DNA from: Candidatus Krumholzibacteriota bacterium
GTDB taxonomy: Bacteria > Krumholzibacteriota > Krumholzibacteriia > Krumholzibacteriales > WJIX01
Assembly: GCA_034520215.1 (NCBI GenBank)
Contig: JAXHNR010000002.1
Location: 78,060 to 142,059, forward strand
DNA: 64,000 nt
Direction of reading: 5' to 3'
The notes under the pieces were generated by a model that saw only the letters and a program-made list of their open reading frames with translations, searched no databases and was not told where the DNA came from. Position 1 is the stretch's first letter; every line of letters starts with the position of its first letter. A program made the translations under genes and the position numbers. Shown here in pieces: positions 1-64,000 of the stretch.

Positions 1-67
1 TCTCCAGATCTTCGGCAATTTTCATTAATTCTTCAATTTTCTTGCTTTTCAGTTCTACTATATCCAT
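1..67 (-). CDS. Partial CDS (N-terminus only; gene runs off window start). N-terminal 22 aa MDIVELKSKKIEELMKIAEDLE resemble a Rho_N/SAP-like helix-hairpin motif.
   Basis: Reverse-complement of 1..67 gives ATG at 67..65 then MDIVELKSKKIEELMKIAEDLE; AAGGGG RBS-like ~10 nt upstream. Too short to name the product. Confidence 0.3.
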   Translation of the reverse strand, partial: MDIVELKSKKIEELMKIAEDLE

Positions 68-528
68 CAGCTTTAGCCCCTTTTGCGTTAATCCTTATGC
101 TTATTTAAGTTGAGAGGTAAAATCTCTTGTTCCCGTCAAATAAAAGCTAACCATTTACTGTGTAAAACAAACCCTAAGAGATATCCCGTAAGCGAAGTAA
201 CCTCAAAGCGAAAAGAAATTACCAATTAACTGTCACATGAGATCTCTATGGAATCATTTTTATTAGCGGTAAATACTTCTATTCCAATCCTCTTGCATTC
301 AGACGAATCTAATCATTTCTACAATTATCTGAAGGAGAATCAAGAACGGTAATGAAACGACATTCAAATCTGTGTTTATACTACCCTAACATAACCCCCA
401 TGTCAAGTAAAATTGGAGCAATAATCTTCATAACAGCATTTTTCACCGCTTATTAATAACCTTACCCGGCCAGGAGCTCTTAATATTTAAATCAATCTAC
501 TTAATTGATCAGAAGATTCAAGTAATTC

Positions 529-1590
529 TTATCCTTCATTCTTCTGGACCTCAAGATATTTTCTAAAGGTTTCTTCCGCTTTTATCTTGAACCCTTTTTC
601 CTTATACGCGAGACTTAGAATCTGCCATCCTTTCGGATCTCCCGGCGCTATCTTTTGCGTATATTCTTCTCCAAACATTATAGCCTGATCAAACAACTTC
701 GCCTGATAGTATGTCAAAAGAAGACTATAAGCGGCCATTTTGTCTTTCGGCTTGACCCTGTGAGCACTTTCGTAAGCTACGATAGCCTTATGAAACTTTT
801 TCTGCTTGCGATAGACAAGGCCGAGATTATGGTAAACAGCGTAATTTTCCTCGCCGCTTCTTTCATACGCGTCAACGGCAATTTCATAAAACTTAGCCGC
901 TTTCGCCCATTCTCCTTTTGCGCGGAAATCCTCTCCGGTACCCTCGATACTTTTAACCTTGGTCGGATCCTCATCAATTAGAGCTTCGAAACTCTCGGCA
1001 GCCCTGTCTATATTGCCCCGATCAGCTTCAATCCTCCCGATAATGGAAAGCGCGTTCGTATAATCCTCATGTTCTTTATCCAGGCGCAGCCGCAACGAAT
1101 CAGTTGCTTCATAGCTTTTTTCCAGATAAACAGAATCCTCATCAGAAAGTGTAAAGGCAATCGTTACAAGCCTCAACCAACTCTTTAACCTTCTCGGATC
1201 AGCGTTAGTAGCTTTATCAAATTCTTTAACAGCGCCTTTCAAGTTGCCAAGCTGATACTCGCTTAATCCGTTATTATAATGCCCTGCCCAATTCGATTTT
1301 ATATTATCTTCCACAAGTTTTTTTTTGTTGGGATCAAGCTCCGCCGCTTTTGTAAAATTTTCATAGGCCAGTCTCATGCTGTCCTTCTTACTATAAGAAT
1401 ATCCCAGCTGATAATACGCTTCAGCGTCATTAGGGTTTTTCTCCAAGCCAAGTTTAGCGCTCTTTATAGCCTTGTCGTAACTTTGAGTCTGATTATGCAG
1501 CATAGCGCTTGTCGTCTCTACGCTCTTGCAGCCATATAGACCGCCAATCACAATAAGGACAGCGGCAACTAAAAATAATGACTTTCTCAT
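529..1590 (-). CDS. TPR-repeat lipoprotein (signal peptide + LYGC lipobox)
   Basis: N-term MRKSLFLVAAVLIVIGGLYGC; repeated AxxYxxLGxxY TPR-like motifs through the protein. Confidence 0.6.
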   Translation of the reverse strand: MRKSLFLVAAVLIVIGGLYGCKSVETTSAMLHNQTQSYDKAIKSAKLGLEKNPNDAEAYYQLGYSYSKKDSMRLAYENFTKAAELDPNKKKLVEDNIKSNWAGHYNNGLSEYQLGNLKGAVKEFDKATNADPRRLKSWLRLVTIAFTLSDEDSVYLEKSYEATDSLRLRLDKEHEDYTNALSIIGRIEADRGNIDRAAESFEALIDEDPTKVKSIEGTGEDFRAKGEWAKAAKFYEIAVDAYERSGEENYAVYHNLGLVYRKQKKFHKAIVAYESAHRVKPKDKMAAYSLLLTYYQAKLFDQAIMFGEEYTQKIAPGDPKGWQILSLAYKEKGFKIKAEETFRKYLEVQKNEG

Positions 1591-1833
1591 CGGAACTGAT
1601 CCTCCTTTTTAAACCATAGTAAAGCTGATTGAACCTCACACTTGACAAATAACAAGATCACAATCTTTTAAAATAAAGTTGCTTCTGTAAAAATTACTGC
1701 TTCAACAAATAAATCCAATTGTAAAATGAACATCTTAATATACTTGATTACCGTTAAATTAGTACTCCGCCGCTTTCCTGTCAAGTCTCTTTCCGGCTTC
1801 TTAAATCAATATTACAGGGTGTTAGATTTCCAT

Positions 1834-3876
1834 TTAGAAAAAAGTTACAGGGTCAACATCCCAACGAATCTCCGTCTTCTTGAAATTTGACACACCTTTT
1901 ACGGCCGTATCTATCAAGATTCTCTTCGACTTCGAATCAAAGGTACCCTTAATCAGAATATGGTACCTGTATTTGCCTCTTAACCTTGCAATCCGGGCGG
2001 GCGTCGGGCCGAGAAAAGAAAGTTCTCTTTCCAAATCAAGATCACTTAGCGTCTCATAGATTTTGTCTGAGGCGGTTCGCGCTCTATCTTCAGAAGTTGA
2101 CATTACAGTAAATAATAGCAGGTCTGTTTCAGGAGGATAATTCAGCTCCCTCCTCAAAGAAAGTTCAGTTTCCGCAAAACCGTCAAAATCATGATCTATT
2201 AGATAATTGAAAAGATAATGCTCGGGAGCGTAAGTCTGAACCAGGACTCCCCCCCCCTTCTCTCCCCTTCCAGTCCTGCCCGCCGCCTGAGAAAGTAACT
2301 GAAATGTTCTTTCGGCCGCCATAAAATCCGGGAAATTAAGTCCGGAGTCAGCCGACAGAATCCCCACGGTTGTAACATTCGGATAATGGTGTCCCTTCGC
2401 GACCATTTGAGTGCCCAGAAGCAAGTCGGCATCTCCCCTGGCAAATCTTTCCAGTATTTCGCTGTGACCATCCCGTTTGGATGTCGTGTCAAAATCCATT
2501 CTGGCAATCCTCAATCCCGGCATAATATTTGATAATTCCACCTCCACTCGCTGAGTACCGACACCGGCATGAGATATCTTATATGACCCGCAAGCCGGAC
2601 ATTTCTCCGGATAATCATCTCTATATCCGCAATAATGACAGATCAAACCAGCCCCGCGCGTGTGATATGTCAGTGAAATAGAACAATTAGGGCAGGTGTC
2701 TATCCACCCGCATTTTCGACATTGAACAAAATTCGCGTGTCCGCGCCTGTTAAGCAACAGAATAGACTGTTCTCCGGCCGCGTGACTTTTCGCGATAAGA
2801 TCAAGCAGTTTATCTGAAAAAACCTGCCTGCTCCCGCGCATATCGACTATTTCTACAGGCGGCATCTCGCCCCCCGTCGGCCTGGTCCGCAGCTGGAAAT
2901 AGTAATCTCCGGAATTCTTGAATTGAAAGTATCTTGGAAGAGACGGGGTAGCTGAACCCATCAGCAAAACCGCGTTTTCATTTCGAGCCCTGTAGAACGC
3001 GACGTCAACAGCGTTGTAGTGGGGCTTTTCCTGCTGTTTATAAGATGCGTCCTGCTCCTCGTCAACTACAAATATTCCAAGGTCTTTCATAGGAACAAAG
3101 ACGGCTGACCTGGGGCCTATCACAATATCAAGCTCCCCCGTGGAAGCCTTTTTCCATATCGCGTATCTTTGAGCGCCCGTCAGCCTGCTGTGCAGTACAG
3201 CCACTCTATCTCCGAAGCGTCTTTTAAACCGTACTGTAATCTGAGGGATCAAAGCGATTTCCGGTATTAACAGTATTGCTCTTTTTCCGTAATTAAACGC
3301 CTCCTCAATACACCGCATATACACCTCTGTTTTGCCGCTTCCCGTAACCCCATGCAGCATAACACTCAGATGCTTCCCCTCTTTCATCCCTTCTGTTACA
3401 ACCTCAAAGGCTTTTTCCTGTTCATCATTAAGTTTTGGAGAGTTTATTTCCCGGGGGAAACTTCTTTGTGAAATTTCTTCCGGGCTGAACCGCTGTTTAC
3501 CTGTAATCCCCGCGGGAAGCATTACTTTTAGAATTTCACCTATCGGATGAAGATAATAATCAGCCATCCACCCCGCTAAATCAAGCAACTCTTCATTTAT
3601 CAAAGGAGTTTTGTCAACGAGGGCTGAAAGCTCCCGTATTCTGAAATTTCCCCGGGGTTTACCGCAGAATGAAAGAATATAGCCCGTCAGCCCCCTTCTT
3701 CCAAACTTCACCTTAACCCTGCAGCCGGGATTGACCAATTCCGCCATTTCCGGCGGAACTCTGTAAGTAAAAACCCTTTTTACGGGAACCGGCAAAACAA
3801 CGTTGACATATTTTTTTTTAAGATCTTCAGCTTCCATAGCAGACAGGAGTATATTATGAAAGCTGCCGCGGAGCAA
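1834..3876 (-). CDS. priA: Primosomal protein N' (replication restart helicase PriA)
   Basis: Walker A GVTGSGKTEVY, DEEQD box, Cys-rich zinc motif CPNCSISLTYH...CHYCG, C-terminal PriA domain. True start may be the internal MEAED (3837). Confidence 0.85.
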   Translation of the reverse strand: MLRGSFHNILLSAMEAEDLKKKYVNVVLPVPVKRVFTYRVPPEMAELVNPGCRVKVKFGRRGLTGYILSFCGKPRGNFRIRELSALVDKTPLINEELLDLAGWMADYYLHPIGEILKVMLPAGITGKQRFSPEEISQRSFPREINSPKLNDEQEKAFEVVTEGMKEGKHLSVMLHGVTGSGKTEVYMRCIEEAFNYGKRAILLIPEIALIPQITVRFKRRFGDRVAVLHSRLTGAQRYAIWKKASTGELDIVIGPRSAVFVPMKDLGIFVVDEEQDASYKQQEKPHYNAVDVAFYRARNENAVLLMGSATPSLPRYFQFKNSGDYYFQLRTRPTGGEMPPVEIVDMRGSRQVFSDKLLDLIAKSHAAGEQSILLLNRRGHANFVQCRKCGWIDTCPNCSISLTYHTRGAGLICHYCGYRDDYPEKCPACGSYKISHAGVGTQRVEVELSNIMPGLRIARMDFDTTSKRDGHSEILERFARGDADLLLGTQMVAKGHHYPNVTTVGILSADSGLNFPDFMAAERTFQLLSQAAGRTGRGEKGGGVLVQTYAPEHYLFNYLIDHDFDGFAETELSLRRELNYPPETDLLLFTVMSTSEDRARTASDKIYETLSDLDLERELSFLGPTPARIARLRGKYRYHILIKGTFDSKSKRILIDTAVKGVSNFKKTEIRWDVDPVTFF

Positions 3877-3885
3877 TCCTAAATA

Positions 3886-4263
3886 TTATTTTCTGGTGTA
3901 AAGGTATTCATTCACTTTTTCTATAAGCTTGCTCGGACTGAAGGGTTTTACAATATAATCTGTAGCTCCAACTTCATAACCGAGCCTCTTATCTATTTCT
4001 CTACCCTTTGCTGTCAGTAAAATAACAGGGATTTTCTTTGTCAACGGATCAGATTTGAGAGCGCGGCATGCCTCATACCCGTCAACTTTGGGCATCATTA
4101 TATCAAGTATTATCAAATTAGGCTGTTCTTTCCGAGCTTTCTCTATAGCTTCTTCTCCATTAGAGGCGGATACCACCTCATATCCTTCCGCCTCAATACT
4201 GAATTCCAGTATCTGAGTAATATTTGCTTCATCATCAACCACAAGAACTTTTCTTTCAGTCAT
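3886..4263 (-). CDS. Single-domain response regulator (REC/CheY-like)
   Basis: VLVVDDE...DIMMPKVDG...LTAKG receiver motifs; 4-bp overlap with downstream HK (operon). Confidence 0.8.
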   Translation of the reverse strand: MTERKVLVVDDEANITQILEFSIEAEGYEVVSASNGEEAIEKARKEQPNLIILDIMMPKVDGYEACRALKSDPLTKKIPVILLTAKGREIDKRLGYEVGATDYIVKPFSPSKLIEKVNEYLYTRK

Positions 4264-7200
4264 ACTTCCTCCTCCACTTTTTCTGTTTCTTCATTAATGT
4301 TATCGATTTTCCTGCTGAATTCAGGTGAATAAAAGTAGTCTTCCAGGTCTTCAATTTCTTCAAATCCTCTTAATTCATCCAGCACTTCCAGGAAAGCATT
4401 TACTATCTCGGGGTCGAATTTCTTCCCGGCGTTGGCGGAAATCTCCTCAGCCGCTTCATCCAGAGAATAGCCGCGTCTGTAGGGGCCGTGAGTAACAAGG
4501 GCCCTGAAAGAATCTATTACAGTTATTATTCTTGTTCCCATATCAGCTTCAGTAGATTTGATACCATCAGGATATCCCGTTCCGTCATAACTTTCATGAT
4601 GATTACGTACCATCTTCATTACTCTCTCGTCAAGCGCCATAGGGGAAAGAAGCAAATAACCGATATCGGTATGTTTCTTCAGTTTTTCCCACTCTTCTGC
4701 CGAGAGACTCTCCCTTTTACCCCTTATATATCCCTCTATTTTCATCATCCCGACATCATAGAGATTCATCCCGAGATAAAGAGCCGCCAGGCTGCTTTCT
4801 TCTATATTAAGGCGCTTTCCCGTCTGGACGGCCAGCCTGGAATACAAAGACAGGTTTTTGCTTCCAATACTTTCTCTGAAATTGAGAATACTCCTCATCG
4901 CCTCTTTTAAATCGGCAAAGTTTGTGGAAATAACTTCATACGCTTCAAGTTTGCTCAGCATCGCGCTTATTATCCCGCTCAATACCTCCAAAACCTCTTT
5001 TTCAGGACCGGAAAACCTTCTTCCCTCAACATGGTCGCTTACATTGAGTACTCCCGTCACTTTCCCGTTTTCCTTTAATGGAACTGAAATAAAGGAATTT
5101 GTGCCGTAATAAGCAGAATTATTAGAACGTTTATAATTGGCGTTCTCTTCTATATTTCTGATATATATAGCCCTTCCCTCCTGAAAAACACGCCCCGCTA
5201 TTCTTTCACCAACCTTAACCTTAGTATTCTGAACAAATTCAGGATCCATTCCCTTAGCCGCGACAACCCTGAGGACGTTTTCATCTTTATCCAGCTTCAT
5301 AATTGAGGCCTTTCTCGCCTGCAGAAAACCGGCCATCATCTCCACAAGAAGGGATAAGAATTTTTCCCTCTGATGTCCCGTCGTTCCAAAAACCTCTGAG
5401 CTATTGCGTCTACGAATTATTATATCATCCCGCACGGGAAGCAATACAATAAATTTAGCTCCCGCGCGCTTTAAGTTTTCAACCCAAATCCGTCCCTCAT
5501 GCCATTTAACAATATCTTTGCATATAGCAAGACCCAATCCGGATCCGCCGTATTCTCTGGTATTGCTGTTATCAACCTGGTAGAATCTTTCAAAGACCTT
5601 TTCCAGCTGCTGTTCCGGGATTCCCTTCCCCGTATCCTGAACTACTATTCTGACCGCGGAAGCTTCCTCGTCGAGGGAGATTGATATTTCTCCCTTATCC
5701 GGGGTAAATTTCAAGGCGTTTTTCATAAGATTATCAATCAGTTGATATATCATTTCCCTGTCAGCCTTCATTACAACATGCGATTTCGGTAAATGAAGAT
5801 TGCAGTTAATTCCAGCGGAAGATATTTCGTCTTCAAGATTATTATAAACGTCCTGGATAATATTATTAATATCGCACTTTCCTTTTTTGCGCTTCAGCTG
5901 TCCGCTTTCCATCGTTGAATAATCAAGAATATTATCGACAAGATCAATTACCCTGTTATTCTCCTCTGTCATCACGCTCAGAAAATCCTTTATTGTATCT
6001 CTCTTTATGGAAACGATATTTTCAATAATAGTTTCGGCGTATGCCTTTATCGAAGTAAGAGGAGTCCTGAGTTCATGTGATACTATCGACATGAAATTAG
6101 TTTTTAATTGATTGGCGTTTTCAAGTTCATCTTTACACTTTGACAGTTCGGCTTCTTTCCTGTAACAGTTTTCCTTGAGTGTTTCTTCGCGAATCAATTG
6201 AGCGGCCAGCCCTGAGCATAAACTTAGAAAAATCTGATCGGCATTGACTGTCTCGTCGAAAAAACCTATTATAAACGATCCCGCATTACTGGTTCCCTCC
6301 ACTATCGGATATATGAAGATGTTATCTTTCTTCCACGTAATCGATCCGGGAACAAAGACGCTGCTGTCACCCCCGAGGATGCCGCGGTTGAATTTATATC
6401 CGCCTCCCTCTTTAAATCTATCATCGAAATATTCAGTATATTTATCTTTAGGATGGGAAATGCCGGTCTCCGGCGGGACAGCCTCTCCGGCGCATCCTCT
6501 TAGATAAAAATGATCATCTTTGTATTTCTGAGTTCTTAATAACACAAAATCCGCTCCGGATTCTTCATAAACCGATTCGGCAATCTCCTGGTAGTTTTCG
6601 GAATCTTTCGGGTTCAGCAGGGTTTTTTCCCGCAGCCTGAGAAATTTTTCATACACCCGGTTTTCAACAACTTTCTCCCGGCGTACCATTGAACTGCCGG
6701 CTGAAGAGACGGCAAGAATCGCGAGCCCGCCTATATCAGAAAGAAAAATAAATTGTCTGCCCAACATTCCTTTTGGGATTAATCCCGCGAGAGATAAACC
6801 TTCAACTAACGCGGCCATACAGAACATAGCCGCTACAGTACTCCACAAAGCAGCGTTTGAAGAATCCTCTTTCTTTAATTCCTTTAGAAGCGCCGCCCAG
6901 AAACCAAGTGACGCGAAGGCCCAGGTTAGCAATATAAGATTTGAAAAGGAAAAGCCGATCCATGACAACGAGAAACTGAGAACCGCCAAAAACACACCGC
7001 CGACCAACCCGGCTGAAAGAATATTTTTGTTCCACCCGATTCTGAATTTTCCCTCGGCGGGCTTAAGGAAAGATGCCAATAAAATATAGAGTCCCGCCTG
7101 CCCGGCGGCAAAAGAAGCAATCGGCAGAAAAGATCCGCTTCCCAAAAGGGGACTAATAAATATCCATCTCGAAAAGAAGATAAAAACAAGGCCGGACAAG

Positions 7201-7337
7201 ACCTTCCAGCTCTTCGATTTATTCCCCGCGTCAAAACCCACCGCCACTGCCGTTACAGACATAAGCAGAAAAACAGCAAGGTATGTTACCGATCCCGAAT
7301 ACCCCGTGAATATTTCTTCTATTCCTGCTCCAAGCAA
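4260..7337 (-). CDS. Membrane sensor histidine kinase fused to GAF and C-terminal HD-GYP-like domain (HK-GAF-HD-GYP hybrid)
   Basis: ~6 N-terminal TM helices; H-box SHELRTPLTSI; HATPase_c (DTGKGIP, GGSGLGLAI); second GAF; HD-GYP core HHESYDGTGYP and downstream DSFRAL...YRRGY. The HD dyad reads YD (LYDVGMM). Confidence 0.75.
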   Translation of the reverse strand: MLGAGIEEIFTGYSGSVTYLAVFLLMSVTAVAVGFDAGNKSKSWKVLSGLVFIFFSRWIFISPLLGSGSFLPIASFAAGQAGLYILLASFLKPAEGKFRIGWNKNILSAGLVGGVFLAVLSFSLSWIGFSFSNLILLTWAFASLGFWAALLKELKKEDSSNAALWSTVAAMFCMAALVEGLSLAGLIPKGMLGRQFIFLSDIGGLAILAVSSAGSSMVRREKVVENRVYEKFLRLREKTLLNPKDSENYQEIAESVYEESGADFVLLRTQKYKDDHFYLRGCAGEAVPPETGISHPKDKYTEYFDDRFKEGGGYKFNRGILGGDSSVFVPGSITWKKDNIFIYPIVEGTSNAGSFIIGFFDETVNADQIFLSLCSGLAAQLIREETLKENCYRKEAELSKCKDELENANQLKTNFMSIVSHELRTPLTSIKAYAETIIENIVSIKRDTIKDFLSVMTEENNRVIDLVDNILDYSTMESGQLKRKKGKCDINNIIQDVYNNLEDEISSAGINCNLHLPKSHVVMKADREMIYQLIDNLMKNALKFTPDKGEISISLDEEASAVRIVVQDTGKGIPEQQLEKVFERFYQVDNSNTREYGGSGLGLAICKDIVKWHEGRIWVENLKRAGAKFIVLLPVRDDIIIRRRNSSEVFGTTGHQREKFLSLLVEMMAGFLQARKASIMKLDKDENVLRVVAAKGMDPEFVQNTKVKVGERIAGRVFQEGRAIYIRNIEENANYKRSNNSAYYGTNSFISVPLKENGKVTGVLNVSDHVEGRRFSGPEKEVLEVLSGIISAMLSKLEAYEVISTNFADLKEAMRSILNFRESIGSKNLSLYSRLAVQTGKRLNIEESSLAALYLGMNLYDVGMMKIEGYIRGKRESLSAEEWEKLKKHTDIGYLLLSPMALDERVMKMVRNHHESYDGTGYPDGIKSTEADMGTRIITVIDSFRALVTHGPYRRGYSLDEAAEEISANAGKKFDPEIVNAFLEVLDELRGFEEIEDLEDYFYSPEFSRKIDNINEETEKVEEEV

Positions 7338-7350
7338 AACTTCTCCCGGC

Positions 7351-10335
7351 TCAATGAAGAATTCTATTACTTAATTTGGCTTTCATTCTGTCAGTTATAT
7401 TCAAATACTCTTCTACTTCCATATGTCCTTCATCCATCAGAACATCTATAAACGCGCTGACAATTGCCGCGTCAAACTGAGTGCCCGCATTTTTTACCAA
7501 CTCCTCGACAGCTTCTACCACTGTCATCTCATCCCTGTAAGGCTTTTTGCTTACCATAGCGACAAACGCGTCAATAACAGCTAATATCCTTGAGCCTATC
7601 GGTATCTGATCCCCCTTAAGACCCATCGGATAACCTTTGCCGTCAAAATGTTCATGATGAAAGAGAACAATCTTACTTACTTTTTCCACAAATTCAAAGG
7701 GTCTGAGCAGGTCAGTTCCCCTTTGGGGATGACTTCTTATCTTGTTTATATCTTTTGACGAAAGAGATAATGTTTTATTAAGGATGTCTTCACTGACACA
7801 TGACATGCCGATATCATGCACGCTGGAGACAAATTGAATTACTCTAATCTCTTTTCTTTCCAGATCGAGCTTCTTGGCAATTTTAACGGTCCAATTAACG
7901 GATTCTTTCCTTAAACCTGATTTATCCCTCTCAAATATTTCCAGCAAAGAGCGCAGCGAATGTATCGTCTCTTTAAGAAAAGCGTTAAAGTCCTGTGACA
8001 TTCTCATTCTTTCTATGACTTTTGAAATTCTCATGCTTAGGCTTTTAAGTAAATCCAGGTCATCTTCATTAAAAGATTTGCCCGATAACTTATTATTCAC
8101 ATTTATTACACCCAGAATAGTCGAGCCGATCACAAGAGGAACACTTATAAGGGATTTTGTCTCGTATTGAGATTTTCTGTTTGAGTCGGTGATCCCGACT
8201 TCTTCAATATTTTCAATAAGCAGCGGTTTGCCGCTCTCAGCAACTTTACCGGCCACACTGCTGCCTACTTTTACTCTCGCGTTTCTGACTATCTCACTAT
8301 TCAGTCCGTAAGCATCTTTGATGAACAATTCTTTTCTTTCCTCATCGAGAATCATAATGGATACTATCTTCGCCGAAAGAACCTCAGCTACTACACGGAC
8401 TGAAAGTTCGAACATTTCGTTTATTTCATTTCTGGAATCTGTCGCGTCTATAAGGAAACCAAGTAGATTATTAAAGTTATGCTCCTTGGGAAGAGTAAAA
8501 ATAAATTCTGTTCCTTCGCCGACTTCGCTCGTTACTTTTATATACCCGCCGTGCTGCTCGACAATATTCTTTACTATTGCGAGGCCAAGCCCAACACCTT
8601 CGTTAAACCCGGTATGAGCTTGATAGAATCGTTTAAAAACATTTTTTAACTTATCTTTAGATATCCCTTTTCCTTCATCTCTGACGGTAACCTTTATTGA
8701 TACGGCGTCTTCTGCGGCTTCAATATATATTTTTCCTTTCGCGGGCGAGAACTTTATGGCATTCCCTATCAGATTTATAAACACCTGCTTTATCAAGTCT
8801 TCATCGCCGTCAACCCAAGGAATTTCGTCTGAAATATTCACAATCAGCCCGAGATCTTTATCCTTAAAATACGGCTGCATGGAAGATTCCACATTCTGAA
8901 TCAATTCCTTTAAATGGAAAACTTTTCTCTTCAGAGCCTTCCGCCCGAATTTTATCTTGGAAACATCAAGAACTTTATTAACCATACGGATGAGTCTTTC
9001 CGTCTCATTCGAAATAACACCCAGAAATTCTTCGCGTTCTTTGAAATCAGAATCAGCGGCGTGCTCTATCAGAGATTCAACATAGGCTTTGATAGACGTC
9101 AAAGGAGTCTTAAGCTCGTGGGAAAGATGTGAAATATATCCCATCTTCAATTTATTAGAGCTCTCGAGGTTTTCATTTTCCGTTTCAAGTTTATCTATCC
9201 GTCTGTTCATAACTTCGTGTAATTTGCTTTTCTCAATAGCTCCGGCAACCTGACCGCTTAGAATTGTAAGAAGCTTCAAGTCTTCTTCCGTAAAGGCTTC
9301 CTCGGTTACATCACCAACCATTATTATCGCCAGGCTGATATCATTTGAAATAACAGGTATAGCCAGTAGAGATTTGAGTTTATTCCCCTTAAGCAGTTTT
9401 GACGCTGAACCTGAAGGATGATCTTTAATACTGTTAATCACAAGACCTTCCTTCAACTTAACTACTTCTTTAATTAAAGGATCCTCTTTCATTTCAGGGG
9501 TTTGTTTTACGCTTCTGGCATCTTTTACGTCGAGTTCAATATATTTGAATACTTCATGTTTTTCAGTAAATAAAACAGCTCCGGCCCACGGCCTTCTCAG
9601 GAGAAGTGTTGTTTCCTTGCAAACCATTTTCATCAATGTTTCAAGGCTTATCACCGAATTTATTCCCAAGCTTATATCATATAACCTCGTTAATTCGAGT
9701 ATTCTCTTCCTGGATTGCTCTATTTTCTTTTCAACGTTCCGGAAATAGACTCTGAATTTCTCATGATACGTGTTGAAAAGAAAAATCATAAGCCCCATGA
9801 ATCCGGCTAGAGCCAGCAAAGTGCCGATTAGAAAGTGTTCGTTCATAATTGAAGAATAATCGCCCTGATAACAGGAAAAATGAGGAATTGAACCGCTTAT
9901 TTCAAGAAGGCTGAGCGCTCCTATAACAGTAACTGTTACTAATGTAAGAATGATCCCCGTGGAGATGGAAGGGATAAGTCTGCTGGAAAAGAACAACGGC
10001 AGAATTACTAAAAACAAAAACGGACTCCACGCAGAACCGGTCAGATATACGAGAGAGAGTACAGTCGCCAGATCCACCACTATTGCCAGCCAATTTAGAA
10101 GATTGATCCCTTTTTCACTTTCTTCTAAAATGAAACCTTCAAGCCCGGCAACAATAAAATTAAGTAAAGCGGCCCCCATAAACAAAAACACGACAAGATC
10201 TGTTCTGTAAGTAAACCCCGCTAATTCTCTGGCAAGGTATACTATGCAGAAAATCGCCACCAGCTCTATCATTCTGATGTTTATCGCGTTCGTCAGTTCC
10301 CGTAATTTGTTTTTTCTTGCAATTTCCTCAAACAT
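7351..10335 (-). CDS. Paralogous membrane sensor histidine kinase with GAF and C-terminal HD-GYP domain
   Basis: Same architecture as 4260..7337: TM N-term, GAF, H-box SHELKTPLTSI, HATPase_c (DEGKGIS, GVGLGLAI), GAF, HD-GYP with intact VHDIGM and HHEHFDGKGYP. The ORF track starts at 10425 but that overlaps the upstream gene by 83 bp; internal ATGs at 10335 (MFEEIARK) or 10359 are more likely starts. Confidence 0.7.
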   Translation of the reverse strand: MFEEIARKNKLRELTNAINIRMIELVAIFCIVYLARELAGFTYRTDLVVFLFMGAALLNFIVAGLEGFILEESEKGINLLNWLAIVVDLATVLSLVYLTGSAWSPFLFLVILPLFFSSRLIPSISTGIILTLVTVTVIGALSLLEISGSIPHFSCYQGDYSSIMNEHFLIGTLLALAGFMGLMIFLFNTYHEKFRVYFRNVEKKIEQSRKRILELTRLYDISLGINSVISLETLMKMVCKETTLLLRRPWAGAVLFTEKHEVFKYIELDVKDARSVKQTPEMKEDPLIKEVVKLKEGLVINSIKDHPSGSASKLLKGNKLKSLLAIPVISNDISLAIIMVGDVTEEAFTEEDLKLLTILSGQVAGAIEKSKLHEVMNRRIDKLETENENLESSNKLKMGYISHLSHELKTPLTSIKAYVESLIEHAADSDFKEREEFLGVISNETERLIRMVNKVLDVSKIKFGRKALKRKVFHLKELIQNVESSMQPYFKDKDLGLIVNISDEIPWVDGDEDLIKQVFINLIGNAIKFSPAKGKIYIEAAEDAVSIKVTVRDEGKGISKDKLKNVFKRFYQAHTGFNEGVGLGLAIVKNIVEQHGGYIKVTSEVGEGTEFIFTLPKEHNFNNLLGFLIDATDSRNEINEMFELSVRVVAEVLSAKIVSIMILDEERKELFIKDAYGLNSEIVRNARVKVGSSVAGKVAESGKPLLIENIEEVGITDSNRKSQYETKSLISVPLVIGSTILGVINVNNKLSGKSFNEDDLDLLKSLSMRISKVIERMRMSQDFNAFLKETIHSLRSLLEIFERDKSGLRKESVNWTVKIAKKLDLERKEIRVIQFVSSVHDIGMSCVSEDILNKTLSLSSKDINKIRSHPQRGTDLLRPFEFVEKVSKIVLFHHEHFDGKGYPMGLKGDQIPIGSRILAVIDAFVAMVSKKPYRDEMTVVEAVEELVKNAGTQFDAAIVSAFIDVLMDEGHMEVEEYLNITDRMKAKLSNRILH

Positions 10336-10342
10336 ATCTCTA

Positions 10343-11164
10343 TCACACCGTTTTTTCATGTGCCGGAGTATCCGAAACCAGCACCGGCACAGAGACGACC
10401 ACAGTTGTGCCAACTCCCGGAACACTTTGCAGATCTATTTTGCCGTTGATAAACGAAACGGCATCCGCCGCCATGGAAAGCCCCAAACCCAACCCGCATT
10501 TACTATCTGATGGGTCAACACGAAAGAAGGGAAGAAAAACCTTCTCTTTCATGTCTTGAGGAATTCCCGCGCCGTAATCATAAACATTTATTATAAGAAG
10601 TTTTTCATTTTGATCCGTTTTGTCATCACCGGAAAGTCCGGCCGTTACTCCCGGAGGCGTAGAACTTCCTCCGAATTTTTCAGCATTTGAAAAGAGATTG
10701 CCCAGCGCGACCTCAAGATATTTTTTTCTCAATTTTACCGGGGGAATATTCTTGTCTACTTCATTTACAATTTTCCCGGGATTCTCACAATACTTGCCGA
10801 GTACCTGATCCACCAAATCGCTGAATCTGACTTTCTTCATCTCACCAATTAGCTGCCCGGATTGTTTAATGCTGAGCATTCGAATGTACATCTCGACTAG
10901 AGACTCCAGACCATTTACGGCTTCCTCTGTTTTACGAAAATATCTTTTTTCCTTACTTCCCATTTTCGGAAAACTCGATTCGAGAAGCCCCAGATACCCT
11001 TTTATCGAAGTCAGAGGCCTGACAAATTCACTGCCTACCACCGAAAGAGCGGAATTGAATCTAACTTTGTAATTATCTATCTTTTTTTGAAGAGTTTTCA
11101 GCTTTTCCTCTAACTCCGGTGAAGTTGAAGATTGGGGCATCTCTTCTTTATTTATAATTGTCAT
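10343..11164 (-). CDS. Soluble sensor-less histidine kinase (coiled-coil + HisKA-like + HATPase_c)
   Basis: No TM or sensor domain; phospho-acceptor region FVRPLTSIKGYLGLL; ATP-lid YDYGAGIP...CGLGLGLS. Confidence 0.6.
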   Translation of the reverse strand: MTIINKEEMPQSSTSPELEEKLKTLQKKIDNYKVRFNSALSVVGSEFVRPLTSIKGYLGLLESSFPKMGSKEKRYFRKTEEAVNGLESLVEMYIRMLSIKQSGQLIGEMKKVRFSDLVDQVLGKYCENPGKIVNEVDKNIPPVKLRKKYLEVALGNLFSNAEKFGGSSTPPGVTAGLSGDDKTDQNEKLLIINVYDYGAGIPQDMKEKVFLPFFRVDPSDSKCGLGLGLSMAADAVSFINGKIDLQSVPGVGTTVVVSVPVLVSDTPAHEKTV

Positions 11165-11239
11165 TGAGCGCTTCCATTTCTGACATTAATTTCACGTGAA
11201 TACCTATAATCGATAACCTCCGGAGACAGTAAATATAGA

Positions 11240-12214
11240 TCACCTTTCTATCTCACTTTTTCCGGCATTGCTCTTACGCCTCTCTCTTACTAAGACGCTT
11301 CCGTCCATATTCTTGCCGAATTTCTTAAGTTCAGATGTTATATCACTTACGTGCGCGTAGTGTTTCAAACGTCCATTATTATTCGCTACAAACGCGATTG
11401 TCAGAGACATAAGGGGCACTTTGCTTATTTCTCCCGTCCTGTCCCGTATTTCCAGATACCCCTTGGCGATATCCTCTTCATCCATAAGCACGGAAATTTT
11501 ATTGCCAAACTCGTCAATGATGCGTCTCGCGATAATCTCAGCCCTGCTTACTGATGTAATTACCACAAAATCGTCCCCCCCTATATGACCGATAAAATCC
11601 TTTTTGTTTCCCGCTGAATAAACCGATTCGTTTATGATATCAGCAAGTAAGAGAATCGTTTCATCCCCTCTCTGGTAACCGTAATAGTCGTTGTATGCCT
11701 TGAAGTTATCAATATCCACATACAAGAAGGCGAAGGCCTCCGATTTTCCTATTAAACTCTCTAATTTCTGCCTGATGACCTTATTGCCCGAAAACCCCGT
11801 AAGCGGATTCGCGTCTTTTTGCTTTTGCCCCCAGTCAAGAACATTATTCACTCTGAGCAGGAGTTCGTCATTTGAGTAAGGTTTTATCAGGTAATCATTC
11901 GCTCCATTTTTAAGTCCCTGAATCTTATCGGGCATCTCGCTTTTAGCAGTCAGCATTATCACGGGAATCTGACTGGTTCTGATTTCTTCTTTCAGCTTCG
12001 CGCACACTTCAAATCCGTCCATTAAAGGCATCATAAGGTCAAGAATAATAAGATCGGGTATTCTTCCGCGTGCCTCGCGCAAAGCCTTTCTGCCGTTTTC
12101 CGCGCATATGACTCTGTATCCGTTTCTTTCAAGCTGAAACTTTAGAATCCTGCGTATATGTTCTTCATCATCTACTACTAATATTTCAGGCGTTTTTCTA
12201 TCTGTATATTCCAT
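11240..12214 (-). CDS. Response regulator with GGDEF-family output domain (GGDDF variant)
   Basis: REC: VVDDEEHIRR...DLMMPLMDG...LTAKS; GGDEF domain: NPLTGF...IGHIGGDDFVV (GG[DE]EF fourth position is D). Confidence 0.75.
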   Translation of the reverse strand: MEYTDRKTPEILVVDDEEHIRRILKFQLERNGYRVICAENGRKALREARGRIPDLIILDLMMPLMDGFEVCAKLKEEIRTSQIPVIMLTAKSEMPDKIQGLKNGANDYLIKPYSNDELLLRVNNVLDWGQKQKDANPLTGFSGNKVIRQKLESLIGKSEAFAFLYVDIDNFKAYNDYYGYQRGDETILLLADIINESVYSAGNKKDFIGHIGGDDFVVITSVSRAEIIARRIIDEFGNKISVLMDEEDIAKGYLEIRDRTGEISKVPLMSLTIAFVANNNGRLKHYAHVSDITSELKKFGKNMDGSVLVRERRKSNAGKSEIER

Positions 12215-12501
12215 CGAGTCTCCGCAAGTTGTTGTTCATTGACGCGTTACAGCCTTTAAAATCAAACTGAGTAAGACAAAAGATAAGCCAATTCAACTAT
12301 TGGATTTCCGCAATTTACATGCCAAGTCTATTCAAAAAGACGGAGGGCAGCGCAGCTCGAGGAACCAGGGTGTAATCATAACCATGACAGACCGTTACAT
12401 ATATATATATTTATTGTTAAAAGGCTTAATTCAGTGATCACCACAGTGCTTTTTGCACATGGATTTCCGATTTTGAAAATGGAATATTACTAAGAAGCGG
12501 A

Positions 12502-13512
12502 TCAGCTCCAGGATTTGAGCATTCCGCGTGAGAATGTGTTGAGATCTATATTGTCTGTTATCCCCGATTTAATCTTGTACATACCGGCGCATGCTATCAT
12601 CGCGGCATTATCCGTACAGTATTTAACATGGGGCCAAAATACATCAACCCCCATAGCTCCAAGCCTTTCGGCGGCCAGTTCTCTAAGCCGCCCGTTTGCC
12701 GCCACCCCGCCCGCGAGATAGAGTCTGCTGACATTTTTTCTGCCTGCCGCGATAACAGCTTTCAGAACAAGCACATCGGCTATAGCCTCCTGTGCCGAAG
12801 CCGCCACATCACTTACTATAGAAGGGGATAACTTCCCCAGTGATTCTATCTTGAGTCTCACGGCTGTTTTTAAACCGGAGAAAGAATAGTCACATTCACC
12901 TGAATTTTTAAGTCCTCTCGGGAAATCGAACAATTCCGGATCGCCCTCCAGGGCGGCCTTTTCAACCGCCGGCCCTCCGGGATAGGGCAATCCCAGAAGT
13001 TTTCCGATTTTATCAAACGCTTCCCCCGCGGCGTCATCCCTGGTCCCGCCCAAAAACTCATATACCCCTATTTTCTTTACGTATATAAGCTGTGTATGCC
13101 CCCCGGAAACCACCATCGCCAGAGATGGAGTTATGAAATTATCTTCCAGATCATTTGCCAGAATATGCCCTTCAAGGTGATGCACGCCGATCAGCGGAAC
13201 ACCGCTTCCATAAGAAAGCCCCTTCGCGAAAGAGAGCCCCACGAGGAGAGAACCTGTAAGCCCGGGTCCGTTTGTCACACATATTCCCGACAGATCGTCA
13301 AGATCAACTCCCCCGGTTTCCATCACACTCTCATAGAGGGGCAAAAGAGTCTTCATGTGCGACCTGGAAGCGATTTCAGGAACAACGCCTCCGTATTTTT
13401 CGTGAGCAAGCTGAGCCGCGGTCTTGTGAACAACAACCCCTCCGCGGTCGGAATAAAGGGCGCATGCTGTGTCATCGCAGGAAGTTTCTATCCCGAGGTA
13501 CAATTTCTCCAT
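12502..13512 (-). CDS. tsaD: tRNA N6-adenosine threonylcarbamoyltransferase TsaD (Kae1/YgjD family)
   Basis: LGIETSCDDTA N-term, HHLEGH metal-binding motif, length 336 aa. Confidence 0.85.
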   Translation of the reverse strand: MEKLYLGIETSCDDTACALYSDRGGVVVHKTAAQLAHEKYGGVVPEIASRSHMKTLLPLYESVMETGGVDLDDLSGICVTNGPGLTGSLLVGLSFAKGLSYGSGVPLIGVHHLEGHILANDLEDNFITPSLAMVVSGGHTQLIYVKKIGVYEFLGGTRDDAAGEAFDKIGKLLGLPYPGGPAVEKAALEGDPELFDFPRGLKNSGECDYSFSGLKTAVRLKIESLGKLSPSIVSDVAASAQEAIADVLVLKAVIAAGRKNVSRLYLAGGVAANGRLRELAAERLGAMGVDVFWPHVKYCTDNAAMIACAGMYKIKSGITDNIDLNTFSRGMLKSWS

Positions 13513-13527
13513 CTCTTAGCCCCTTCT

Positions 13528-14121
13528 CTATAACATTCTCCAAGGAGTCAGGTTCATGTATATGACGCGCGGAGCCCTGCGTTTATCCACAAGTGTTACA
13601 GAAGCGTTAGCTATTGTAATTCTGTGCATCATATCAAGATCCATCTTAAGGAAAGTTGTAATGACCGGTTTTATAATATCACTGTGAGATACTATCGCTG
13701 CCCTTCCTTCCTCTTTTAACGAAAGGTCATCTATAAACTCGACGGCGCGTTTGGTGATTCCCTCGATATCTTCATGTTCGGAGAAAGCAGAGCGCGTGGG
13801 CTTTTCAGTATACAGCTTAAAATCCGGGTCATCCTTAAGGTCTTTGTAAGTTTTGCCCACCCAATTCTCGAAGGAAGATTCGTCCAGTCTTGGATCTTCC
13901 CGTATATTAACCCTCAGCACATCAGATAATATATCGGCTGTTTGCCTGGTTCTCTTTAGAGTGCCGGAATATATTATTTCGATTCCTTCATCTGAAAGAA
14001 ATTCGGCGGTTCTTCGCGCCTCTTCCCCGCCGGTTTTATTTACGGGGACTTTGAGCCTGCCCATAACTCTTTTTTCCCTATTCCAGTCTGTCTGCCCGTG
14101 TCTTATAAAGTAAAGAAGCAT
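13528..14121 (-). CDS. Histidine phosphatase family protein (phosphoglycerate mutase-like / ribazole-phosphatase-like)
   Basis: LYFIRHGQTDWN (RHG catalytic motif), ~200 aa. Confidence 0.7.
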   Translation of the reverse strand: MLLYFIRHGQTDWNREKRVMGRLKVPVNKTGGEEARRTAEFLSDEGIEIIYSGTLKRTRQTADILSDVLRVNIREDPRLDESSFENWVGKTYKDLKDDPDFKLYTEKPTRSAFSEHEDIEGITKRAVEFIDDLSLKEEGRAAIVSHSDIIKPVITTFLKMDLDMMHRITIANASVTLVDKRRAPRVIYMNLTPWRML

Positions 14122-14240
14122 TACAGCAAACTCTCCTCAATAACTGTTTTAAGTATATTTATTGACATACCCGCGACTGAAATTGCCTGCGCTGAATCCT
14201 GTTCTTACTTTTACTCGATTCAGTCCCGGCTCTATCTCGC

Positions 14241-15335
14241 TTAAAATATATGTTCATATCCTGATTGTCCTATCTCTCTTTCCCGCCCCTTTCGATCTCT
14301 CAAAAAGACCTTTCTGTCACCGTCAGTTATTTTTCCTACCGGGAAAATTCCTTCCGCCTTAAAACTCCCGCCGGCGCCTCTGAGCGTGGCGATTTGACAA
14401 TATTCTTCCCCGCTGCTTAAGGCCAGAGAAATGATTAAATTCCTGCTGATTTCGGGTAAATTCAACAGCACACGGGGCACGGGCATATATTCCTCATCGA
14501 TTAAAGCTCCAACACCGCTCTCCGAGCACAAAGCGGCAAGATCTTTCCCGACTCCGTCACTGACATCTATCATAGATGTGATCTCTATCCCTTTAGCTTC
14601 AATCCCCGGTATATCCAGGGGGCGGGCCGGGGGAACAAGATATTGTCTGATTAAACCCAATCCTCCGGATACAACAGAAGGAATGCCCCTGTTGCCGCAG
14701 AACCGTTTTATCTCTTCAGGTCCGGCGGAGAGATCCATTTCAGAGACAAAATCTCTCAGAATCTTTCTTATTTTACGGTCTGAAGGAAGGATCGCGCCAG
14801 CAAGGTCATCCCCCTTATGAATCTCAAAAAGATCTTTTACAAGCCTCATACCCGAAAGAGAACCCCCGCACTCCCCTGTCATCACTATCAGATCGCCGGG
14901 GGCGGCGCCTTTCCTTCTTACCGCCTTTCCCGCGGGAACTTCTCCCGTGATGGCAATATTAAAAAAGCCTCCGCCCGGGCTGTATACCGTGTCGCCTCCA
15001 GCGAGCTCTATACCGTAATAATCACACCCCAGCTTCAACCCCTTTACAATTTCATCCAGTTCTTCCTGCTTGCACCCCTTGGTCAAACCGGCTGTTACAA
15101 GAATAGCCCTTGCCTTTGCTCCCATCGCGAATATATCGGAAACATTCGAAGAAATCACTTTTTGTACTGCCTGAGACAAAGTCGAAAAAGAAAGATCGTA
15201 ATGCACACCCTCTACGACGGCATCGGCGGCGAGAACTATTTCCCCCCTGCCGGAGGCCAGCAAAGCCGCGTCATCTCCGATCTGAGCTTCCGGAAAACCC
15301 CTTTTGAGTGTCTCTATAACAGTGCTCTCTTTCAT
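14241..15335 (-). CDS. thiL: Thiamine-monophosphate kinase-like PurM-superfamily protein
   Basis: N-term ...IGDDAALL...LAADAVVEGVHY matches ThiL signature (IGDDCALL...TD.LVEGVHF in E. coli); longer than typical ThiL (364 aa). Confidence 0.55.
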   Translation of the reverse strand: MKESTVIETLKRGFPEAQIGDDAALLASGRGEIVLAADAVVEGVHYDLSFSTLSQAVQKVISSNVSDIFAMGAKARAILVTAGLTKGCKQEELDEIVKGLKLGCDYYGIELAGGDTVYSPGGGFFNIAITGEVPAGKAVRRKGAAPGDLIVMTGECGGSLSGMRLVKDLFEIHKGDDLAGAILPSDRKIRKILRDFVSEMDLSAGPEEIKRFCGNRGIPSVVSGGLGLIRQYLVPPARPLDIPGIEAKGIEITSMIDVSDGVGKDLAALCSESGVGALIDEEYMPVPRVLLNLPEISRNLIISLALSSGEEYCQIATLRGAGGSFKAEGIFPVGKITDGDRKVFLRDRKGREREIGQSGYEHIF

Positions 15336-15443
15336 CTTTTCTCCATGAGAGATTTAAAAACGGGTAGTCGAGTTGTTAATAAAACCCCATATTCATATCT
15401 GTCCGGACGCGGCGCAAAAACCGCGGGCTTTTCTCAAATGTAA

Positions 15444-17024
15444 TCACGGGCTGCAGCCGGCAACATTTTCAATTTCTTTTACCGCGCGCGGAACCGCTCT
15501 CAAACAATCACCCGCTATCATCGAACGCTCTCCATAATCAAAGGCCGCTATATCTGCCGCCCGGGAGTGAATATATACACCCAGCCTCGAAGCCGACTCT
15601 CCGCTGCAGCTCTGAGCAAGCAATCCTCCGATTGTTCCGGTTAAAACATCTCCGCTTCCCGCGGTTGCCTGCCCCGGGTGCCCCGGAACATTCACGTATA
15701 CATTGCCGTCCGGCAACGCCACGAGAGTAGGAGAACCTTTGTGGACAAGCGTAATCCTGCTTCCTTCTATCAAAGAAGATATTGCTTTTATTCTCTCTTC
15801 GGGGGTTTCCGGAACTTTTTTCCCTGTAAGCCTTCTCAGCTCTCCCGAATGGGGAGTCAAAACAATTTCTTTATCCCTTGATAAATTCAAAAGTGTTTCA
15901 TAATCCCCTTCGAAAGAATTGATGGCATCGGCATCTAAAAGAACAGGGGCTCTGCAGCGGGAAACAAAATCTTTAATAAATCCCGCGGTTTCTTCATCCG
16001 TTGTAAGGCCCGGCCCGATAGCGGCAGCGTCATACCTGATCTTTCCGTTCAATACTCCGAGAGCGTCCTTTGAAATAGAACCATCCTGTGTTTCAGGCAG
16101 AGACACAAAGATTATCTCCGGCGCAGCCGATTGGACTGAACCTCGAATCGATTCGGGGCCGGCCATGTATACTATTCCGCATCCCGTCTTCAGCGCGCTC
16201 AGGGCGCTCAGCTGCGCGGCCCCGGAGTATCTCCTGCTTCCCGCTACAACGAGAAGAGAGCCGCACTCGAATTTATGAGCTTCAGGGGAACGAAGAGGAA
16301 AATCAGCCGAGGCCAGCAAAGCGTCAAGCATATGAACCTTCAGCCCGCTTTCTTCAATTACATTTTCAGGCACTCCTATATCTACAACTTCAAGATCTCC
16401 GGTATTACTCTTCCCCGGATTAAACAGCGCAGCGAACTTAGGCAGAGCCATTGTAGCTGTTAAATCAGCTTTTACCGCCGCTCCCATAATTTCAGCCGTT
16501 GTTCCGTTAACTCCGGAGGGAATATCCACGGAAAGAACCGGCAGCGGAGAGTTGTTTATAAGCTCTATTAGTTCTAAATATTTGTCCCTTACCGGACTGT
16601 TTATTCCAGTTCCCAGAAGGGCGTCTATGACGAGATCGCTCTTTTCAAGCTCCTTCGCCGCTAATCCTTCCCATCCGGGCCTGTAAAGTAATATTTCCTT
16701 TATTCTTTTCTTTTCTCTCAGAGTTTCAAGCCGTGAATAATTAGCGGAGGCGTCGGGGGAAAATTCTTCCGCTCTGTGAAGATAATATAACACTACTTCC
16801 GCGCCCGTTTCGGCAAGCAGCCTGGCAACGACAAGACCGTCGCCGGCGTTATTCCCCTTTCCGAGGAAAATCGACACATGAAGATTTTCCGGCACTTCAT
16901 AATACCCGGTGATCAATTCAAATATTCCCCGGCCGGCTCTTTCCATAAGCGTCAATCCCTTAACGCCGCCTCTGATAGTGGCCTGGTCGATTTTTTTCAT
17001 TTGGCCGGCAGTTACGACACGCAT
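15444..17024 (-). CDS. nnr: Bifunctional NAD(P)H-hydrate repair enzyme Nnr (YjeF-N epimerase + ADP-dependent dehydratase)
   Basis: YjeF_N motif GKGNNAGDG; C-terminal carbohydrate-kinase-like dehydratase domain (GPG..., GDVLTG). Start set to the internal MRVVTAGQ (track start 17054). Confidence 0.8.
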   Translation of the reverse strand: MRVVTAGQMKKIDQATIRGGVKGLTLMERAGRGIFELITGYYEVPENLHVSIFLGKGNNAGDGLVVARLLAETGAEVVLYYLHRAEEFSPDASANYSRLETLREKKRIKEILLYRPGWEGLAAKELEKSDLVIDALLGTGINSPVRDKYLELIELINNSPLPVLSVDIPSGVNGTTAEIMGAAVKADLTATMALPKFAALFNPGKSNTGDLEVVDIGVPENVIEESGLKVHMLDALLASADFPLRSPEAHKFECGSLLVVAGSRRYSGAAQLSALSALKTGCGIVYMAGPESIRGSVQSAAPEIIFVSLPETQDGSISKDALGVLNGKIRYDAAAIGPGLTTDEETAGFIKDFVSRCRAPVLLDADAINSFEGDYETLLNLSRDKEIVLTPHSGELRRLTGKKVPETPEERIKAISSLIEGSRITLVHKGSPTLVALPDGNVYVNVPGHPGQATAGSGDVLTGTIGGLLAQSCSGESASRLGVYIHSRAADIAAFDYGERSMIAGDCLRAVPRAVKEIENVAGCSP

Positions 17025-17025
17025 T

Positions 17026-17739
17026 TCACTCCCCCCTACTGTTGAGTTGATCAATAACCCCTAGAAGACTCGATATATCATCAATTTCGTAATCCGCACC
17101 CGAGGATTCGGTGCCAAATGTGTCGCCGTATCTTGCAAACACAGTCTTCATTCCAAGCTCTGAAGCGCCCGCGATATCCCTCTCGGGCCAATCTCCAATC
17201 ATCAGCGCTTCCTCCGGCTTTAAACCAAGTTCGTCCAGAACGGCTTTGAACGGGGCAGGACTTGGTTTCTGCTCTCCCGTATCTTCGAAGGCAAGAGCGA
17301 CATCAAACATGTGATGAAGCTTAAGATAACACAACCTGAGCCACGCTTCCTCGCGGGGAGCGTCGGAGACCACCGCGAGTTTAAACCCGCGCTTTAAGAG
17401 TTCTATCAATGTGCTGTTTACATGCGGGTAGAGAACTAAAGACGCTTCCCTGGCTCTTCTGTAAGCTACTATTCCCGCCGCCATGATTTTATAATTGACT
17501 TTGCCTATGAGTTTTACCAGAAGTTTGTTGAACACTTTCTGATGCTCTATTCCCTCTTCTTCGTATATCTTAAATATTTCTTCTTCTATCCTTTCATTGG
17601 AAAAGTCAAGCCCCGCGTCAACCATAGCCTTGACAGCCGCCTCTATGGCGGACTTCTTCATCCTCACGAAATCTGTTAGTGTGTTATCAAGATCAAATAT
17701 AATCAATTTAACCATATCTTTCTCCTTGCCGCGCGCCAA
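17026..17739 (-). CDS. HAD-superfamily hydrolase
   Basis: Motif I IIFDLDNTL (DxDxT), later VVSDAP... and GD motif. Confidence 0.7.
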   Translation of the reverse strand: MARGKEKDMVKLIIFDLDNTLTDFVRMKKSAIEAAVKAMVDAGLDFSNERIEEEIFKIYEEEGIEHQKVFNKLLVKLIGKVNYKIMAAGIVAYRRAREASLVLYPHVNSTLIELLKRGFKLAVVSDAPREEAWLRLCYLKLHHMFDVALAFEDTGEQKPSPAPFKAVLDELGLKPEEALMIGDWPERDIAGASELGMKTVFARYGDTFGTESSGADYEIDDISSLLGVIDQLNSRGE

Positions 17740-17761
17740 TATCCCAATATATTCTAATACT

Positions 17762-18595
17762 ATGCCACGTTATGAAAAGAATTATCCGGATGAAAACAAA
17801 CTGCCCGATTTAAAACCTTCCATCTTCGATCTAATTAACAACTATCTTCTTCTTTCCTATTCCGCGGCGTGTTTTATGATCTACTTTTCTGTCTCCAGCA
17901 TCCTTTATTTTAATAACTGGATTATTCTCTCCATAATACTGCCCGGGCTGATCGCCTTCGTTCTGCCTTTGTACCTCCTTGCAAAAAGGTTTTCCACGGG
18001 ATTCCTCTATGAATACCGGATAAAGTCTCCCGATTCTTCGATAGCCGTTCTGGTTATGCTTATCGCGTTAAGCGCCATCCTGCCCGTCGACGCGCTCTCC
18101 AGCTATTTTGAACAATACAGATCGGTCGATGCTGATTATACCAATTTACTGATATCAATCAAGCCCAAAGGGCCGGCGAGTTTTCTTGCAGCCGCTTTTG
18201 GCTTGGTAATCGCGGCCCCCTTCTCTGAAGAGCTTCTTTTCAGGGGGTTTATTCAAAGAATTATGCAGAGAAATACCCGTAAGATCCTTGCTGTAATATT
18301 ATCAGGCGTTATCTTCGGCGCTTCACATTTTGACTTAACCCTCATTCCCGGGATTGCTGTTCTGGGGATAATCTTAGGCTATATATTCTTAAGAACCGGA
18401 AATCTCTTTTATTCCTTTTCCGCTCACGCCCTTTACAATTTCATTTCCCTGCTCAGGCTCCATTACACGTCAGAGGCCGATATCAAGAGCGGTGAAATAG
18501 CATCACCGTCCGGAAGCTGGGTCCTTCTGTCAATTTTAGTTTTCTTTCTCGCAATATACCTCTTCGAAACGAAGACGGCTAACGGAGAAAATTAA
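17762..18595 (+). CDS. CPBP family intramembrane metalloprotease (CAAX protease-like)
   Basis: EExxxR motif (FSEELLFRGF), FxxxH (FGASHF), HALYN; multi-TM. The ORF-track start 17597 overlaps the convergent HAD gene; internal MPRYEKNY at 17762 is the likely start. Confidence 0.75.
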   Translation: MPRYEKNYPDENKLPDLKPSIFDLINNYLLLSYSAACFMIYFSVSSILYFNNWIILSIILPGLIAFVLPLYLLAKRFSTGFLYEYRIKSPDSSIAVLVMLIALSAILPVDALSSYFEQYRSVDADYTNLLISIKPKGPASFLAAAFGLVIAAPFSEELLFRGFIQRIMQRNTRKILAVILSGVIFGASHFDLTLIPGIAVLGIILGYIFLRTGNLFYSFSAHALYNFISLLRLHYTSEADIKSGEIASPSGSWVLLSILVFFLAIYLFETKTANGEN

Positions 18596-19893
18596 GGAAA
18601 GTGAGATCTAAGATCCTGCTTCCCTTTTTCTTCATCCACAAAATATAACAACACGGCGCCCGTTATGAAAAGCAGGGAGATCGATGAAATACCGATTCTG
18701 GTGGACGTTTCACTGCTGAACCCCGCTCTTCTTGCAAAGAGGCCGAGGCCGCCGATTAAGACCGGCCCTATAATTGCCGCGAACTTTCCTATCATATTAT
18801 AGAACCCGAAATATTCAGCCATTTTCCCCTTCGGTATAATTTTCGCGTAAAAAGAACGGCTCAGGGCCTGGATTCCGCCCTGAACGAGCCCCACAACAAC
18901 AGCTAATAAATAGAATTCCTCTCTTCCGCTTATAAAAGCCGCCCACACTGAAACAAAGAGATAAACTCCTATAGCGAAAAATATTCCCCTTCGAGCTCCC
19001 ACCTTCACACCGAGGGCGCCGAAGGCCATCGCGGACGGAAACCCCACAAATTGAGTAATAAGAAGAGCTATAATTAAATCGTTCCTTTCGAGCCCTATCG
19101 ACAGACCGTAATCAACCGCCATCCTGACAACTGTATCAACGCCGTCTATGTAAAACCAGTACGCGAGCAGAAACATAAAAATCGTTCTAAGGCTTCTTAT
19201 TTCCCTGAACGTTGATCTCAACTCTGAAATCCCGGACTTTATTATTTCTCCGGGGCTGCCTGCCCTTTTCCCCCGAGGTTCTTTTACAAAGAGAATCAGC
19301 GGAATTGTAAAAAGAGCCCACCAGATTCCCACCGACAGAAAAGAATATTTAACCGCCGCCTCTGAAGACGATAAGCCGAAAGCCGCCGGGCGCAGAGTCA
19401 TCCATATATTCAGCGCGAACAGGATTCCTCCGCCGAGATATCCGAGGGCATATCCAAGAGAAGAGGTAAATTCCATTCTTTTCTCTGATGAGACAAGCCC
19501 GATAAGGGAATCGTAAAAAATGTTTCCGCCGTTGAAAGCAATAGAGGCAGCCGCGTAGAACAGTAAGGCGAATTCCCAGTTGCCCTCAGCGACAAAAAAG
19601 AGGGCGGATGTTAATACCGCCCCCGTAAAACCAAAAAAGACAAGAAACCTTTTTCTTGCCGATCCCCTGTCCGCTATCGCTCCCAGAACAGGCGCCAAAA
19701 GAGCAATGCTGATGCTGGCAAGTGAAACGCCTATTCCAAGTCTGGCCGTACTGACAGTCGCATCCACATCCCCGCACCAGTAACGCTTAAAAAATACCGG
19801 GAAAAATCCCGCGATCACCGTCGTGGCAAAAGCGGAAGCCGCCCAATCGTACATACTCCAGCCGAAAACAGCCTTTTTATCATCCTTTCTCAC
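18592..19893 (-). CDS. MFS transporter
   Basis: ~12 predicted TM helices, 433 aa, MFS-like loop (GAIADRGSARKR). Confidence 0.7.
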   Translation of the reverse strand: MRKDDKKAVFGWSMYDWAASAFATTVIAGFFPVFFKRYWCGDVDATVSTARLGIGVSLASISIALLAPVLGAIADRGSARKRFLVFFGFTGAVLTSALFFVAEGNWEFALLFYAAASIAFNGGNIFYDSLIGLVSSEKRMEFTSSLGYALGYLGGGILFALNIWMTLRPAAFGLSSSEAAVKYSFLSVGIWWALFTIPLILFVKEPRGKRAGSPGEIIKSGISELRSTFREIRSLRTIFMFLLAYWFYIDGVDTVVRMAVDYGLSIGLERNDLIIALLITQFVGFPSAMAFGALGVKVGARRGIFFAIGVYLFVSVWAAFISGREEFYLLAVVVGLVQGGIQALSRSFYAKIIPKGKMAEYFGFYNMIGKFAAIIGPVLIGGLGLFARRAGFSSETSTRIGISSISLLFITGAVLLYFVDEEKGKQDLRSHFP

Positions 19894-20015
19894 GTGTCCC
19901 CCGCTTCGGCCCGGAAATTCTCATTTGGCTATATCAGAAGGCGAAAAACAATTATGGCGTATATCAAAAAGGGAGCCGTTCGGCTCCCTAAAAGGGCAAC
20001 AATTTCCAGAAGTCT

Positions 20016-20207
20016 TTATTTGTTTGATAACCCCAGTTCTTTTCCGATACTAATCTCCCCGTTATCTATCCTTATATTGAAGCCGCAGTCCGGGTTATTA
20101 CATACCCAGGCCTTATAAGTGATAGGGGCGCCGTCTCTTCCATAATCTGAAAGAGGGAGAAGTATTCCCTTTTCACACTTCAAACATCCGGTAAACCTGT
20201 CTGACAT
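20016..20207 (-). CDS. Small zinc-ribbon protein (63 aa)
   Basis: CLKCEKG...CNNPDCGF Cys pairs. Confidence 0.4.
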   Translation of the reverse strand: MSDRFTGCLKCEKGILLPLSDYGRDGAPITYKAWVCNNPDCGFNIRIDNGEISIGKELGLSNK

Positions 20208-20387
20208 TATCCCGATCCGGTATCTGCTCCTTCCGGATCTTTCACCTCCGTCTACTCGTTAATCCCAGCCATTCCCATTCTCTATATTTAACATTTTTCA
20301 TCTTCGGAACTTTTTGATAAACTGTCAAGTAAAAAAGGAGGCATTATCAAAACTATAAACAGGCAGGCCGCTTTTCTCTTCGACGGG

Positions 20388-20843
20388 ATGCTCGGCAGAC
20401 TATGCCGTAAAATGAGACTCCTGGGATTTGATTCCAGGATTAACCCGACCTCTGAAACGGGACGTTTTCTTATAAATGCCGAGAGGGAAAACCGTCTGGC
20501 TGTTACACTTTCAAAGCGCCTGACAGACAGGCCGGGCAGAGCTCCGCTGATTCTTGAAAGCGCCGGAATATTTGATCAAATCACAGAACTTATCCTCTCT
20601 CTGAAACAACCTCCGGCGCTTGAGCCATTCACGCGGTGCCTCGAATGCAACACAATTCTCACGGAACTTCCCGCTAGAGAGGCCCGGCTTCGTGTTCCGG
20701 ACTATATCGCCGAAAATTTCAATGAATTCTTAGAGTGCTCTGAATGCGGCAGGGTTTACTGGAAGGGCACGCATTTTACCGCGATGACAGATGAGGTAGA
20801 AAAGATAACGCGGCGGATATATCGGGTTAGGCGTAAAATCTGA
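20388..20843 (+). CDS. Mut7-C RNase-domain (DUF82) protein with C-terminal zinc ribbon
   Basis: N-term MLGRLCRKMRLLGFDS matches Mut7-C ubiquitin-like/RNase signature (LGKLARWLRLLGYD); C-term CLECN...CSECG. Confidence 0.65.
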   Translation: MLGRLCRKMRLLGFDSRINPTSETGRFLINAERENRLAVTLSKRLTDRPGRAPLILESAGIFDQITELILSLKQPPALEPFTRCLECNTILTELPAREARLRVPDYIAENFNEFLECSECGRVYWKGTHFTAMTDEVEKITRRIYRVRRKI

Positions 20844-21025
20844 CGGCTCTTTGTCTTGCGGGTCCATTACATCGTATTTCATGTATTCGAATGGTCCTGC
20901 TTCAAAATATGCGGCTCCTCCCGGCCGGGCTCCGGAATTTCCATATCGATCAGTTCCAGGGGGTTATTTTCCTCTTCCATATTCTTGATTTCCTTTAATG
21001 CCATCGCTTTCATCGGGTGCTTTCC

Positions 21026-22288
21026 TTAAGTCTTCTGTTCCTTTTTTTCCGCGGCGGGAAAAAGGATGTTGTTTAGAATCAGCCTGTACCCCGGAGAATT
21101 AGTATAGCGTTCCAGTCTTGTAGGCAAATCTCCCACAAAGTGTTTATAATCTTCCGGATCATGCCCGCCCAGAAAAGTGAATGTCCCTTTCGCGAAATTG
21201 CCGTGTATGTAGCGCGCCTCGCCTTTTCCCTTTACCTGGCCGAGTATCAGCACTCTGTCTTTTATAAGACTCTTTTTAAAAGAGGTTGTCTGTCCCATAA
21301 ACCCTTTTATCACTGACACGTGATTCTGCACCAGCATAGTCGGAACCGGATCATGCTTGGCCGAAAACTCGAAGAGTGTAAAGAAATCATTTCCCTCTGA
21401 TCTTTTTGCCGCGGTTTCGGTCATATCTATATCCGAATATTCGTAAACATGAGGGTTTGTTATTAAGGTAAACCCCTCGAAGGCGAGGCAGTTTTCGTAA
21501 TCCAGTTTGTTCTGGCAGTCTGGTGTCATGCCGTCATGGTCAAATTCGCGGGGGACAATATCTATTCCCCGGGCCGCCAGAGCGATATCAAATGAATCGC
21601 AGCCGCTGCACATGGCAAAGAGGAACCCGCCCGTTCTCACATATTCCTTGATCGCCCTCGCCACCGCCTTCTTTTCCTCCGACACCTTGTCGAACCCGAG
21701 AGAAGAAGCCCTTCTTTCAAAAATTATCTGCTGCTTTATATACCACTCCTTACGCCTGTAAGAAGCGTAGAACTTCCCGTACTGGCCGGTAAAATCCTCG
21801 TGGTGCAGATGCAGCCAGTCATAATTTCCGAGTTTGCCCGTCAGGACCTCGCGGTCATAGATGACATCGTAGGGAATCTCTGAATATTCAAGAACCAGCA
21901 TAACAGCGTCATCCCAGGGCTGTTTGTCGGGAGGGGCGTAGACAGCCACCTTCGGAGCCTGTTCGAGAAGAACGGTTTCCATATTGCTCTGTTCTATTTC
22001 ACCGTAGATCGAAGCAATCTCACTGCCGCTGAGTTTAACGACCTCGACACCCATGGCGCGGGCCCGGGAAGCGGCGATACCTATTTCGGGAAGCAGAAAT
22101 GATCCGCCCCTGTAATTCAAAAGCCATTTTGCCTCCCCCCCCCTTTCCAGCACTTTATATACAAGCCCGTAGGCCTTCAGATGATTCGTCTGGGAGAGAT
22201 CCATCGGCACCAGATAATCGGCGTATGCCGCCTGCGGCAAAAATAATCCCAACGACAGCGCGAGCATTACTGTTATCAAAAGCTTCAA
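21026..22288 (-). CDS. Secreted hypothetical protein (signal peptide), possible class-I glutamine-amidotransferase-like/ThuA-like fold
   Basis: Signal MKLLITVMLALSLGLFLPQAAYA; GGFLFAMCSGCD nucleophile-elbow-like segment (weak). Confidence 0.4.
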   Translation of the reverse strand: MKLLITVMLALSLGLFLPQAAYADYLVPMDLSQTNHLKAYGLVYKVLERGGEAKWLLNYRGGSFLLPEIGIAASRARAMGVEVVKLSGSEIASIYGEIEQSNMETVLLEQAPKVAVYAPPDKQPWDDAVMLVLEYSEIPYDVIYDREVLTGKLGNYDWLHLHHEDFTGQYGKFYASYRRKEWYIKQQIIFERRASSLGFDKVSEEKKAVARAIKEYVRTGGFLFAMCSGCDSFDIALAARGIDIVPREFDHDGMTPDCQNKLDYENCLAFEGFTLITNPHVYEYSDIDMTETAAKRSEGNDFFTLFEFSAKHDPVPTMLVQNHVSVIKGFMGQTTSFKKSLIKDRVLILGQVKGKGEARYIHGNFAKGTFTFLGGHDPEDYKHFVGDLPTRLERYTNSPGYRLILNNILFPAAEKKEQKT

Positions 22289-22309
22289 TCTGTTTTAAGC
22301 CTCCTCGTT

Positions 22310-24250
22310 TTAATTCAATTTGAGCCTACCGCTCAAATCTGAATATTTCTTCCTGATTCGTGATATAAAAGGGTTATCGGGGTATCTTTCTATTGATATC
22401 CCGTAATGTTTCAGAGCTTCCCGGGGCCTCTCTGAAGAAATAAGATCCGCGAGCTTTTCCAGCGCCGCCGGAGCGGTAGAACTCATCGGGTAATCTTCGG
22501 CGATTTCCGTCAGATCCGCTTCAGCTTCGCCTCTCATACCGCTATCAATTTCCAGAGAGGCGCGCGTAAGAAGCGCCCTCGGTATTAGCGGTGATTCCGG
22601 AAAACGCCTCTTTAACATTCTGAGAGAATCTATCGCTTTCATCAACTCATTTCTTCCGGCAAAAAGCCTCGCAGCCGCAAAAAGATCGAGCGCCCCTTCA
22701 TCTTCATCTATCTCCCGCCTTATAAGCATAGCCATATCCAGAGCGTCATTCGCGTGATTACTCGAATAATATTCTTCTGCCGTCTTTGAAAATCCCTCTA
22801 GAGCCTCACTGTACTTTCCGCAGTAAAATTTTTGCTCGGAGAGCCTGTAGGCAGCTTCGGAAGCCACGGTTGAATCACTGCCGGAAGCAAGAGCTTCAAG
22901 CTCCTCTGTTATTTTTCCTTTGCATCCGGATATCGAAAGGGCTCTGGCGCGCGTAATTTTAGCTTTCCTTTCGTGTTTTTTTTGCCGCCATTTTGAACGG
23001 CCCAGAATATCAAGAGCTTTCGCGGGACGCCCCATCCCTTCCAGTTGAATTTGAGCCATCAGCAGACGCGCCTCGCCTTTATAGGAAGGGTTCTTGACGC
23101 CCGCCGCGGCGTCAAAAGCCTCCTTAAGAATTTCGATATTATACGGCCACCGGCGCCTCGCCCGGAAAAATTTCAGCTCGGCCCTCAGCAGGGTCACTCT
23201 CGGCGCCTGCGGGCTCTCTCTGTAATGCTCAAGAAAACGGCGGGTAACTTCAAGAAGGAACAATTCATAATCAATATCTCCCATCTTGTGATCCATTCGC
23301 GCCGCGGCAGATATGAAAGAATAGTAGAGATTTTCCCCTCTCTTATCTTTATTTCCGGCGCGAAGGACTTCCCGCGCTTTTTTATACCTGCCGCTCTCTA
23401 CAAGAAAAAGAACCTTCACATAATGTAAGTAAGCGCTGTCTTTTCCAAGCCCGCCGGTTAAATCATCGTACAGCGGCAGAAGCGTGCTGTCTCTTCCCGA
23501 TTCTCTGAAGATCTCGAGAATTGTCTCCGCGCCTCTTAAATCCCTTATTGCTCTCTCCCCGGACAATCTCTTAACCTCATCCTTAAAGGCGGCTTCTGAC
23601 CTTCCCAGGATTCTTTCCCATTCCACGACCTTTATCATTCGGGACGTGTAATACCGCCCAACCGCCCCGTCTCTCATTACAGAGACGGCGTCATCGTACA
23701 TTCCGGCTTTCCACAGCAGCGCGGCCACGTCATCGTAATAAGCAATATTTTTATCTCCCGCGGCCAGAAGGCTTCTCCATGTATTTCCCGCTTTTTCCTC
23801 TCTGCCCATTTCCATATATGCTTCGCCGAGACTCTTTATCAAGCTGACGTCGAACTTTCTTTCCTCGAGTTTCTTCTCGATAAAAGATACCGCTTCCTCA
23901 GCTTTTCCAATCCTTATATAGACATCCGCGAGCATCCTCGCGGCCGCAACGTTACGCGGGTATTCCCGGCAGAGTTTCTCCAGAATATCGAGAGCTTCCC
24001 TGTATCTTCCTCTCTGCAAGAGATTTCTCGCTTTAATTCTCCTCTCGGCAGCCCCTTCCCTGTCAGTCTGCTTTGCCCCCTCACCAGAGGCGCCCTTTCT
24101 AACATTAACCCCTTCATCCTGCTGAGTTCTCCCCCGCCCGGGAACTGACAGAACAAAAAGAACCGCGGCCAAAAAGACCCCTGAACATCTTATAATTCTC
24201 TGTATATCCGCGGGGAATATTCTGATTTTATTGTCAGTTCTGTCAGGCAA
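22310..24250 (-). CDS. TPR-repeat protein with N-terminal signal anchor
   Basis: Multiple Ax(2)Yx(6)G TPR-like repeats; N-terminal hydrophobic segment. Confidence 0.6.
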   Translation of the reverse strand: MPDRTDNKIRIFPADIQRIIRCSGVFLAAVLFVLSVPGRGRTQQDEGVNVRKGASGEGAKQTDREGAAERRIKARNLLQRGRYREALDILEKLCREYPRNVAAARMLADVYIRIGKAEEAVSFIEKKLEERKFDVSLIKSLGEAYMEMGREEKAGNTWRSLLAAGDKNIAYYDDVAALLWKAGMYDDAVSVMRDGAVGRYYTSRMIKVVEWERILGRSEAAFKDEVKRLSGERAIRDLRGAETILEIFRESGRDSTLLPLYDDLTGGLGKDSAYLHYVKVLFLVESGRYKKAREVLRAGNKDKRGENLYYSFISAAARMDHKMGDIDYELFLLEVTRRFLEHYRESPQAPRVTLLRAELKFFRARRRWPYNIEILKEAFDAAAGVKNPSYKGEARLLMAQIQLEGMGRPAKALDILGRSKWRQKKHERKAKITRARALSISGCKGKITEELEALASGSDSTVASEAAYRLSEQKFYCGKYSEALEGFSKTAEEYYSSNHANDALDMAMLIRREIDEDEGALDLFAAARLFAGRNELMKAIDSLRMLKRRFPESPLIPRALLTRASLEIDSGMRGEAEADLTEIAEDYPMSSTAPAALEKLADLISSERPREALKHYGISIERYPDNPFISRIRKKYSDLSGRLKLN

Positions 24251-24251
24251 T

Positions 24252-27200
24252 TTATTCCCCCCTCTCTCTGACCTTCCTCGAGAGCGCCCGGAAGTATAAA
24301 TCTATCAGATCTTCATATTCTCTGGGCCCTTTCATTCTCATCCCGCTTCTAATCATTTCAAGAATAGCATCACTGTTTTCACTCGTCCTCGCGGCCCTTC
24401 CGGGGTCATCGCCCCATAGAATCTCCGCGTTCCTGCTGACCCTTTCTCTTTTATAATCTCTTCTGTTTATCGATCTCTGCGCCTGAAGCATTCTGCCGAG
24501 CACTCTCTCTTCCATCCCAATTAAATCCTTATCGAGTTTCCCCTCGTCAAGTTTTTCCGCGATGCTGTCCATCTGTGAAGCAAGGCCTTCTATTTCGCCA
24601 AGGAGGTCTTCGCCGCCAACACTTTCCTCTTCAATCTGCTCTGCTATTTCCTTCATCTTCCTCTGCTTTGCCGCGAGGCGGGACATCTTCGCCCTCTGGC
24701 TCATCGAGAGGCTCGACCTGTTCTGGTTTCCATACATTTTCTGAAGCTGCCTGTCTATGGCCATCTGCCGGTTTAGCATATCGCTTATTTTCTTCTTTGC
24801 ACCGCCTCCGCCTCCGTTGCTGGACGAGTTGGCTCTCAACAATTCAATAACCCCTTTGTTAAGATGCCCCAGAGCGTAGCGCGAGGAATCACGGGCTTTG
24901 CCGTGGCGCCTGTTTTCTATTGCGTCTAAAACTCCTTCAGCCCCGCGCGCGGCACAACCCAGGTGAGTAAAAACAAGACGTGATCTGAACATTGATTTTC
25001 TGGTAATTTCGTAGAGTTCTTCTACTATATCTCTGATAGCCGCTTCAACAAACATTTGCTTTTCAGAGGCGGTTCCTTCCGCCGGCGAGCCGGCGCCCGC
25101 GAGGTCTTTCGCCACCTCCTCCTGAAGCTTTGACGTTTCAACAAGCATGTCCGCGGCGTGCTGAATACTTTTCTTTACGCGATCACTCAACCTCATACTC
25201 ATTCCCTTCTGGCATCTCCCAAGAGAAGTATAAAGACCGAGCATTTCATCCACCGCGTCTTTCTGAGTACACCGCGCCCCGTTTCTTTCTCCGCTTTCCA
25301 TCTGCCCCGCCGCTTTATTCATAACGGAGTCCAGCTTCGCTTCTTCGAGCTGTTTATGGGCTCTCTCTAATTCACTATTTCTTTTATTATCTTCGGACTT
25401 TGATAAACTGCCGAGGTCTTCTTCATATTCCTTCGCCTCCTTCGCCAGATCTTTCTGGTCTTCAGACAGCTTCTCGAGATCTTCAGCTTCAGCGGAATCC
25501 CTGAGAGCTTTCTGTCTTTCGAGCATACTCTCCATTCTCCGCATAAGTTCTTCCATCTTTTCTTCCCGCATAACCTGTTTGAGGTAATCAATGGTCCGGT
25601 CCAGCTCTTCGGTCATCTCCTCAGTTGAAATTTCAAGATCCTCCATCGCCGACGTGATATCCTCTTCGGACAATTCGTTCATGATCCTGTTTGTTTTCTC
25701 GATAAGGTCCTTAAGCGTTTCACTCTCCAACCTGCTTATAAGCTGCTGAATCCTCTCTAACTTTTTGCCGATCTTCATCGATGTCATTCTGTTCTGCTGA
25801 AGAAGATTAAGCGATTTTTCCATCCTGGAAGCTGATTCAAGAGCTTTTTGCCGCAGCTTTTTGAATTTTTCCAGAACATTCTTCCCTTCCCGCTTCTTCC
25901 CCCAATCCATTTCAGGCTCAGCTTTGAATCTGTCCGAAAGTTTCTTGAGTTTTTCCTTTGCCTCCTGACCCGACCGATATAAATCATCTATCTGATTTGT
26001 CTGCCTCTCTTGACTTTTTCTGTGACTGGCATACATCTGTGAAAGTGAAGGGACGTCCATATAGCGGAGCTCGGTTCTGGAGTATCCCGGCCCGGAAAGA
26101 ACGTTGCTGTCGAACGCTTCAAGGTAGTAATAAATTCTGTCTCCCGGCATAACGGAGTTTCCTTCCAGAGACCACTCGAAGACTTCTTTGACAACGCCGT
26201 TATTCTTTCCTTCAGCTTTAAAGAGGACAATTGTCTTATATTCCTTCTCCTCTATTTTGAACTTCAGATTTATTCTTGAAACAGAATAATCGTCAACCGC
26301 TCTGTACTGCAATGAAGCCAGAAGGGACCTCGGCAGCAGCGCTCCATCCTCCGGTGTAATAACTTCCACTTCAGGAGGGAGGTCATAAGTTACTTCCAAA
26401 GGGTGGAATATCCTGTGTTTGTTCTCATGCCCCTCGCTGTCTGTTACACTCACATGAAAGGTGTCCTTTGCCCCAGCAGTAAAAGAAGCGCTGAATTTAT
26501 CACCGGACACTTTGACTGGAAGGTCTTTAGCCCTTGTAAACATGAGGGTTCCCTCTTTTATTATTTTACTTGTCTTGCCCGATATATTTATGCTTGTCCC
26601 GAGAGGAACTCTCATCCTTCCGGCAACAGTTTCTACGGTTTCAGAGGGCATACGAGTATAATCAGGGTAGTCAAGCCGGGCACTCAACCGGTTTATAACG
26701 GGAAAGTATGTAACATCCACACCGAATGTGTCAGAAGATCCGCCGTCAGATTTAAAACAGTAGATCAAATCGTCTTGGGGCGACTTGAGGGTTTTTCTAT
26801 AAACAGCGAAGGGGATATTCCCCGCGGATACCGTGTCGGGGGCAATTTTTTCCTCCTTCCATACCCCGTCAACAGAGCTGGTGCATAGTGTTACATCTTT
26901 CGCCTCAGCTCCAAAATTAATACCCTCAACATAAATGTCCTCTCCCTCGAGCAATGAAATATTCCCGGAGGCGGCCAATATATTTGCCTTCTCAGAGCCG
27001 GTGAAACTAACGCCCGGATCTGAAATAAAAGAAATGATCTCATTTACACTCTGAGGGGCAAATAATGCCTGGCAAACAAACAATACTCCGAGAAGAATTC
27101 CGGCGGCTGCCCACCCTGACCTTCCCTCAGCGGCAAAGATATTCTTTTCTTTCAGTTTTTTGATATCTATGTTTGCCCGTCGAATTGCCTCATCTATAAG

Positions 27201-27632
27201 ATACCGCGAATAGCCGCCGCTTCCCTTTTCCTCCCTTGAAAATTCAAGGGCTGACCCGAAAAGACTTCTATATCCTCCCGTTTTTCCGTCGAGCAGCGCG
27301 GCTAATCCGCTTTTGTCCGCGACATGGAAAGATGGAGATAATAAGGAATAAAGCAGCGCGCAGGCTACGCCCGTCCAGAAAAACAGGAAGGCGAAAAAGG
27401 GGAAGAAACTCCAATTCGAAAAGAGACTATTTAACGCGAGAAGAAGAAACAGAAGCAGAAACACAACCGAGGAAAGAACCGACAGGAGTCCTCCTGCCAG
27501 GGCTATACGGCGCCGCAGGGCCGAATTGGCCAGCTCTTTTAAGAAAACCTCTTTAATATTCTTTTCACTACCCATAGCAATACAACGAGGGATCCGCCTC
27601 AAATCTCTACCCGACAGGGACATATAAGGCAA
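24252..27632 (-). CDS. Large (1126 aa) membrane-anchored coiled-coil protein, DUF4175-like
   Basis: Two N-terminal TM segments, beta-rich middle, ~350-aa E/K/R-rich coiled-coil (KLKKLSDRFKAE...EELMRRMESMLERQKALRD), poly-Gly near the C-terminus. Resemblance to DUF4175 is from memory, not searched. Confidence 0.45.
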   Translation of the reverse strand: MPYMSLSGRDLRRIPRCIAMGSEKNIKEVFLKELANSALRRRIALAGGLLSVLSSVVFLLLFLLLALNSLFSNWSFFPFFAFLFFWTGVACALLYSLLSPSFHVADKSGLAALLDGKTGGYRSLFGSALEFSREEKGSGGYSRYLIDEAIRRANIDIKKLKEKNIFAAEGRSGWAAAGILLGVLFVCQALFAPQSVNEIISFISDPGVSFTGSEKANILAASGNISLLEGEDIYVEGINFGAEAKDVTLCTSSVDGVWKEEKIAPDTVSAGNIPFAVYRKTLKSPQDDLIYCFKSDGGSSDTFGVDVTYFPVINRLSARLDYPDYTRMPSETVETVAGRMRVPLGTSINISGKTSKIIKEGTLMFTRAKDLPVKVSGDKFSASFTAGAKDTFHVSVTDSEGHENKHRIFHPLEVTYDLPPEVEVITPEDGALLPRSLLASLQYRAVDDYSVSRINLKFKIEEKEYKTIVLFKAEGKNNGVVKEVFEWSLEGNSVMPGDRIYYYLEAFDSNVLSGPGYSRTELRYMDVPSLSQMYASHRKSQERQTNQIDDLYRSGQEAKEKLKKLSDRFKAEPEMDWGKKREGKNVLEKFKKLRQKALESASRMEKSLNLLQQNRMTSMKIGKKLERIQQLISRLESETLKDLIEKTNRIMNELSEEDITSAMEDLEISTEEMTEELDRTIDYLKQVMREEKMEELMRRMESMLERQKALRDSAEAEDLEKLSEDQKDLAKEAKEYEEDLGSLSKSEDNKRNSELERAHKQLEEAKLDSVMNKAAGQMESGERNGARCTQKDAVDEMLGLYTSLGRCQKGMSMRLSDRVKKSIQHAADMLVETSKLQEEVAKDLAGAGSPAEGTASEKQMFVEAAIRDIVEELYEITRKSMFRSRLVFTHLGCAARGAEGVLDAIENRRHGKARDSSRYALGHLNKGVIELLRANSSSNGGGGGAKKKISDMLNRQMAIDRQLQKMYGNQNRSSLSMSQRAKMSRLAAKQRKMKEIAEQIEEESVGGEDLLGEIEGLASQMDSIAEKLDEGKLDKDLIGMEERVLGRMLQAQRSINRRDYKRERVSRNAEILWGDDPGRAARTSENSDAILEMIRSGMRMKGPREYEDLIDLYFRALSRKVRERGE

Positions 27633-27647
27633 CAGGCATAGTTTGTT

Positions 27648-28346
27648 CTAGTAAGTTATCGCGTAATAGAGTATGTTCACAGCCATTCTAACCGCCATCT
27701 CCCTCTTTTCCGCGGGGTCATTATGAACATCGGCGTCTTCGAGCCCGTCGCCTATATCGCTCTCATAAGTATAAAAAATCATCAGTCTGTCTTCATCGAA
27801 CACACCAAGACCCTGAGGAGGTTTTCCGTCATGCTTGTGAATTTTCGGCGGGCCTTCAAGGTCATAAACACAATGATATATCGGATTATCAAAAGACACT
27901 TCTACGAGCTCTCTTTCAGGGAAAAGCTCCTTTACCATTTTCCGGAAAGATAAGTCCATCCCGTAATTATCGTCCGCGTATAGAAACCCTCCTCTGAGAA
28001 GGTGTGTTCTTAAGGTCCGCAGCTCTTCCGGCGTAAGTTTTACATTCCCGTGGCCGGTCATATATAAAAAGGGATAATTGTGCAGATCGGGATCGGTTAA
28101 TTTTACCGTCTTCTCATTTTCTTCTGTATTTATCCCCGTTCTCCTCTGAAACTTCTCTAAGAGATTGGGCAGCGAGGACGGATCACTGTACCAGTCTCCT
28201 CCCCCTCCGTACTCGACCCGCCCGATCGATATTCTTAAGTTTCCCGGCGGCGTCATACCTGCAGGCGCCGGCGCCGAAAGAACAGAGAATCCGAGTACAA
28301 TAAAGAAAACTGAACAAATCTTATATATATAGCTTTTTAAGATCAT
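27648..28346 (-). CDS. DUF4159-like secreted protein
   Basis: Signal peptide; RVEYGGGGDWYSDPSSLPNLL and YPFLYMTGHG segments recalled as DUF4159-like; typically partnered with DUF4175. Confidence 0.45.
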   Translation of the reverse strand: MILKSYIYKICSVFFIVLGFSVLSAPAPAGMTPPGNLRISIGRVEYGGGGDWYSDPSSLPNLLEKFQRRTGINTEENEKTVKLTDPDLHNYPFLYMTGHGNVKLTPEELRTLRTHLLRGGFLYADDNYGMDLSFRKMVKELFPERELVEVSFDNPIYHCVYDLEGPPKIHKHDGKPPQGLGVFDEDRLMIFYTYESDIGDGLEDADVHNDPAEKREMAVRMAVNILYYAITY

Positions 28347-28361
28347 GAGCGTCTGAACAAT

Positions 28362-31300
28362 CTACAAAGACGGTAACGTTACAATTACTTCAACACCCTG
28401 AGTGTCCGTTCTGTTCCTTAAAATTATCTCTCCCGCCATCTGGTCGACGATATTTCTGCATATTGCGAGTCCGAGACCCGTCCCGGTTGTCTTTGTCGAG
28501 AAATAGGGCTCGAAGAGTTTCTCCTCTACTTCACTCGAGAGACCCGTCCCCGTGTCCAAAACTTTGATCAGCGCCTTATCATCAACGCGGCTGGTTTTGA
28601 CAACAATCCTTCCGGGGCCTTCTATAGCCTCAATAGAGTTTTCGATTAGATTGTTAAACACTTTTCTCAATCCTTCTCTATCTGCATTGACCTCTATCTC
28701 TCCGTCCGGCTGAAAAACAATATCGATTTTTTCAATACCTCTGTATGACGAAATCTGTTCTTCGATAAACTCGTTCAGCTGTACCTTTTCAGCTTTCAGC
28801 TCCGAAACTCTTCCAAAACTCGAGAACTCGGAAGCTATGCGCCGCAGAATATCAGTATGCTTCATAATCGTATCTATACCGCTTTTGAATATCTCCTCGA
28901 ATTTTTCATCCTTTTTGCCGTAAGCCCGCCGCATAAACTGCGCCGAAAGTTTTATCGGTGTAAGAGGGTTTTTAACCTCGTGAGCTATCTGCCTTGCCAT
29001 TTCCACCCAGGCCGACAGCTTCTTTGATCTGATCAATTCTGTAAGGTCGTCAAACACGACTACTGTCCCGGCCTTTCCGCCGCTTTCCGGAAGAGAGGTC
29101 ACGACCGCTTTTATAGTCCTCTTCGCCTCGTCCGAATAGAGATCCACTTCTCTTACTTCGCCGCGCGCCCTGCCCAATGAAAAGAGATCGAAAAATGGTC
29201 TCAGCTCTTCCCGCTTGATATCTGAAGGTTTAGTCCCTATTACCCCTTCTCTCGATATGTTGAGGATTTTCTCTCCGGCCGGATTAAATGTAATAATCGT
29301 GCCGCTCTCATCGGAGGTTATAACTCCTGTAGCGGCGTTATCCAATATGGTTGCCAGATATTTCTGCCTGTCCAAAAGCTCCCTTCTCGCTTCCCTGAGC
29401 CCCGTCGTCATAGAATTAAAAGAATCGACAAGCTCACCTATCTCATCCGGTGCGCCGGCTTCCAGCTTGAACTCGAGGTCCCCTTCAATAATCTTTCTTG
29501 TCCCGCCTCTAAGCTGTGCTATCGGGGTGAATATCCTCCCGGCGAGAAAGACTCCGAGAGTTACAGAAGCCGCGAATAAAAGTGCTAAAAGACCCATCAG
29601 AAGCCCGCGGGTTTTATGTATCTCTTTCTGAACGAGTGTGGCCTGATACAGCAGCGGAACGGATAGAACTCCGAGCACAGAACCTTTCAGAGGTTTCATC
29701 GAAATTCCGGCAACATGATACGAATACTCGCCGAGCGATTCTGTGCCGATAACAGTTCTGCCTCCGCCGAGGGCGGCATCCGCGAACATCAAAGGCTCCA
29801 TCAGCGCATTTAGAAAGCCGCCCGTAAAAAGATCTCTCTGGCTTGAAGCGTTGATCATGCCTTTGTAGTAAATATTTACATTCTTCCCGAGTACCTGTGC
29901 TATCCCCCCGACAAATTCATCATCCATCCTGCGGCGGTAATAGAGATATCCCCCTGACGCGCCGGGAATAGAAATCGGTATTACCACCCCTCCGAATAAA
30001 TAAGGCGGGGAATACGTTATGGTAACTTCTTCCATTCTGCCGGTCTCAAACAGGTTCAGAGCATCTTCGATCCTGAAATTGCTCAGACTTTCATCCAGGA
30101 GTATCTCCGATCCGGTAAAGAGGGTGAACTGCGTAACTTCCTCCCTCGAGATATCCCTTATCCGGGGGCTTTCTTTACCTTCCAGAATGTCATTAAGATA
30201 CTGGCTTCCTGCGAAGGATTCAGCCTCGGATTTTATTGAATGCTCGATCAACGAGAATGCCGATTCAACCCCCGCTTCAGCTTCCCGGTTCGCTTCAGCT
30301 TTGTAGCGTTTTTTTATAAATCTGTTGGAAAACGCCCCCATTGCTACAACGGGAAGTATCGAAACAATAAAAAAGGACAGCAGTAATTTCTGCTTGAACC
30401 CGAGGGCTCCGGAGAAAGTCACATCCGGCGTCACGCTTCCCAGAACAGGCAGTTTCCGAATAACAAAAAGTACAACGAGAGAAAAGATCGTAAGGATAAC
30501 CTCAAGTGATACTACGGTTGCCCATTCAATAGTTCTTCCCGCCAACCCGGGGATCTGGTATCCCACGAGATACCCTTTCTCATCTTTGTCCAGATCCATT
30601 ATACAGCGGTATTTCTTCTCTCCGGCATCGATCTCAAACCATTCTCCGCTCTTTCCGGGAACAATGGCTCCGGTGTAGAGGAAAGGACTGGAAGATTCCT
30701 CGACCGCCCCCGATTCTATTCTGGCAACAAGCAAATTGTGCGGTTCATCCACTCTCCGGCGGAATCCCCCCTTCTCTTCCTTATGGAAAATCTCGGGTGT
30801 CTCGGGACTCCTTCTAGCCAGTAATCCGGTGTTCTCGAAGAAATACGGAATTTTTATCTCAACCTTGCCTATCTGTTTTCCTTCAATACTGTAAATCGGC
30901 GAAACGCCGATAAAGTAATAAGCCGCTCCTTTATTCGTTTCCTCCCTCTTCTGAATCACTCTCGGGCCCGGGAAAGATGTCTTATCTCCGGGCAGGTCAC
31001 GCGCGATGCCCAGCGGAATCCCCAGTGAAAATGTCGAGAATTTATTCCCCTTGTTGTTGTAGACGTCAATGAGGCACGGCAGATCGAATTTTCCGAGATT
31101 ACTCCCCGTCCATATTTCAAATGCCGCGGATTCTTCCTCTGAATCTACTAAAGAACTTACATTCTTATCATGAGATATATCTCTGCAGACATCCGGAAGA
31201 AAAGTGCCGATCCAGCTGTCTTCAGGATGGTTGAATTCATCAACCATCTCCCTGATTCTTCTCTTCTTTAATCTGTCATACCCTCCTCTCGCCGTCCCGT

Positions 31301-33227
31301 ATATAAGTAACGAGAAGATAAGAACAAGAAAGAAGGAAGAAAATATCACCGTTATGATCTCTTCTTTTCTCAGCATGGGGAAAATTTTCAAAGACATAAG
31401 CAGAATCGCGGCCACTGGTACAAGCTGTGTCCAGTTACCATTCAGCAGAAATGCCAAAAGAGACACCGTCAGAACAATTACAAGAACGAGCTCTTTCAAG
31501 CCGCCGTTCTTCCAGGCCAGAATCAGCCGTGAAACAAATATCAAAACAATAAAAATCGCTGAAACCGCGAAGAGAAGAGCGAGATGAAGAGAAAGAACCG
31601 GAGTTTCAAAAAAGCCGATATCAAGACCTACTATTTTTGGATTCGCGTTTCTGACAAGCCTCGATACCAGTTCAGAAGCGGCAACCGTTCCTGAAAATAG
31701 GAAAGCGGCGAGAAGGACTATTTTGCCCGCCGCTATGGCGGGATTAAACGAACCGGCGCGTAATATTCTTCTTTCCAGCACTCCCGGATAGAAAGTGCGA
31801 AATACCTTTATAGAACCAAACACAAAAAATAAACCAAAAAGAGATGTTAAAAGAAAATCGCCCGTCGTACGGAAAAGCCCCCCCGGCATATCATCCATGT
31901 ACATTACAGGATCGAAGAGATTCGTGCCGAGAAACGAACTCGGCATATTGAGCGACAGGAGAATGTGCCGAATCAAAGAAAGGAAAAACAGAAGGAGAGC
32001 AACCCTTCTAAGCATGAACCAGAATCCCTTCCCGCTTTCAAGCTTTCTCCTTGAATAAGTTCTGTAAATCCATATTGCGAGAATTGTTACAATCAATGTC
32101 AGCAACAACCCCGCCGTCAATGCCTTTTTTTCTTTCTTAAGTCTTTGTACTTCGTTGAAACTTCTTCCCCTCACGCGCAACCGGGCTAAGGGAAACCCCT
32201 CGGCCGAATTTATCACTCCGTAAAATCCTATTTCCCCGTTCGGATCAAAGTAAACCTTTGGTTCCTTTTCGTCCCCGACATCTCCCGGGAAGTCCTGCCT
32301 TCTAACCCCCCCAACCTGAAACGTAAAATCTATCTTTGCGTCATGTTCGGCTGAGAGAATTTCTTCCAGTCCTCTCTGGCGGATAAATCTGTTTTTCTTA
32401 ACGTAATTTACCTCCACGGGAGTATCCACAACAACTCTTCCCCAGTCATACTTCTGTTCTTTTATGAGCAAGGTGTAGATCTTAGTTTTCGCGGCGAAAG
32501 TGCCACGGGAGGAATGCGGCATTTCCCCTAAAAAACGGGGTTTTCCGCCCCACGCGACCCTTTCTCCGTCCTTTGTATAAATCTGCACACCTATTTCATT
32601 GCCGGATTCTACCCCTTCATATTTCCCCCTCGCCACTGAATCGACCTCGCGTATCAGGTAGGCCCTTTCAGTCCGGGTGAGTTTATCAACCCCGATATCT
32701 TCAACTATTTTACCTGATTTATCCGCGGCGGCTGCGATGAAGGATTCAACATCCTCTAACCTCTCTTGCGCGTCCGTGTATATTTTCTCCAGATGACTAA
32801 TCTCTTCACGCTTCCAGCTGTCCCTGTCGCCGGCGGCGGGGAAGAGCAGCAATATCAATCCCATCAAAAGCAAAAGTGAAATTACTAGAACCGGCTCTTT
32901 TTCTCCACCCGGAGCCGTTATTTCATCTTCTCTTATCCCCTTTTTCTTATGAAGGCCCGGCCCGACGATATCTTCCAGTTTTTTTGGATACCATTTTTTC
33001 CGGCTCTTAAGCTGTCCGCCTTTTCCGAGAAGCATTTTGCCGGGGGGAGGAAGAACAATAAAGGCGATAAATCCCGCGTCCAGAAGGATAAACATCAGCC
33101 AAAGAGGTGACGGCAGGCTTGTATTGCCGAGGGATAAAAAAGAGACTAAAAAAGCTATAGAGCCGGCGAGGAAGGCCCAAAGAGAGATATAAAAGAATTT
33201 CTGTTCTTTTTCATAATCCAAGCGCAA
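28362..33227 (-). CDS. Giant (1621 aa) polytopic sensor histidine kinase: >1100-aa multi-TM N-terminal region + HAMP + PAS + HisKA + HATPase_c
   Basis: H-box QIAHEVKNPLTPIKLSAQFM (NtrB/NtrY type), PAS (ILDNAATGVITSDESGTIITFNPAGEKIL), HAMP (DEIGELVDSFNSMTTGLREAR), ATP lid DTGTGL...GTGLGLAICRNIV; many TM helices in the first 1100 aa. Confidence 0.75.
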   Translation of the reverse strand: MRLDYEKEQKFFYISLWAFLAGSIAFLVSFLSLGNTSLPSPLWLMFILLDAGFIAFIVLPPPGKMLLGKGGQLKSRKKWYPKKLEDIVGPGLHKKKGIREDEITAPGGEKEPVLVISLLLLMGLILLLFPAAGDRDSWKREEISHLEKIYTDAQERLEDVESFIAAAADKSGKIVEDIGVDKLTRTERAYLIREVDSVARGKYEGVESGNEIGVQIYTKDGERVAWGGKPRFLGEMPHSSRGTFAAKTKIYTLLIKEQKYDWGRVVVDTPVEVNYVKKNRFIRQRGLEEILSAEHDAKIDFTFQVGGVRRQDFPGDVGDEKEPKVYFDPNGEIGFYGVINSAEGFPLARLRVRGRSFNEVQRLKKEKKALTAGLLLTLIVTILAIWIYRTYSRRKLESGKGFWFMLRRVALLLFFLSLIRHILLSLNMPSSFLGTNLFDPVMYMDDMPGGLFRTTGDFLLTSLFGLFFVFGSIKVFRTFYPGVLERRILRAGSFNPAIAAGKIVLLAAFLFSGTVAASELVSRLVRNANPKIVGLDIGFFETPVLSLHLALLFAVSAIFIVLIFVSRLILAWKNGGLKELVLVIVLTVSLLAFLLNGNWTQLVPVAAILLMSLKIFPMLRKEEIITVIFSSFFLVLIFSLLIYGTARGGYDRLKKRRIREMVDEFNHPEDSWIGTFLPDVCRDISHDKNVSSLVDSEEESAAFEIWTGSNLGKFDLPCLIDVYNNKGNKFSTFSLGIPLGIARDLPGDKTSFPGPRVIQKREETNKGAAYYFIGVSPIYSIEGKQIGKVEIKIPYFFENTGLLARRSPETPEIFHKEEKGGFRRRVDEPHNLLVARIESGAVEESSSPFLYTGAIVPGKSGEWFEIDAGEKKYRCIMDLDKDEKGYLVGYQIPGLAGRTIEWATVVSLEVILTIFSLVVLFVIRKLPVLGSVTPDVTFSGALGFKQKLLLSFFIVSILPVVAMGAFSNRFIKKRYKAEANREAEAGVESAFSLIEHSIKSEAESFAGSQYLNDILEGKESPRIRDISREEVTQFTLFTGSEILLDESLSNFRIEDALNLFETGRMEEVTITYSPPYLFGGVVIPISIPGASGGYLYYRRRMDDEFVGGIAQVLGKNVNIYYKGMINASSQRDLFTGGFLNALMEPLMFADAALGGGRTVIGTESLGEYSYHVAGISMKPLKGSVLGVLSVPLLYQATLVQKEIHKTRGLLMGLLALLFAASVTLGVFLAGRIFTPIAQLRGGTRKIIEGDLEFKLEAGAPDEIGELVDSFNSMTTGLREARRELLDRQKYLATILDNAATGVITSDESGTIITFNPAGEKILNISREGVIGTKPSDIKREELRPFFDLFSLGRARGEVREVDLYSDEAKRTIKAVVTSLPESGGKAGTVVVFDDLTELIRSKKLSAWVEMARQIAHEVKNPLTPIKLSAQFMRRAYGKKDEKFEEIFKSGIDTIMKHTDILRRIASEFSSFGRVSELKAEKVQLNEFIEEQISSYRGIEKIDIVFQPDGEIEVNADREGLRKVFNNLIENSIEAIEGPGRIVVKTSRVDDKALIKVLDTGTGLSSEVEEKLFEPYFSTKTTGTGLGLAICRNIVDQMAGEIILRNRTDTQGVEVIVTLPSL

Positions 33228-33307
33228 CAGGGCTCCAGGTACAAACAGTTAAACGACTTACAAAGCACTCCACCTGAAAACTCAAAAGAGATCATTCCTG
33301 ATTACAT

Positions 33308-34477
33308 TTATGCCTTGGATCTCCGGGCTTTTGCAATTCTGTTCTGCCATTCGACAAGGACCGGGCTTGCCACAAATATAGATGAATAGGTTCCGACGAC
33401 AACCCCTATAAGCAGAGCAAACGCGAAATCGTGAATAACTTCACCTCCGGTAAAATAGAGGAAAAGAACCACTATCAGAGTTGTAAGTGATGTAACTATC
33501 GTTCTGCTCAACGAGTCGTTTATGGAAATATTTATCATTTTATTATATGATTCCCGGCGGCGAATACTGAAATTTTCCCTGATTCGGTCAAATATAACAA
33601 TAGTATCGTTCAAGGAATATCCGACTATAGTAAGAAAAGCGGCTATAACAACAAGAGAGAGTTCCTTGCCGGTTATCGAAAAAATCCCCAGCGTTATAAG
33701 TATATCGTGAATTAATGCTATGATAGCCCCAACCGCGAATCTGAATTCGAACCGCCAGCTGATATATATAAGTATTCCGAAGAGAGAAATTACAATAGCC
33801 GCCCAGGCTCTTTTCTTAAGTTCTTCCCCTATCTTGGGGCCCACAGTTTCAGTGCGTCTTACTGTGATCTCTCTGGACGGGAAACTCTTGTTTATCTGGG
33901 TCTTTAATTTATCAGCGGCTTTAGATTCTATCCCCTGAAACGGGAGATTAAAGGCTATACGGCTTTCCGTTTCCATAGTTGCCGCCGTTATTCCAACGCC
34001 GTTTTCTTTAATATCTTCTTTCAGCGTTTCGAGAGGAGGAATATTTCTTCCCTCAACCACTATAAGATTCCCGGCTTTTTCACCGCCGCTTAGGTCATCC
34101 ACCATTTCCTTGATTGACAATATCTCCCAGCCGCTTTCAGGCGCGACACTATTAAGCGCGTCGAGGAGGTTGCCGGCAGCTATCCTGCCTTCTTTTATCT
34201 CTTCAACCTTTATAAGATATTCATTATTCTGGCCGAACTCCTGAATATTGGCATTTTCATACCCGGCTTTTCTCACAACATCCCGCAGGTCGTTAATGGG
34301 TACCGCTTTATCAAACATGATCTGCACAAGCGTTCCGCCTTCAAAATCGATACCAAGATCGGGGCCTCCGCGAATCAGAAGTGATCCCAGCCCGGCCAGG
34401 ATTACTATCAGGGAAATAATGAAAGCTTTATTCCTGAATTCCACAAAGTTAATTTCTGTTTTGCCAAAAAATCTCAT
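33308..34477 (-). CDS. secF: Protein translocase subunit SecF
   Basis: SecF N-term (FFGKTEINFVEF...), six-TM SecD/F core; directly downstream of secD. Confidence 0.85.
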   Translation of the reverse strand: MRFFGKTEINFVEFRNKAFIISLIVILAGLGSLLIRGGPDLGIDFEGGTLVQIMFDKAVPINDLRDVVRKAGYENANIQEFGQNNEYLIKVEEIKEGRIAAGNLLDALNSVAPESGWEILSIKEMVDDLSGGEKAGNLIVVEGRNIPPLETLKEDIKENGVGITAATMETESRIAFNLPFQGIESKAADKLKTQINKSFPSREITVRRTETVGPKIGEELKKRAWAAIVISLFGILIYISWRFEFRFAVGAIIALIHDILITLGIFSITGKELSLVVIAAFLTIVGYSLNDTIVIFDRIRENFSIRRRESYNKMINISINDSLSRTIVTSLTTLIVVLFLYFTGGEVIHDFAFALLIGVVVGTYSSIFVASPVLVEWQNRIAKARRSKA

Positions 34478-34498
34478 GCTTTCTCCTCAATTCATATA

Positions 34499-36232
34499 TC
34501 ATATACTGAGCTTCTTCACTCGACCACTTCTTGTCCAAAAATCGAAAACCATTCTGCTGAACACCAATGCCGTAAAGATACATCCCAGAATCCCTATGCT
34601 CAGTGTAGTGGCAAAACCCTTCACGGGCCCTGTTCCGAATTGCCAGAGCACAAAAGCTGTTATAAGAGTAGTCAGGTTAGCATCCACAATCGTCGTAAAA
34701 GCCTTAGAGAAGCCGGCATCCACAGAAGATCTTACTGTCTTCTTCTTGTTTAATTCCTCTCGAATTCTCTCAAATATAAGAACATTCGCGTCAATTGCCA
34801 TTCCTATAGTCAGAATAACTCCGGCCAGTCCGGGCAGTGTCAGCGCCGCTCCCAGGTAGGCGAGAAGCCCGAATACTATAAGAAGGTTGAATATCAAAGT
34901 AGCTGAAGCGATGACTCCGGATATTTTGTAATAAACAAATATAAAAAGAACTACAACCGCCAGCCCGAGCAGCGCCGCTTTTATACCCATTCTGATAGAG
35001 TCGCGGCCTAGAGTCGGCCCGACAGATCTTTCTTCTATAATCCTCATGTCGGCGGGCAAGGCTCCGGCCCTCAATACTATTGACAAGTCCCTGGCCTCTA
35101 TGTCGGTGAAATTCCCTTCGATAACTCCCCGGCCGCTTGGTATTTTACTCCTTATTACAGGATAGGATTTAATTTTCCCGTCCAGTATTATCGCCGTAAA
35201 TCTTCCCACATTTTTGCCCGTAAAAGAGGCTAGATGCCTGGCGCCTGTTCTATTGAAATTGAATTGCACCAGAAGTTTCTGCGGGGCTTCGGGGTCCGGT
35301 TTCGGGGTCGCGTTATTTAGATTCTTTCCGGAAACCATCTCGTCATTCGCCAAAAGGAAGAGAAATTTGCCTCTTCCCCCTCTTTCAGACAGAGGTACCC
35401 ATTCATCGAACCACATAAAATCACTGTCTTCGGGAATCACTCCCATTCCATCAAGCCGGGAGAGGAGCCTTCTAACGCGTTCTATATTATCCTCTTTTAC
35501 AACAACCCAGTCCCTGTAAAATCTAAAAAGAAGGGAGGTAAAAGGTTTTTCCTTATTTACAGTTTCTAAGGGGATATTCCCCAGACCGGCCTTATCACTT
35601 TCTCCGAGAAGAAGAGAGTCAGCATCGCTCCGGGCGCTCTCGAAATCTGTGCCCGCCGTATCTTGAGTTTCTTCGGAAAGAGCCGGTATTGCCCCCAATG
35701 TGTCTGCCGGCTGGTCTTCCACTTCGACAATAGAATCCCCGTGCTGCTTTAAAAGCGCTTCATCGAACCTTTTGAGAACCGCGGCCAGTTCCTTCTGTTC
35801 ACGCACCAGACGCCATTCAAGCATCGCGGTCTCACCGATCAGTCTCTTCGCTCTCTCCGCGTCCTGCAGGCCGGGCAGCTGCACGATAATTCTGTTTCTT
35901 CCCTCTTTCTGGATAACCGGTTCCGACACTCCGAATTGATCCACTCTATTTCTTATTACTTCAAGGGCTCTGTCTACTACATCCTTCTTCTCTTCTTCTT
36001 TCAGTTTTGAGTCGTCAACTTCCAGCACGAGATGCATTCCGCCCTTAAGGTCAAGCCCGAGCTTAAGAGATTTGTTCATAAGTTCATCAAACTCTTCGGG
36101 CTTTTCGATCCTCATCTTCTCTTTTTCCTGCTCAGACATAGTTACAAGCTTGAAAGTAGGGTAGAGAAAGTAGAGTGCCCCGATAAAAACCAGAAACACA
36201 ATAATCAGCTTTGTTCGCAAATCCTTTTTCAC
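34499..36232 (-). CDS. secD: Protein translocase subunit SecD
   Basis: N-terminal TM then LKLGLDLKGG periplasmic domain, C-terminal 6-TM SecD/F core; adjacent secF. Confidence 0.85.
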   Translation of the reverse strand: MKKDLRTKLIIVFLVFIGALYFLYPTFKLVTMSEQEKEKMRIEKPEEFDELMNKSLKLGLDLKGGMHLVLEVDDSKLKEEEKKDVVDRALEVIRNRVDQFGVSEPVIQKEGRNRIIVQLPGLQDAERAKRLIGETAMLEWRLVREQKELAAVLKRFDEALLKQHGDSIVEVEDQPADTLGAIPALSEETQDTAGTDFESARSDADSLLLGESDKAGLGNIPLETVNKEKPFTSLLFRFYRDWVVVKEDNIERVRRLLSRLDGMGVIPEDSDFMWFDEWVPLSERGGRGKFLFLLANDEMVSGKNLNNATPKPDPEAPQKLLVQFNFNRTGARHLASFTGKNVGRFTAIILDGKIKSYPVIRSKIPSGRGVIEGNFTDIEARDLSIVLRAGALPADMRIIEERSVGPTLGRDSIRMGIKAALLGLAVVVLFIFVYYKISGVIASATLIFNLLIVFGLLAYLGAALTLPGLAGVILTIGMAIDANVLIFERIREELNKKKTVRSSVDAGFSKAFTTIVDANLTTLITAFVLWQFGTGPVKGFATTLSIGILGCIFTALVFSRMVFDFWTRSGRVKKLSI

Positions 36233-36660
36233 TTTACCTCACTTTATTAAAACTTAAATCACAAACTTTATCGTATAATTCCAGCTCATATACACACACT
36301 TATCCGTTAAAAGACCGTACTCTCCCCTTAACGGTTTAGAATATCTAATTTACAACAATTTTACCTCTATAGTCAAAGATAAAATATAATAGAAGCTCAT
36401 AAAATTTTCCCTTTCCCCATTATAACACTAACAATCATAAGATATTATCCACGGCCGGGGGCCTAATCACCCTTTTTTTCGGTTTTCCCGGATAATGTAG
36501 GTATCGCCGCAAAAGCCGCCGCGGCCGCCTTTAACACAGCCGGGCGCGTAAATCTTGACAACCTTAGCGCCGGAAAGCAAACCGGGTCCGGCATATTTCT
36601 TTCTTGAATCGGCGGGCAGGCAAGCTTATATTAAGCACTAACCACAGAAAGGAAAATAAT

Positions 36661-36870
36661 ATGCAGCCCCTAAACTACCTTTGCCCCAAGTGCGGAGGCA
36701 ACCGTTATGAAACGGGAGAGATCCGCACCACCGGCGGTTTTCTAAGTAAGATTTTCGACGTTCAATCAAATAAATTTACTACGGTCGTATGCTCGAAGTG
36801 CAGATATACGGAAATCTATAAAGCAGACAGCAGTATGCTCGGTAATATCTTCGATTTCTTTACAGATTAA
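36661..36870 (+). CDS. Predicted nucleic-acid-binding Zn-ribbon protein (69 aa)
   Basis: CPKCGG...CSKCRYTE two CxxC pairs; AGGAAAATAAT RBS before ATG at 36661 (track start 36604 is further upstream). Confidence 0.55.
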   Translation: MQPLNYLCPKCGGNRYETGEIRTTGGFLSKIFDVQSNKFTTVVCSKCRYTEIYKADSSMLGNIFDFFTD

Positions 36871-37033
36871 TATTTGTTTTATTCATGCCGCGAGAGGTTT
36901 TTATGTTTTCTGATACAGGGGTTTTTATATATTTTTATTCTGTTTTTGTGTATGATTGCAAACGCGGCCATTGCCGAGCGGAGATCGAAGGATTTGAAGC
37001 ATTTCTTAAACTGGAAGCGGAAATTATCTCAAT

Positions 37034-38341
37034 ATGAGTGACTCGGATATTCTGAAAAAGCGAAACAGAGAACTTAAGGTTTTCAATTCAATCGCGAGAG
37101 AACTTAACGCTACAGTAAACCTCAGTGAAACCCTCCAAAAGGCGCTCACTGAAACCCTTCAGCTTATGGAGCTTGAAACCGGATGGATCTACCTCCTTGA
37201 TGACGAGTCCGGCGAAATGACTTTGTCTGCCGATGAAAATCTCCCCCCCGGCCTCAAAGAAAACTCTGAAGTTATGGAAGGTCCGTGTAACTGCCAGAGA
37301 AAATTCGCCAATGACAAGCTGACCTTCCCCGTCAATGTGGATAGTATCGCCTGCAGCCGTTTAAGTAAGTTAAATAAAGGGAATAACGGGCTTAAATATC
37401 ACACCAGTATTCCTCTCTATACGCGCAACGGAGCCAAACTCGGCATTCTGAATCTGGCAAGGCGGAAGTGGCACAAAATGAACGATAATCAACTGAATCT
37501 TCTTAATACTATTGCCGATTTCATAAGCGTGGCTGTTGAAAGATCAAAGCTCTTCGAGGAACTTCAGAGAATTAAACAGAACAAAATCGACGTTATGGAG
37601 CATGAGCTTCAGGCCGCCCGCGATATGCAGATGTCTCTTCTTCCGGACAAGCCGCCAAAAATCGCCGGAATAGAACTCTCAGCCGTCTGCGTTCCTTCAA
37701 GAGAGGTAGGGGGAGACTACTATAACTATCTCCGTCTGGATGATAATAAATTAGCTATAGTACTGTCCGATGTCTCCGGGAAAGGGATGCAGGGAGCTAC
37801 AATTGCCATGAGGTTCAACGAAATTCTCCGCTATGAAGTAAGGGGGGTTACCGATCCGGCGGAAATCCTTAAACGGCTCGATAAATCCTTACTCTCGATA
37901 ATGCCGCCCACTATGTTCATAACAGCCGGAATCGCCGTTCTGGATACCGAAGAGAAATCGCTGAATATAGCAAGCGCCGCTAATCCGGAAATATACCATT
38001 ACTCGGCAAAAAAGAACAGCGTTCGGCCGCTCGAGATCACAGGGCTGCCGCTTGGAATCTTAGAGGAACAGATATCGGATGAGCCTTTCAAAAGCGGCGA
38101 AGTATTATTAGAACCGGGCGATGCGGTAGTTTTCACCTCTGACGGAGTCGAAGAAGCAAGAGATGAGGCAGGATCGTTCTACGGCCGCGAAAGACTCTCA
38201 GACGTTATTCTAAGAATCTGCGGGGAAAAGAAGGGAGCGGAAGAAATCCGCGCCGGAATCACCGAGGATTTAAAAGATTTTACTTCAGATTCACCACAGA
38301 GTGACGACATAACCATTATAGTTCTCTCGGTCGATCCTTAA
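37034..38341 (+). CDS. GAF-domain PP2C-type serine phosphatase (SpoIIE/RsbU family)
   Basis: N-terminal GAF; C-terminal PPM/SpoIIE domain with GGDYYNY and SDGVEEA motifs. Confidence 0.75.
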   Translation: MSDSDILKKRNRELKVFNSIARELNATVNLSETLQKALTETLQLMELETGWIYLLDDESGEMTLSADENLPPGLKENSEVMEGPCNCQRKFANDKLTFPVNVDSIACSRLSKLNKGNNGLKYHTSIPLYTRNGAKLGILNLARRKWHKMNDNQLNLLNTIADFISVAVERSKLFEELQRIKQNKIDVMEHELQAARDMQMSLLPDKPPKIAGIELSAVCVPSREVGGDYYNYLRLDDNKLAIVLSDVSGKGMQGATIAMRFNEILRYEVRGVTDPAEILKRLDKSLLSIMPPTMFITAGIAVLDTEEKSLNIASAANPEIYHYSAKKNSVRPLEITGLPLGILEEQISDEPFKSGEVLLEPGDAVVFTSDGVEEARDEAGSFYGRERLSDVILRICGEKKGAEEIRAGITEDLKDFTSDSPQSDDITIIVLSVDP

Positions 38342-38360
38342 AGATCAGAAAAGCTGTTGC

Positions 38361-38711
38361 CTAATCCTTCTGGGAATTGGCTTTCTGTTTACGTTTGCAT
38401 TTATACATATTATTTTCAGCTTCCTTTAGGACTTTATCCATCCCCGTATTCATGTTTTTCTTGGTTGCAGTCCCTAAGGCCAGGGAAAGAGCTTTCCCTC
38501 TAATGAAAATTTCTTTGCACCCGGCAAATATCCTTTCGCATATTATCTTTAAATCATCATCTGTTGCTTGAGGCAAAAAGATGATAAATTCATCCCCTCC
38601 ATAACGGGCAACAATATCTTCCTTTCGGCAGGAACTTCTCAAAACTTCCGCTGCTTCCTTTATTGCTTCATCTCCTTCCCTGTGTCCGTACCTGATGCTC
38701 GGACCGGACAT
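38361..38711 (-). pseudogene. C-terminal fragment of a GGDEF (diguanylate cyclase) domain; truncated gene remnant
   Basis: ORF begins inside the domain: ...GDEAIKEAAEVLRS...VARYGGDEFIIFLP; no N-terminal half (DxLTGLxNR) is detectable upstream, where a GC-rich DUF456 gene sits. Confidence 0.5.
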
Positions 38712-38868
38712 CTCAGGTCGTTTCCATCGTTTTCCCCATGCGCACTAGGATCCGGTGTTTGATCAGATCCCGGCGCAGCGGGATAACGCCATCCGGTATA
38801 ATCCGCGTTGTTCCAGGATACGAACTCCCGCTGGATTCCCTTGGACGTACCACTGGCGGTATGATTGA

Positions 38869-39384
38869 TCAGGTCCAGGACCGAACAATGAATATCACGA
38901 GTATTCCCGTCGCGATGGCGAACTTGGCGAAAAAGGCCCATAGCTTGCCGACGAATGCCCAGAACCCCACGTTGATAGCGTTCTCCATCTTCTTGTACTG
39001 GATGTATTCGGCGGCTACCGCCCCGGCGAAGGCTCCGAACAGCCCGAAGATCACGCTTCCTATGACCGGCATGGCGGACGTCCCCAGCACAGCTCCGACA
39101 ATGCCGCCAGCCAGCGCCCCGACAGCACCCCACTTCGAGGCGCCTTTCTTAATCGCGACGGCCGACCCAAGCAGCACTTCTATGACCTCCCCGATCACCA
39201 CCAGCACGACCATCACCACCCACCACTGCCACCCGATAACGGTGAACTTGTTGGCCAGATCATATATTAATATGACTCCCAGACTAATCCATCCTCCCGG
39301 CAGTCCCGTAAATATGAGAAGATTTAAGAGGAATACCAAAAAATAGAGGAGGACGAGTCCCGTGTGCTGCAGAACCGATACCAA
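38869..39384 (-). CDS. DUF456-family small membrane protein
   Basis: Gly/Ala-rich TM helices, N-terminal FTGLPGGW motif typical of DUF456; markedly higher GC and different codon usage than flanks. Confidence 0.55.
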   Translation of the reverse strand: MVSVLQHTGLVLLYFLVFLLNLLIFTGLPGGWISLGVILIYDLANKFTVIGWQWWVVMVVLVVIGEVIEVLLGSAVAIKKGASKWGAVGALAGGIVGAVLGTSAMPVIGSVIFGLFGAFAGAVAAEYIQYKKMENAINVGFWAFVGKLWAFFAKFAIATGILVIFIVRSWT

Positions 39385-39530
39385 AACCTGCTCCTTTCAC
39401 AAGTCCATATAACATGAACAACTCGCCGTAATGAAACAGCCGCCGACTAGAACGATGACAGCTCTTATCTTGAACATGAACCTTAAAAATTCTAAGACAT
39501 CCGTCTTTTTATGTCAACGGCATCCCGGCC

Positions 39531-39837
39531 AGGACTTTCCCCAATTTTTATTACCACGCAGGAGATTAATTAATTCGTAAAGTATGCGGCTGAATGATAT
39601 TTTCAAAATCGTGGTCAATTCCCCCGGCGAGTGAATTGTACGCTCTGCGCCTCGGGCTCGCTCTTTCTGCCCCTTCGGGTCAGAAATCCTTGCCCGCTCG
39701 CCCTCCGGAGGGTTTTGAAAATATCATTCAGCCGCACTCATCAGCAATGAAAGCCCTATTCCACTTACTAATCCTGATAACTGATTGTATCTCGCAATGT
39801 TATTACAATACTTGCCGAATTTTCAGAGGGAACTCCA
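39531..39837 (+). mobile_element. 307-bp MITE-like non-autonomous element, copy 1, flanked by 10-bp direct repeat CATCCCGGCC
   Basis: Direct repeats at 39521..39530 and 39838..39847; ends GGACTTTCCCC.../...GGGAACTCC; internal 25-bp inverted repeat GCGGCTGAATGATATTTTCAAAA / TTTTGAAAATATCATTCAGCCGC around a GC-rich core; ~85-90% identical to copies 2 and 3 over the 3' two-thirds. Confidence 0.7.
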
Positions 39838-39959
39838 ACATCCCGGCCTCTCAGAAACAGACATAATATAAAGAAGTTGCCTTGAGGCCTTCTTTGGCTT
39901 ATAATCTCAAACCGTTAAATAATTAGCTTGTTTTTTATAACCGGTCTGGATGTTTACGA

Positions 39960-40226
39960 ATGAAAACTTTTATTACTATTTTTGCCACAGTTCTTTTCGC
40001 GGAGCTTGGAGACAAAACACAGATCGCCACTTTGCTCTTCGCGACAGATAAAGAGAATCCTAAATCAATGGTGTTCTTCGCCTCCGCGGCCGCGCTTGTC
40101 ACAGCTTCGGCGATCGCTGTCATGCTGGGAAAGATGTTCGAAAATTATGTAAATCCTAAATATCTTTCATGGATAGCGGGCGCGGGGTTTATTGTTATCG
40201 GGATCTGGACGATCGTTAAAGCTTAA
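39960..40226 (+). CDS. UPF0016 (GDT1/TMEM165) family membrane protein, single-repeat form
   Basis: Signature AELGDKTQIATLLFA (E-x-G-D-K-T), 88 aa, 3 TM. Confidence 0.65.
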   Translation: MKTFITIFATVLFAELGDKTQIATLLFATDKENPKSMVFFASAAALVTASAIAVMLGKMFENYVNPKYLSWIAGAGFIVIGIWTIVKA

Positions 40227-40347
40227 ATGTAACGGTTTTTTCAATACGCTGTGGGGGTCCTTTGCGGCAACTCTTCTTTCTTTTCTTTAGTATAATCTGA
40301 TATACATACTATACTTTCTATACTTTTTTATCTTAAAAAACTATCAT

Positions 40348-40680
40348 ATGAAAGGAAACCTGAAGAATGAGACCAGCATTAAATTTTGGGGTATAAAAGC
40401 AGAAAACGCGCGGTGGCTCACAATTCACGGAATCACTATCGAAGTTGAAAATAAACTCGAAGGGTTAGCCGTGAGCGGCATATACACAGGCGCGGATAAT
40501 CTGAGCGGTTTTTCCGCGTCAGCAGTTAACTGTTTTTATAACCGGCAGACAGGCATCACCGCGGGTATCTTTAATTACGCGGAAAATCTATCCGGAGTAC
40601 AGATTGGCCTCTTAAATATAGCCCGGAATAATCCGGCCTGGGCGCGATATCTTCCCGTTTTTAACGCTCATATCGATTAG
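40348..40680 (+). CDS. Hypothetical repeat protein (NLSGxQIGLLN-type tandem motifs); possibly a fragment
   Basis: Repeated G..G..N...ENLSGVQIGLLN segments; no signal peptide; short. Confidence 0.35.
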   Translation: MKGNLKNETSIKFWGIKAENARWLTIHGITIEVENKLEGLAVSGIYTGADNLSGFSASAVNCFYNRQTGITAGIFNYAENLSGVQIGLLNIARNNPAWARYLPVFNAHID

Positions 40681-40899
40681 CGAAAATCTTTTTCTCTTTT
40701 CAAATCATTATTACTTGACAGATGCACCCAAAAGGCTTTCTTATAGAAGTTGCGGCATGCTCTGTCGCGGCATGTCCGGATTGAATTTTCAAGCGATCAG
40801 TTGTCTTTTCTGACTTTAAGGTCCGGGGCGGCCGAAAAAACTATAGAAACTTTCTTTTTTGCTTTTTCTCTTTAAATTTATAAGAGGAGATGAACGGTT

Positions 40900-41979
40900 A
40901 TGAAAAAAGACGAACTTAAAAAAATGACAAAGAAAGAGCTTATAGCCCTCGCCCGGTCAAAGAAGATCCGCGTTACAACGAGAATGCTGAAAGCTGATTT
41001 GATCGACACGATCTACAAAGCTATCAGGTCAGGTAAGCCGAAGAAAGCAGCCGGCGGCGAGCCTAAAAGAAAAAAGGGGCGATCCGGTAAGCGTCCCTCC
41101 GCTAAAAAAACAGCAAGGAAGAAAACGGAAAAAAGCGCCATTGACTCCGGTGACCGGACAATCAGGCAAAAAGCTGTTGCCGGAAAATATTTTCTGAAAA
41201 AAGATTCTGGCCCGGATTTAATAAAAAACGAGACTTCGAGCCTTCCGGAATACGATATTACACGTATTGTGTGTATGGTCCGGGATCCACACTGGATATT
41301 CGCATACTGGAAAATATCTTCAGAAGAATATAATACTCTGAAAAGGAAATTCGGCTCATCACTTAAAAACTTTAGAACTGTTCTCCGTGTATATGAGGAC
41401 TCCGAAGGCGGAAAGAAACATTTCGATATCGATATCCCGGGCGATTCAAACAACTGGTATATCAATGTATCTGAGAGGTGCAGATACAGAGTGGGGATAG
41501 GAATGATTTCGCCCGATGGAATCTACGAAGAAATAGCTCTTTCCGATACTGTCGAAACTCCGCCCGAAGGGGCAAGCAAATACAGCGATGAAAAATGGTT
41601 CGTGTCCGATGCCGCTTTCAATGAAATCATTTCAGCTTCCGGGGACTTGAAGGAAAAGACCGGCTCTGAAGAATATTTAAAGGCTGAAAAGAACTCCAGC
41701 ATAGACTCTGAAACTGTTTCATCGTTCAGCGGCACCGAAAAAGGCCGGGAAGAGGATCCGCGGCCGTCTATTAAAATGGAGCTCGTCGTTTACGGAGCCG
41801 CCGGGAAGAACTCCCGGATCAATCTTCTTGGGAAAGATATCGAACCTAACGAGGACGGTTCTTTCTCAATCCGCATGGCCCTTCCCGAGGGTGAATTCGA
41901 ACTTCCCGTAAAACTGGTTTCCTCAGACGGCAAATTGAAAAAAACAGTTAAAGCAAAGATTAAAACGGAAACCCCTTAA
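40900..41979 (+). CDS. Rho_N-like + K/R-rich linker + DUF4912-like protein
   Basis: N-term MTKKELIALARSKKIRVTT (Rho termination factor N-terminal-like), basic low-complexity linker, then DITRIVCMVRDPHWIFAYWKIS domain. Confidence 0.55.
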   Translation: MKKDELKKMTKKELIALARSKKIRVTTRMLKADLIDTIYKAIRSGKPKKAAGGEPKRKKGRSGKRPSAKKTARKKTEKSAIDSGDRTIRQKAVAGKYFLKKDSGPDLIKNETSSLPEYDITRIVCMVRDPHWIFAYWKISSEEYNTLKRKFGSSLKNFRTVLRVYEDSEGGKKHFDIDIPGDSNNWYINVSERCRYRVGIGMISPDGIYEEIALSDTVETPPEGASKYSDEKWFVSDAAFNEIISASGDLKEKTGSEEYLKAEKNSSIDSETVSSFSGTEKGREEDPRPSIKMELVVYGAAGKNSRINLLGKDIEPNEDGSFSIRMALPEGEFELPVKLVSSDGKLKKTVKAKIKTETP

Positions 41980-41995
41980 AGGAAACGGTTTTGAT

Positions 41996-43600
41996 ATGAC
42001 TAACGGTCACAAAGGTTATCTAAGTCTGGTATTACACGCCCATCTGCCATATGTGCGGCATCCGGAGCACGCACGTTTTCTCGAAGAAGACTGGTTCTAC
42101 GAAGCGCTCACAGAGACCTACATTCCGCTTCTTGATATGTTTAACAGGCTGAAGGATGAAGGCGTTGATTTCCGCTTCACAATATCGCTTACCCCAACAC
42201 TTCTGTCAATGTTGGCGGATCCCCTTCTGCAAAACAGATATATCCGTCATCTGGACAGCTTGATAGAGCTTACCCGAAAAGAAATGACCCGTACCAGGTG
42301 GATGCCGGACCTTCTCGCTCTGGCGCGAATGTATCACGACAACTTCATAAAATGCCGCGGTATCTTTGCCGAAAAATACCACAAAGATCTCATCTCCGCC
42401 TTCAGATTCTTTCAGAATGAAGGAAACCTGGAAATACTGACGTGCGGCGCCACCCACGCTTTCATGCCTCTTGTAAAAAACAGAAAAGCCGCGGATGCTC
42501 AGATTAGAATCGCCGTCGATCAGTATAAAAACTTCTTCGGAAAGAACCCCGCCGGAATCTGGCTGGCTGAATGCGGCTACACACCCGGGTTGGAAGAGAT
42601 TCTGAAAGCAAACGGAATAAAATACTTCTTTACCGATTCCCACGGCATACTAAACGGCGAGCCGAGACCACGCTACGGCGTGTTCGCTCCCGTGAGCTGC
42701 CCGAACGGCGTCGCCTTATTCGGCCGCGACAACGAATCTTCAAAACAGGTCTGGAGCGCCAAAGAAGGCTACCCGGGAGATTACCAGTACAGGGATTTCT
42801 ATAGAGATGTGGGGTTCGATCTGGATTACGATTATATTAAACCCTATCTTCACGGTGACGGCAACAGAATCAGCCTGGGTATAAAATATTACAGAATAAC
42901 CGGCAAAGGCGAAGAAAAACAGATTTACGACCCCTCTGCCGCCGCAGAAAAAGCCGCCCTTCACGCGGGCAACTTCATGTTCAACAGAGAAAAACAGATC
43001 GAGCATCTCGAAGGATTCCTCGGAACCAAACCGATAGTTGTTTCTCCATACGACGCTGAGCTTTTCGGTCACTGGTGGTATGAAGGCCCCTTGTGGCTGG
43101 AACATCTTATGAGAAAACTGCATTACGATCAGAACTCGATAGTTCCGGTAACTCCGAGCGAATACCTGCGGGCCCGATCTGAAATTCAGGTAGTAAAACC
43201 GTCTATGTCCTCCTGGGGGTACAAAGGGTATAATGAAGTGTGGCTGAACGGAAGTAATGACTGGGTATATCCCCATCTGCACATCATGGAAGACAGAATG
43301 GTTGAGCTCGCCGGCAGATTTCCCTCAGCCTCCGGACTGCCCGAAAGGGCGCTTAATCAAGCCGCGCGCGAGCTACTTCTCGCCCAAAGCAGCGACTGGG
43401 CTTTCATAATGAAAACGGGAACAATGGTAGAGTACGCCCACAGCAGGACGAAAAGCCATATATCCCGCTTCGACAGATTATACCATTCCATTCTTTCTTC
43501 CCGTATAAATGAATCGTGGCTCAAAGAAATAGAAAGACGGGACAACATATTCCCCAACATTGATTACAAGGTTTACTCATCAACCGAGAATCAGTCATGA
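41996..43600 (+). CDS. Glycoside hydrolase family 57 protein (GH57 1,4-alpha-glucan branching-enzyme type)
   Basis: GH57 hallmark YLSLVLHAHLPYVRHPE; 534 aa typical of GH57 GlgB-like enzymes; 4-bp overlap with next GH57 gene. Confidence 0.75.
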   Translation: MTNGHKGYLSLVLHAHLPYVRHPEHARFLEEDWFYEALTETYIPLLDMFNRLKDEGVDFRFTISLTPTLLSMLADPLLQNRYIRHLDSLIELTRKEMTRTRWMPDLLALARMYHDNFIKCRGIFAEKYHKDLISAFRFFQNEGNLEILTCGATHAFMPLVKNRKAADAQIRIAVDQYKNFFGKNPAGIWLAECGYTPGLEEILKANGIKYFFTDSHGILNGEPRPRYGVFAPVSCPNGVALFGRDNESSKQVWSAKEGYPGDYQYRDFYRDVGFDLDYDYIKPYLHGDGNRISLGIKYYRITGKGEEKQIYDPSAAAEKAALHAGNFMFNREKQIEHLEGFLGTKPIVVSPYDAELFGHWWYEGPLWLEHLMRKLHYDQNSIVPVTPSEYLRARSEIQVVKPSMSSWGYKGYNEVWLNGSNDWVYPHLHIMEDRMVELAGRFPSASGLPERALNQAARELLLAQSSDWAFIMKTGTMVEYAHSRTKSHISRFDRLYHSILSSRINESWLKEIERRDNIFPNIDYKVYSSTENQS

Positions 43601-46101
43601 AGGAAAAGATTGATAAAAAACACCTGATTATTCACGGACACTTTTATCAGCCCCCCAGAGAGAACCCATGGACACAAAGAATAGACAGGCAGGAGAGCGC
43701 CGCTCCTTACCATGACTGGAATGAGAGAATAACCCGTGAGTGCTATCTTCCGAATTCCTGTTCCAGGCGTCTCGACGGATTCGGCAGGATAGAAACTCTC
43801 GTAAACAATTACACCCGCTTAAATTTCAATTTCGGCCCGACCCTCTTCAGATGGCTCGAGAAGCACCACCCCTCCCTCCATAAAGAGATCATCAGAGCTG
43901 ACAGAGCCGGCGCGGAACTGAATAAGGGACACGGCAACGCTATCGCTCAGGTTTATAACCACATAATCATGCCCCTTGCCTCAAAGAGGGATAAGGAAAC
44001 ACAAATACGCTGGGGGGTCAATGACTTTAAGCGATGTTTCGGACGGGAACCGGAAGGTATCTGGCTTGCCGAAACAGCCGTCAACCAAGAGACGCTTGAC
44101 ATTCTGATCGACTGGGGGTTCCGCTTTATCATACTTTCCCCCCACCAGGCGAAGAGCTTCCGCCCGCTCGGGGGAAAAGGGAAATGGAAAGATGTAACAG
44201 GCGGCACTATCCCCACGGGTTTCGTTTACCGCTGCCGCGGCGGCAGTGCTGAAGCCGGCAATAACTATATCGACATATTCTTTTACGACGAAAGGCTGTC
44301 ACAGGATATCAGCTTTAATCACCTGCTCAGGGACGGCGACCGTTTTGCCGAATCTATCGCTTCATCATACCGGCGCGGCGGAAACGACCTTGTTGCAATA
44401 GCAACCGACGGTGAAATTTACGGTCATCACGAACCCTTCGCGGATATGGCCCTCGCTCATCTTTTTGAAAGCGCAGCGGAAAAACATAATTTGACAATTA
44501 CAAATTTCGGCGCCTACCTCGACACGCACGAACCGGAGTTCGAAGTAAAACTTAAAAAAGGGGGAAACAATCTGGGAACAGCGTGGTCGTGCTCGCACGG
44601 ATTAGGCCGGTGGAAAGAAGACTGCGGCTGCAATGTGAACGCGCCCGAAGGGTGGAATCAAAAATGGAGAAAGCCTCTGAGGAACTCCCTTAATATTCTA
44701 AGAGACCGCCTCGCGAAGATATTCGATGCCGAGGGGGGCAGACTGCTCGAGGACCCGTGGAAGGCCCGCGACGATTATATCTTTGTTATGAACAGCGGCA
44801 GCACGGACGAGGTAAACTCTTTTCTCGCCGAACATTCAATAAAACCCCTTTCCCGGGAAGAAAAAATCATAGTTTTGAATATGCTCGAATCCCAGAGGAA
44901 CGCCTTGTTTATGTTTACCTCATGCGGGTGGTTTTTCAACGACATCTCCGGACTGGAATCCGTTCAGCTTATTAAATACGCCGCCCGCGCCATTGAGCTC
45001 GCGGGAGAGGAATACAGCGGGGGGCTGGAAGAAGAATTTCTTGCCGAATTACAGAAGGCCGAAAGCAATCGTGAAGATGTCGGAAACGGAGCTGAAATAT
45101 ACAGATCCAACAAGAAATTTTCATCAATCACCCCGTCCTTCATCGCCGGACAATACGCCTTATCCTCTCATCTTTCATGTCCAGAGGCTTCTCCCGAGAT
45201 GTTCGGCTGGTCTTTCAACAAGCTCGATTCATACTCTAAGGAATCGGGCGGAGGAATGATCTACTGCGGGCTGCTTGAAATTGAACCGCCTTTGATACCG
45301 GAACTTTTCACGTTCGGGTATCTTCTTATGATGGAAGAAGAAATTCAAGTTATCTGCCTTACCAGAGAATTTGAGGATTACGGAGAATTCGAAAAAATTA
45401 AAAAGAAAATCTCGGCTCTTCCTTCCGGAAGTAAAAGGAAGGATGTTCTGAAGTTTTCCGTTGATCATTTCGGGGGTCACGTTCTCTCAATCAGAGATCT
45501 ATTCCCCGAAGACAGAGACGCCATCCTCACGTCTATAACCGACAACAAACTCGAATCTCTCGAAGGCCTTCTTAAGGATATTTATCTTAAAAACAGAGAG
45601 TTCCTCCGACTCCTCAGCGAGTCATCCCTTACTCCTCCCGAGAGCATCCTCGTTCCCTCCCGCGTGTATCTCGAAAGGAAACTTTCTTTTGAACTTAGAA
45701 ACTGGCAGAAATCACTCCGGCCCGCTGGGATAGAAGGTATAAGAAAAATAATATCGGATGCTTCCTATTACGGAATCGATATAGACAAAAGCTCCGTTTC
45801 TGAGCTGTTTTCCGTCTTCTTGCTGGAAAATATCAAGAGGCAGAAGGAAAAACTTATTGCCGAAGAATCAGAGGCGATGATTCAGTTTGTCAATTTCTGC
45901 GGCGATATAGATATTGAAATCAAAACGGGGATGATTCAGAACCATATATTCACTATCTTAAATTCTACCTTCAAAGAGGAAGCGGAAAAACTCCCGCCCC
46001 GCTCAAAGAGAAGCGGAAATGAAGTGAAGCCGGTTCTTGAATTTCTCAATCTGGCCGAAAGATTCAACTTTAACATCAGCGCCTGGAAAGAACTCCTTTA
46101 G
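43597..46101 (+). CDS. GH57-family glycoside hydrolase with long C-terminal extension (DUF3536-like)
   Basis: N-terminal LIIHGHFYQPPRENPW GH57 catalytic motif; 834 aa. Confidence 0.7.
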   Translation: MKEKIDKKHLIIHGHFYQPPRENPWTQRIDRQESAAPYHDWNERITRECYLPNSCSRRLDGFGRIETLVNNYTRLNFNFGPTLFRWLEKHHPSLHKEIIRADRAGAELNKGHGNAIAQVYNHIIMPLASKRDKETQIRWGVNDFKRCFGREPEGIWLAETAVNQETLDILIDWGFRFIILSPHQAKSFRPLGGKGKWKDVTGGTIPTGFVYRCRGGSAEAGNNYIDIFFYDERLSQDISFNHLLRDGDRFAESIASSYRRGGNDLVAIATDGEIYGHHEPFADMALAHLFESAAEKHNLTITNFGAYLDTHEPEFEVKLKKGGNNLGTAWSCSHGLGRWKEDCGCNVNAPEGWNQKWRKPLRNSLNILRDRLAKIFDAEGGRLLEDPWKARDDYIFVMNSGSTDEVNSFLAEHSIKPLSREEKIIVLNMLESQRNALFMFTSCGWFFNDISGLESVQLIKYAARAIELAGEEYSGGLEEEFLAELQKAESNREDVGNGAEIYRSNKKFSSITPSFIAGQYALSSHLSCPEASPEMFGWSFNKLDSYSKESGGGMIYCGLLEIEPPLIPELFTFGYLLMMEEEIQVICLTREFEDYGEFEKIKKKISALPSGSKRKDVLKFSVDHFGGHVLSIRDLFPEDRDAILTSITDNKLESLEGLLKDIYLKNREFLRLLSESSLTPPESILVPSRVYLERKLSFELRNWQKSLRPAGIEGIRKIISDASYYGIDIDKSSVSELFSVFLLENIKRQKEKLIAEESEAMIQFVNFCGDIDIEIKTGMIQNHIFTILNSTFKEEAEKLPPRSKRSGNEVKPVLEFLNLAERFNFNISAWKELL

Positions 46102-46136
46102 CGTACAGCTCACTTTTATTATAATATATCCTGCCT

Positions 46137-48176
46137 TTGCTCTTATTGAATCCGATTCAATTCGGGGGGTTTGCGGTGAATACCGAGGAAGCTAAAAAGA
46201 GGATAGATGAACTCAGCGATAGAATCAATAAATACGACTACCTATATTATATAAAAAACGATCCTGAAATCGCTGATGAGAATTACGATGAGTTGAGAAG
46301 GGAACTTATCAAACTTGAACGGTTATACCCGCGGCTGAAGAATCCCGATTCTCCAAGTCAGCGTGTCGGGGCTCCTCCGGTTGATAAATTTGATTCAATA
46401 AACCATATCAGACCGATGCTGAGTCTGGCATCCACGACAAGCCAAGAGGAAATAAGAGAATTCGATTCCAGAATGAAACGTCTCGCCGGAAAGAAAAGGA
46501 TCAAGTACACGGCTGAACCCAAGTTCGACGGGCTCTCGATTGAACTTGTATATGAAAACGGACTGCTCTCTAAGGGCTCTACCAGGGGAGACGGAAGAAC
46601 CGGAGAGGATATCAGTGTAAATATCAAGACGATCTCCTCGGTCCCCTTAAAATTGAGAGTTTCCGCTGCTGTTTCTGTGGTTTCCGTAAGGGGAGAAGCA
46701 ATAATGCTCCTTGAAGATTTTCAAAAACTTAACGGAAGAATGATCGAAGCGGGGGCATCCCCGTTTGCCAATCCCAGAAACGCCGCCGCCGGATCTCTCC
46801 GTCAGCTTGATTCTAAAGTTACGGCCGGGCGGCCCCTCACATTTTACGGTTATGAAATTATGTATATGGAAGGAGAAAGCGCTCCCGCCTCACACACAAA
46901 AGAGCTGGAACTTCTGGAAGAATGGGGATTCAAGGTATATTCCGAATACAGGTTATGCGAAAATATCGACGCTGCCATTGATTTTCACTCCACGCTGTCA
47001 AAAAAGAGAGACACCCTTCCCTTCGAAATAGACGGAGTCGTAATAAAGGTCAACTCTAAAGAGCTCACCGAAAGCGCCGGGGCGCGCTCAAGGTCTCCCC
47101 GCTGGGCGATAGCCCTCAAGTTCAAACCGCGCAGGGAGATAACCACAGTTGAAGATATTGTGGTGCAGGTAGGGAGAACCGGCAAGCTGACCCCCGTCGC
47201 CCTTCTCAAACCTGTCGACGTAAGCGGCGTAACGGTAAGCCGGGCGACACTTCACAATGCCGACGAGGTGGCGAAAAAGGATATCCGCATCGGCGACACA
47301 GTTAGAATCGAAAGAGCGGGAGACGTTATCCCCGCCGTTGTCGAGAGAATAAAAACGGGCAAATCAAGAGGGCCCAAGTTCAGCATGCCCGCGGAATGCC
47401 CCGTCTGCGGTTCTTCAATTATCCGGGAGGGAGCCTATCACTTCTGCTCCGGAGAGCTTTCCTGTCCTTCACAGCTCAAACGGAGTATTACTCACTTCGC
47501 TTCGAGGGGAGGTATGGATATCGAACATCTCGGGAAAAAGACCGCTGAACTGATGGTCGAAAAGGGGATTCTAAGCTCCGTGGATGAAATATTCCGGCTC
47601 GATTATGAAACGGTAATGACATTGGAAGGATTCGCCGAAAAATCCGCCCGCAACCTGCTGAATGCTATTGAAGAATCCAAGGAAATATCTCTTTCCCGCT
47701 TTATCTTCGCCCTTGGAATACGAGGTGTGGGAGAACACGCGGCCCGGCTTCTCGCGCGGCACTTTGGATCTTTAGAAAGACTCGAAGAGGCTTCCCGCGA
47801 AGATCTTTTAGAAATAGACGAGATAGGCCCCGGCGCGGCGGGAAATATCAGAAGGTTCTTAAGCGATGAAAAGAAGAAAAAAATAATTAAATCTCTTCTC
47901 TCTTCGGGAGTAACTCCCTTTATAGAAAGGGAAAAGGATTCCTCTGTATTCAGCGGCTATACCTTTGTGTTCACAGGCGCCCTTGAAAGATTTACGAGAG
48001 ATCAGGCAAAAGAGCTGGTTGTCTCTCTCGGAGGAAGAGTCTCTTCAAGCGTCAGCGGAAAAACAGACTATCTAGTCGCGGGCGGCGCGCCCGGTTCAAA
48101 ATACGAAAAAGCTGTAAAACTCGGTGTTCCTATCATTTCTGAAGACGAATTCGAAAAGCTCTCAAGGGGAGTTTAG
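46137..48176 (+). CDS. ligA: NAD-dependent DNA ligase LigA
   Basis: Adenylation KxDG motif (EPKFDGLSIEL), Zn finger CPVCGS...FC, HhH and C-terminal BRCT; 679 aa. Confidence 0.9.
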   Translation: MLLLNPIQFGGFAVNTEEAKKRIDELSDRINKYDYLYYIKNDPEIADENYDELRRELIKLERLYPRLKNPDSPSQRVGAPPVDKFDSINHIRPMLSLASTTSQEEIREFDSRMKRLAGKKRIKYTAEPKFDGLSIELVYENGLLSKGSTRGDGRTGEDISVNIKTISSVPLKLRVSAAVSVVSVRGEAIMLLEDFQKLNGRMIEAGASPFANPRNAAAGSLRQLDSKVTAGRPLTFYGYEIMYMEGESAPASHTKELELLEEWGFKVYSEYRLCENIDAAIDFHSTLSKKRDTLPFEIDGVVIKVNSKELTESAGARSRSPRWAIALKFKPRREITTVEDIVVQVGRTGKLTPVALLKPVDVSGVTVSRATLHNADEVAKKDIRIGDTVRIERAGDVIPAVVERIKTGKSRGPKFSMPAECPVCGSSIIREGAYHFCSGELSCPSQLKRSITHFASRGGMDIEHLGKKTAELMVEKGILSSVDEIFRLDYETVMTLEGFAEKSARNLLNAIEESKEISLSRFIFALGIRGVGEHAARLLARHFGSLERLEEASREDLLEIDEIGPGAAGNIRRFLSDEKKKKIIKSLLSSGVTPFIEREKDSSVFSGYTFVFTGALERFTRDQAKELVVSLGGRVSSSVSGKTDYLVAGGAPGSKYEKAVKLGVPIISEDEFEKLSRGV

Positions 48177-48231
48177 CGGCTGGAAAGAAGATTAAAAGTT
48201 CCGCGTAATACTCAATTCATATTGATGATCT

Positions 48232-49116
48232 CTATTCACCGTCTTTATAGATACTCTTTATTCTGCCCCAGCTTGTCTTTTCAGCGGCTGAGGAGCCGTC
48301 CCACCCGGCAATGAGCGCCGCCATCCACCAGACCGCTCTGCCCTTCTGCTTGCAGCTTTCTATTGTCGTGTGCGCCGCTTCATCGCCGTTAAACTGTTCA
48401 TGCTCAACCGGCACGGAAGTCCCGTCGTAATCGTACGTATTCTGCTCCCACGACTCTGCCACAGGATTATACCACCAGGCGTCGAGATCGGCGAAGTCGT
48501 ATAGAACCCTGTTATTATCCAGGCAATGCTGTCTTATCTCTTGATTCCTGAGATATCTGTTGTATCCCTCTGCTCCCGTATACTGGGCATTGCCTGTCAT
48601 GTAAACGAATGTAACGCCCGGATATTCCGCTTCTAGCACACTTATCGAGTCAAGGTATGCCCGCGTCTGCTCCTGCGAATAGCCATTAAGCTCGGTGCAC
48701 CACGACCACATCGAAACGTTTATTTCCGGGTTGGCGTCAAGAACCGCTCTGGTCTTGTCCATCCCGCTTGCTGTGCTCCAGTATTCGTAAGTTGAGATAT
48801 ATGTGTCGCTGATCTGCCCGCCGTAAATGCAGAAAGCGCCCTCTTCTGTCGGCAGGGTATTATCTCCTCTCGCCACGCTGTACTTAGAATCGCCGGTTTC
48901 TATATAACTAAGCCCGGTTACAAGCTGACCCCCGTGAGAGGTGTGAGCGTAGTGAAGTTTTATAACCGCTTGAACAGAATCTATCCAGGCATCGGGGATA
49001 TCTGAAATTCCCTCGCATGTATGATCTATTATTACAGGTTCACCGCTCTGCCGAGCGTAAGATATATCCGCCGACACTAACCAGAAAAATGAAAGAACTA
49101 TTATGAGTTTTCTCAA
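48232..49116 (-). CDS. Secreted hypothetical protein
   Basis: Signal peptide MRKLIIVLSFFWLVSADISYA; no motif recognised. Confidence 0.45.
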   Translation of the reverse strand: MRKLIIVLSFFWLVSADISYARQSGEPVIIDHTCEGISDIPDAWIDSVQAVIKLHYAHTSHGGQLVTGLSYIETGDSKYSVARGDNTLPTEEGAFCIYGGQISDTYISTYEYWSTASGMDKTRAVLDANPEINVSMWSWCTELNGYSQEQTRAYLDSISVLEAEYPGVTFVYMTGNAQYTGAEGYNRYLRNQEIRQHCLDNNRVLYDFADLDAWWYNPVAESWEQNTYDYDGTSVPVEHEQFNGDEAAHTTIESCKQKGRAVWWMAALIAGWDGSSAAEKTSWGRIKSIYKDGE

Positions 49117-49381
49117 ATCTTCCCCCTAAGTATATTCCTACTGTTTATATCATAACTGAATAATTATACGGGACATCTGAAGTTCTATCACTTCCCCTTA
49201 TGGCCCTCTATTTTAACCATTATACACCATTTTCCCCCCAGTTTCAATAATTAGATTATTTGCCCCATATCAGCGGTCCTTATCTGAAAAAAGTGTTGTT
49301 ATAGAATGCTGTATTGGTATATTTAAAGAAACAAATTCATAGAGTTTAACTTATTTTTTTAAATAAGCCTGGAGAGTCAAA

Positions 49382-50494
49382 ATGATTATAGGTGTACCAA
49401 AGGAGATTAAAGAGGATGAATACCGCGTTGCTCTTATCCCCGTCGGCGCGGAAACCCTTGTAAAAAACGGCCATAAGGTTCTCGTGCAGAAAGGGGCGGG
49501 AAAAGGGAGCGGCTTTGAAGACAAGGAATACCGTGAAGCCGGCGCGGCAATAGTCGCCAAAGCTGCTGATATCTTCCGCCGCAGCGACATGATCATAAAG
49601 GTAAAGGAACCTCAGCCCGTTGAGATCAAAAAGTGCCGTAAAAACCAGATTATATTTACCTACTTCCATTTCGCCGCCAGCCGCTCACTTACCGAAGGCA
49701 TGGCACGGAGCGGAGCAACGTGTATAGCGTACGAGACAATGGCGGATGAAGACGGTTCACTGCCTCTTTTGATACCTATGAGCGAAGTGGCGGGAAGGAT
49801 GGCCGTGCAGGAAGGCGCGAAATACCTCGAACGTCCCATGGAGGGAACCGGTCTTCTTCTCGGCGGAGTGCCGGGGGTTGAACCCGCCAAGGTTGCCATA
49901 ATCGGCGGAGGTATAGTCGGGGCAAACGCCGCGAAAATGGCCGCCGGGCTGGGAGCGAAAGTGACAATCCTCGACATCGATCTCGAGAGATTGCGCTATC
50001 TCAGCGACGTCCTGCCGGCTAATGTAACTACGTTAATGTCCAATCCGGAAAATATCCGCAGATCGGTAGCTGAATCGAATCTCGTAATAGGAGCTGTTCT
50101 TATAAGGGGAGCAAAAGCCCCGCGTCTGGTTACGAAGAAAATGCTCAAGTCTATGAAAAAGGGTTCCGTCATTGTGGATGTCGCTGTTGATCAGGGCGGC
50201 TGTATAGAAACCATTAAGCCCACAACACACACCAACCCGACTTATATCATTAACGGCGTAGTCCACTACGGCGTCGCAAATATGCCGGGAGCTGTCGCGA
50301 GAACCTCAACATACGCTCTTACAAACGCCACTCTTCCTTTCGCCGTCAAGATCGCAAACGACGGCTTTGAAAAGGCGGCAAAGAAGAGCGGAATTATATG
50401 GACGGGTGTAAATATACTAAACGGCAGCATTACCGACAGAGCGGTAGCTAAAGCCTTCAGGAAGAAATACACACCGCTTGAAGAACTTCTGTAG
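49382..50494 (+). CDS. ald: Alanine dehydrogenase
   Basis: N-term MIIGVPKEIKEDEYRVALIP, NAD-binding VAIIGGGIVGANAA, 370 aa. Confidence 0.9.
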   Translation: MIIGVPKEIKEDEYRVALIPVGAETLVKNGHKVLVQKGAGKGSGFEDKEYREAGAAIVAKAADIFRRSDMIIKVKEPQPVEIKKCRKNQIIFTYFHFAASRSLTEGMARSGATCIAYETMADEDGSLPLLIPMSEVAGRMAVQEGAKYLERPMEGTGLLLGGVPGVEPAKVAIIGGGIVGANAAKMAAGLGAKVTILDIDLERLRYLSDVLPANVTTLMSNPENIRRSVAESNLVIGAVLIRGAKAPRLVTKKMLKSMKKGSVIVDVAVDQGGCIETIKPTTHTNPTYIINGVVHYGVANMPGAVARTSTYALTNATLPFAVKIANDGFEKAAKKSGIIWTGVNILNGSITDRAVAKAFRKKYTPLEELL

Positions 50495-50530
50495 CGCACA
50501 TTTTGCCGATACAAAATAGAAGAATAATTA

Positions 50531-50570
50531 AAGGTCTTCCGAATGAAACGGAAGACCTTTAATTTATATT
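50531..50570. terminator. Bidirectional rho-independent terminator between convergent ald and acyl-CoA synthetase genes
   Basis: Perfect 12-bp stem AAAGGTCTTCCG / CGGAAGACCTTT with 7-nt loop AATGAAA; T-rich AATTTATATT on + side, A/T-rich on - side. Confidence 0.7.
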
Positions 50571-50596
50571 CACTCTATAAGCCAAGAAACAGGAAA

Positions 50597-52498
50597 CTAA
50601 TCCTTTTTCGGATAACCTTCACTGTGAAGGTGCTCTTCTATCTCTTTAAGTGTGTCCGGGTCGTCTATAGTCGACGGAACTTTGAAATCCTTGCCGTCCG
50701 CTATCTTCCGGATCGTCCCTCTCAATATCTTTCCAGACCTCGTTTTCGGCAGTCTTTCCACTACTATCGCCTTTTTGAAGCTGGCGACCGCTCCTATTTC
50801 ACCGCGCACCATTGAGATAAGTTCACTCGCGATCTCATCCTTATCCCTGTTTACACCGTCTTTGAGTACTACAAATCCCACTGGCAGCTGCCCCTTGAAA
50901 GAATCGGCGACCCCCAGAACGGCACATTCAGCTATATCGGGATGAGTGGCGATAACCTCTTCCATTCCTCCGGTTGAAAGCCTGTGGCCGGCGACATTTA
51001 TAACATCGTCAACCCTCCCCATGATATAAACATATCCGTCTTCGTCTATAAAGCCGCCGTCGCCCGTAAAGTAGTACCCCTTGAACATATCCGTGTAAGA
51101 TTCTTTGAATTTCTCGTCGTTACGCCAGATTGTAGTCAGCGTTCCCGGGGGAAGCGGAAGTTTGATAACCACTATTCCCTCTTCTCCGGCAGGGAGCTTC
51201 TGTCCCTGATTATCAAGAATCTCGACCTGATAGCCGGGCACGGGCTTGGTAGAGGAACCCGCTTTTACTTCGAACTGTTCTATCCCCATACAGTTCGCGA
51301 CAATTGCCCATCCTGTCTCTGTCTGCCACCAGTGATCTATCACGGGAACTTTAAGTAAATCTCCCGCCCAGTCATAAGTGTCGGGGTCAAGTCTCTCTCC
51401 GGCCAAAAACAAATATTTAAATCCAGACAGGTCATAGTCTTCAAGCAGTTTGCCCTCGGGATCCTCCTTCTTTATTGCCCTGAAAGCTGTTGGAGCGGTA
51501 AAAAGGGCCTTGACCCGGTGCTCCGATATTACACGCCAGAAAGCGCCCGCGTCGGGTGTTCTTACGGGTTTACCCTCGTAGAGGATGGTAGTACATCCGT
51601 GAAGTAGAGGTCCGTAGACAATATACGAATGGCCGACCACCCAGCCCACATCAGACGCGGCCCAGTATACATCTCCCGGGTCGATCCCGTATACGTTCTT
51701 CATGCTCCACTTCAAAGCTACCGCGTGTCCTCCGTTATCCCGTACAACACCCTTCGGCATACCCGTAGTTCCGGAGGTATAAAGAATATAAAGGGGATCA
51801 GTTGACTTGACGGGTACACAGTCAACGGGCTTGCTCTCACGGGTTATTTCTTCCCAGTCTATATCCCTTCCCTCTATCATTTCCGCCGGAGCCTCTTTCC
51901 GCTGAAAAACAATACTCTTTTCCGGCTTGTTCTTCGAAAGCTTAATTGCTTTATCAAGAAGGGGTTTGTATTCTATCACTTTTTTTACTTCTATTCCGCA
52001 TGAAGCAGAGACGACCACCTTGGGATTGGCGTCGTCTATCCTTATGGCCAGCTCATGGGCCGCGAAACCTCCGAAGACCACGGAGTGAATAGCCCCTATC
52101 CTGGCGCACGCCAACATAGCGACAGCGGCCTGAGGAATCATCGGCATATATATAACGACCCGGTCTCCCCTGCCGACACCGAGCGAGGAGAGAGCGCCCG
52201 CGAATCTGCTGACTCTGCCCAAAAGATCGCTATAAGTGAACTTTTCCTTTTTCCCTGTTACCGGGCTGTCGTAGATAAGCGCTGTTTGATCCGCCCTCCC
52301 GTTTTCCACGTGCCTGTCAAGCGCGTTATAACAGGTGTTCATTTCGCCGTCGGCAAACCACCTGTAGAAGGGTTTATTTGAATCATCGAGTATCTCAGTC
52401 GGGGGTTTGTACCAGTCAATACCCTCTGAGGCTTTTTTCCAGAAAATTTCAGGGTTTTCTATAGATTCATTATACTGCTCTTTGTAATCGCCTTTCAT
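50597..52498 (-). CDS. AMP-forming acetyl-/propionyl-CoA synthetase (Acs/PrpE family)
   Basis: YTSGTTGMPKGV AMP-binding motif; N-term YKEQYNESIENPEIFW; C-term PKTRSGKILRGTIRKIA (Acs-type lysine motif); 633 aa. Confidence 0.8.
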   Translation of the reverse strand: MKGDYKEQYNESIENPEIFWKKASEGIDWYKPPTEILDDSNKPFYRWFADGEMNTCYNALDRHVENGRADQTALIYDSPVTGKKEKFTYSDLLGRVSRFAGALSSLGVGRGDRVVIYMPMIPQAAVAMLACARIGAIHSVVFGGFAAHELAIRIDDANPKVVVSASCGIEVKKVIEYKPLLDKAIKLSKNKPEKSIVFQRKEAPAEMIEGRDIDWEEITRESKPVDCVPVKSTDPLYILYTSGTTGMPKGVVRDNGGHAVALKWSMKNVYGIDPGDVYWAASDVGWVVGHSYIVYGPLLHGCTTILYEGKPVRTPDAGAFWRVISEHRVKALFTAPTAFRAIKKEDPEGKLLEDYDLSGFKYLFLAGERLDPDTYDWAGDLLKVPVIDHWWQTETGWAIVANCMGIEQFEVKAGSSTKPVPGYQVEILDNQGQKLPAGEEGIVVIKLPLPPGTLTTIWRNDEKFKESYTDMFKGYYFTGDGGFIDEDGYVYIMGRVDDVINVAGHRLSTGGMEEVIATHPDIAECAVLGVADSFKGQLPVGFVVLKDGVNRDKDEIASELISMVRGEIGAVASFKKAIVVERLPKTRSGKILRGTIRKIADGKDFKVPSTIDDPDTLKEIEEHLHSEGYPKKD

Positions 52499-52685
52499 GC
52501 GTCCTCCTTACAATCATCCCGCTTATTAAAAAGACGGCGCTCTTAAATCAGCACCTTGCTTGTTTTTCGTTCATCATTGATTTTACAGTATGTATAATAA
52601 TTATTTATTACACGGGCGACAACCATTTCCCGACATAAACCGGTAATCGCGGTCTTTTTACATCCCGCGCGGCGAAGAGAGGTTG

Positions 52686-53405
52686 TCACCGCTTTATAAT
52701 TTCTACCATTTCCCTTACAGCCCGCTCAATTCCCACAAATACGGCTCTCGAGATGATGCTGTGCCCGATATTAAGCTCTTCTATTTCTGTAATCAGCACT
52801 ACCGGCCTGACGTTATGGTATGTAAGTCCGTGTCCGGCGTGAACGTGAAGCCCGTATTTGACTGCTGTTTTCGCCGCGTCTTCCAGTCTTCCCAGTGCGG
52901 CATCACGATCCCCGCGGCTGATATTCGCGTATTCTCCCGTGTGGATTTCTATCGCGTCAAAACCCATCTTCGCCGCCGCCTTTATCTGGGAAATTTCCGG
53001 ATCTATAAAAGCCGTTGTCTTTATCCCGCCCCCTTTCAGAGCCGTCACAATATCGCCGTATTTACTGCCGTCGGCGAGAAGGTTCAATCCGCCCTCAGTT
53101 GTCAGCTCCTCTCTCTTCTCGGGAACCAGCGTTACAGAATCTGGATGCATTGCCATGGCTATCTCCTGCATTTCGGCACTCGCCGCCATCTCCTGGTTGA
53201 CCATAGTCTGAGCCATTTCACTTATAAGCCTGACGTCACGGTTCTGTATATGCCTTCTGTCTTCCCTCAAATGAAAGGTTATCTGATCGGCGCCCCCCTG
53301 TTCAGCCATCATCGCGGCGGTCACGGGATCCGGTTCAATGGTCTTTCTTGCTTCTCTCAAAGTGGCAATATGGTCTATATTTACTCCCAGTCTCATACGT
53401 TTCAA
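52686..53405 (-). CDS. pdxJ: Pyridoxine 5'-phosphate synthase PdxJ
   Basis: MRLGVNIDHIATLREAR...PDPV...HLREDRRHI closely matches the PdxJ N-terminus. Confidence 0.9.
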   Translation of the reverse strand: MKRMRLGVNIDHIATLREARKTIEPDPVTAAMMAEQGGADQITFHLREDRRHIQNRDVRLISEMAQTMVNQEMAASAEMQEIAMAMHPDSVTLVPEKREELTTEGGLNLLADGSKYGDIVTALKGGGIKTTAFIDPEISQIKAAAKMGFDAIEIHTGEYANISRGDRDAALGRLEDAAKTAVKYGLHVHAGHGLTYHNVRPVVLITEIEELNIGHSIISRAVFVGIERAVREMVEIIKR

Positions 53406-53415
53406 ATCCGCCTCC

Positions 53416-54660
53416 TTATCCTTTGCTGTTTTTTGATATCCTCGGTATCTCCCTTAAATTTACAAAACTTATCCCCCTTTTTCCAGCTTCGTCTTCCATC
53501 CACAGCAGATCTTTGAAACTTTCCCGCCTTACATGCAGAATCCCGAGCGCCCAGCCTCTTCTTTCCGCGATATCCATTATTTTCACCATATTACTCCTGA
53601 CATCCGCCCCCCTGTTATCGAGAAAAATATCGTTCCTCAGAGACGGCATGCCCATTGAAGGGGCGATTTTACCCGCGACCGACTTAGAAGAGGTAAGACT
53701 GTCGAAAAAGAAGAGGTTGTGCTTTCGGCATACCGAGAGGACCGCTTTCATCACCCTTGAATCCTCGGTAGCTTTTGACCCCTGATGATTGTTCATTCCC
53801 ACAACTCCCGGGGTATTAGAGATCGCGTCTTCAACAATTCCTTTAATCCTCTCATCACTCATAGAGACCCGCACAACAGGAACGCTGCCGCAGTCATCCG
53901 CTCCCCCTCTGGGTTCCATGGGCAGGTGACACAAAGCATCTTTCCCGGCTTTGTCTGCAAGCCGGCAGATATCCTTTGAATATTTAAGCCCCGGTATGAC
54001 AGATACGGTAATGTTTATATCAAGCCCGAGAAAATCCCTCACCAGTCTATTGTTGAAAAAACCGAAATCATCCACCACTAATGCCACAACCGGCCGCTTT
54101 TCAGGAGCAAGAACAGCATCAGCGCTTTTTGATATAATACACCTGTGAGTAACGCGGTTTCTTGTCCCTATCTCCATCTCTATTTTGTTTCCGGAGTCCC
54201 TTTCATAACAGCTTCTGACGCGCCCCCCTATTTCTTCGACCTTCATGTCTATTATATTATTTATCTTTATCAATGAACAGTCGGCGGGCACGTTGGTTCT
54301 CACAAGATATATATACCCGGATTCTACTCTCTCACCCGGTATGATCTCAATCGTATCCTTCTTGATTCCGTATTGTTTAAGAGCTTCCAGAAGACTGCCG
54401 GCGATATCTCTCCGTACATCTTCGTACTTTCCGCCGAAACCCATATCAAGCAAAAATATTCTTCCGTGAGTGGTGCTGAAATATCTTGCCGTTCCAAAGG
54501 CAATTATGACAAGAAGTGCGAGAAGCCCCGCGAATATCTTGAGTCTTGCCGCTATCTGCTTCTTTGTTTTCCGCTTCTTCGCGGCCAATTGGAAGTCTCC
54601 CTTCGAAATAGAATAGTATTTGCCGTTATAGAAGATGATCGTATGACGAGCGCGCGGCAC
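53416..54660 (-). CDS. Divergent polysaccharide deacetylase family protein (YibQ-like) with N-terminal TM segment
   Basis: TM near the N-terminus; C-terminal VALVVDDFGFF...HLPMEP YibQ/DUF610-type motifs. Confidence 0.6.
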   Translation of the reverse strand: MPRARHTIIFYNGKYYSISKGDFQLAAKKRKTKKQIAARLKIFAGLLALLVIIAFGTARYFSTTHGRIFLLDMGFGGKYEDVRRDIAGSLLEALKQYGIKKDTIEIIPGERVESGYIYLVRTNVPADCSLIKINNIIDMKVEEIGGRVRSCYERDSGNKIEMEIGTRNRVTHRCIISKSADAVLAPEKRPVVALVVDDFGFFNNRLVRDFLGLDINITVSVIPGLKYSKDICRLADKAGKDALCHLPMEPRGGADDCGSVPVVRVSMSDERIKGIVEDAISNTPGVVGMNNHQGSKATEDSRVMKAVLSVCRKHNLFFFDSLTSSKSVAGKIAPSMGMPSLRNDIFLDNRGADVRSNMVKIMDIAERRGWALGILHVRRESFKDLLWMEDEAGKRGISFVNLREIPRISKNSKG

Positions 54661-54723
54661 CTCGCGCAGTGCATGGATTATAAATACTCCGCGGGTGCAA
54701 TGTCAAGAGAGGTAAAATATTTT

Positions 54724-55030
54724 GTGGAGTTTCCCCAATTTTTATAACCTATAAGGTAGTCGATGATTTGTAACAGTATGCGGCTGATTGATATTTTCAA
54801 AATCGTGGTCGATTTCCCCGGCGAGGAAACCGCCACTCCCACCTCGGGCTCGCTCTTTCTGCCCCTTCGGGCCAGAAATCCTTGCCCGCTCGCCCTCCGG
54901 AGGGTTTTGAAAATATCAATCAGCCGCACTCATCAGCAATGAAAGCCCTATTCCACTTACCAATCCTGATAACTGATTGTATCTCGCAATGTTATTACAA
55001 TACTTGCCGAATTTTCAGAGGGAACTCCAA
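54724..55030 (+). mobile_element. 307-bp MITE-like element, copy 2, flanked by 14-bp direct repeat AGGTAAAATATTTT
   Basis: Direct repeats 54710..54723 and 55031..55044; ends GTGGAGTTTCCCC.../...GAGGGAACTCCAA; internal inverted repeat GCGGCTGATTGATATTTTCAAAA / TTTTGAAAATATCAATCAGCCGC (compensatory changes relative to copy 1). Confidence 0.75.
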
Positions 55031-55044
55031 AGGTAAAATATTTT

Positions 55045-55093
55045 CGAGCTCTCAGGGGAGAGCTGTAAAAAAGCCCTCTGTTTTCGAGGGCTT
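55045..55093 (-). terminator. Rho-independent terminator(s) downstream of lipoprotein gene 55137..55793
   Basis: On the minus strand AGCCCTC-GAAAACA-GAGGGCT followed by TTTTTTAC; a second hairpin CAGCTCTC-CCCT-GAGAGCTC just downstream. Confidence 0.55.
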
Positions 55094-55136
55094 GAATATG
55101 AGAATTATAAATCTTTTTATAATTAGTTCCGGCGCA

Positions 55137-55793
55137 CTATTTGGGCACATCCCGCGCACGGTATAAAAGATACTTTTCCGGATCTTCGGGGTCGGGGCCG
55201 ATGAAAAATTCAACATCGGAATCTCCGTTGTAGATTTTTGTCTCTCCCGGATTATCAGGGTCAGGTAATTCAAAGGTAAAAAAGTAATTTACCTTTTTAC
55301 TCCAGAAACCATCTCCCATACCACTCTCTTCAGTCCAGTCAGAGTCAAGACCAGAATATTCACTCAGAGTAATGTTTAATGTTCCTACGGCATTATTGAA
55401 TATTCCTTGTGTCCCCATCCACTCCTCTTGGTACGAAAGGATTTCCCCATATTCACTTACATCAGTTGGCTGATTGTACCAGATATAGCCGTCAGAAAAT
55501 TCCGGTTCCGGCCGCTGATCCGGTTCAAGAAGCAGTTCCTTGTACTTTTCTATATCTTTTTCCTCATAGACCCTGTCTATAATTTCAATACAATGATCCT
55601 TCTCCGTTCGATCGGGCCACGGTTCTTCATTTACCGGCTGATCTGTTGTTTCCTTTGGGTCAAGTATACATCCTGATGTTATAATAACCGAGAAAATCAA
55701 GGTTAAACTCAGTGCCGCCTGCAGTAATCTTCTAATCTTCATTGTCTGTATACCTCCTGGGCACATACAAATCACATGTTTATAATACCACAT
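55137..55793 (-). CDS. Acidic lipoprotein (218 aa), bracketed by element copies 2 and 3
   Basis: Signal + lipobox IITSGC; Asp/Glu-rich mature part; own terminator. Confidence 0.6.
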   Translation of the reverse strand: MWYYKHVICMCPGGIQTMKIRRLLQAALSLTLIFSVIITSGCILDPKETTDQPVNEEPWPDRTEKDHCIEIIDRVYEEKDIEKYKELLLEPDQRPEPEFSDGYIWYNQPTDVSEYGEILSYQEEWMGTQGIFNNAVGTLNITLSEYSGLDSDWTEESGMGDGFWSKKVNYFFTFELPDPDNPGETKIYNGDSDVEFFIGPDPEDPEKYLLYRARDVPK

Positions 55794-55830
55794 ATATAAA
55801 TAATATACAAGCTTGAAAATAATATTACTA

Positions 55831-56137
55831 TGTGGAGTTTCCCCAATTTTTATAACCTATAAGGTAGTCGATGATTTGTAACAGTATGCGGCTGATTGAT
55901 ATTTTCAAAATCGTGGTCAATTCCCCCGGCGAGGGAATTGCCACTCCCGCCTCGGGCTCGCTCTTTCTGCCCCTTCGGGTCAGAAATCCTTGCCCGCTCG
56001 CCCTCCGGAGGGTTTTGAAAATATCAAACAGCCGCACTCATCAGCAATGAAAGCCCTATTCCACTTACCAATCCTGATAACTGATTGTATCTCGAAAAGT
56101 TATTACAATACTTGCCGAATTTTCAGAGGAAACTCCT
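55831..56137 (+). mobile_element. 307-bp MITE-like element, copy 3, flanked by 9-bp direct repeat TATTACTAT
   Basis: Direct repeats 55822..55830 and 56138..56146; hairpin GTGGTCAATTCCC-CCGGCGAG-GGGAATTGCCAC at 55913..55943; inner inverted repeat 55883..55911 / 56013..56037. Confidence 0.75.
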
Positions 56138-56180
56138 GTATTACTATATATCTTAAAAAAACTGCCACCCTGTTTATTTA

Positions 56181-56783
56181 TCAATCCGCACCGCTTAGTC
56201 TTCCGCGCAGAAGTCCAGACGTACCATAGTCTTGAAGGATATCCTTATCTTCCCACTCCACAAGCTTCCACCCCCCCTGACCTGCGGCTTCGAGTGTAAA
56301 TCTCGCCACACCCCCGTAAATTACCTCTCCTGAGCCTGAATCCAGCGTAATCAAATATTCCCCTTCAAACCACGGCTGATCCCCCTCGGCGTTCTCCTCA
56401 TCAAAGGAACCGCCGTTTTCAGTCCCTGAGCCGAAAAATATCTCCCTGCGGGCAGCATAATCCGATTTCAGCCGGTCGAGCATATTCATCTCCCGCTCTT
56501 TGTCCCATCCGCTTAGATCCGGATACTGCATTTCGTCCTCTGTCCGGGGGATAAATATGAAACCGTCGGAAATTGTTCTTTCGTAATTCGAGTTTCCGGG
56601 TTCCGAAAGGCCTGAGGACAGGTTCTTGAATATATCCCTTGGAACTTCGGGCTCCACCCAGGTGTCCTCACCTCCAGCTCCCGGGTCCTGCGCCTCTCTG
56701 GGTTCGAAAAGACATCCTCCCTGCGGCAGGGCGAACGCTGAAATCATCAAGCTCAAGAGTATTATACCTCTGATATTCCGCAT
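56181..56783 (-). CDS. Acidic lipoprotein (200 aa), possible distant paralog of 55137..55793
   Basis: Signal peptide ending ...FALPQGGC; acidic Gly-rich mature region; weak shared SDG[YF]I[WF] segment. Confidence 0.5.
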   Translation of the reverse strand: MRNIRGIILLSLMISAFALPQGGCLFEPREAQDPGAGGEDTWVEPEVPRDIFKNLSSGLSEPGNSNYERTISDGFIFIPRTEDEMQYPDLSGWDKEREMNMLDRLKSDYAARREIFFGSGTENGGSFDEENAEGDQPWFEGEYLITLDSGSGEVIYGGVARFTLEAAGQGGWKLVEWEDKDILQDYGTSGLLRGRLSGAD

Positions 56784-56795
56784 ACTTATCTTCTC

Positions 56796-58766
56796 CTAAA
56801 AATCAAACGTCAGTTTCATATTAATGTCCCAGTATTTTCTCATAGCCTCTGAGATGCGATTTCCGTAATTCCTTACATAAGCCACGTCAAGTTTTATGTT
56901 CCCGTTTCCCACTACATCTTTCTCCCCTTCGAAGCCGACCTTCAAAGTTCCTGAATCGTAGAAATTCGAGTTCGTAACGATCCTCTCTTCGTTCTCCACG
57001 CCGAGACTGTTCCTCTTTTCGGTCCGGAATAGCGCGCTTGAAAAGAGGTTGAGAAAATCGGCCGCTTTGTAATCAACATTCATCTTCAACCGGTGTTTGA
57101 AGTTTTCCCTCGTCCTGTTGTAATGTTTTTCGTCTTCAACGGTCAGGTAGCTTCCGGAATCCCTCATGTCGTACTTATGATTGATACCAAAGTTCAAACC
57201 CCTCTGAAACCTCATTTTTGCTTTCGTGTCAAGTATTGTCGTCCTGTCGAGGTAGTTCTGGTTTCTGTCGAATGTAAACTCTGTATATTCCATTTTTACC
57301 TCATAGCTCTGCGAAATGGTTATCCAGCCGGCCGGTTTGATGCTGAATTCCGGAATAAGCCTGTAAATATATTCAACATTATTATCACTGGACAGCGAGG
57401 CGTCGATATTCCTGGTTTCATACCTGCTGGCTTTAACTTCGACCTTCGCGTCAACATTTTCGAAAGGTTGCGCGGACATTTCCGCGCCGCCTCCATAATA
57501 GTAGTAATCCACGTCACGCGGGTTTTCCTCGTACTTCTTATAGAATTTCTGGCTTAACGACATGCGCCCGTTTGCCGAAATACTAAGGTCTTCACCGAGC
57601 ATCTGAGAAGCCCTGAATCCGAGCTTATTGTCATCCTCGCTGTAACTCGAAACAGAATTAAACCCGTAATCCATATCCGTTCTTGTCTTCTCAAACGTAA
57701 ATGTGGCGGAACCTCTTTCACTGAACTTGTAAATTGTATTCGCTTTAAGATTGTCCTTTGTGTAGCTTTTCGACAACCTCTTGTCCACATCGTATTCCTT
57801 GTCATCGAGTGAATGCTTGAATTCTATTTCCACCGTGACAAAACTGGCGGGCTTGAATCCCGAGTTTACACTTAAAATCTCTCCCTTTTCGTCTATCTGC
57901 TCCCTCTTCGCCAGCTCCGGGTTGTCAAGAATTTCAAGCGAATTTCCCCGCGGCGGCTCCACCCTTTTTATATCTCCGCTTTTCCTCTCATATTCTACCC
58001 TTAAATACTGTTCCTTACTCACCTCATAACCGGCATTTATCTTCAGCGTGTCGCTCCTGCTCGGTATGTCATTAAACTCGATCGAGCCGATCTCGCTGCT
58101 CTCCCTCGATATCAAAGTTCCGTACCCTCCGCTCAAGGTCAAGTCATCCCCTATCCTGTAGCTCATATGTCCGTGGGCCGAACCAGTCATTTTTCTGTCA
58201 TATTTAAAATCCTGCTGGCCCTGGACGTAATCACCCTCAAGAGAAATAAGTGATTTAGCGTTTTTGAAAATGGGTTTATTATAATCGAATTTTACCCCCG
58301 CCCTCTCATTTTCGAAGATAATATCCTTGCCGAACCTGGACAGCGAAACGGTCTTGCTCTTCCTGTAATCCTCTCCGGCGCTGAGAGAAATCATATAATG
58401 GTCCGGCTTGATCTTGACGGCTGAGTTCTTGAAACTCTCAGAGAGATCTACCATATTTCTCGTTCTGTTTTTTTCTTTTTTTACATTAATACTGCTGTTT
58501 ATAATCCATCCGCCTCCCGGATTGATAATCACCTTCATGCCGCTTCCCAGGCTTATTTTCGACATCCCGGCCCTAGATGTGACGTTCCATTTCGGAGTAA
58601 AAAGCCGGGGGTTTTCCTGATCAGCAGATTTTTCTGTTTTAAGCGTATCTCCCTTAGAAGAGCTCGCCGCGGTCATTGTCGAATCGCTTCCGGCGGCGCG
58701 TACTCCCGCGCTTCCGGCAAATAATAGCAGAATCATAACTCGAAGCAGCTCTTTACGCGATTTCAT
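56796..58766 (-). CDS. Outer-membrane beta-barrel protein (C-terminal Phe)
   Basis: Signal peptide (MKSRKELLRVMILLLFAGSAGVRA; internal start chosen over the track start at 58802), alternating amphipathic beta-strand pattern rich in Y/K/D, C-terminus ...LTFDF. Confidence 0.55.
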   Translation of the reverse strand: MKSRKELLRVMILLLFAGSAGVRAAGSDSTMTAASSSKGDTLKTEKSADQENPRLFTPKWNVTSRAGMSKISLGSGMKVIINPGGGWIINSSINVKKEKNRTRNMVDLSESFKNSAVKIKPDHYMISLSAGEDYRKSKTVSLSRFGKDIIFENERAGVKFDYNKPIFKNAKSLISLEGDYVQGQQDFKYDRKMTGSAHGHMSYRIGDDLTLSGGYGTLISRESSEIGSIEFNDIPSRSDTLKINAGYEVSKEQYLRVEYERKSGDIKRVEPPRGNSLEILDNPELAKREQIDEKGEILSVNSGFKPASFVTVEIEFKHSLDDKEYDVDKRLSKSYTKDNLKANTIYKFSERGSATFTFEKTRTDMDYGFNSVSSYSEDDNKLGFRASQMLGEDLSISANGRMSLSQKFYKKYEENPRDVDYYYYGGGAEMSAQPFENVDAKVEVKASRYETRNIDASLSSDNNVEYIYRLIPEFSIKPAGWITISQSYEVKMEYTEFTFDRNQNYLDRTTILDTKAKMRFQRGLNFGINHKYDMRDSGSYLTVEDEKHYNRTRENFKHRLKMNVDYKAADFLNLFSSALFRTEKRNSLGVENEERIVTNSNFYDSGTLKVGFEGEKDVVGNGNIKLDVAYVRNYGNRISEAMRKYWDINMKLTFDF

Positions 58767-59578
58767 CCTATCTCCAAATACGAAGAAAACAAACAGAACC
58801 AATCGTCCAGGGTTAATTCTTCAGCCCTCTTGCCGAGATCGACTCCCGAGAGGTCTTCGAGCCTTTCAGCCCTTTCCCTTTTATCAGAGTCTTTTTTTCT
58901 GAAAAGAACATTTCTCAGTTTCTTCCTCCGCTTCGAGAAGGCCTTCTTCAAAAACTTAAAATACAGGCCTCTGTTCTCCGGCGCCCTCTCCTTCGGGTCT
59001 CTGGTAAACCTGAGCACCGCGCTTTCTACGCCCGGCCGCGGGTAGAACGAGCCGGCGGCAACCTTCAGCACCTTCTCGACTTTCAGGTAGCTCTGCAGGA
59101 AAACGGACAGAAGGCCGCACCTGCTGTCACCCGGAAGAGCCGCGACGCGCTCTGAGACTTCCTTCTGGACCATAATAACCGCCCGGGTGCAGCCCTCCCA
59201 CTCGGGAATTCTGATGAGGATACTGCTGGTAAGCATATATGGAATATTTCCGATTACTTTGTACTCCTCCTTTTTTCTTCTCAGCGCTTCCGCTTCAAAA
59301 TCTACTTTAAGCACGTCTTCATTAACTACTTCAACCTTATCATCCCTGAAAACACACTTCAGATCATCGGCGAGGGCCCTGTCAATCTCAAAAACCACAA
59401 GGTCAGCTCCGCTTTCTGAAAGGCGCGAAGTAAGAGCTCCTTTGCCCGGACCTATCTCGAAGACTAATTCTTCAGGGCCGGGATCAATCGCCTCAACTAT
59501 TTTGCCCGCGACAGAGTCGGTCACAAGATAATTCTGCCCGAGGCTCTTTTTCGGTTTCCTGTGCATATTGTCTGCCAA
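58763..59578 (-). CDS. rsmA: 16S rRNA (adenine1518/1519-N6)-dimethyltransferase RsmA/KsgA
   Basis: KKSLGQNYLVTDSVAGKIV...VFEIGPGKGALT SAM-binding motifs. Confidence 0.85.
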   Translation of the reverse strand: MADNMHRKPKKSLGQNYLVTDSVAGKIVEAIDPGPEELVFEIGPGKGALTSRLSESGADLVVFEIDRALADDLKCVFRDDKVEVVNEDVLKVDFEAEALRRKKEEYKVIGNIPYMLTSSILIRIPEWEGCTRAVIMVQKEVSERVAALPGDSRCGLLSVFLQSYLKVEKVLKVAAGSFYPRPGVESAVLRFTRDPKERAPENRGLYFKFLKKAFSKRRKKLRNVLFRKKDSDKRERAERLEDLSGVDLGKRAEELTLDDWFCLFSSYLEIG

Positions 59579-59753
59579 GGACCGATCCTCCCTCTTCCCT
59601 TATTATCAACAAGCGCAGGATCACCCGCCCGCCCTTGTTGAAGCCGGGCCTGGATAATTCAGACTTGCCGTTGCCTTTAACATTCTAACATACTACCATA
59701 ATCAAATGACGGCGTACTATAAATACTGTCTTTTCTCTTTTCCAAAAAGATTA

Positions 59754-61151
59754 TCACACTCGAGGATTATTAGGGGGATCCAGCTGCCAGTTTCTTACTT
59801 TAAATTCCACATCCGGAATATTTTCAGCCGCATTCCTGCATTTCTCAATATCAACTCCCGGGAAATCCACCGCTGTAACAACACAATTCATATCTGACTC
59901 GGCCGCTCTGGTAATAAATTCCATTACGGCATCATAGGCCTTATAGCCCGCGTCGGGCCTGCAAAGCCGCAGATAGCTGTCTCTGTCGAAGGCATTCATG
60001 CTTACCGAAACAACATCAAAATACTCCTCGAGACGGGGCACAATATCAGACTTGTTTATCATGTTCCCCTGTCCGTTCGTGTCCAGTCTGACAGGTATGC
60101 CGTACTTTTTCAGGGTTTCAGCCACTTTCAATATTACGTCAAGCCTCGCGGTCGGTTCTCCGTATCCGCAGAATACGATTTCCTTAAAAGCCCGCCGGCC
60201 CAGCTCTTCCGCGGCACTTTCTATTATATCTTCTATTTCCGGCTCGGTGAGCAAATTCAGGTTATAGCCGTAAAGCTCATTATTCTTTTTTCCCGCGGGA
60301 CAGAACCGGCAATCATTTGTACAAAAATTAGTTACGTTAAGATAAAGATTATCCTTTATCGAGTAGCTTATACTCTCGGCGGGAGAGTTTTCATTCTGAA
60401 GAACTCTTCTATAATTTGATTCTGTCGCTCTTTCGATATCTTCCGGGGAAACGCCTTTTATATCAGCAACTTTCTCGGCAACAAGTTTGACGTAGGACGG
60501 CTCGTTCCTCTTCCCTCTGTAAGGGACCGGTGGCAGATAGGGACAATCTGTCTCGAGCACAAAACCGCTGGAAGGAAGGCGTTTGACTGCTTCGGGAAGA
60601 CGGGAGTTTTTATATGTAACGGGGCCTCCTATTCCAACAAGAAAACCAAGCCCGAGAATCTCTTCCGCCTCTTTAGTTCCCCCCTGAAACGCGTGAAATA
60701 TCCCCCCTACCTCCCCTGCCCCTTCCCGCTTAATTATCTCAATAACGTCATCGAAGGCTTCCCTGCAATGCACTACTATAGGTTTCCCGAAATAGATCGC
60801 GATAGCGATCTGCTTTTTGAATATTTCCTGCTGAACATCGCGCGGCGAAAGGTCCCGGTAGTAATCCAGCCCTATTTCCCCGACAGCCAACACTTTCTTT
60901 CTAAAAAGGGCCTTCTTTATCTTATCCTCAATATCCATATTCCACTTTTCGGCTTCATGAGGATGTATCCCCACAGCCGCGAACAGGGGACCGTACTTTT
61001 CACTGAGAGCTAAAGTCTCGTCAATCGATTCCGGGTCAAAACTGATACCGACCATTTCCCCCACGCCGGATGAAAGCGCACGCTCTATGACACTCTCGCG
61101 GTCTTCCGCGAATTTCTTCATATTCAGGTGTACGTGTGAGTCAATAAGCAT
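59754..61151 (-). CDS. TatD-family metal-dependent hydrolase fused to a C-terminal radical-SAM domain
   Basis: Complete TatD N-domain (MLIDSHVHL...GEIGLDYY...VHCREA...ETDCPYL, ~255 aa) followed by ~200 aa containing CTNDCRFC (CxxxCxxC) and a GYGEP-type segment. Confidence 0.7.
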   Translation of the reverse strand: MLIDSHVHLNMKKFAEDRESVIERALSSGVGEMVGISFDPESIDETLALSEKYGPLFAAVGIHPHEAEKWNMDIEDKIKKALFRKKVLAVGEIGLDYYRDLSPRDVQQEIFKKQIAIAIYFGKPIVVHCREAFDDVIEIIKREGAGEVGGIFHAFQGGTKEAEEILGLGFLVGIGGPVTYKNSRLPEAVKRLPSSGFVLETDCPYLPPVPYRGKRNEPSYVKLVAEKVADIKGVSPEDIERATESNYRRVLQNENSPAESISYSIKDNLYLNVTNFCTNDCRFCPAGKKNNELYGYNLNLLTEPEIEDIIESAAEELGRRAFKEIVFCGYGEPTARLDVILKVAETLKKYGIPVRLDTNGQGNMINKSDIVPRLEEYFDVVSVSMNAFDRDSYLRLCRPDAGYKAYDAVMEFITRAAESDMNCVVTAVDFPGVDIEKCRNAAENIPDVEFKVRNWQLDPPNNPRV

Positions 61152-61176
61152 ATCTCTTCAGTCCTGACTCCGTGCT

Positions 61177-62694
61177 TCAGTCGTTCTTATCAATCCTGGG
61201 AAAAAGCGGATCCGGTTTACTTAGTCCTTTTATTCCGGATTCATCGAGCGGCAGGGAATCCAATGTGAGATCTTCCGCCCCCAGCCCCCTTAGCATCTCC
61301 GACATTTTATCCGGCATGAACGGAGAAAGAACCACTCCCGCGGTCTTAAGAACCGCGAGCAACTGACGGAATACTTCCGACAACTTTTCGTCCGCGCTTT
61401 CGTCTCCACCCAGTTTCCAGGGTTTTTCCTCCTCGATAAACCGGTTCGCTCTCTGAATGACCCGCCAGAAGGCATCCAGTGCTCTTGAAAACTGCATTTC
61501 GTCCATAAAGCGTATATATTCCGAAAACGCCTCGGAAAGGGGTTTATAAAGAGCCGATTCCGGGCCGAAGGGCCCCGTCTCAACATTACCTCCCAGATAT
61601 TTCACGATCATCGAGGAAGTTCTGCTGAAAAGATTGCCCAGCTCATTGGCAAGCTCCGCGTTATATCGGTTAACCAGCAAATCGATTGAAATATCTCCAT
61701 CCCTGTCAAAAGGCACTTCCCTCATCAGCAGATATCGTAATCCGTCTGTTCCGAATTTTCCTTCAATAATCTCAGGGTCCAGCACGTTGCCTCTCGTCTT
61801 GCTCATTTTTTCACCGGAAAGAGAGATAAATCCGTGAGCAAAAACGCTTTTAGGAAGCGGCTCTCCGGCGGCCATTAACATCGCGGGCCAGATTATACAA
61901 TGAAATCTGGTTATATCTTTTCCGATTACATGAATGTCGGCGGGCCAGTATTTTTCGTACATTTCTCCGTCTCTTCCGTAACCAAGAGCCGATATGTAAC
62001 TTGTCAGAGCGTCGAACCACACATAAATCACGTGCCTGCTGTCAGTCGGCAGCGGAATACCCCAGTCTTTCCCTATTCTCGAAACGGAGATATCCTCCAA
62101 CCCTCCTTTTATCACGTTTACTATTTCATTACGCCTCTTCTCAGGACGGATAAACCGGGGGTTTTTCTCGATATGTTCGAGGAGGGGAGCTTCAAATTTT
62201 TTGAGAGCAAAAAAGTAGTTCTCCTCGTCTATTTCTTTGGGTTCCTGCTTATGCTTGGGGCAGAGACCGTCAACCAGGTCTTTTCCACTTATGAATTCTT
62301 CGCATGATTCACAGTAAAACCCTTTATATCTACCCCTATAGATATACCCCGCGTCATCAATTCTGGAAAAAATTCTCTTTACACTTTCAACGTGCCTCTC
62401 TTCAGTCGTATGTATAAAATCATCAAAGGATATGTTCAGCCCCTTCCACACTCCCCTGAATTCCCCTGACATCTCACGGCAATACTCCAGTACGTCAACA
62501 CCTCTTTTTTTCGCTTCATTGGCGACATTGGCGCTGTGTTCATCATTTCCCATAAGGAAAAAGGTGTCAAACCCCTGCTTTCGTTTATAGCGGGCCATTA
62601 CATCGGCTCCGATCTTCTCATAGGCAGTCCCCAGATGAGGTCTCTGGTTTACATAATCAATCGCCGTTGTTATGTAGAATGTTTTTCTTCCCAT
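61177..62694 (-). CDS. metG: Methionine--tRNA ligase (short form, no C-terminal tRNA-binding domain)
   Basis: Class-I HIGH-type motif NQRPHLGTAYE, KMSKT motif (GEKMSKTRGN), Zn knuckles CESCEEF...CPKH; 505 aa. Confidence 0.9.
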   Translation of the reverse strand: MGRKTFYITTAIDYVNQRPHLGTAYEKIGADVMARYKRKQGFDTFFLMGNDEHSANVANEAKKRGVDVLEYCREMSGEFRGVWKGLNISFDDFIHTTEERHVESVKRIFSRIDDAGYIYRGRYKGFYCESCEEFISGKDLVDGLCPKHKQEPKEIDEENYFFALKKFEAPLLEHIEKNPRFIRPEKRRNEIVNVIKGGLEDISVSRIGKDWGIPLPTDSRHVIYVWFDALTSYISALGYGRDGEMYEKYWPADIHVIGKDITRFHCIIWPAMLMAAGEPLPKSVFAHGFISLSGEKMSKTRGNVLDPEIIEGKFGTDGLRYLLMREVPFDRDGDISIDLLVNRYNAELANELGNLFSRTSSMIVKYLGGNVETGPFGPESALYKPLSEAFSEYIRFMDEMQFSRALDAFWRVIQRANRFIEEEKPWKLGGDESADEKLSEVFRQLLAVLKTAGVVLSPFMPDKMSEMLRGLGAEDLTLDSLPLDESGIKGLSKPDPLFPRIDKND

Positions 62695-62717
62695 CTCCTA
62701 TAAACAGCTCCCTTCAC

Positions 62718-63602
62718 TTATTCTGCTTTTTTATTGTCTGTGTTTTCAGTTGTCTTTTTCTCGCCGGCTGAATCTTCTTCAACAGACTCGTCGAGAAAAG
62801 ACCTAGCCGGAATTTCCACTGTTTCTCCATCCATGTCAGTCATAATAACGCTTCTTTTGAAGAAATTTGTCTTCTCCACTCTGTACTGTTTGTCCTTGTA
62901 CCTGACATTACTGCCGCTTTTAGGTATACCCTTCATAAAATCCTTGTACTCATCCAGTTCAAAGGCGAGACAGCACATCAGCCTGCCGCAAACTCCCGAA
63001 ATCTTTGCCGGCGTCAGAGGAAGATTCTGTTCCTTCGCCATCTTAAGCGTGATCGGGTTAAAATTCTTTATAAAAAGAGAACAGCAGAGTCTTCTCCCGC
63101 ACATCCCGACTCCGTCAAACCTTCTGGCCTCATCCCTTACTCCAATCTGGCGGAGGTCTATCCGTGTTTTGAAAACCGCGGCCAGATCCCTTACCAATTC
63201 CCTGAAATCTATCCTTTTATCTGAAGTAAAATAAAATGTTATTTTGTTCCCGTCGAACTGCCACTCTACATCAACCAGTTTCATTGGGAGTTTATGTTCA
63301 TCCACTTTCTGCTGGCAAATCTCGAGAGCCTCATCTTCTTTTTTATGGGCTTCTTCGATTTCCTTCATATCGGAGTCAGTTGCATGTCTTAAGATATGCT
63401 TCTCAATATCTTTGAGCTCTTCACCTCTCCCCGTGTAAATATCCATGATTATACCAATATCTTCACCCCTGTCTGCTTCCACTATACAGTAGTTCCCCTC
63501 TTTCAGATACAGCTGTTTAGCGTTAAGAAACAGTTCTTTCCTTAAAGATTTGAATTTGACTTCGACTATTTCCATAACTCTCTCCGGGGGCTGAATATTC
63601 AT
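62718..63602 (-). CDS. PSP1-domain protein (RicT/YaaT-like)
   Basis: Conserved Cys cluster GVCGRLMCCLAFE and FDGVGMCGRRLCC typical of PSP1/YaaT; located next to holB as in B. subtilis. Confidence 0.75.
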   Translation of the reverse strand: MNIQPPERVMEIVEVKFKSLRKELFLNAKQLYLKEGNYCIVEADRGEDIGIIMDIYTGRGEELKDIEKHILRHATDSDMKEIEEAHKKEDEALEICQQKVDEHKLPMKLVDVEWQFDGNKITFYFTSDKRIDFRELVRDLAAVFKTRIDLRQIGVRDEARRFDGVGMCGRRLCCSLFIKNFNPITLKMAKEQNLPLTPAKISGVCGRLMCCLAFELDEYKDFMKGIPKSGSNVRYKDKQYRVEKTNFFKRSVIMTDMDGETVEIPARSFLDESVEEDSAGEKKTTENTDNKKAE

Positions 63603-63664
63603 ATCAATACTCTACGGTTTTAGCTTATAGAACCAAAACCTGCCGCTATGGATATGGCTTCAAT

Positions 63665-64000
63665 TTAATACCACTCGCCCGCCAAATCAAGCATGAGTTG
63701 GAGGAGGGTCAGTTCGACATCGGCGTTTCTGGAAAGATTTTCAGACGCTTTGAATATTTTTTCTAAATCGGCTGGTATATTCCTCTTCTTGGCCCCGGCT
63801 ATTCTTTCTCTTCCCAGTTCGGCTAGGACCGCCTCTTGCAGTTCTCCCCTTTTCTGATCACTTTTCATTAAAATGCGAAAGACTCTGGCGATTTCCTCAA
63901 GGAGTGCCGCGAGCTCTTCACGGTCGTACTCTACGGCCAGCGCTTCTGTTTCAAGAGTAATATTTCTTCCTTCCCCGTCGAGGATTAATCCGACGATCCG
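63665..64000 (-). CDS. Partial CDS (C-terminal part; open to window edge), likely DNA polymerase III delta' subunit (HolB) by synteny
   Basis: The frame stays open from 64000 down to the stop at 63665 (...RIVGLILDGEGRNITLETEALAVEYDREELAALLEEIARVFRILMKSDQKR...). The call rests on holB-ricT-metG-tatD-ksgA order, not on motifs. Confidence 0.4.
   Translation of the reverse strand, partial: RIVGLILDGEGRNITLETEALAVEYDREELAALLEEIARVFRILMKSDQKRGELQEAVLAELGRERIAGAKKRNIPADLEKIFKASENLSRNADVELTLLQLMLDLAGEWY

Follow-up and report, generated by a model that had tools for sequence, protein, structure and literature searches.

A conserved five-gene minus-strand locus in Candidatus Krumholzibacteriota encodes tandem histidine kinases fused to non-canonical HD-GYP domains

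The window analyzed here, a 64,000-nt stretch of a Candidatus Krumholzibacteriota bacterium MAG (GCA_034520215.1, JAXHNR010000002.1:78060-142059), carries a cassette with the order tsaD-RG-sHK-HK1-HK2-REC-priA, in which RG is a REC-GGDEF protein, sHK a small kinase-like protein, HK1 and HK2 two large histidine kinases, and REC a stand-alone receiver (Table 1). A preliminary description of this DNA had placed five ORFs on the minus strand at 3886-12214, and all five are found there. The HK1 frame could also be opened at GTG 10425 to give a 1024-aa product that would overlap sHK by 83 nt; we place the start at ATG 10335 because HK1 orthologs are 994-997 aa long. The stop of HK2 and the start of REC overlap by 4 bp (ATGA), as described, and the 8-bp junction of the preliminary description is instead a gap of 7 nt between sHK and HK1 with the start chosen here. 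HK1 and HK2 are separated by 13 nt and RG and sHK by 75 nt. Because of these tight junctions (-4, 13, 7, and 75 nt) and a gene order that recurs in every related genome examined, we agree with the earlier proposal and judge the five genes, all on one strand, to form a single operon. The leader upstream of RG is the sole long non-coding gap of the cassette. In this leader, there was no match to Rfam, a promoter scan returned nothing above chance, and the predicted fold was not more stable than those of shuffled sequences (z = -0.47).

Table 1. Genes, domains, and motifs of the locus, in window positions
Feature	Position	Strand	Basis
REC, stand-alone receiver, 125 aa	3886-4263	(-)	Pfam Response_reg, E = 1e-31
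HK2, 1025 aa, TTG start	4260-7337	(-)	ORF and Pfam
HK2 degenerate HD-GYP	4404-4901	(-)	Pfam HD_5/HD
HK2 GPYR replacing RxYK	4476-4487	(-)	
HK2 HHESYDGTGYP, intact	4569-4601	(-)	
HK2 YDVGM (Tyr860-Asp861 ... Met864) replacing HDxGK	4746-4760	(-)	alignment
HK2 GAF	4956-5369	(-)	Pfam
HK2 HisKA+HATPase_c, His421 at 6075-6077	5430-6104	(-)	Pfam
HK2 weakly GAF-like region	6141-6554	(-)	hhalign
HK2 TM helices, ~7	6693-7337	(-)	hydropathy
HK1, 994 aa	7351-10335	(-)	ATG 10335, ortholog length
HK1 non-canonical HD-GYP	7411-7953	(-)	Pfam HD_5/HD
HK1 KPYR (RxY[K/R]-type motif)	7534-7545	(-)	
HK1 HHEHFDGKGYP, aa 893-903, intact	7627-7659	(-)	113-ortholog alignment
HK1 active-site departures: Trp815 (7891-7893), HD 840-841 (7813-7818), Met844 (7804-7806)	7804-7893	(-)	alignment
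HK1 second GAF	8011-8424	(-)	Pfam
HK1 HisKA+HATPase_c, His406 at 9118-9120	8482-9135	(-)	Pfam
HK1 N-terminal GAF	9232-9648	(-)	Pfam
HK1 TM helices, ~6	9751-10335	(-)	hydropathy
sHK, soluble DHp-CA protein, 273 aa	10343-11164	(-)	Pfam HATPase_c
RG, REC-GGDEF-type response regulator, 324 aa, WspR/DgcR-like	11240-12214	(-)	Pfam, AF2 model
RG GGDEF-fold domain	11366-11806	(-)	Pfam GGDEF, E = 5.4e-15, partial
RG A-site GGDDF, aa 212-216, replacing GG[D/E]EF	11567-11581	(-)	44-ortholog alignment
RG I-site position: NKKD, not RxxD, upstream of A-site	11597-11608	(-)	
RG REC domain, phospho-acceptor Asp59 at 12038-12040	11849-12184	(-)	Pfam Response_reg, E = 3.7e-31
Intergenic leader upstream of RG, 287 nt, presumed operon promoter region	12215-12501	(-)	long non-coding gap

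The complete cassette order is repeated in the related genomes L005, L006, L008, L009, and L010, and variant cassettes occur in L007, L012, and L014; synteny extends across Krumholzibacteriota, Latescibacterota, and Eisenbacteria. REC, with DD10-11, Asp54 (4102-4104), T84, and K106, is the best-conserved gene of the cassette, at 65-98% identity across the phylum. In L014, each kinase gene has a REC of its own behind it, and the REC of the window is orthologous (57%) to the one that follows the HK2-type kinase, making it the likely cognate partner of HK2. We infer kinase-receiver pairing from gene order only.

HK1 and HK2 were described earlier as tandem paralogs, and their similarity in BLASTP (33% identity over 687 aa, E = 6e-106) supports this relationship. 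Pfam matches to HATPase_c have E values of about 1e-30 for these large kinases. Both contain the phosphorylatable His of the H-box, His406 in HK1 and His421 in HK2, within a shared SHEL[KR]TPLTSI sequence, and that of HK1 is invariant in 113 orthologs. Of the proposed domains, the transmembrane region, HisKA/HATPase_c, a GAF, and the HD-GYP are found in both proteins, and the additional N-terminal GAF only in HK1; Pfam detects none in HK2, where the corresponding region has a weak profile-profile match to GAF (hhalign probability 60%, E = 9e-5). The HK1 architecture is common to more than 100 ortholog clusters, with proteins of ~997 aa.

The third proposed kinase differs. The ATP-binding boxes of sHK are intact and its HATPase_c match is clear (Pfam E = 1.7e-14), the HisKA match falls under the cut-off, and there is no sensor domain. 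In the alignment with WalK (4u7n), Ser45 of sHK (11030-11032) sits on the phospho-His. None of nine close orthologs examined has His at this position (Ser in two, Asn in seven), and the distant orthologs in L006-L010 keep it within GHEL or GHEF. We thus retain the earlier count of three histidine kinases for HK1 and HK2 only. This alignment evidence identifies sHK as a predicted pseudo-histidine kinase in this clade and indicates that the His loss arose recently, within one sub-clade. The preliminary description had named an H-box without His as counting against its reading; such an H-box is present in sHK, and in that gene only.

The receiver residues of RG (DD15-16, D59, T89, and K111) are invariant. 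An AF2 model (pLDDT 75), in which the C-terminal tail is disordered, gives WspR (3bre), PleD, and DgcR as best matches. The Pfam GGDEF match spans profile positions 5-107 of 161. By eye, its end coincides with a ~24-aa insertion after the A-site strand. The A-site does not fit the canonical [G/A/S]G[D/E]E[F/Y]; GGDDF is invariant in 44 RG orthologs and occurs in the Eisenbacteria and L014 cassettes as well. D167/D169, N175, D184, K172, and a DID motif are likewise invariant in the 44 orthologs, and alignment with PleD indicates that RG keeps the Asp residues that bind metal as well as the Asn and Asp that bind guanine (PleD N335 and D344). The earlier claim of c-di-GMP synthesis is thus backed by the GGDEF fold and its metal- and guanine-binding residues, and is weakened by an A-site variant for which a single enzyme, GSU1937, has been reported active (PMC8835794). 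RG is predicted to be a cyclase; the GGDDF domain may be inactive, in which case there would be no local source of c-di-GMP.

The best solved-structure match of both C-terminal halves is PmGH (4mcw), with E = 6e-31 for HK1 and E = 6.8e-31 for HK2. In PmGH numbering, both proteins keep D222, H250, HH276/277, D305, and the GYP Tyr, and HK1 has in addition H221 and the RxY[K/R] motif that binds guanine. Across 113 HK1 orthologs, HHE, DGxGYP, H869 (H250 position), and D922 (D305 position) are invariant, and the HD dyad is present in 113/113, as is Met at the K225 position; the H189 position is Trp in 92/113 and His in 5/113, and the D183 and E185 positions are variable. HK2 contains no His in the segment of the first metal ligand (H189). 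YD stands in place of HD in 9/9 HK2 genomes compared, distant Latescibacterota included, every HK2 ortholog compared has Met or Leu at the K225 position, and distant orthologs read RPYQ, an RxxQ-type motif. The GYP signature of the preliminary description is confirmed in both kinases, and HHExxDGxGYP, along with H250 and D305, is present in 9/9 HK2 orthologs, one with DG changed to SG.

Neither HK1 nor HK2 has equivalents of H189, the K225/D183 pair, or E185, and HK2 also lacks H221. In PmGH, the variants H189A, H221A, K225A, and D183A are each inactive, loss of E185 reduces but does not abolish activity, and the proposed nucleophile bridges the M-H metal pair; PmGH with Fe in the G site alone still bound c-di-GMP (PMC4159591). 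Because HK1 and HK2 lack residues whose PmGH variants are inactive, we consider the previously proposed degradation of c-di-GMP by their HD-GYP domains doubtful, and binding of the messenger or a partner more likely. The importance of K225 is known from one enzyme, PmGH. Loss of H189 alone is not decisive, because Xanthomonas RpfG has Phe at this position and a close Lysobacter homolog is reported to be an active PDE (PMC4159591, PMC9758175). Nor does the architecture imply phosphorelay control of the HD-GYP domains, as had been suggested, since they are fused to kinases and not to receivers.

The family-consensus HD-GYP motif is HDxGK (PMC3749722). Among 78 representatives of clusters in which a histidine kinase precedes the HD-GYP, the motif reads HDxGM in 29, YDxG[LMI] in 31, and HDxGK in 1, whereas 10 of the 12 motifs found in 15 HD-GYP matches without a kinase are HDxGK. 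HDxGK is the norm in relatives without the fusion and almost absent where a kinase is fused, a contrast that points to an altered function. We found no description of the HK-HD-GYP fusion in the searchable literature, nor any mention of it in the running text of the HD-GYP census by Galperin & Chou, in keeping with the earlier view of the architecture as unusual; it is not rare, as there are at least 78 such metagenomic clusters at 50% identity.

As the best explanation, which we advance tentatively and hold to be somewhat short of an even chance, the operon would form a self-contained two-component/c-di-GMP circuit in which the fused HD-GYP domains sense c-di-GMP or bind the cyclase without efficient hydrolysis. 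HK1 and HK2 would be membrane-embedded HisKA kinases, probably acting as both kinase and phosphatase because the phospho-His and an ExxT phosphatase motif are intact in each, and are proposed as phosphodonors to both receivers. The translationally coupled stand-alone REC would pair with HK2, and the WspR-like RG would be phosphorylated by one or both kinases and then produce c-di-GMP from its GGDDF domain. The C-terminal GAF-HD-GYP module would bind c-di-GMP or the cyclase itself; we propose that this binding is non-hydrolytic because H189, Lys225/Asp183, and Glu185 are lost, together with His221 in HK2. Such binding would reach the DHp-CA core by way of the preceding helical/GAF linker, and the messenger level could in this way feed back on the kinase/phosphatase balance. 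The His-less sHK, with its ATP-binding CA domain, would be an accessory protein, e.g., a heterodimer partner or modulator, and not a phosphodonor. More broadly, Lys-less kinase-fused HD-GYPs (HDxGM and YDxG[LM]) might constitute a distinct, widespread class of non-hydrolytic c-di-GMP-receptor or cyclase-docking modules that place histidine kinase activity under direct second-messenger feedback; with a GGDDF cyclase and a single-domain receiver, they would make up an ancient core circuit whose site between tsaD and priA is fixed in several uncultured phyla. We regard this generalization as a whole as rather doubtful. One point against the best explanation is that a sensor domain lying after the CA domain would be an uncommon way to regulate a kinase. 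Five or six metal ligands are also strictly conserved, which a pure receptor would not need (DvhD, discussed below, has lost them); this conservation argues for a retained metal center, possibly with catalysis.

Such a center would suit a bifunctional kinase/PDE, a role that we consider unlikely, in which HK1, and perhaps HK2, would use a binuclear metal site as proposed for RpfG-type enzymes and one sensor would switch reciprocally between phosphorylating the REC-GGDDF cyclase, raising c-di-GMP, and hydrolyzing c-di-GMP. The (near) invariance of HD, H250, HHE, D305, GYP, and RxY[K/R] in the 113 HK1 orthologs suggests a retained metal site, and the aromatic residue at H189 has its counterpart in RpfG. 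Opposed to this are Met for Lys225 in 113/113 HK1 orthologs and Tyr for His221 in every HK2 genome compared, as PmGH K225A and H221A are inactive (PMC4159591), along with the non-conserved D183 and E185 positions and the occurrence of HDxGK in only 1/78 kinase-fused proteins. The HD-GYP could instead be an active hydrolase with another substrate or chemistry (3'3'-cGAMP, pGpG, or a phosphoester such as a phospho-protein), which we judge improbable. RxxQ and RxxN variants move HD-GYP specificity toward cGAMP, according to Galperin & Chou, and RPYQ does occur in distant HK2 orthologs, but GPYR of HK2 and KPYR or RPFR of HK1 are c-di-GMP-type or degenerate. Similarly, an active GGDDF was first shown in a Hypr cGAMP synthase (PMC8835794), but RG has Asp at the PleD D344 position and not the Ser that marks these synthases. 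The G- and M-site metal ligands are conserved; any phosphodiester hydrolysis by the same mechanism would nonetheless suffer from the missing K225, D183, and H-site ligands.

The HD-GYP may also act without any nucleotide, as an adaptor that docks RG on the kinases, holding unphosphorylated RG inactive with its REC domain positioned for phosphotransfer. The GYP motif of RpfG binds the DxD motif of GGDEF proteins (PMC3749722), and in Lysobacter, RpfG binds WspR that is not phosphorylated and inhibits it, an effect that does not depend on PDE activity (PMC9758175). RG is WspR-like with its invariant DID motif, GYP is invariant in both HK1 and HK2, and in Krumholzibacteriota, Eisenbacteria, and L014, RG and the kinases occur together. 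The Latescibacterota genome L007, however, keeps sHK-HK1-HK2-REC without an adjacent RG, and docking leaves the conservation of the metal ligands and RxY[K/R] in HK1 unexplained. We consider this role quite unlikely.

The closest known systems each share part of this arrangement. PmGH from Persephonella marina (4MCW) has the same GAF-HD-GYP order as HK1 and HK2, with a match that spans both domains, and the same D222, H250, H276/H277, D305, and GYP; it is a soluble stand-alone protein with trinuclear Fe, whereas the module here follows a complete membrane histidine kinase. RpfG of Xanthomonas and Lysobacter, which acts with RpfC, resembles HK1 in placing an HD-GYP within two-component signaling and in its aromatic residue at H189, and its non-enzymatic adaptor roles toward GGDEF proteins and WspR are mirrored by the WspR-like partner encoded in the cassette. 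In RpfG, however, the HD-GYP is on a phosphorylation-controlled receiver and not on the kinase itself, and Gly occupies the E185 position (PMC4159591), which is variable in HK1, where Met also replaces the Lys of HDxGK. DvhD, a Desulfovibrio vulgaris PAS-HD-GYP protein (9RBZ/9RC0) that matches HK1 in sequence (E = 5e-18), is a precedent for a non-catalytic HD-GYP: it binds c-di-GMP without hydrolyzing it, and binding shifts its N-terminal stalk helices, through which the signal is passed on (PMC13090378). It reads SQ for HD and MN for HH and binds metal-free, whereas HK1 and HK2 keep most metal ligands, and its output is control of a periplasmic protease, not a kinase. RG shares with WspR, PleD, and DgcR the REC-linker-GGDEF fold, intact phospho-acceptor, and metal- and guanine-binding residues, and differs in its GGDDF A-site, lack of an RxxD I-site, and disordered C-terminal tail. 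Finally, sHK is a DHp-CA protein without a phosphorylatable His and in this is of the DivL type, a resemblance that may extend to function; DivL (4q20) is among its PDB matches, although in sHK the His is replaced by Ser or Asn rather than Tyr and there is no sensor domain.

Five successive genes on the minus strand, bounded by tsaD and priA in the ORF listing and its translation, encode a REC-GGDEF-type response regulator (RG), a small kinase-like protein (sHK), two large membrane histidine kinases with C-terminal GAF-HD-GYP modules (HK1 and HK2), and a stand-alone receiver (REC). RG and sHK are 75 nt apart, sHK and HK1 7 nt, and HK1 and HK2 13 nt; HK2 and REC share a 4-bp ATGA overlap. A 287-nt gap lies upstream of RG, and priA starts 9 nt downstream of REC in the window. 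The longest HK1 ORF opens at a GTG at 10425 and overlaps the 3′ end of sHK by 83 nt. We placed HK1 at 7351-10335 because the ATG just past the sHK stop yields a product matching its 994-997-aa orthologs in length. The 1024-aa GTG-initiated form was rejected for its overlap with sHK and its excess over ortholog length, and the extension 10336-10425 is probably not translated.

Genes of the cassette and its flanks, with Pfam matches (E-values)
Gene	Position	Strand	Product	Pfam
tsaD	12502-13512
RG	11240-12214	minus	324 aa	Response_reg 3.7e-31; GGDEF 5.4e-15, profile positions 5-107 of 161 only
sHK	10343-11164	minus	273 aa	HATPase_c 1.7e-14; HisKA under cut-off
HK1	7351-10335	minus	994 aa, ATG at 10335	GAF x2; HisKA 1.2e-15; HATPase_c 5.5e-30; HD_5 7.6e-34; HD 9.7e-11
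HK2	4260-7337	minus	1025 aa, TTG start	HisKA 1.2e-15; HATPase_c 2.4e-31; GAF x1 5e-14; HD_5 9e-26
REC	3886-4263	minus	125 aa	Response_reg 1e-31
priA	1834-3876

An Rfam search of 3500-13000 at E ≤ 1 found no c-di-GMP riboswitch or other structured RNA in the operon or upstream of it, returning only a chance CrcZ fragment, and the predicted fold of the 287-nt leader has no advantage over its shuffles. Promoter and terminator scans gave counts not above those in shuffled sequence, so transcript ends are not definable from them. Motif scanning of all window ORFs of at least 150 aa added none to the cassette's GGDEF and HD-GYP genes and turned up no EAL-motif gene. Nothing supports several antisense ORFs, 80-140 aa long, that lie within the kinase genes (e.g., 4488-4910, plus strand). 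Across window positions 1-20000, GC skew is negative in each 1-kb bin (-0.07 to -0.24) and long ORFs are nearly all on the minus strand, which fits a long block of co-oriented genes.

Hydropathy indicates ~6 TM helices in HK1 and ~7 in HK2, joined by short loops, in agreement with the membrane domains proposed in the preliminary description; no membrane-sensor family is significant for these regions in Pfam (6TM_PilS, E = 2.7; UPF0014, E = 0.63). The two kinases are paralogous, sharing 33% identity across 687 aa (E = 6e-106), and their C-terminal halves each align over the whole length with PmGH, the GAF-HD-GYP c-di-GMP phosphodiesterase of Persephonella marina (PDB 4MCW), at E about 6e-31. 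The tandem HK-GAF-HD-GYP paralogs described earlier are thus borne out by Pfam domains and paralogy except at one point: Pfam clearly detects the N-terminal GAF of HK1 (E = 7e-11) but none in HK2, where hhalign alone gives a match, and a weak one (probability 60%, E = 9e-5). The expected phosphorylatable His is present in both H-boxes (HK1 His406 and HK2 His421, each within SHEL[KR]TPLTSI) and is invariant in 113 orthologs.

The small kinase does not fit its initial listing as one of three HKs. Its H-box reads GSEFVRPLTSI, with Ser45 (codon 11030-11032) on the phospho-His in an alignment to WalK. Ser or Asn occupies this position in 9/9 close orthologs examined while deeper orthologs (loci L006-L010) keep His in GHEL or GHEF, so the loss is recent and clade-specific; the sub-clade holding the window genome is the only one where it occurred. 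The N, G1, F, and G2 boxes are still present. At the Thr/Asn position of ExxT/N, the phosphatase motif of histidine kinases, all sHK orthologs have Lys or Arg, a pattern suggesting that the ancestor already lacked phosphatase function. NCBI names sHK a 'HAMP domain-containing sensor histidine kinase', yet it is without HAMP, sensor domain, and phosphorylatable His.

Both receivers, REC and RG, carry the full DD/D/T/K set. Invariant in RG across 44 orthologs are GGDDF, D167/D169 (DxD), K172, N175, and D184; N175 and D184 align with the guanine-binding residues N335 and D344 of PleD, and NKKD stands in place of RxxD at the I-site position. WspR, PleD, and DgcR are the best matches of the AF2 model (pLDDT 75). 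By analogy with GSU1937, a GGDDF enzyme shown to be active (PMC8835794), the RG cyclase may be functional. Assignment of RG as a Hypr-type cGAMP synthase was rejected, its specificity residue being Asp, not Ser.

An HD-GYP domain is commonly taken to be a c-di-GMP phosphodiesterase (PDE). The HK1 and HK2 proteins are named 'HD-GYP domain-containing protein (c-di-GMP phosphodiesterase class II)' by JGI and 'HD domain-containing phosphohydrolase' by NCBI. Their domains clearly belong to the HD-GYP fold family, and the previously noted GYP signature is intact in both.

HD-GYP residues of HK1 and HK2 at PmGH positions
PmGH	HK1	HK2
H189	W815	absent
H221-D222	H840-D841	Y860-D861
K225	M844	M864
H250, HHExxDGxGYP, D305	intact	intact
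RxY[K/R]	K-P-Y-R	G-P-Y-R

In PmGH, activity is abolished by H189A, H221A, D222A, H250A, H276A, H277A, K225A, and D183A and reduced by E185A and D305A (PMC4159591). The nucleophile proposed for PmGH is a hydroxide bridging the M-H metal pair, and c-di-GMP was bound in a PmGH crystal form with G-site iron alone (PMC4159591). Set against this mutagenesis, HK1 is without two individually essential residues and the D183/E185 pair, and HK2 is without three. Among 113 aligned HK1-family sequences, HD, Met, H250, HHE, DGxGYP, and D305 show no or almost no variation and RxY[K/R] is retained; the H189 position is W in 92 and H in 5, and the D183 and E185 positions vary. HK2 has YD in 9/9 genomes spanning the range of the cassette. 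Distant HK2 orthologs (L007, L008, L009) have RPYQ, of the RxxQ type, compared with RxxK in canonical HD-GYPs and GPYR in the window protein. Because both proteins are without H189 and K225, and HK2 also without H221, we do not class these domains as phosphodiesterases, the activity ascribed to them in the preliminary description. A caveat applies to H189 and E185: Xanthomonas RpfG has Phe and Gly at these positions (PMC4159591), and PDE activity is reported for a close homolog from Lysobacter (PMC9758175).

An exhaustive HMMER search covered 1.84 billion cluster representatives. The order DHp/CA, (GAF), HD-GYP occurs in 78 of the best 150 matches, with HDxGM in 29 of these kinase-fused representatives, YDxG[LMI] in 31, and HDxGK in 1. 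In contrast, HD-GYP matches without a kinase (n = 15) gave 12 motifs, 10 of them HDxGK. Lys loss is therefore tightly linked to kinase fusion. Shorter soluble relatives (~760 aa, GAF-HisKA-GAF-HD-GYP, YDLGL; L013 7001-9283, L011 8001-10277) occur as singletons, and members of this short group carry the names Nitrospira sp. and Nitrospirae MAGs. The Pfam listing for L011 covers all but two of its entries; no HATPase_c is among the Pfam matches listed for L013, where the gene adjoins the polysaccharide-export genes Poly_export, Wzz, GNVR, and CpsB.

HK1 has >100 ortholog clusters (~997 aa, identical architecture) annotated as Krumholzibacteriota or Latescibacterota. Automatic annotation names the family very inconsistently (orthologs P0021, P0053, P0063, and others): its members appear as 'K+-sensing histidine kinase KdpD', as 'GAF domain-containing protein', as 'HD domain-containing phosphohydrolase', or as 'histidine kinase/HD-GYP ... 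phosphodiesterase class II'. One ortholog assigned to 'Bacteroidales bacterium' has probably been misbinned or mislabelled. Wider synteny comes from look-ups of contigs encoding orthologs, a single-protein genome-contig scan having given close relatives only. Loci L005, L006, L008, L009, and L010 read (glnE, P-II) tsaD-RG-sHK-HK1-HK2-REC-priA; this recurrence and the tight junctions support the single operon proposed earlier. A closed Latescibacterota genome (L007) has sHK-HK1-HK2-REC-priA without RG, and Candidatus Eisenbacteria (L012) has tsaD-RG(GGDDF)-HK-HK-REC-priA without sHK and with HDVGM in both kinases. The remaining arrangement, at L014, is tsaD-RG-HK1-like(HDAGM)-REC-HK2-like(YDVGM)-REC-priA. 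Here, the receiver that follows the HK2-type kinase shares 57% identity with the window REC, against 33% for the other receiver, which supports HK2 and REC as a putative cognate pair. Against the most distant set of orthologs, REC retains 65% identity, HK1 46%, HK2 34%, and sHK 28%. In all these loci, from Krumholzibacteriota, Latescibacterota, Eisenbacteria, and one further contig, tsaD lies upstream and priA downstream, a stable linkage of a signalling operon to tRNA-modification and replication-restart genes.

The HK2 orthologs of L006 (12004-14505, 833 aa) and L010 (11008-13533, 841 aa) are ~190 aa shorter and, judged by length, appear to be missing part of the N-terminal region. The Eisenbacteria kinases are without an N-terminal TM bundle, one having no TM helix up to residue 120 and the other at most one. 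The conserved core can therefore do without the membrane domain.

The data fit an operon-encoded circuit. HK1 and HK2 would be bifunctional membrane kinases that sense a signal, with REC coupled to HK2, and the WspR-like RG, once phosphorylated, would probably produce c-di-GMP. The GAF-HD-GYP modules most likely do not hydrolyze the messenger efficiently; when c-di-GMP (or the cyclase) binds, the linker would pass this on to the DHp-CA core. We tentatively favor such a sensing or feedback role, although it falls short of an even chance. Precedents support sensing or docking: the Desulfovibrio vulgaris PAS-HD-GYP receptor DvhD does not hydrolyze c-di-GMP, whose binding shifts its stalk helices (PMC13090378); RpfG uses its GYP motif to bind the DxD motif of GGDEF proteins (PMC3749722); and RpfG binds and inhibits unphosphorylated WspR with no requirement for PDE activity (PMC9758175).

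The main rival keeps HK1 as a PDE, the activity assumed in the preliminary description, with a binuclear metal centre; its best argument is that five or six metal ligands are strictly conserved. We regard continued hydrolysis by HK1 as somewhat unlikely. That the HD-GYP domains are pure adaptors is unlikely, and an altered substrate is improbable; Galperin & Chou report that in RxxQ variants the HD-GYP specificity shifts toward 3′3′-cGAMP.

A large kinase-fused subfamily systematically without residues essential in the best-studied enzyme suggests a different role for these domains. Should they be c-di-GMP sensors or docking sites for the cyclase, this would be a new coupling of two-component phosphorylation to second-messenger levels. 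Strong conservation of the cassette, in the same place in three little-known candidate phyla, suggests a central physiological role, and as a compact five-protein system it is open to in vitro testing.

WspR, PleD, and RpfC/RpfG are familiar cases of two-component control over c-di-GMP turnover, and each domain of the cassette is of a known family. For a full histidine kinase followed by GAF-HD-GYP, we found no description in the literature text searched. The running text of the Galperin & Chou HD-GYP census covers REC-, GAF-, PAS-, DUF3391-, MASE-, and periplasmic-sensor fusions and leaves a kinase fusion unmentioned. New alongside the fusion are the HDxGM and YDxGL signatures that go with the kinases, a partner in which GGDDF is invariant, and a location that stays fixed between tsaD and priA across phyla.

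Follow-up and report, generated by a model that had tools for sequence, protein, structure and literature searches.

A 2,028-bp segment (positions 38350 to 40377) of the window, the 64,000-nucleotide stretch of a Candidatus Krumholzibacteriota genome analyzed here, is probably a lineage-specific patchwork, consisting of a GC-rich DUF456 gene re-acquired by lateral transfer, a remnant of a GGDEF gene and a MITE that was inserted later. The evidence comes from comparisons with sister genomes, from base composition and codon usage, from the points at which homology ends and from a second assembly of the same junctions.

A variable site to the right of a GAF-PP2C gene

The left flank of the segment is an intact forward-strand gene (37034 to 38341) for a GAF-PP2C (SpoIIE-type) phosphatase, recognized by matches to Pfam SpoIIE (1.6e-43) and GAF_2, whose product had 91% amino acid identity to its counterpart in sister loci L052 and L053. 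These loci matched the window with 90.8% nucleotide identity over 6.2 kb (32106 to 38349) and then diverged 8 nt past the PP2C stop codon, where unrelated genes occupied the site. Locus L056 aligned again from 40378 (93%), and the intervening segment was missing from this ∼91 to 93% identical sister genome. Both the DUF456 gene and the GGDEF ORF were missing from the syntenic site in L052, L053 and L056 (91 to 93% nucleotide identity) and in the more distant L057 (73 to 77%), each sister genome being covered over 13 to 20 kb. SecD identity to the window was 96% in L052 and L053 and 82% in L057. These alignments point to a site that varies among close relatives. In the sister genome, the region to the right of PP2C is occupied by another insert, 7 kb or longer, so that the ancestral state there is only partly polarizable.

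A sequence-only reading of the window had proposed that an insertion truncated a diguanylate cyclase gene and had suggested looking in relatives for an intact GAF-PP2C/GGDEF arrangement. No such pair was detected: L052 and L053 had unrelated genes at this position and L057 had neither PP2C nor GGDEF. As the sister genome lacks the whole segment, GGDEF fragment included, no native pair was disrupted.

At the right edge, a 110-aa forward-strand ORF (40348 to 40680) matched NCBIfam NF047436 (LA_2272_repeat), and homology to relatives began at 40378. L056 carried a longer version, of at least 202 aa, and that of L057 was 440 aa (7129 to 8451). This ORF is the 3′ remnant of a gene for an LA_2272-type repeat surface protein with a parent of ∼440 aa and a second gene truncated by the event that produced the patch.

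Composition and codon usage of the DUF456 gene

The GC-rich stretch reported earlier next to the GGDEF ORF was confirmed as the top GC peak in the 64 kb with sliding windows of 300, 400, 500 and 700 nt (0.617 at 300 nt, relative to a mean of 0.461 and a standard deviation of 0.046). A likelihood scan placed an island of 59.1% GC at 38686 to 39235 (2 × dLL of 37.5, the second-highest value in the window being 24.6), with a change-point for its left edge at 38675 to 38686. The extent first proposed, 38712 to 39440, was indeed GC rich (54.6%; window mean, 46.1%) but not evenly so: positions 38900 to 39250 reached 60.7%, and the block began at approximately codon 46 inside the DUF456 gene and extended 178 nt beyond its stop codon.

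The presence of a DUF456 membrane-protein gene was borne out by a PF04306 match of 85.2 bits (cutoff, 29.4; E = 6.6e-24) in which residues 25 to 168 aligned with profile positions 2 to 138 of 139. This YqgC-like gene (38869 to 39384, reverse strand, TTG start) is intact; its length of 171 aa is shared by almost every one of the ∼30 closest homologues, its product keeps all of the family-invariant residues (17 invariant columns across 21 sequences, including that of the window), and dN/dS relative to relatives was 0.10 to 0.22. The 5′ leader (39385 to 39403, reverse strand) contains the Shine-Dalgarno sequence AAGGAG and retained blastn homology to L004 and L005 until 39396 and to L060 until 39403. 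A candidate sigma-70-like promoter (TTGACA-17-TAGAAT; 39489 to 39517, reverse strand) is proposed from its consensus match, at 11 of 12 positions. As the gene is intact and has a Shine-Dalgarno sequence, a promoter-like site and signs of past purifying selection, its product is predicted to be an expressed inner-membrane protein. A 202-aa antisense ORF (38738 to 39346) is a GC-rich shadow ORF.

GC3 of the DUF456 gene was 0.719, as compared to 0.514 expected from amino acid composition and window codon usage (z = +5.7), while the 41 other window ORFs ranged from 0.34 to 0.58 with a highest z of +3.7. Amino acid composition was considered as the source of the high GC and set aside, as the expected GC was 0.486 and the observed GC was 0.558, with most of the excess being held by third positions. 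The adjacent noncoding 178 nt (38691 to 38868, reverse strand; GC, 0.562) are also GC rich (55% in the 157 nt from 38712 to 38868), which favours a cause at the level of the region over one at the level of translation. Codon likelihoods per codon were −1.15, −1.16 and −1.19 with models from L004, L060 and L001, respectively, and −1.24 with the window model, for which the baseline was 64 kb of a genome of >1 Mb. Of five other window genes put to the same comparison, four fitted the window model best, and the GGDEF fragment fitted marginally better with that of L058. The DUF456 gene is, therefore, compositionally foreign, with a codon usage nearer to that of GC-rich relatives than to that of its own genome.

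Judged by its GC content, the 178-nt 3′ flank would have travelled with the gene. No homology to it was detected by blastn or tblastx in any fetched locus, and the same searches gave no sign that it is the remnant of a donor neighbour (RND pump, HTH or ∼165-aa protein). It had no Rfam family match, an RNA fold z of −2.75 and no U-tract terminator. A drop in GC3 over codons 16 to 45 had suggested a mosaic gene in which 45 native 5′ codons were joined to a foreign 3′ part by homology-facilitated illegitimate recombination. This is not claimed, as L001, L004 and L060 likewise have low GC3 over their first 45 codons and segment identities showed no convincing difference.

Homologues, gene order and the source of the DUF456 gene

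The closest DUF456 homologues had 64 to 79% amino acid identity and were located on contigs of 54 to 66% GC, with a GC3 like that of their neighbours. None of >79% identity was present among 5.8 billion clusters, while the same sister population does provide 91 to 96% homologues of the genes neighbouring this one in the window. Several of the homologues adjoin SecD/SecF genes 63 to 76% identical to those of the window, at least three of their genomes are relatives by SecD/SecF identity and one member of the homologue cluster is named Candidatus Krumholzibacteriales. The distant best match anticipated by the sequence-only reading was, therefore, not obtained. Among the matches listed, a peptide-pattern scan of contigs returned mostly 30 to 43% identical DUF456 proteins from Gemmatimonadota and Planctomycetota, which were of little use for synteny. 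Thus, the proposal of horizontal acquisition stands insofar as the gene has a foreign composition and codon usage and is missing from close relatives, but its distant donor does not. The transfer looks to have occurred within the lineage, and we infer that the donor was a GC-richer (∼54 to 59%) relative, most plausibly within Krumholzibacteriales.

Gene order bears on how the gene reached this site. In L004, L005, L061 and the P0015 contig the order is secD-secF-DUF456-∼165 aa-kinase, the sensor kinase beside DUF456 in the GC-rich relatives being 1,620 aa. In L052 and L057, as in the window, secF is directly followed by the kinase, with no DUF456 gene between them. Since the GC-rich relatives keep the gene after secF and the low-GC clade of the window lost it there, the window copy is best read as a lateral re-acquisition of a lost orthologue. 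The best DNA identity to the gene was only 75 to 76% and restricted to the gene itself, so that the evidence for transfer and its direction is indirect; the case for transfer draws on base composition, gene position and the lack of the gene in sister genomes.

The strongest alternative, although unlikely, is vertical descent, with an ancestral copy after secF having shifted ∼4 kb locally and the high GC3 arising from constraint or GC-biased repair. The conserved secDF neighbour in the lineage and the short distance of the window copy from secD (2.6 kb) are consistent with such a shift, as is the 5′ dip in GC3 shared with L001, L004 and L060; moreover, the 64 to 74% amino acid identity to SecDF-linked relatives parallels that of SecD/SecF (63 to 76%, the SecF range as well) and is close to the value expected under vertical descent. 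However, a co-inherited neighbour should have shifted in composition too, and SecD and SecF of the same genome have GC3 values of 0.49 and 0.44. The noncoding 3′ flank is also GC rich, codon likelihood prefers GC-rich donors, and L052 and L057 have the gene at neither the secF site nor the patch site. A neighbor-joining tree, to be read as a gene tree only, placed the window protein with P0002 and P0003 (from L060 and L001, 54 to 56% GC; bootstrap, 169/200), a type not linked to SecDF, and apart from the SecDF-linked copies.

The GGDEF ORF is a 3′-terminal fragment

The earlier description of the adjacent 116-aa ORF (38361 to 38711, reverse strand) as starting in the middle of a GGDEF domain, with no N-terminal half upstream, proved accurate. 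The ORF covers positions 49 to 159 of 161 in PF00990 and 53 to 163 of 168 in TIGR00254, short of the ∼160 positions of a complete catalytic domain, and the missing N-terminal part was absent from all three upstream frames. The homologous part spans 38364 to 38690; the first seven codons, ATG included, derive from the adjoining GC-rich DNA. In all of the best 150 GGDEF representatives the alignment begins at query residue 7 to 9 or later, and tblastn matches of six GGDEF homologues, most of them with long N-terminal regions, to the whole window all end at 38690 or 38687. At the nucleotide level, a 34%-GC Atribacterota contig (L058) had 76.7% identity, from 38690 to 38395 only. Since DNA and protein homology both end at 38690, next to the GC change-point, the 38690/38691 join is a true breakpoint. 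A search of the window for a displaced N-terminal half detected only an unrelated GGDEF-like gene (11240 to 12214; ∼30% identity).

GGDEF homologues of 273 to 1,091 aa matched the ORF by their C-terminal ∼100 residues only, and no N-terminal sensor or dimerization module was found in it. One of them, P0175 (398 aa, with a long N-terminal region), was 60% identical over the shared part and is read as putatively PAS-PAS-GGDEF; the parent of the fragment was probably a PAS-GGDEF gene. The P0049 contig was rejected as a guide to the full-length parent, as the contig end cuts the gene. In comparison to PAS-GGDEF diguanylate cyclases such as P0175, the 109 retained residues are colinear with the C-terminal two-thirds of the domain and include the RxxD I-site and the GG(D/E)EF motif, the translation reading ...CRKEDIVARYGGDEFIIFLP... 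with RKED intact five residues upstream of GGDEF. In contrast to these cyclases, the fragment has neither the N-terminal sensor region (putative PAS) nor profile positions 1 to 48, and begins with seven unrelated GC-rich codons. In GGDEF domains, the first core beta-strand and the metal-binding Asp lie within the missing positions. We infer that the ORF is a noncatalytic remnant, one that should not be annotated as a diguanylate cyclase. The proposal that an insertion truncated a diguanylate cyclase gene was, therefore, correct as to the breakpoint and incorrect as to a native gene, as the fragment belongs to the patch.

It is very unlikely that the ORF is a functional stand-alone protein, such as a mini-receptor binding c-di-GMP via its I-site. 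Such a role could draw on 116 open codons with an ATG, two intact motifs and an annotation as a protein in NCBI, but must be set against the loss of profile positions 1 to 48, the failure of any homologue to align to the first six residues and the absence of the ORF from sister genomes. Furthermore, no conserved short orthologue, which would have told against the sequence-only reading, was present among 1.8 billion representatives, the short matches being contig-end fragments such as P0049.

The MITE and the GDT1 gene

MITE copy 1, delimited by comparison of repeat copies and by its duplication, is 308 bp (39531 to 39838, no strand assigned), with a core of GGACTTT...AACTCC at 39532 to 39836, and is flanked by a 10-bp target duplication, CATCCCGGCC, at 39521 to 39530 and 39839 to 39848. 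The window contains three copies (303 to 305 bp, 68 to 96% identity) with duplications of 10, 13 and 9 bp that differ in sequence at each copy, and a long internal hairpin with a DNA fold z of −6. The element thus resembles known MITEs in being short (∼305 bp), noncoding and multicopy, with imperfect terminal inverted repeats (GGAGTTYCCC), target-site duplications of 9 to 13 bp and a strong hairpin. Neither a parent transposase nor a known family was identified, there was no Rfam match and the element was not found in L052, L056 or L057. The target-site duplication noted earlier is genuine, but the element, although 5′ of the DUF456 gene, is not immediately so: 147 nt separate it from the start codon. 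As it has its own duplication and sits in the DUF456-GDT1 intergenic region, it was inserted independently of the arrival of DUF456; the suggestion that the element landed with the insertion was not upheld, and nothing connects the two mechanistically.

Divergent from DUF456 is a half-size GDT1/UPF0016 membrane-protein gene (39960 to 40226, forward strand; PF01169, 2.2e-22) with an ELGDKTQ motif and a host-like composition (GC3, 0.50). The GDT1/UPF0016 family includes Mn2+/Ca2+ exporters. It is conceivable, but very improbable, that the patch would be an adaptive manganese-handling islet in which DUF456 acts with this divergent gene; the phenotype of YqgC, described below, is in keeping with such a role. 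No homologue of the GDT1 gene was detected in any fetched locus, and its adjacency to DUF456 recurred neither in about 50 other DUF456 loci nor anywhere among the about 60 loci fetched. If true, a manganese islet would assign DUF456 a transport-linked function that can be tested.

A possible order of events

The patch, between GAF-PP2C and the 5′-truncated LA_2272-repeat gene, looks like the product of several events of illegitimate recombination and insertion. A low-GC GGDEF gene would have contributed only its last ∼110 codons (38350 to 38690), and a GC-rich piece, 713 bp or longer and reaching from 38691 to at least 39403, would have brought in the whole DUF456 gene with its ribosome-binding site and the 178-nt 3′ flank. 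The 38690/38691 join would have cost the GGDEF gene its sensor region together with the initial third of the GGDEF domain and, by chance, given an in-frame ATG. The 308-bp MITE would have transposed later into the divergent DUF456-GDT1 intergenic region, generating the 10-bp duplication.

That the GC-rich block is instead an assembly artefact, a chimera with a co-occurring GC-richer Krumholzibacteriota population, is scarcely credible. In its favour, the window comes from a metagenome-assembled genome, there are related populations with 70 to 79% identical DUF456 genes and the block is short (∼0.6 to 0.7 kb) with sharp edges. However, two exact joins inside 0.7 kb would be required, and the flanks share no homology able to seed a chimera. 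Moreover, the independent Logan assembly of SRR26473340 reproduces DUF456, the 178-nt flank, the GGDEF fragment, PP2C and secD with 100% identity over 4.7 kb (window positions 39610 to 34869), which speaks against an assembly chimera of the metagenome-assembled genome.

Relation to known systems and significance

The locus consists of known gene families and is explained by known processes; it is ordinary genome patchwork and not a new system. As in small islets at variable hot spots that bear the compositional signature of recent lateral transfer, its GC3 and codon usage are atypical, close relatives are polymorphic for its presence, genes are truncated at its edges and a mobile element is nearby. 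It differs from them in its anchors: no integrase ORF was found within 38350 to 40377, no tRNA in the whole window and no flanking direct or att-like repeats besides the duplication of the MITE itself, so that the integrase, tRNA/tmRNA target and flanking direct repeats of a classical integrative island were all absent. It also differs in that the donor would be from the same lineage, the gene replaces a lost orthologue and the patch mixes pieces of opposite GC deviation (40% and 59%).

YqgC of Bacillus subtilis (DUF456/COG2839/PF04306) belongs to the same family and is also a small multipass membrane protein (160 aa, as compared to 171 aa here) with glycine-zipper-like segments, as in the window protein. 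YqgC is the only DUF456 member with a phenotype, a yqgC-sodA double deletion being Mn hypersensitive (bioRxiv 10.1101/2024.02.14.580342). In contrast to yqgC, the window gene has no sodA neighbour; the conserved neighbours in this lineage are secD/secF and the sensor kinase.

The significance of the locus hardly goes beyond cleaner annotation, in which the 116-aa “GGDEF domain-containing protein” and the 110-aa LA_2272-type ORF should both be flagged as gene remnants. It is also a tidy example of lateral transfer from a GC-richer relative probably replacing a lost orthologue, at a variable spot beside the conserved secDF block that appears to gather fragments from donors of 34% and ∼55 to 59% GC. 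Finally, the recurrent secD-secF-DUF456 linkage, together with the manganese literature on YqgC, provides a weak lead on the function of DUF456; if the manganese-islet reading is true, the secDF-DUF456 linkage in relatives would hint at a role in membrane homeostasis.

Results

The GC-rich islet described in the sequence-only reading was confirmed as the strongest enrichment of the window (46.1% GC), being the top peak at sizes of 300, 400, 500 and 700 nt and reaching 0.617 at 300 nt in sliding windows over the 64 kb (mean, 0.461; standard deviation, 0.046). A likelihood scan of the window placed the optimal island at 38686-39235 (59.1% GC; 2*dLL, 37.5) and the runner-up at 49671-49970 (2*dLL, 24.6). 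The latter interval, the second-highest GC peak (60.3% over 300 nt), sits within a 370-aa gene (49382-50494) whose counterpart in L057, a locus of a more distant low-GC relative, is alanine dehydrogenase (AlaDh_PNT); with an overall GC3 of 0.55, this gene is no outlier. The DUF456 gene (38869-39384, − strand) had a GC3 of 0.719 versus 0.514 expected from its residues and the window codon usage (z = +5.7), ruling out membrane-protein amino acid content as the cause of the high GC; the other ORFs (n = 41) ranged from 0.34 to 0.58. The 178 nt from the DUF456 stop codon to the GGDEF homology had 56% GC. Opposite DUF456, a 202-aa antisense ORF (38738-39346, + strand) that a naive longest-ORF call picked in its stead is not a gene but a shadow frame kept free of stop codons by the high GC.

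The DUF456 protein is of full length and belongs to PF04306 (85 bits, Pfam profile); its homologues at 64 to 79% identity are nearly all 171 aa. The gene retains a Shine-Dalgarno sequence (AAGGAG) and a candidate promoter-like site, and dN/dS was 0.10 to 0.22 versus relatives. The fetched DUF456 loci were GC rich (L001, 54%; L060, 56%; L004, 59%; L005, 62%; L061, 66%), and in them the GC3 of the neighbours equalled that of DUF456. Loci L004, L005 and L061 belong to relatives of the window organism, with identities of 65 to 75% for SecD, 63 to 76% for SecF and 43 to 46% for the giant kinase; one member of the homologue cluster is named Ca. Krumholzibacteriales. A taxonomically distant donor was therefore not upheld, the homologues lying in the same lineage. 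By codon likelihood, DUF456 fitted the L004, L060 and L001 models better than the window model, which best fitted four of five other tested window genes; the GGDEF fragment was non-discriminating. DUF456 grouped with P0002 and P0003, the proteins of L060 and L001 (bootstrap, 169/200), where the gene is flanked by DUF362 and RND pump genes. The true donor is unsampled, because the best DNA identity was 75 to 76% and limited to 38866-39403.

The order secD-secF-DUF456-(~165 aa)-kinase was seen in L004, L005 and L061 and, by Pfam-annotated gene order, on the contig of homologue P0015. These GC-rich relatives (L004, L005/L007, L061, P0015 contig) have kept a 1,620-aa HAMP/PAS histidine kinase followed by DUF4159 in this array. 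In the window, only 80 nt separate secF (33308-34477, −; secD, 34499-36232, −) from the 1,621-aa sensor kinase (28362-33227, −), with no DUF456 between, and secF likewise adjoins the kinase in sister contig L052 (SecD, 96%) and in L057 (SecD, 82%), suggesting that the low-GC clade (44 to 46% GC; window, L052, L057) lost DUF456 and the ~165-aa gene from the ancestral place. The order possibly reflects a functional link of DUF456 to SecDF. In the window, DUF456 is found instead 2.6 kb upstream of secD. Vertical inheritance followed by relocation is unlikely, as the composition (non-coding flank included), the absence of DUF456 from the sister genomes and its tree placement all argue against it. 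The best reading of DUF456 is a recent re-acquisition, as an intact gene, from a relative of higher GC.

Sister contigs L052 and L053 were 90.8% identical to window 32106-38349, diverging 8 nt past the stop codon of GAF-PP2C (37034-38341, +) into GDSL lipase, kynureninase-like aminotransferase and toxin-antitoxin-like genes. This cargo spans at least 7 kb in L052 (6231-13179) and comprises the lipase, the class-V aminotransferase, two unknown proteins, a PIN-domain toxin and a HigA/IrrE-like HTH/M78-peptidase gene preceded by a small partner. The site right of PP2C is a recurrent insertion point. A further sister contig, L056 (93%), resumes homology at 40378, within a 110-aa ORF (40348-40680, +) corresponding to the tail end of an LA_2272-type repeat protein of ~440 aa, which L057 has intact. 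This GLANV-repeat surface protein occupies 7129-8451 in L057 and 1-609 in L056. The window genome has lost the signal peptide and about 330 codons to deletion, since homology to relatives begins only at 40378. In L057 the Zn-ribbon gene (window 36604-36870, +), the repeat-protein gene and DUF4912 (40900-41979, +) follow one another with nothing between, and beyond DUF4912, where GH57 (41996-43600, +) comes next in the window, colinearity extends for >10 kb. GAF-PP2C is present in the window and sister (91% aa identity) but missing from the syntenic site in L057 and is hence a putative older insertion between the Zn-ribbon and repeat-protein genes.

These boundaries indicate that 38350-40377 (2,028 bp) is a window-specific mosaic of a low-GC GGDEF tail (341 bp), the GC-rich DUF456 segment, a MITE and a half-size GDT1 gene whose composition resembles the host's. 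As the whole patch, GGDEF fragment included, is window specific, no native GAF-PP2C/GGDEF pair was disrupted, contrary to the earlier proposal.

The GGDEF ORF (38361-38711, −) does begin mid-domain, covering only positions 49 to 159 of 161 in PF00990 and 53 to 163 of 168 in TIGR00254. DNA homology to its best homologue (76.7% nt and 64% aa identity), on the 34%-GC contig L058 labelled Ca. Humimicrobiaceae, stops exactly at 38690, as do tblastn matches of six GGDEF homologues, the majority of which have a long N-terminal region. The 1.8 billion representatives were searched exhaustively, and the 150 best matches all aligned from query residue 7 to 9 or later, most having several hundred residues N-terminal to the aligned part (e.g., P0175, 398 aa, putatively PAS-PAS-GGDEF). 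Codons 1 to 7, ATG included, are part of the GC-rich block, and the GC change-point (38675-38686) coincides with the breakpoint. That this 116-aa ORF, which retains the GGDEF and RxxD motifs, encodes a functional mini-GGDEF protein seems quite improbable; it reads as a putative gene remnant because no sensor module is left and the catalytic domain is missing its N-terminal third. The aligned segments are window 38395-38690 and L058 96-391; for a contig assigned to Atribacterota, 76.7% is high between phyla and may suggest cross-phylum transfer of the GGDEF gene or mis-binning. An assembly chimera is very improbable, since an 18-kb contig of the SRR26473340 Logan assembly, which stops inside the MITE as expected of a short-read assembler, is 100% identical to window 39610-34869 and crosses the DUF456/flank/GGDEF/PP2C junctions.

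The repeat beside DUF456 (39531-39838) proved to be a genuine MITE-like element, as claimed, with three copies each bearing its own target duplication: cores 39532-39836 (CATCCCGGCC), 54726-55028 (GGTAAAATATTTT) and 55834-56136 (TATTACTAT). The ~305-bp family has termini GGAGTTYCCC...AACTCC and duplications of 9 to 13 bp. A ~150-nt internal perfect-stem hairpin gave a DNA fold z of −6; there was no Rfam match, no parent transposase was seen, and the element was missing from sister loci L052, L056 and L057. The GDT1/UPF0016 gene (39960-40226, +), divergent from DUF456, encodes a half-size, single-repeat protein (88 aa, ELGDKTQ motif), and no gene for a partner half is close by; although part of the window-specific segment, the GDT1 gene has a host-like GC3 (0.50). 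The only functional literature on DUF456 ties B. subtilis YqgC, with SodA, to Mn tolerance (bioRxiv 10.1101/2024.02.14.580342). Given that work, adjacency to a GDT1-family gene may be suggestive; none of about 60 other loci showed it.

Discussion

The patch probably arose at a variable hot spot through a series of illegitimate insertions and deletions, in the course of which DUF456 would have been re-acquired laterally and the MITE would have transposed independently of its arrival. Searches for an integrase, a tRNA, an Rfam family and flanking repeats were all negative. Of the proposed horizontal islet truncating a GGDEF gene, the observation and the likely foreign origin of DUF456 stood, while the distant donor and the disrupted native pair did not. 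Each component (DUF456/YqgC, a GGDEF remnant, GDT1/UPF0016 and a MITE) is of a known family, and the process, which yields a small compositionally atypical islet with gene remnants, is a textbook one. The observation is real, and the biology is ordinary.

Follow-up and report, generated by a model that had tools for sequence, protein, structure and literature searches.

A short non-coding element of an uncultured candidate phylum, most probably a MITE derived from an IS4-family (Tn5-like) insertion sequence

Described prokaryotic MITEs include the Correia, ERIC and RUP elements and the IS231-derived MIC231 cassettes. MITEs such as QMITE2 of Coxiella burnetii are non-coding elements of 50-500 bp with terminal inverted repeats (TIRs) and short direct repeats, lie between genes, are predicted to give a very stable stem-loop transcript, and presumably move with the help of a related insertion sequence (IS) acting in trans (PMC10969869). 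Among the IS themselves, the IS4 family has the signature Y-(2)-R-(3)-E-(6)-K, and its IS4Sa subgroup comprises elements of 1150-1750 bp with ends CA------T and direct repeats of 8-10 bp (PMC2266710, De Palmenaer et al. 2008, Table 1). Here we describe an element with all of these MITE properties in a 64-kb window (the whole stretch of DNA analysed, 64,000 nucleotides). We are highly confident that it is a non-coding MITE derived from an IS4-family (Tn5-like) insertion sequence; it is a MITE of known kind and a well-documented case. It differs from MITEs in general in its host, which belongs to the Krumholzibacteriota, an uncultured candidate phylum, in its GC-rich central ~150 nt, which resemble no sampled parent IS, and in a core whose conservation far exceeds that of the remaining sequence.

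We found three copies of the element, all in one orientation, as the sole long repeat family that a repeat search detected within the window (Table 1). Inverted repeat (IR) searches gave three left-end and three right-end matches, where 0-0.15 would be expected by chance. The first-pass annotation had described three same-orientation repeats with perfect flanking repeats and imperfect TIRs, and this description holds at every copy. The flanking repeats CATCCCGGCC, AGGTAAAATATTTT and TATTACTAT are all present and perfect, with lengths of 9(10), 14 and 9 bp. The TIRs extend over ~18-20 bp (consensus NN-GGA(G/C)TTTCCCC-AA(A/T)(A/T)TT); GGAGTTTCCCCAATTTTT and the reverse complement GGAGTTCCCTCTGAAAATT agree near-perfectly over ~11 nt and imperfectly over ~18 nt. 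Copy 2 had been placed exactly, and copy 3 is present but had been placed one base off. The identical, constrained length of 307 bp that had been proposed is only approximate, since copies 2 and 3 have it but copy 1 measures 308-309 bp and a copy outside the window 306 bp. Copy 1 is the diverged copy, as had been noted: it is ~89% identical to either of the others, compared with 96.4% between copies 2 and 3, and its variable region carries an insertion of 2 nt. Its left end is CAGGACTTTCCCCAATTTTT and its right end, as the reverse complement, is TTGGAGTTCCCTCTGAAAATT. Copy 1 opens with CAGGAC, as is typical of the family; the preferred reading of its duplication is therefore 9 bp (CATCCCGGC) plus a C that arose by chance or from the element. 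Read on its minus strand, the MITE has the same sense as the transposase gene of the parent IS.

Table 1. Positions of the element copies, their target-site duplications (TSDs) and their internal modules in the window
Feature	Position	Strand	Remarks
MITE copy 1	39530..39838	-	309 bp with terminal C, 308 if C given to TSD; most diverged copy
Copy 1 left TSD	39521..39529	.	CATCCCGGC, 9 bp; 10 if base 39530 included
Copy 1 right TSD	39839..39847	.	CATCCCGGC, same sequence as 39521-39529
MITE copy 2	54724..55030	-	307 bp; empty in L042, L043, L044
Copy 2 left TSD	54710..54723	.	AGGTAAAATATTTT, 14 bp
Copy 2 right TSD	55031..55044	.	AGGTAAAATATTTT
MITE copy 3	55832..56138	-	307 bp; empty in L041, L042, L043, L044
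Copy 3 left TSD	55823..55831	.	TATTACTAT, 9 bp
Copy 3 right TSD	56139..56147	.	TATTACTAT
Module, copy 1	39584..39737	-	variable segment 2 nt longer; compensatory AAT/ATT change in outer stem
Module, copy 2	54778..54929	-	25-bp outer stem, 64-nt core, apical hairpin
Module, copy 3	55886..56037	-	same module as copy 2

The flanking repeats had been taken for TSDs, with filled and empty sites proposed as a check, and we made this comparison with orthologous contigs of related Krumholzibacteriaceae (L041-L044), whose flanks are 77-91% identical to those in the window. Gene order is the same, copies 2 and 3 are precisely absent, and each target is present once. The single target at copy 2 is identical to AGGTAAAATATTTT at 13 of 14 bases, and that at copy 3 reads ATCGTAATA or ACCGCAATA on the minus strand. 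Thus, insertion is proven for copies 2 and 3, which are polymorphic for presence at orthologous sites; the repeats are TSDs, including the 14-bp one, which is a true duplication. For copy 1, these relatives offer no clean empty site because they differ across the entire 38350-39867 segment. Beyond the window, searches recovered the element from a single further MAG, the Krumholzibacteriales assembly JAWODM01, where two contigs carry it, and from no JGI metagenome. This different MAG carries the fourth full copy (L002:805-1110, 306 bp), flanked by the 9-bp TSD AAATGAAAA.

All three window insertions are intergenic. Copy 2 lies 4 nt upstream of the -35 box of a polysaccharide-deacetylase promoter, and copy 3 lies between the stop codon of a 200-aa gene (56181-56783, minus) and the start of a 201-aa gene (55137-55742, minus). 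The three insertions have disrupted no adjacent gene and have spared at least one core promoter. We found no conserved open reading frame (ORF) in the element: the sole frame open in all window copies has a stop in the L002 copy, and a protein search with this frame gave no match. The first-pass annotation had also reported no transposase in the element or the window, and our searches agree, as tblastn detected no homologue of the cognate transposase in the 64 kb and Pfam detected no transposase family among 30 window ORFs. Its description of the element as MITE-like and non-autonomous is likewise upheld by the TIRs and TSDs of each copy, the empty sites, and the lack of a conserved ORF.

The statement that the ends resemble no nameable IS family did not survive, since a search for longer autonomous relatives, which had been suggested, identified an IS4-family lineage with the same termini and a transposase. 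These full-length relatives measure 1451-1478 bp (~1.45-1.48 kb), have the ends CAGGAC(C/T)TTCCCC...GGGGAAA(G/C)TCCTG, share the MITE termini (CAGGAC/GTTTCCCCAAAA...) and make duplications of 9-10 bp; one IS found at three insertion sites has TSDs of 9, 10 and 10 bp (L017/L021, L020, L025). Most of the full IS sampled have CA...TG termini. The terminal dinucleotides of the MITE differ between copies (CA, GT or TT at one end, TT or CA at the other), and some copies, with dinucleotides unlike CA...TG, may no longer be mobilisable. The direct link between MITE and IS is one 188-nt IS end (L001:1-188), from a MAG other than the window's. There, the end of a transposase ORF (...AKRFFGIPDFRYYALADG...LPLFDT and stop) directly abuts TTGGAGTTTCCCCAATTTTTT, which matches the MITE left end over 20-22 nt by BLAST. 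This transposase C terminus with an identical IR is located in the second Krumholzibacteriales MAG, which itself bears the MITE. At the other end, the right ~100 nt of the MITE align with IS 5' leaders and have motifs in common with them, including AAGTGGAAT-GG; the window's own genome yielded no full-length IS that carries the exact leader of this MITE. Because the right ~100 nt are homologous to the IS leader, the element is, over this part, a type I MITE in the scheme of PMC10969869.

We characterized the transposase family from a profile of the L001 C terminus, which recovered PF01609 (DDE_Tnp_1) proteins of ~360-421 aa, in support of a DDE transposase. More than 3,650 homologues were retrieved by a profile search of public metagenomes; lengths of 416-423 aa predominate among the 120 that were listed. 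In the full-length relatives, a single transposase ORF of 418-420 aa (~419), with no programmed frameshift, fills each 1.45-1.48-kb element. The YREK motif Y-x2-R-x3-E-x6-K is present in 6/6 full-length proteins checked (P0177: YIKRWQVEETIRCIK). The best NCBIfam matches are IS4 models, led by NF033591, and IS701 models match weakly. The top score, 59.8 bits, is far below the curated equivalog cut-off of 152; therefore, the family is a divergent clade outside those models. Among annotated plasmid proteins, the closest homologues share only 29% identity.

Both sequence and predicted structure connect this family to the Tn5/IS50 transposase. A PDB sequence search with the family profile gave significant matches (E below 0.01) to Tn5 transposase only. 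The AlphaFold model of P0177 (pLDDT 85, pTM 0.84), compared with the PDB by Foldseek, had Tn5 transposase as its top five matches (E = 4e-15 to 2e-14, TM 0.60-0.68), the best of them over the full length (E = 4e-15, TM 0.67). The predicted fold thus resembles Tn5 transposase (PDB 1MUH, 3ECP, 4DM0) throughout, whereas sequence identity is only ~13-15%, the proteins are 418-420 aa long rather than the 477 aa of Tn5 transposase, and the family ends are CA where Tn5 has CT. Tn5 moves by cut-and-paste through a transposon-end hairpin and makes a 9-bp TSD. By analogy, we infer that the chemistry of the family transposase would be the same.

The IS also resemble the IS4Sa subgroup, a likeness that rests on ends, size, TSD, ORF and motif: the full-length relatives have 5'-CA ends with T at position 9 (CAGGACTTT), are 1.45-1.48 kb long, have one ORF without a frameshift and a complete YREK motif, and make TSDs of 9-10 bp. 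This duplication length fits the ~10 bp of the IS4 family, as against 4-6 bp in IS701, ISH3 and IS1634. The differences from IS4Sa, besides the low NCBIfam scores, are the one 14-bp MITE TSD, outside the 8-10 bp of the subgroup, and an inverted copy of the IR inside the leaders of the MITE-related IS. To our knowledge, such an internal inverted copy is not a feature of IS4Sa. The IS lineage to which the MITE ends belong is a divergent clade of the IS4 family that resembles IS4Sa in ends and TSD length.

From these comparisons, a mechanism can be proposed. The MITE retains the two TIRs and ~100 nt of the parent's upstream leader, with a ~150-nt GC-rich palindromic module in place of the transposase gene. 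In the window's genome, a ~419-aa DDE transposase from a full-length relative located elsewhere would bind both ends in trans and excise the MITE by Tn5-type cut-and-paste chemistry. The 3' ends would then be joined at staggered target positions, with a stagger of 9-10 bp in most cases and 14 bp in one, and gap repair would produce the flanking direct repeats.

The module is GC-rich (about 56%) within an otherwise AT-rich element. In copy 2, its near-invariant 64-nt core holds three short helices, and the loop of its apical hairpin is CUCGCCGG. None of the full-length IS leaders sampled contains the module, so the element is no simple internal-deletion derivative. One reading, compatible with derivation from an IS4-family element, is that the module functions as a structured RNA or structured DNA; we consider this possible but doubtful. 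Just as tentatively, it could enhance transposition, act as a leader or regulatory RNA that descends from the lineage's own IS, or serve as a MITE-spread sRNA or cis-regulator. Several observations point in this direction. In the core, 2 of the 64 alignment columns vary, whereas outside it the element has 58 variable columns out of 241 (Fisher p = 6e-5). Compensatory double changes occur at five base pairs (three in the 25-bp outer stem, two in the apical hairpin), although this covariation comes from 4-5 related sequences, and relatedness can inflate covariation measures. One more apical-hairpin pair alternates between A-U and G-U on the minus strand, where the plus strand would give an A-C mismatch, and many invariant G-U pairs are valid only on this minus, transposase-sense strand. 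In addition, 96% of cells are paired, versus 40-52% with partners slid by 1-3 columns, and fold z-scores are -6.6 to -7.4. In L001, the core and one stem arm are joined to a different downstream sequence, and the core is therefore present in a second context.

Other observations argue against a function. DNA-level processes, for instance template switching or conversion, can preserve a palindrome, and MITEs commonly yield highly stable hairpin transcripts without known function (PMC10969869). Rfam 15 gave nothing at the gathering threshold in the window and no relevant match even at E <= 10 for copy 2 and L001, and a search for the module outside these elements did not find it.

The strong RNA structure, together with a TSD length that varies (9, 9-10, 14), could also suggest a retrotransposed, SINE-like or retron-like element, with its 9-14 bp duplications made by target-primed reverse transcription. 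This is very improbable. A DDE IS family has identical TIRs and itself produces TSDs of 9-10 bp, and ranges of TSD length are documented for IS4-family subgroups (PMC2266710). An A-rich tail is absent, the scanned window ORFs include no reverse transcriptase, and Rfam has no retron or group II intron match.

Copies 2 and 3 are only 0.8 kb apart, on either side of the same gene, as might arise if a non-mobile intergenic repeat had been copied by segmental duplication or by recombination, with the flanking repeats inside longer duplicated segments. We give this reading almost no weight: the flanks past the 9-14 bp repeats are unrelated between copies, the termini match a transposase-encoding IS family, and the empty-site alignments contradict it, since relatives with the same gene order have both sites empty and the target once, which shows the duplications to be site-specific. 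The long internal palindrome and structured GC-rich core recall REP/BIME-type palindromes, which a RAYT (IS200/IS605-like) transposase mobilises, or IS110-type elements, which have a bridge RNA, but either is extremely unlikely, as the TIRs and 9-bp duplications match a DDE IS and contradict both readings, the scanned window ORFs include no Y1 or DEDD recombinase, and neither REP/BIME-RAYT nor IS110-type families are known to have TIRs or 9-bp target duplications.

The unusual feature of this MITE is its palindromic module. We consider it rather unlikely that the module, which pairs best on the transposase-sense strand, is a functional structured RNA or DNA element of an undescribed kind. If it is, it may be a leader or regulatory RNA of a lineage-specific IS, or it may be a cis-acting transposition or expression unit that the MITE has spread to promoter-proximal sites.

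A repeat search recovered a single long repeat family in the window, with three same-orientation copies at about 39.5, 54.7 and 55.8 kb (see table). When the copies were aligned with their flanks, the homology between them ended exactly at the flanking direct repeats. The first-pass annotation had given three same-orientation copies of 307 bp with perfect direct repeats; orientation and repeats hold as quoted, while its copy 3 coordinates need shifting up by one base and the length of 307 bp is inexact for copy 1. Identity is 96.4% between copies 2 and 3, and copy 1 is about 89% identical to either. The imperfect terminal inverted repeat (TIR) also noted there, GGAGTTTCCCCAATTTTT versus the reverse complement GGAGTTCCCTCTGAAAATT, was borne out; each end pattern, with up to 3 mismatches allowed, matched three times in the window, always at the copies, against a chance expectation of 0-0.15. 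No tRNA or tmRNA was found in the window.

Features of the window and architecture of the module inside the repeat
Feature	Position	Strand	Length	Details
Copy 1	39530/39531-39838		308-309 bp	flanking direct repeat CATCCCGGC(C)
Copy 2	54724-55030		307 bp	flanking direct repeat AGGTAAAATATTTT
Copy 3	55832-56138		307 bp	flanking direct repeat TATTACTAT
Module			~150 nt	outer stem of 25 bp (GUGCGGCUGAUUGAUAUUUUCAAAA and its complement), GC-rich core with three short helices, apical hairpin
Polysaccharide-deacetylase promoter	54677-54706	minus		perfect sigma-70 consensus TTGACA-18-TATAAT, conserved in relatives
SecD ORF	34499-36232		577 aa	named from syntenic contig L037
ORF	21026-22288	minus	420 aa	no Pfam family at E <= 1e-5; set in a TPR/DUF4159 gene cluster
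ORF	48232-49116	minus	294 aa	no Pfam family at E <= 1e-5

We compared the insertion sites with four Krumholzibacteriaceae loci (L041-L044, from GCA_964554125.1, GCA_035311885.1, an ENA assembly and a Logan contig). In these relatives, the genes beside copies 2 and 3 keep their order, the flanks are 77-91% identical to the window, and both elements are absent. At the copy 3 site, the relatives read ...AAGATAT-ATCGTAATA-TCATTTTC... or ...-ACCGCAATA-TT..., and the window reads ...AAGATAT-ATAGTAATA-[307 bp]-ATAGTAATA-TTATTTTC... At the copy 2 site, (G)AAATATTTTACCT is present once in the relatives, directly before CTCTTGACA, and the window has AAAATATTTTACCT on either side of the element. Because the relatives are empty at both sites and carry the target once, the elements are insertions and their flanking repeats are target-site duplications (TSDs), as the first pass had proposed. 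Judged from these alignments, the 14-bp duplication at copy 2 is genuine, with no misplacement of the boundary. The copy 1 site was not comparable because the relatives carry a different segment of 7.7 kb in place of window 38350-39867 (a DUF456 gene plus the element), and the empty-site evidence is that of copies 2 and 3.

The copy 1 segment lies between a SpoIIE-type phosphatase gene and a GDT1 gene. In the corresponding interval of the syntenic contig (L037:8237-15987), the relatives' genes are those of a GDSL lipase, an aminotransferase, a PIN/VapB toxin-antitoxin pair and an HTH-M78 pair. The junction is conserved, and the segment in it is a variable island.

The genes around the copies are ordinary chromosomal genes, and all three insertions are intergenic. 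Exact protein look-ups matched window proteins MDZ7860434 to MDZ7860449; the window genes include a GAF-SpoIIE phosphatase, glycogen-metabolism genes, LigA ligase, alanine dehydrogenase, propionyl-CoA synthetase, KsgA and MetRS. Copy 2 sits 4 nt upstream of the polysaccharide-deacetylase promoter, which is left intact, and copy 3 lies after a stop codon and before the start region of the following gene. No U-tract of the terminator type was found behind the long hairpin, and any regulatory effect of the insertions on host genes is speculative. Copies 2 and 3 are two independent insertions that bracket, within 1.1 kb, one 201-aa gene of unknown function (interval between the copies, 55031-55831). 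A composite transposon was ruled out for this pair, as the relatives hold the same gene without the elements; AT-rich intergenic DNA may be locally preferred, which would account for the pairing.

The reported lack of a transposase in the window was upheld: a Pfam scan of 30 window ORFs showed no transposase family, and tblastn queries from eight transposases of the cognate family (described below) gave nothing significant. To look beyond the window, we searched a 24-nt pattern from the core, the near-invariant 64-nt part of the module, against 185,579 species-representative genomes. Two contigs matched, L001 and L002, both from the Krumholzibacteriales MAG BLK5-2.bin.162 (JAWODM01). The L002 copy is complete at 306 bp, has 92% identity to copy 2 and is flanked by a TSD of 9 bp, AAATGAAAA, and the L001 copy is cut off by the contig end. 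JGI metagenomes scanned with a core 25-mer and a left-end 24-mer gave zero matches, and looking for spurious ORF calls on further element copies, as a route to more of them, turned up none. Three inverted-repeat matches in viral contigs were rejected as chance, all lying within phage coding regions. In public data, the MITE family looks lineage-restricted.

The opposite end of L001 led to an autonomous relative. There, an ORF (...AKRFFGIPDFRYYALADG...LPLFDT*) terminates right at TTGGAGTTTCCCCAATTTTTT, the left-end repeat of the MITE. This 56-aa transposase C-terminal fragment had no match in Pfam or NCBIfam, and its close homologues were all short fragments on broken contigs. The family was reached solely via an exhaustive profile search: a profile of those fragments, run against 1.84 billion representative proteins, retrieved proteins of ~315-421 aa that match PF01609 (DDE_Tnp_1), and the long matches, used as a profile in turn, gave over 3,650 homologues from public metagenomes at E <= 1e-10. 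Among the 120 homologues listed, most are 416-423 aa and lie on 1.3-2 kb contigs, as expected because a multicopy IS breaks assemblies.

On the contigs of five homologues, complete IS elements measure 1451-1478 bp and end in CAGGAC(C/T)TTCCCC(A/C)AAA...TTTTGGGGAAA(G/C)TCCTG. The IS of transposase P0235 has three insertion sites with matching flanks and TSDs of AACTTCGCC (9), GATCTTTCTC (10) and ACCAGCTCAC (10); no TSDs were seen on the IS contigs of P0263, L010 and L011. Thus, the termini and TSD length are the same as those of the MITE. Nearest to the Krumholzibacteriales fragment are the family members P0177 and P0166 (64-69% identity over the C-terminus), and for one of the two the downstream end, GGAGTTTCCCCAATTTTTAAGG, is the same as the MITE end over 20 nt. 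A longer autonomous relative with the same termini, which the first pass had named as the thing to look for, was recovered, and the first pass's MITE reading is backed by both the empty sites and an identified parent family.

On the P0235 contigs (L016-L025), left and right flanks are variously combined across samples, with three matched pairs and further mixed pairs, which suggests assembly chimeras or recombination between IS copies. Because these flanks are mixed, TSDs read from short metagenome contigs need care. The element tips also vary. We compared positions 39530-31, 39837-38, 54724-25, 55029-30, 55832-33 and 56137-38 with L002, L010 and L011; the outermost dinucleotide is CA, GT or TT on one side, and on the opposite side TT or CA (reverse complement). 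Full-length IS tips are CA...TG in P0235, P0263 and L014, with AC and AG at the downstream tip in L010 and L011. Such change is unusually frequent for positions normally critical to DDE transposases.

Several lines of evidence place the parent among known families. All six full-length transposases checked carry the YREK motif (Y-x2-R-x3-E-x6-K), and the IS has a single ORF without a frameshift. NCBIfam gave only sub-threshold matches, with IS4 models best (59.8 bits against a cut-off of 152), then IS701 models. In a PDB sequence search with the family profile, Tn5 transposase was the sole significant match (E below 0.01), at E about 0.006-0.009. An AlphaFold model of P0177 (38-sequence alignment; pLDDT 85, pTM 0.84) matched Tn5 transposase over its full length (E = 4e-15, TM 0.67). 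Among annotated plasmid homologues, the nearest are labelled 'transposase', come from Thermus and Deinococcus and are only 29% identical. The IS4 family is defined by the YREK motif, absence of a frameshift and TSDs of ~10 bp, and members of its IS4Sa subgroup measure 1150-1750 bp, end in CA------T and are flanked by direct repeats of 8-10 bp (De Palmenaer et al., PMC2266710); the parent IS fits the family definition and also the subgroup in ends, size and TSD length. Based on its motif, single ORF, TSDs, ends and Tn5-like model, we therefore file it as a divergent IS4-family clade, IS4Sa-like by ends and TSD. This replaces the initial view that the ends resemble no nameable IS family.

Read in transposase sense (the window minus strand), the MITE opens with ~100 nt homologous to IS 5' leaders, with TAAC, AGTTAT and AAGTGGAAT-GG in common. 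In full-length IS elements, the terminal repeat recurs internally and inverted, ~105-115 nt in from the upstream end (for example GAAAAATTGGGGGATGTTC and TTTTTTTGGGGAAACTC), as seen in aligned contigs L010:132-336, L011:135-339, L014:1-173, L017:99-287 and L026:1326-1500. With the upstream end, this repeat makes a built-in mini-element of ~130 bp, and short MITEs could derive from it, or it could act as an additional transposase-binding or regulatory site. At the internal-repeat position the MITE instead has the extra module, followed by ~50 nt of spacer and terminal repeat. L001 has the upstream arm and core followed by other downstream sequence, with the second arm absent; the core thus occurs in another, longer setting, which may be the lineage's own IS leader.

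Other arrangements of these parts were observed on retrieved contigs. A free-standing 133-bp unit at L002:1120-1250, CAGGAAGTTCCCCCAATTTTT...AATTTTTGGGGAAAGTCCTG, matches the segment of the IS leader from its left end to the internal repeat and adjoins the 306-bp copy; no TSD was recognised for it. L008:1513-2233 joins a MITE-like unit of ~410 bp, whose ends are of IS type and whose GC-rich structured insert is a different one, to a decayed IS 3' part in which just the last 55 transposase codons are kept. This composite suggests that the IS leader region repeatedly gains GC-rich structured inserts. An identical 11-nt flank, GAAATGAAAAT, lies beside the IS end in L001 (189-199) and the MITE left end in L002 (1111-1121), with differing sequence farther out; it could reflect target preference, carried-over flank or recombination between copies.

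Conservation of the module raises the question of whether it is a functional structured RNA or DNA, which we consider unlikely, a minority possibility. Among four complete copies, 2 of the 64 core columns vary versus 58 of the other 241 (p = 6e-5), and compensatory double changes occur in three pairs of the outer stem and two of the apical hairpin, five in all. A further pair of that hairpin alternates A-U/G-U, valid on the minus strand only. Paired cells reach 96% versus 40-52% in slid controls, and for four of five measures the observed values were reached by 1-7 of 500 shuffles, although the count of further pair types was equalled in 435 of 500. This covariation rests on four sequences, all related; DNA-level processes can hold palindromes symmetrical, and MITEs typically give stable hairpin transcripts (PMC10969869). 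Rfam had no hit in the whole window at gathering thresholds and nothing relevant at E <= 10 for copy 2 and L001; the sole near match, an ordinary terminator hairpin at 55065-55100, lies outside the element. A covariance model of the module, run over 160 kb of retrieved sequence including other IS leaders, recovered the known copies and the partial L001 copy and nothing else.

The evidence supports reading the Krumholzibacteriota element as a MITE, lineage-restricted and part of a divergent IS4-like clade. It has TIRs, TSDs and insertion polymorphism, its ends and TSD length recur in full-length IS, and those encode a YREK, Tn5-like DDE transposase. By analogy with Tn5 and Tn10 of the IS4 family, a full-length copy at another genomic locus would supply transposase in trans, and this enzyme would pair both ends and excise the element via a transposon-end hairpin. 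The 3'-OH ends would then be joined 9-10 bp apart in the target, with gap repair giving the duplication. The lone 14-bp TSD suggests some slack in target capture; TSD ranges are tabulated for IS4-family subgroups, for example 10-13 bp (PMC2266710). Unusual details are limited to the conserved structured module, the internal inverted repeat in IS leaders and the variable element tips.

The literature searched held no mobile-element description for Krumholzibacteriota, an uncultured candidate phylum in which an active or recently active MITE is now documented with filled and empty sites. The MITE is tied to a large, unnamed IS4-like clade that falls below curated annotation thresholds and whose members are mostly found in assemblies as orphan contigs of 1.4-2 kb. 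The termini and TSD rule permit masking and annotation of such repeats in MAGs and help account for contig breaks, and the insertions are usable as strain-level markers. The conserved structured module is the sole part that could open something new.
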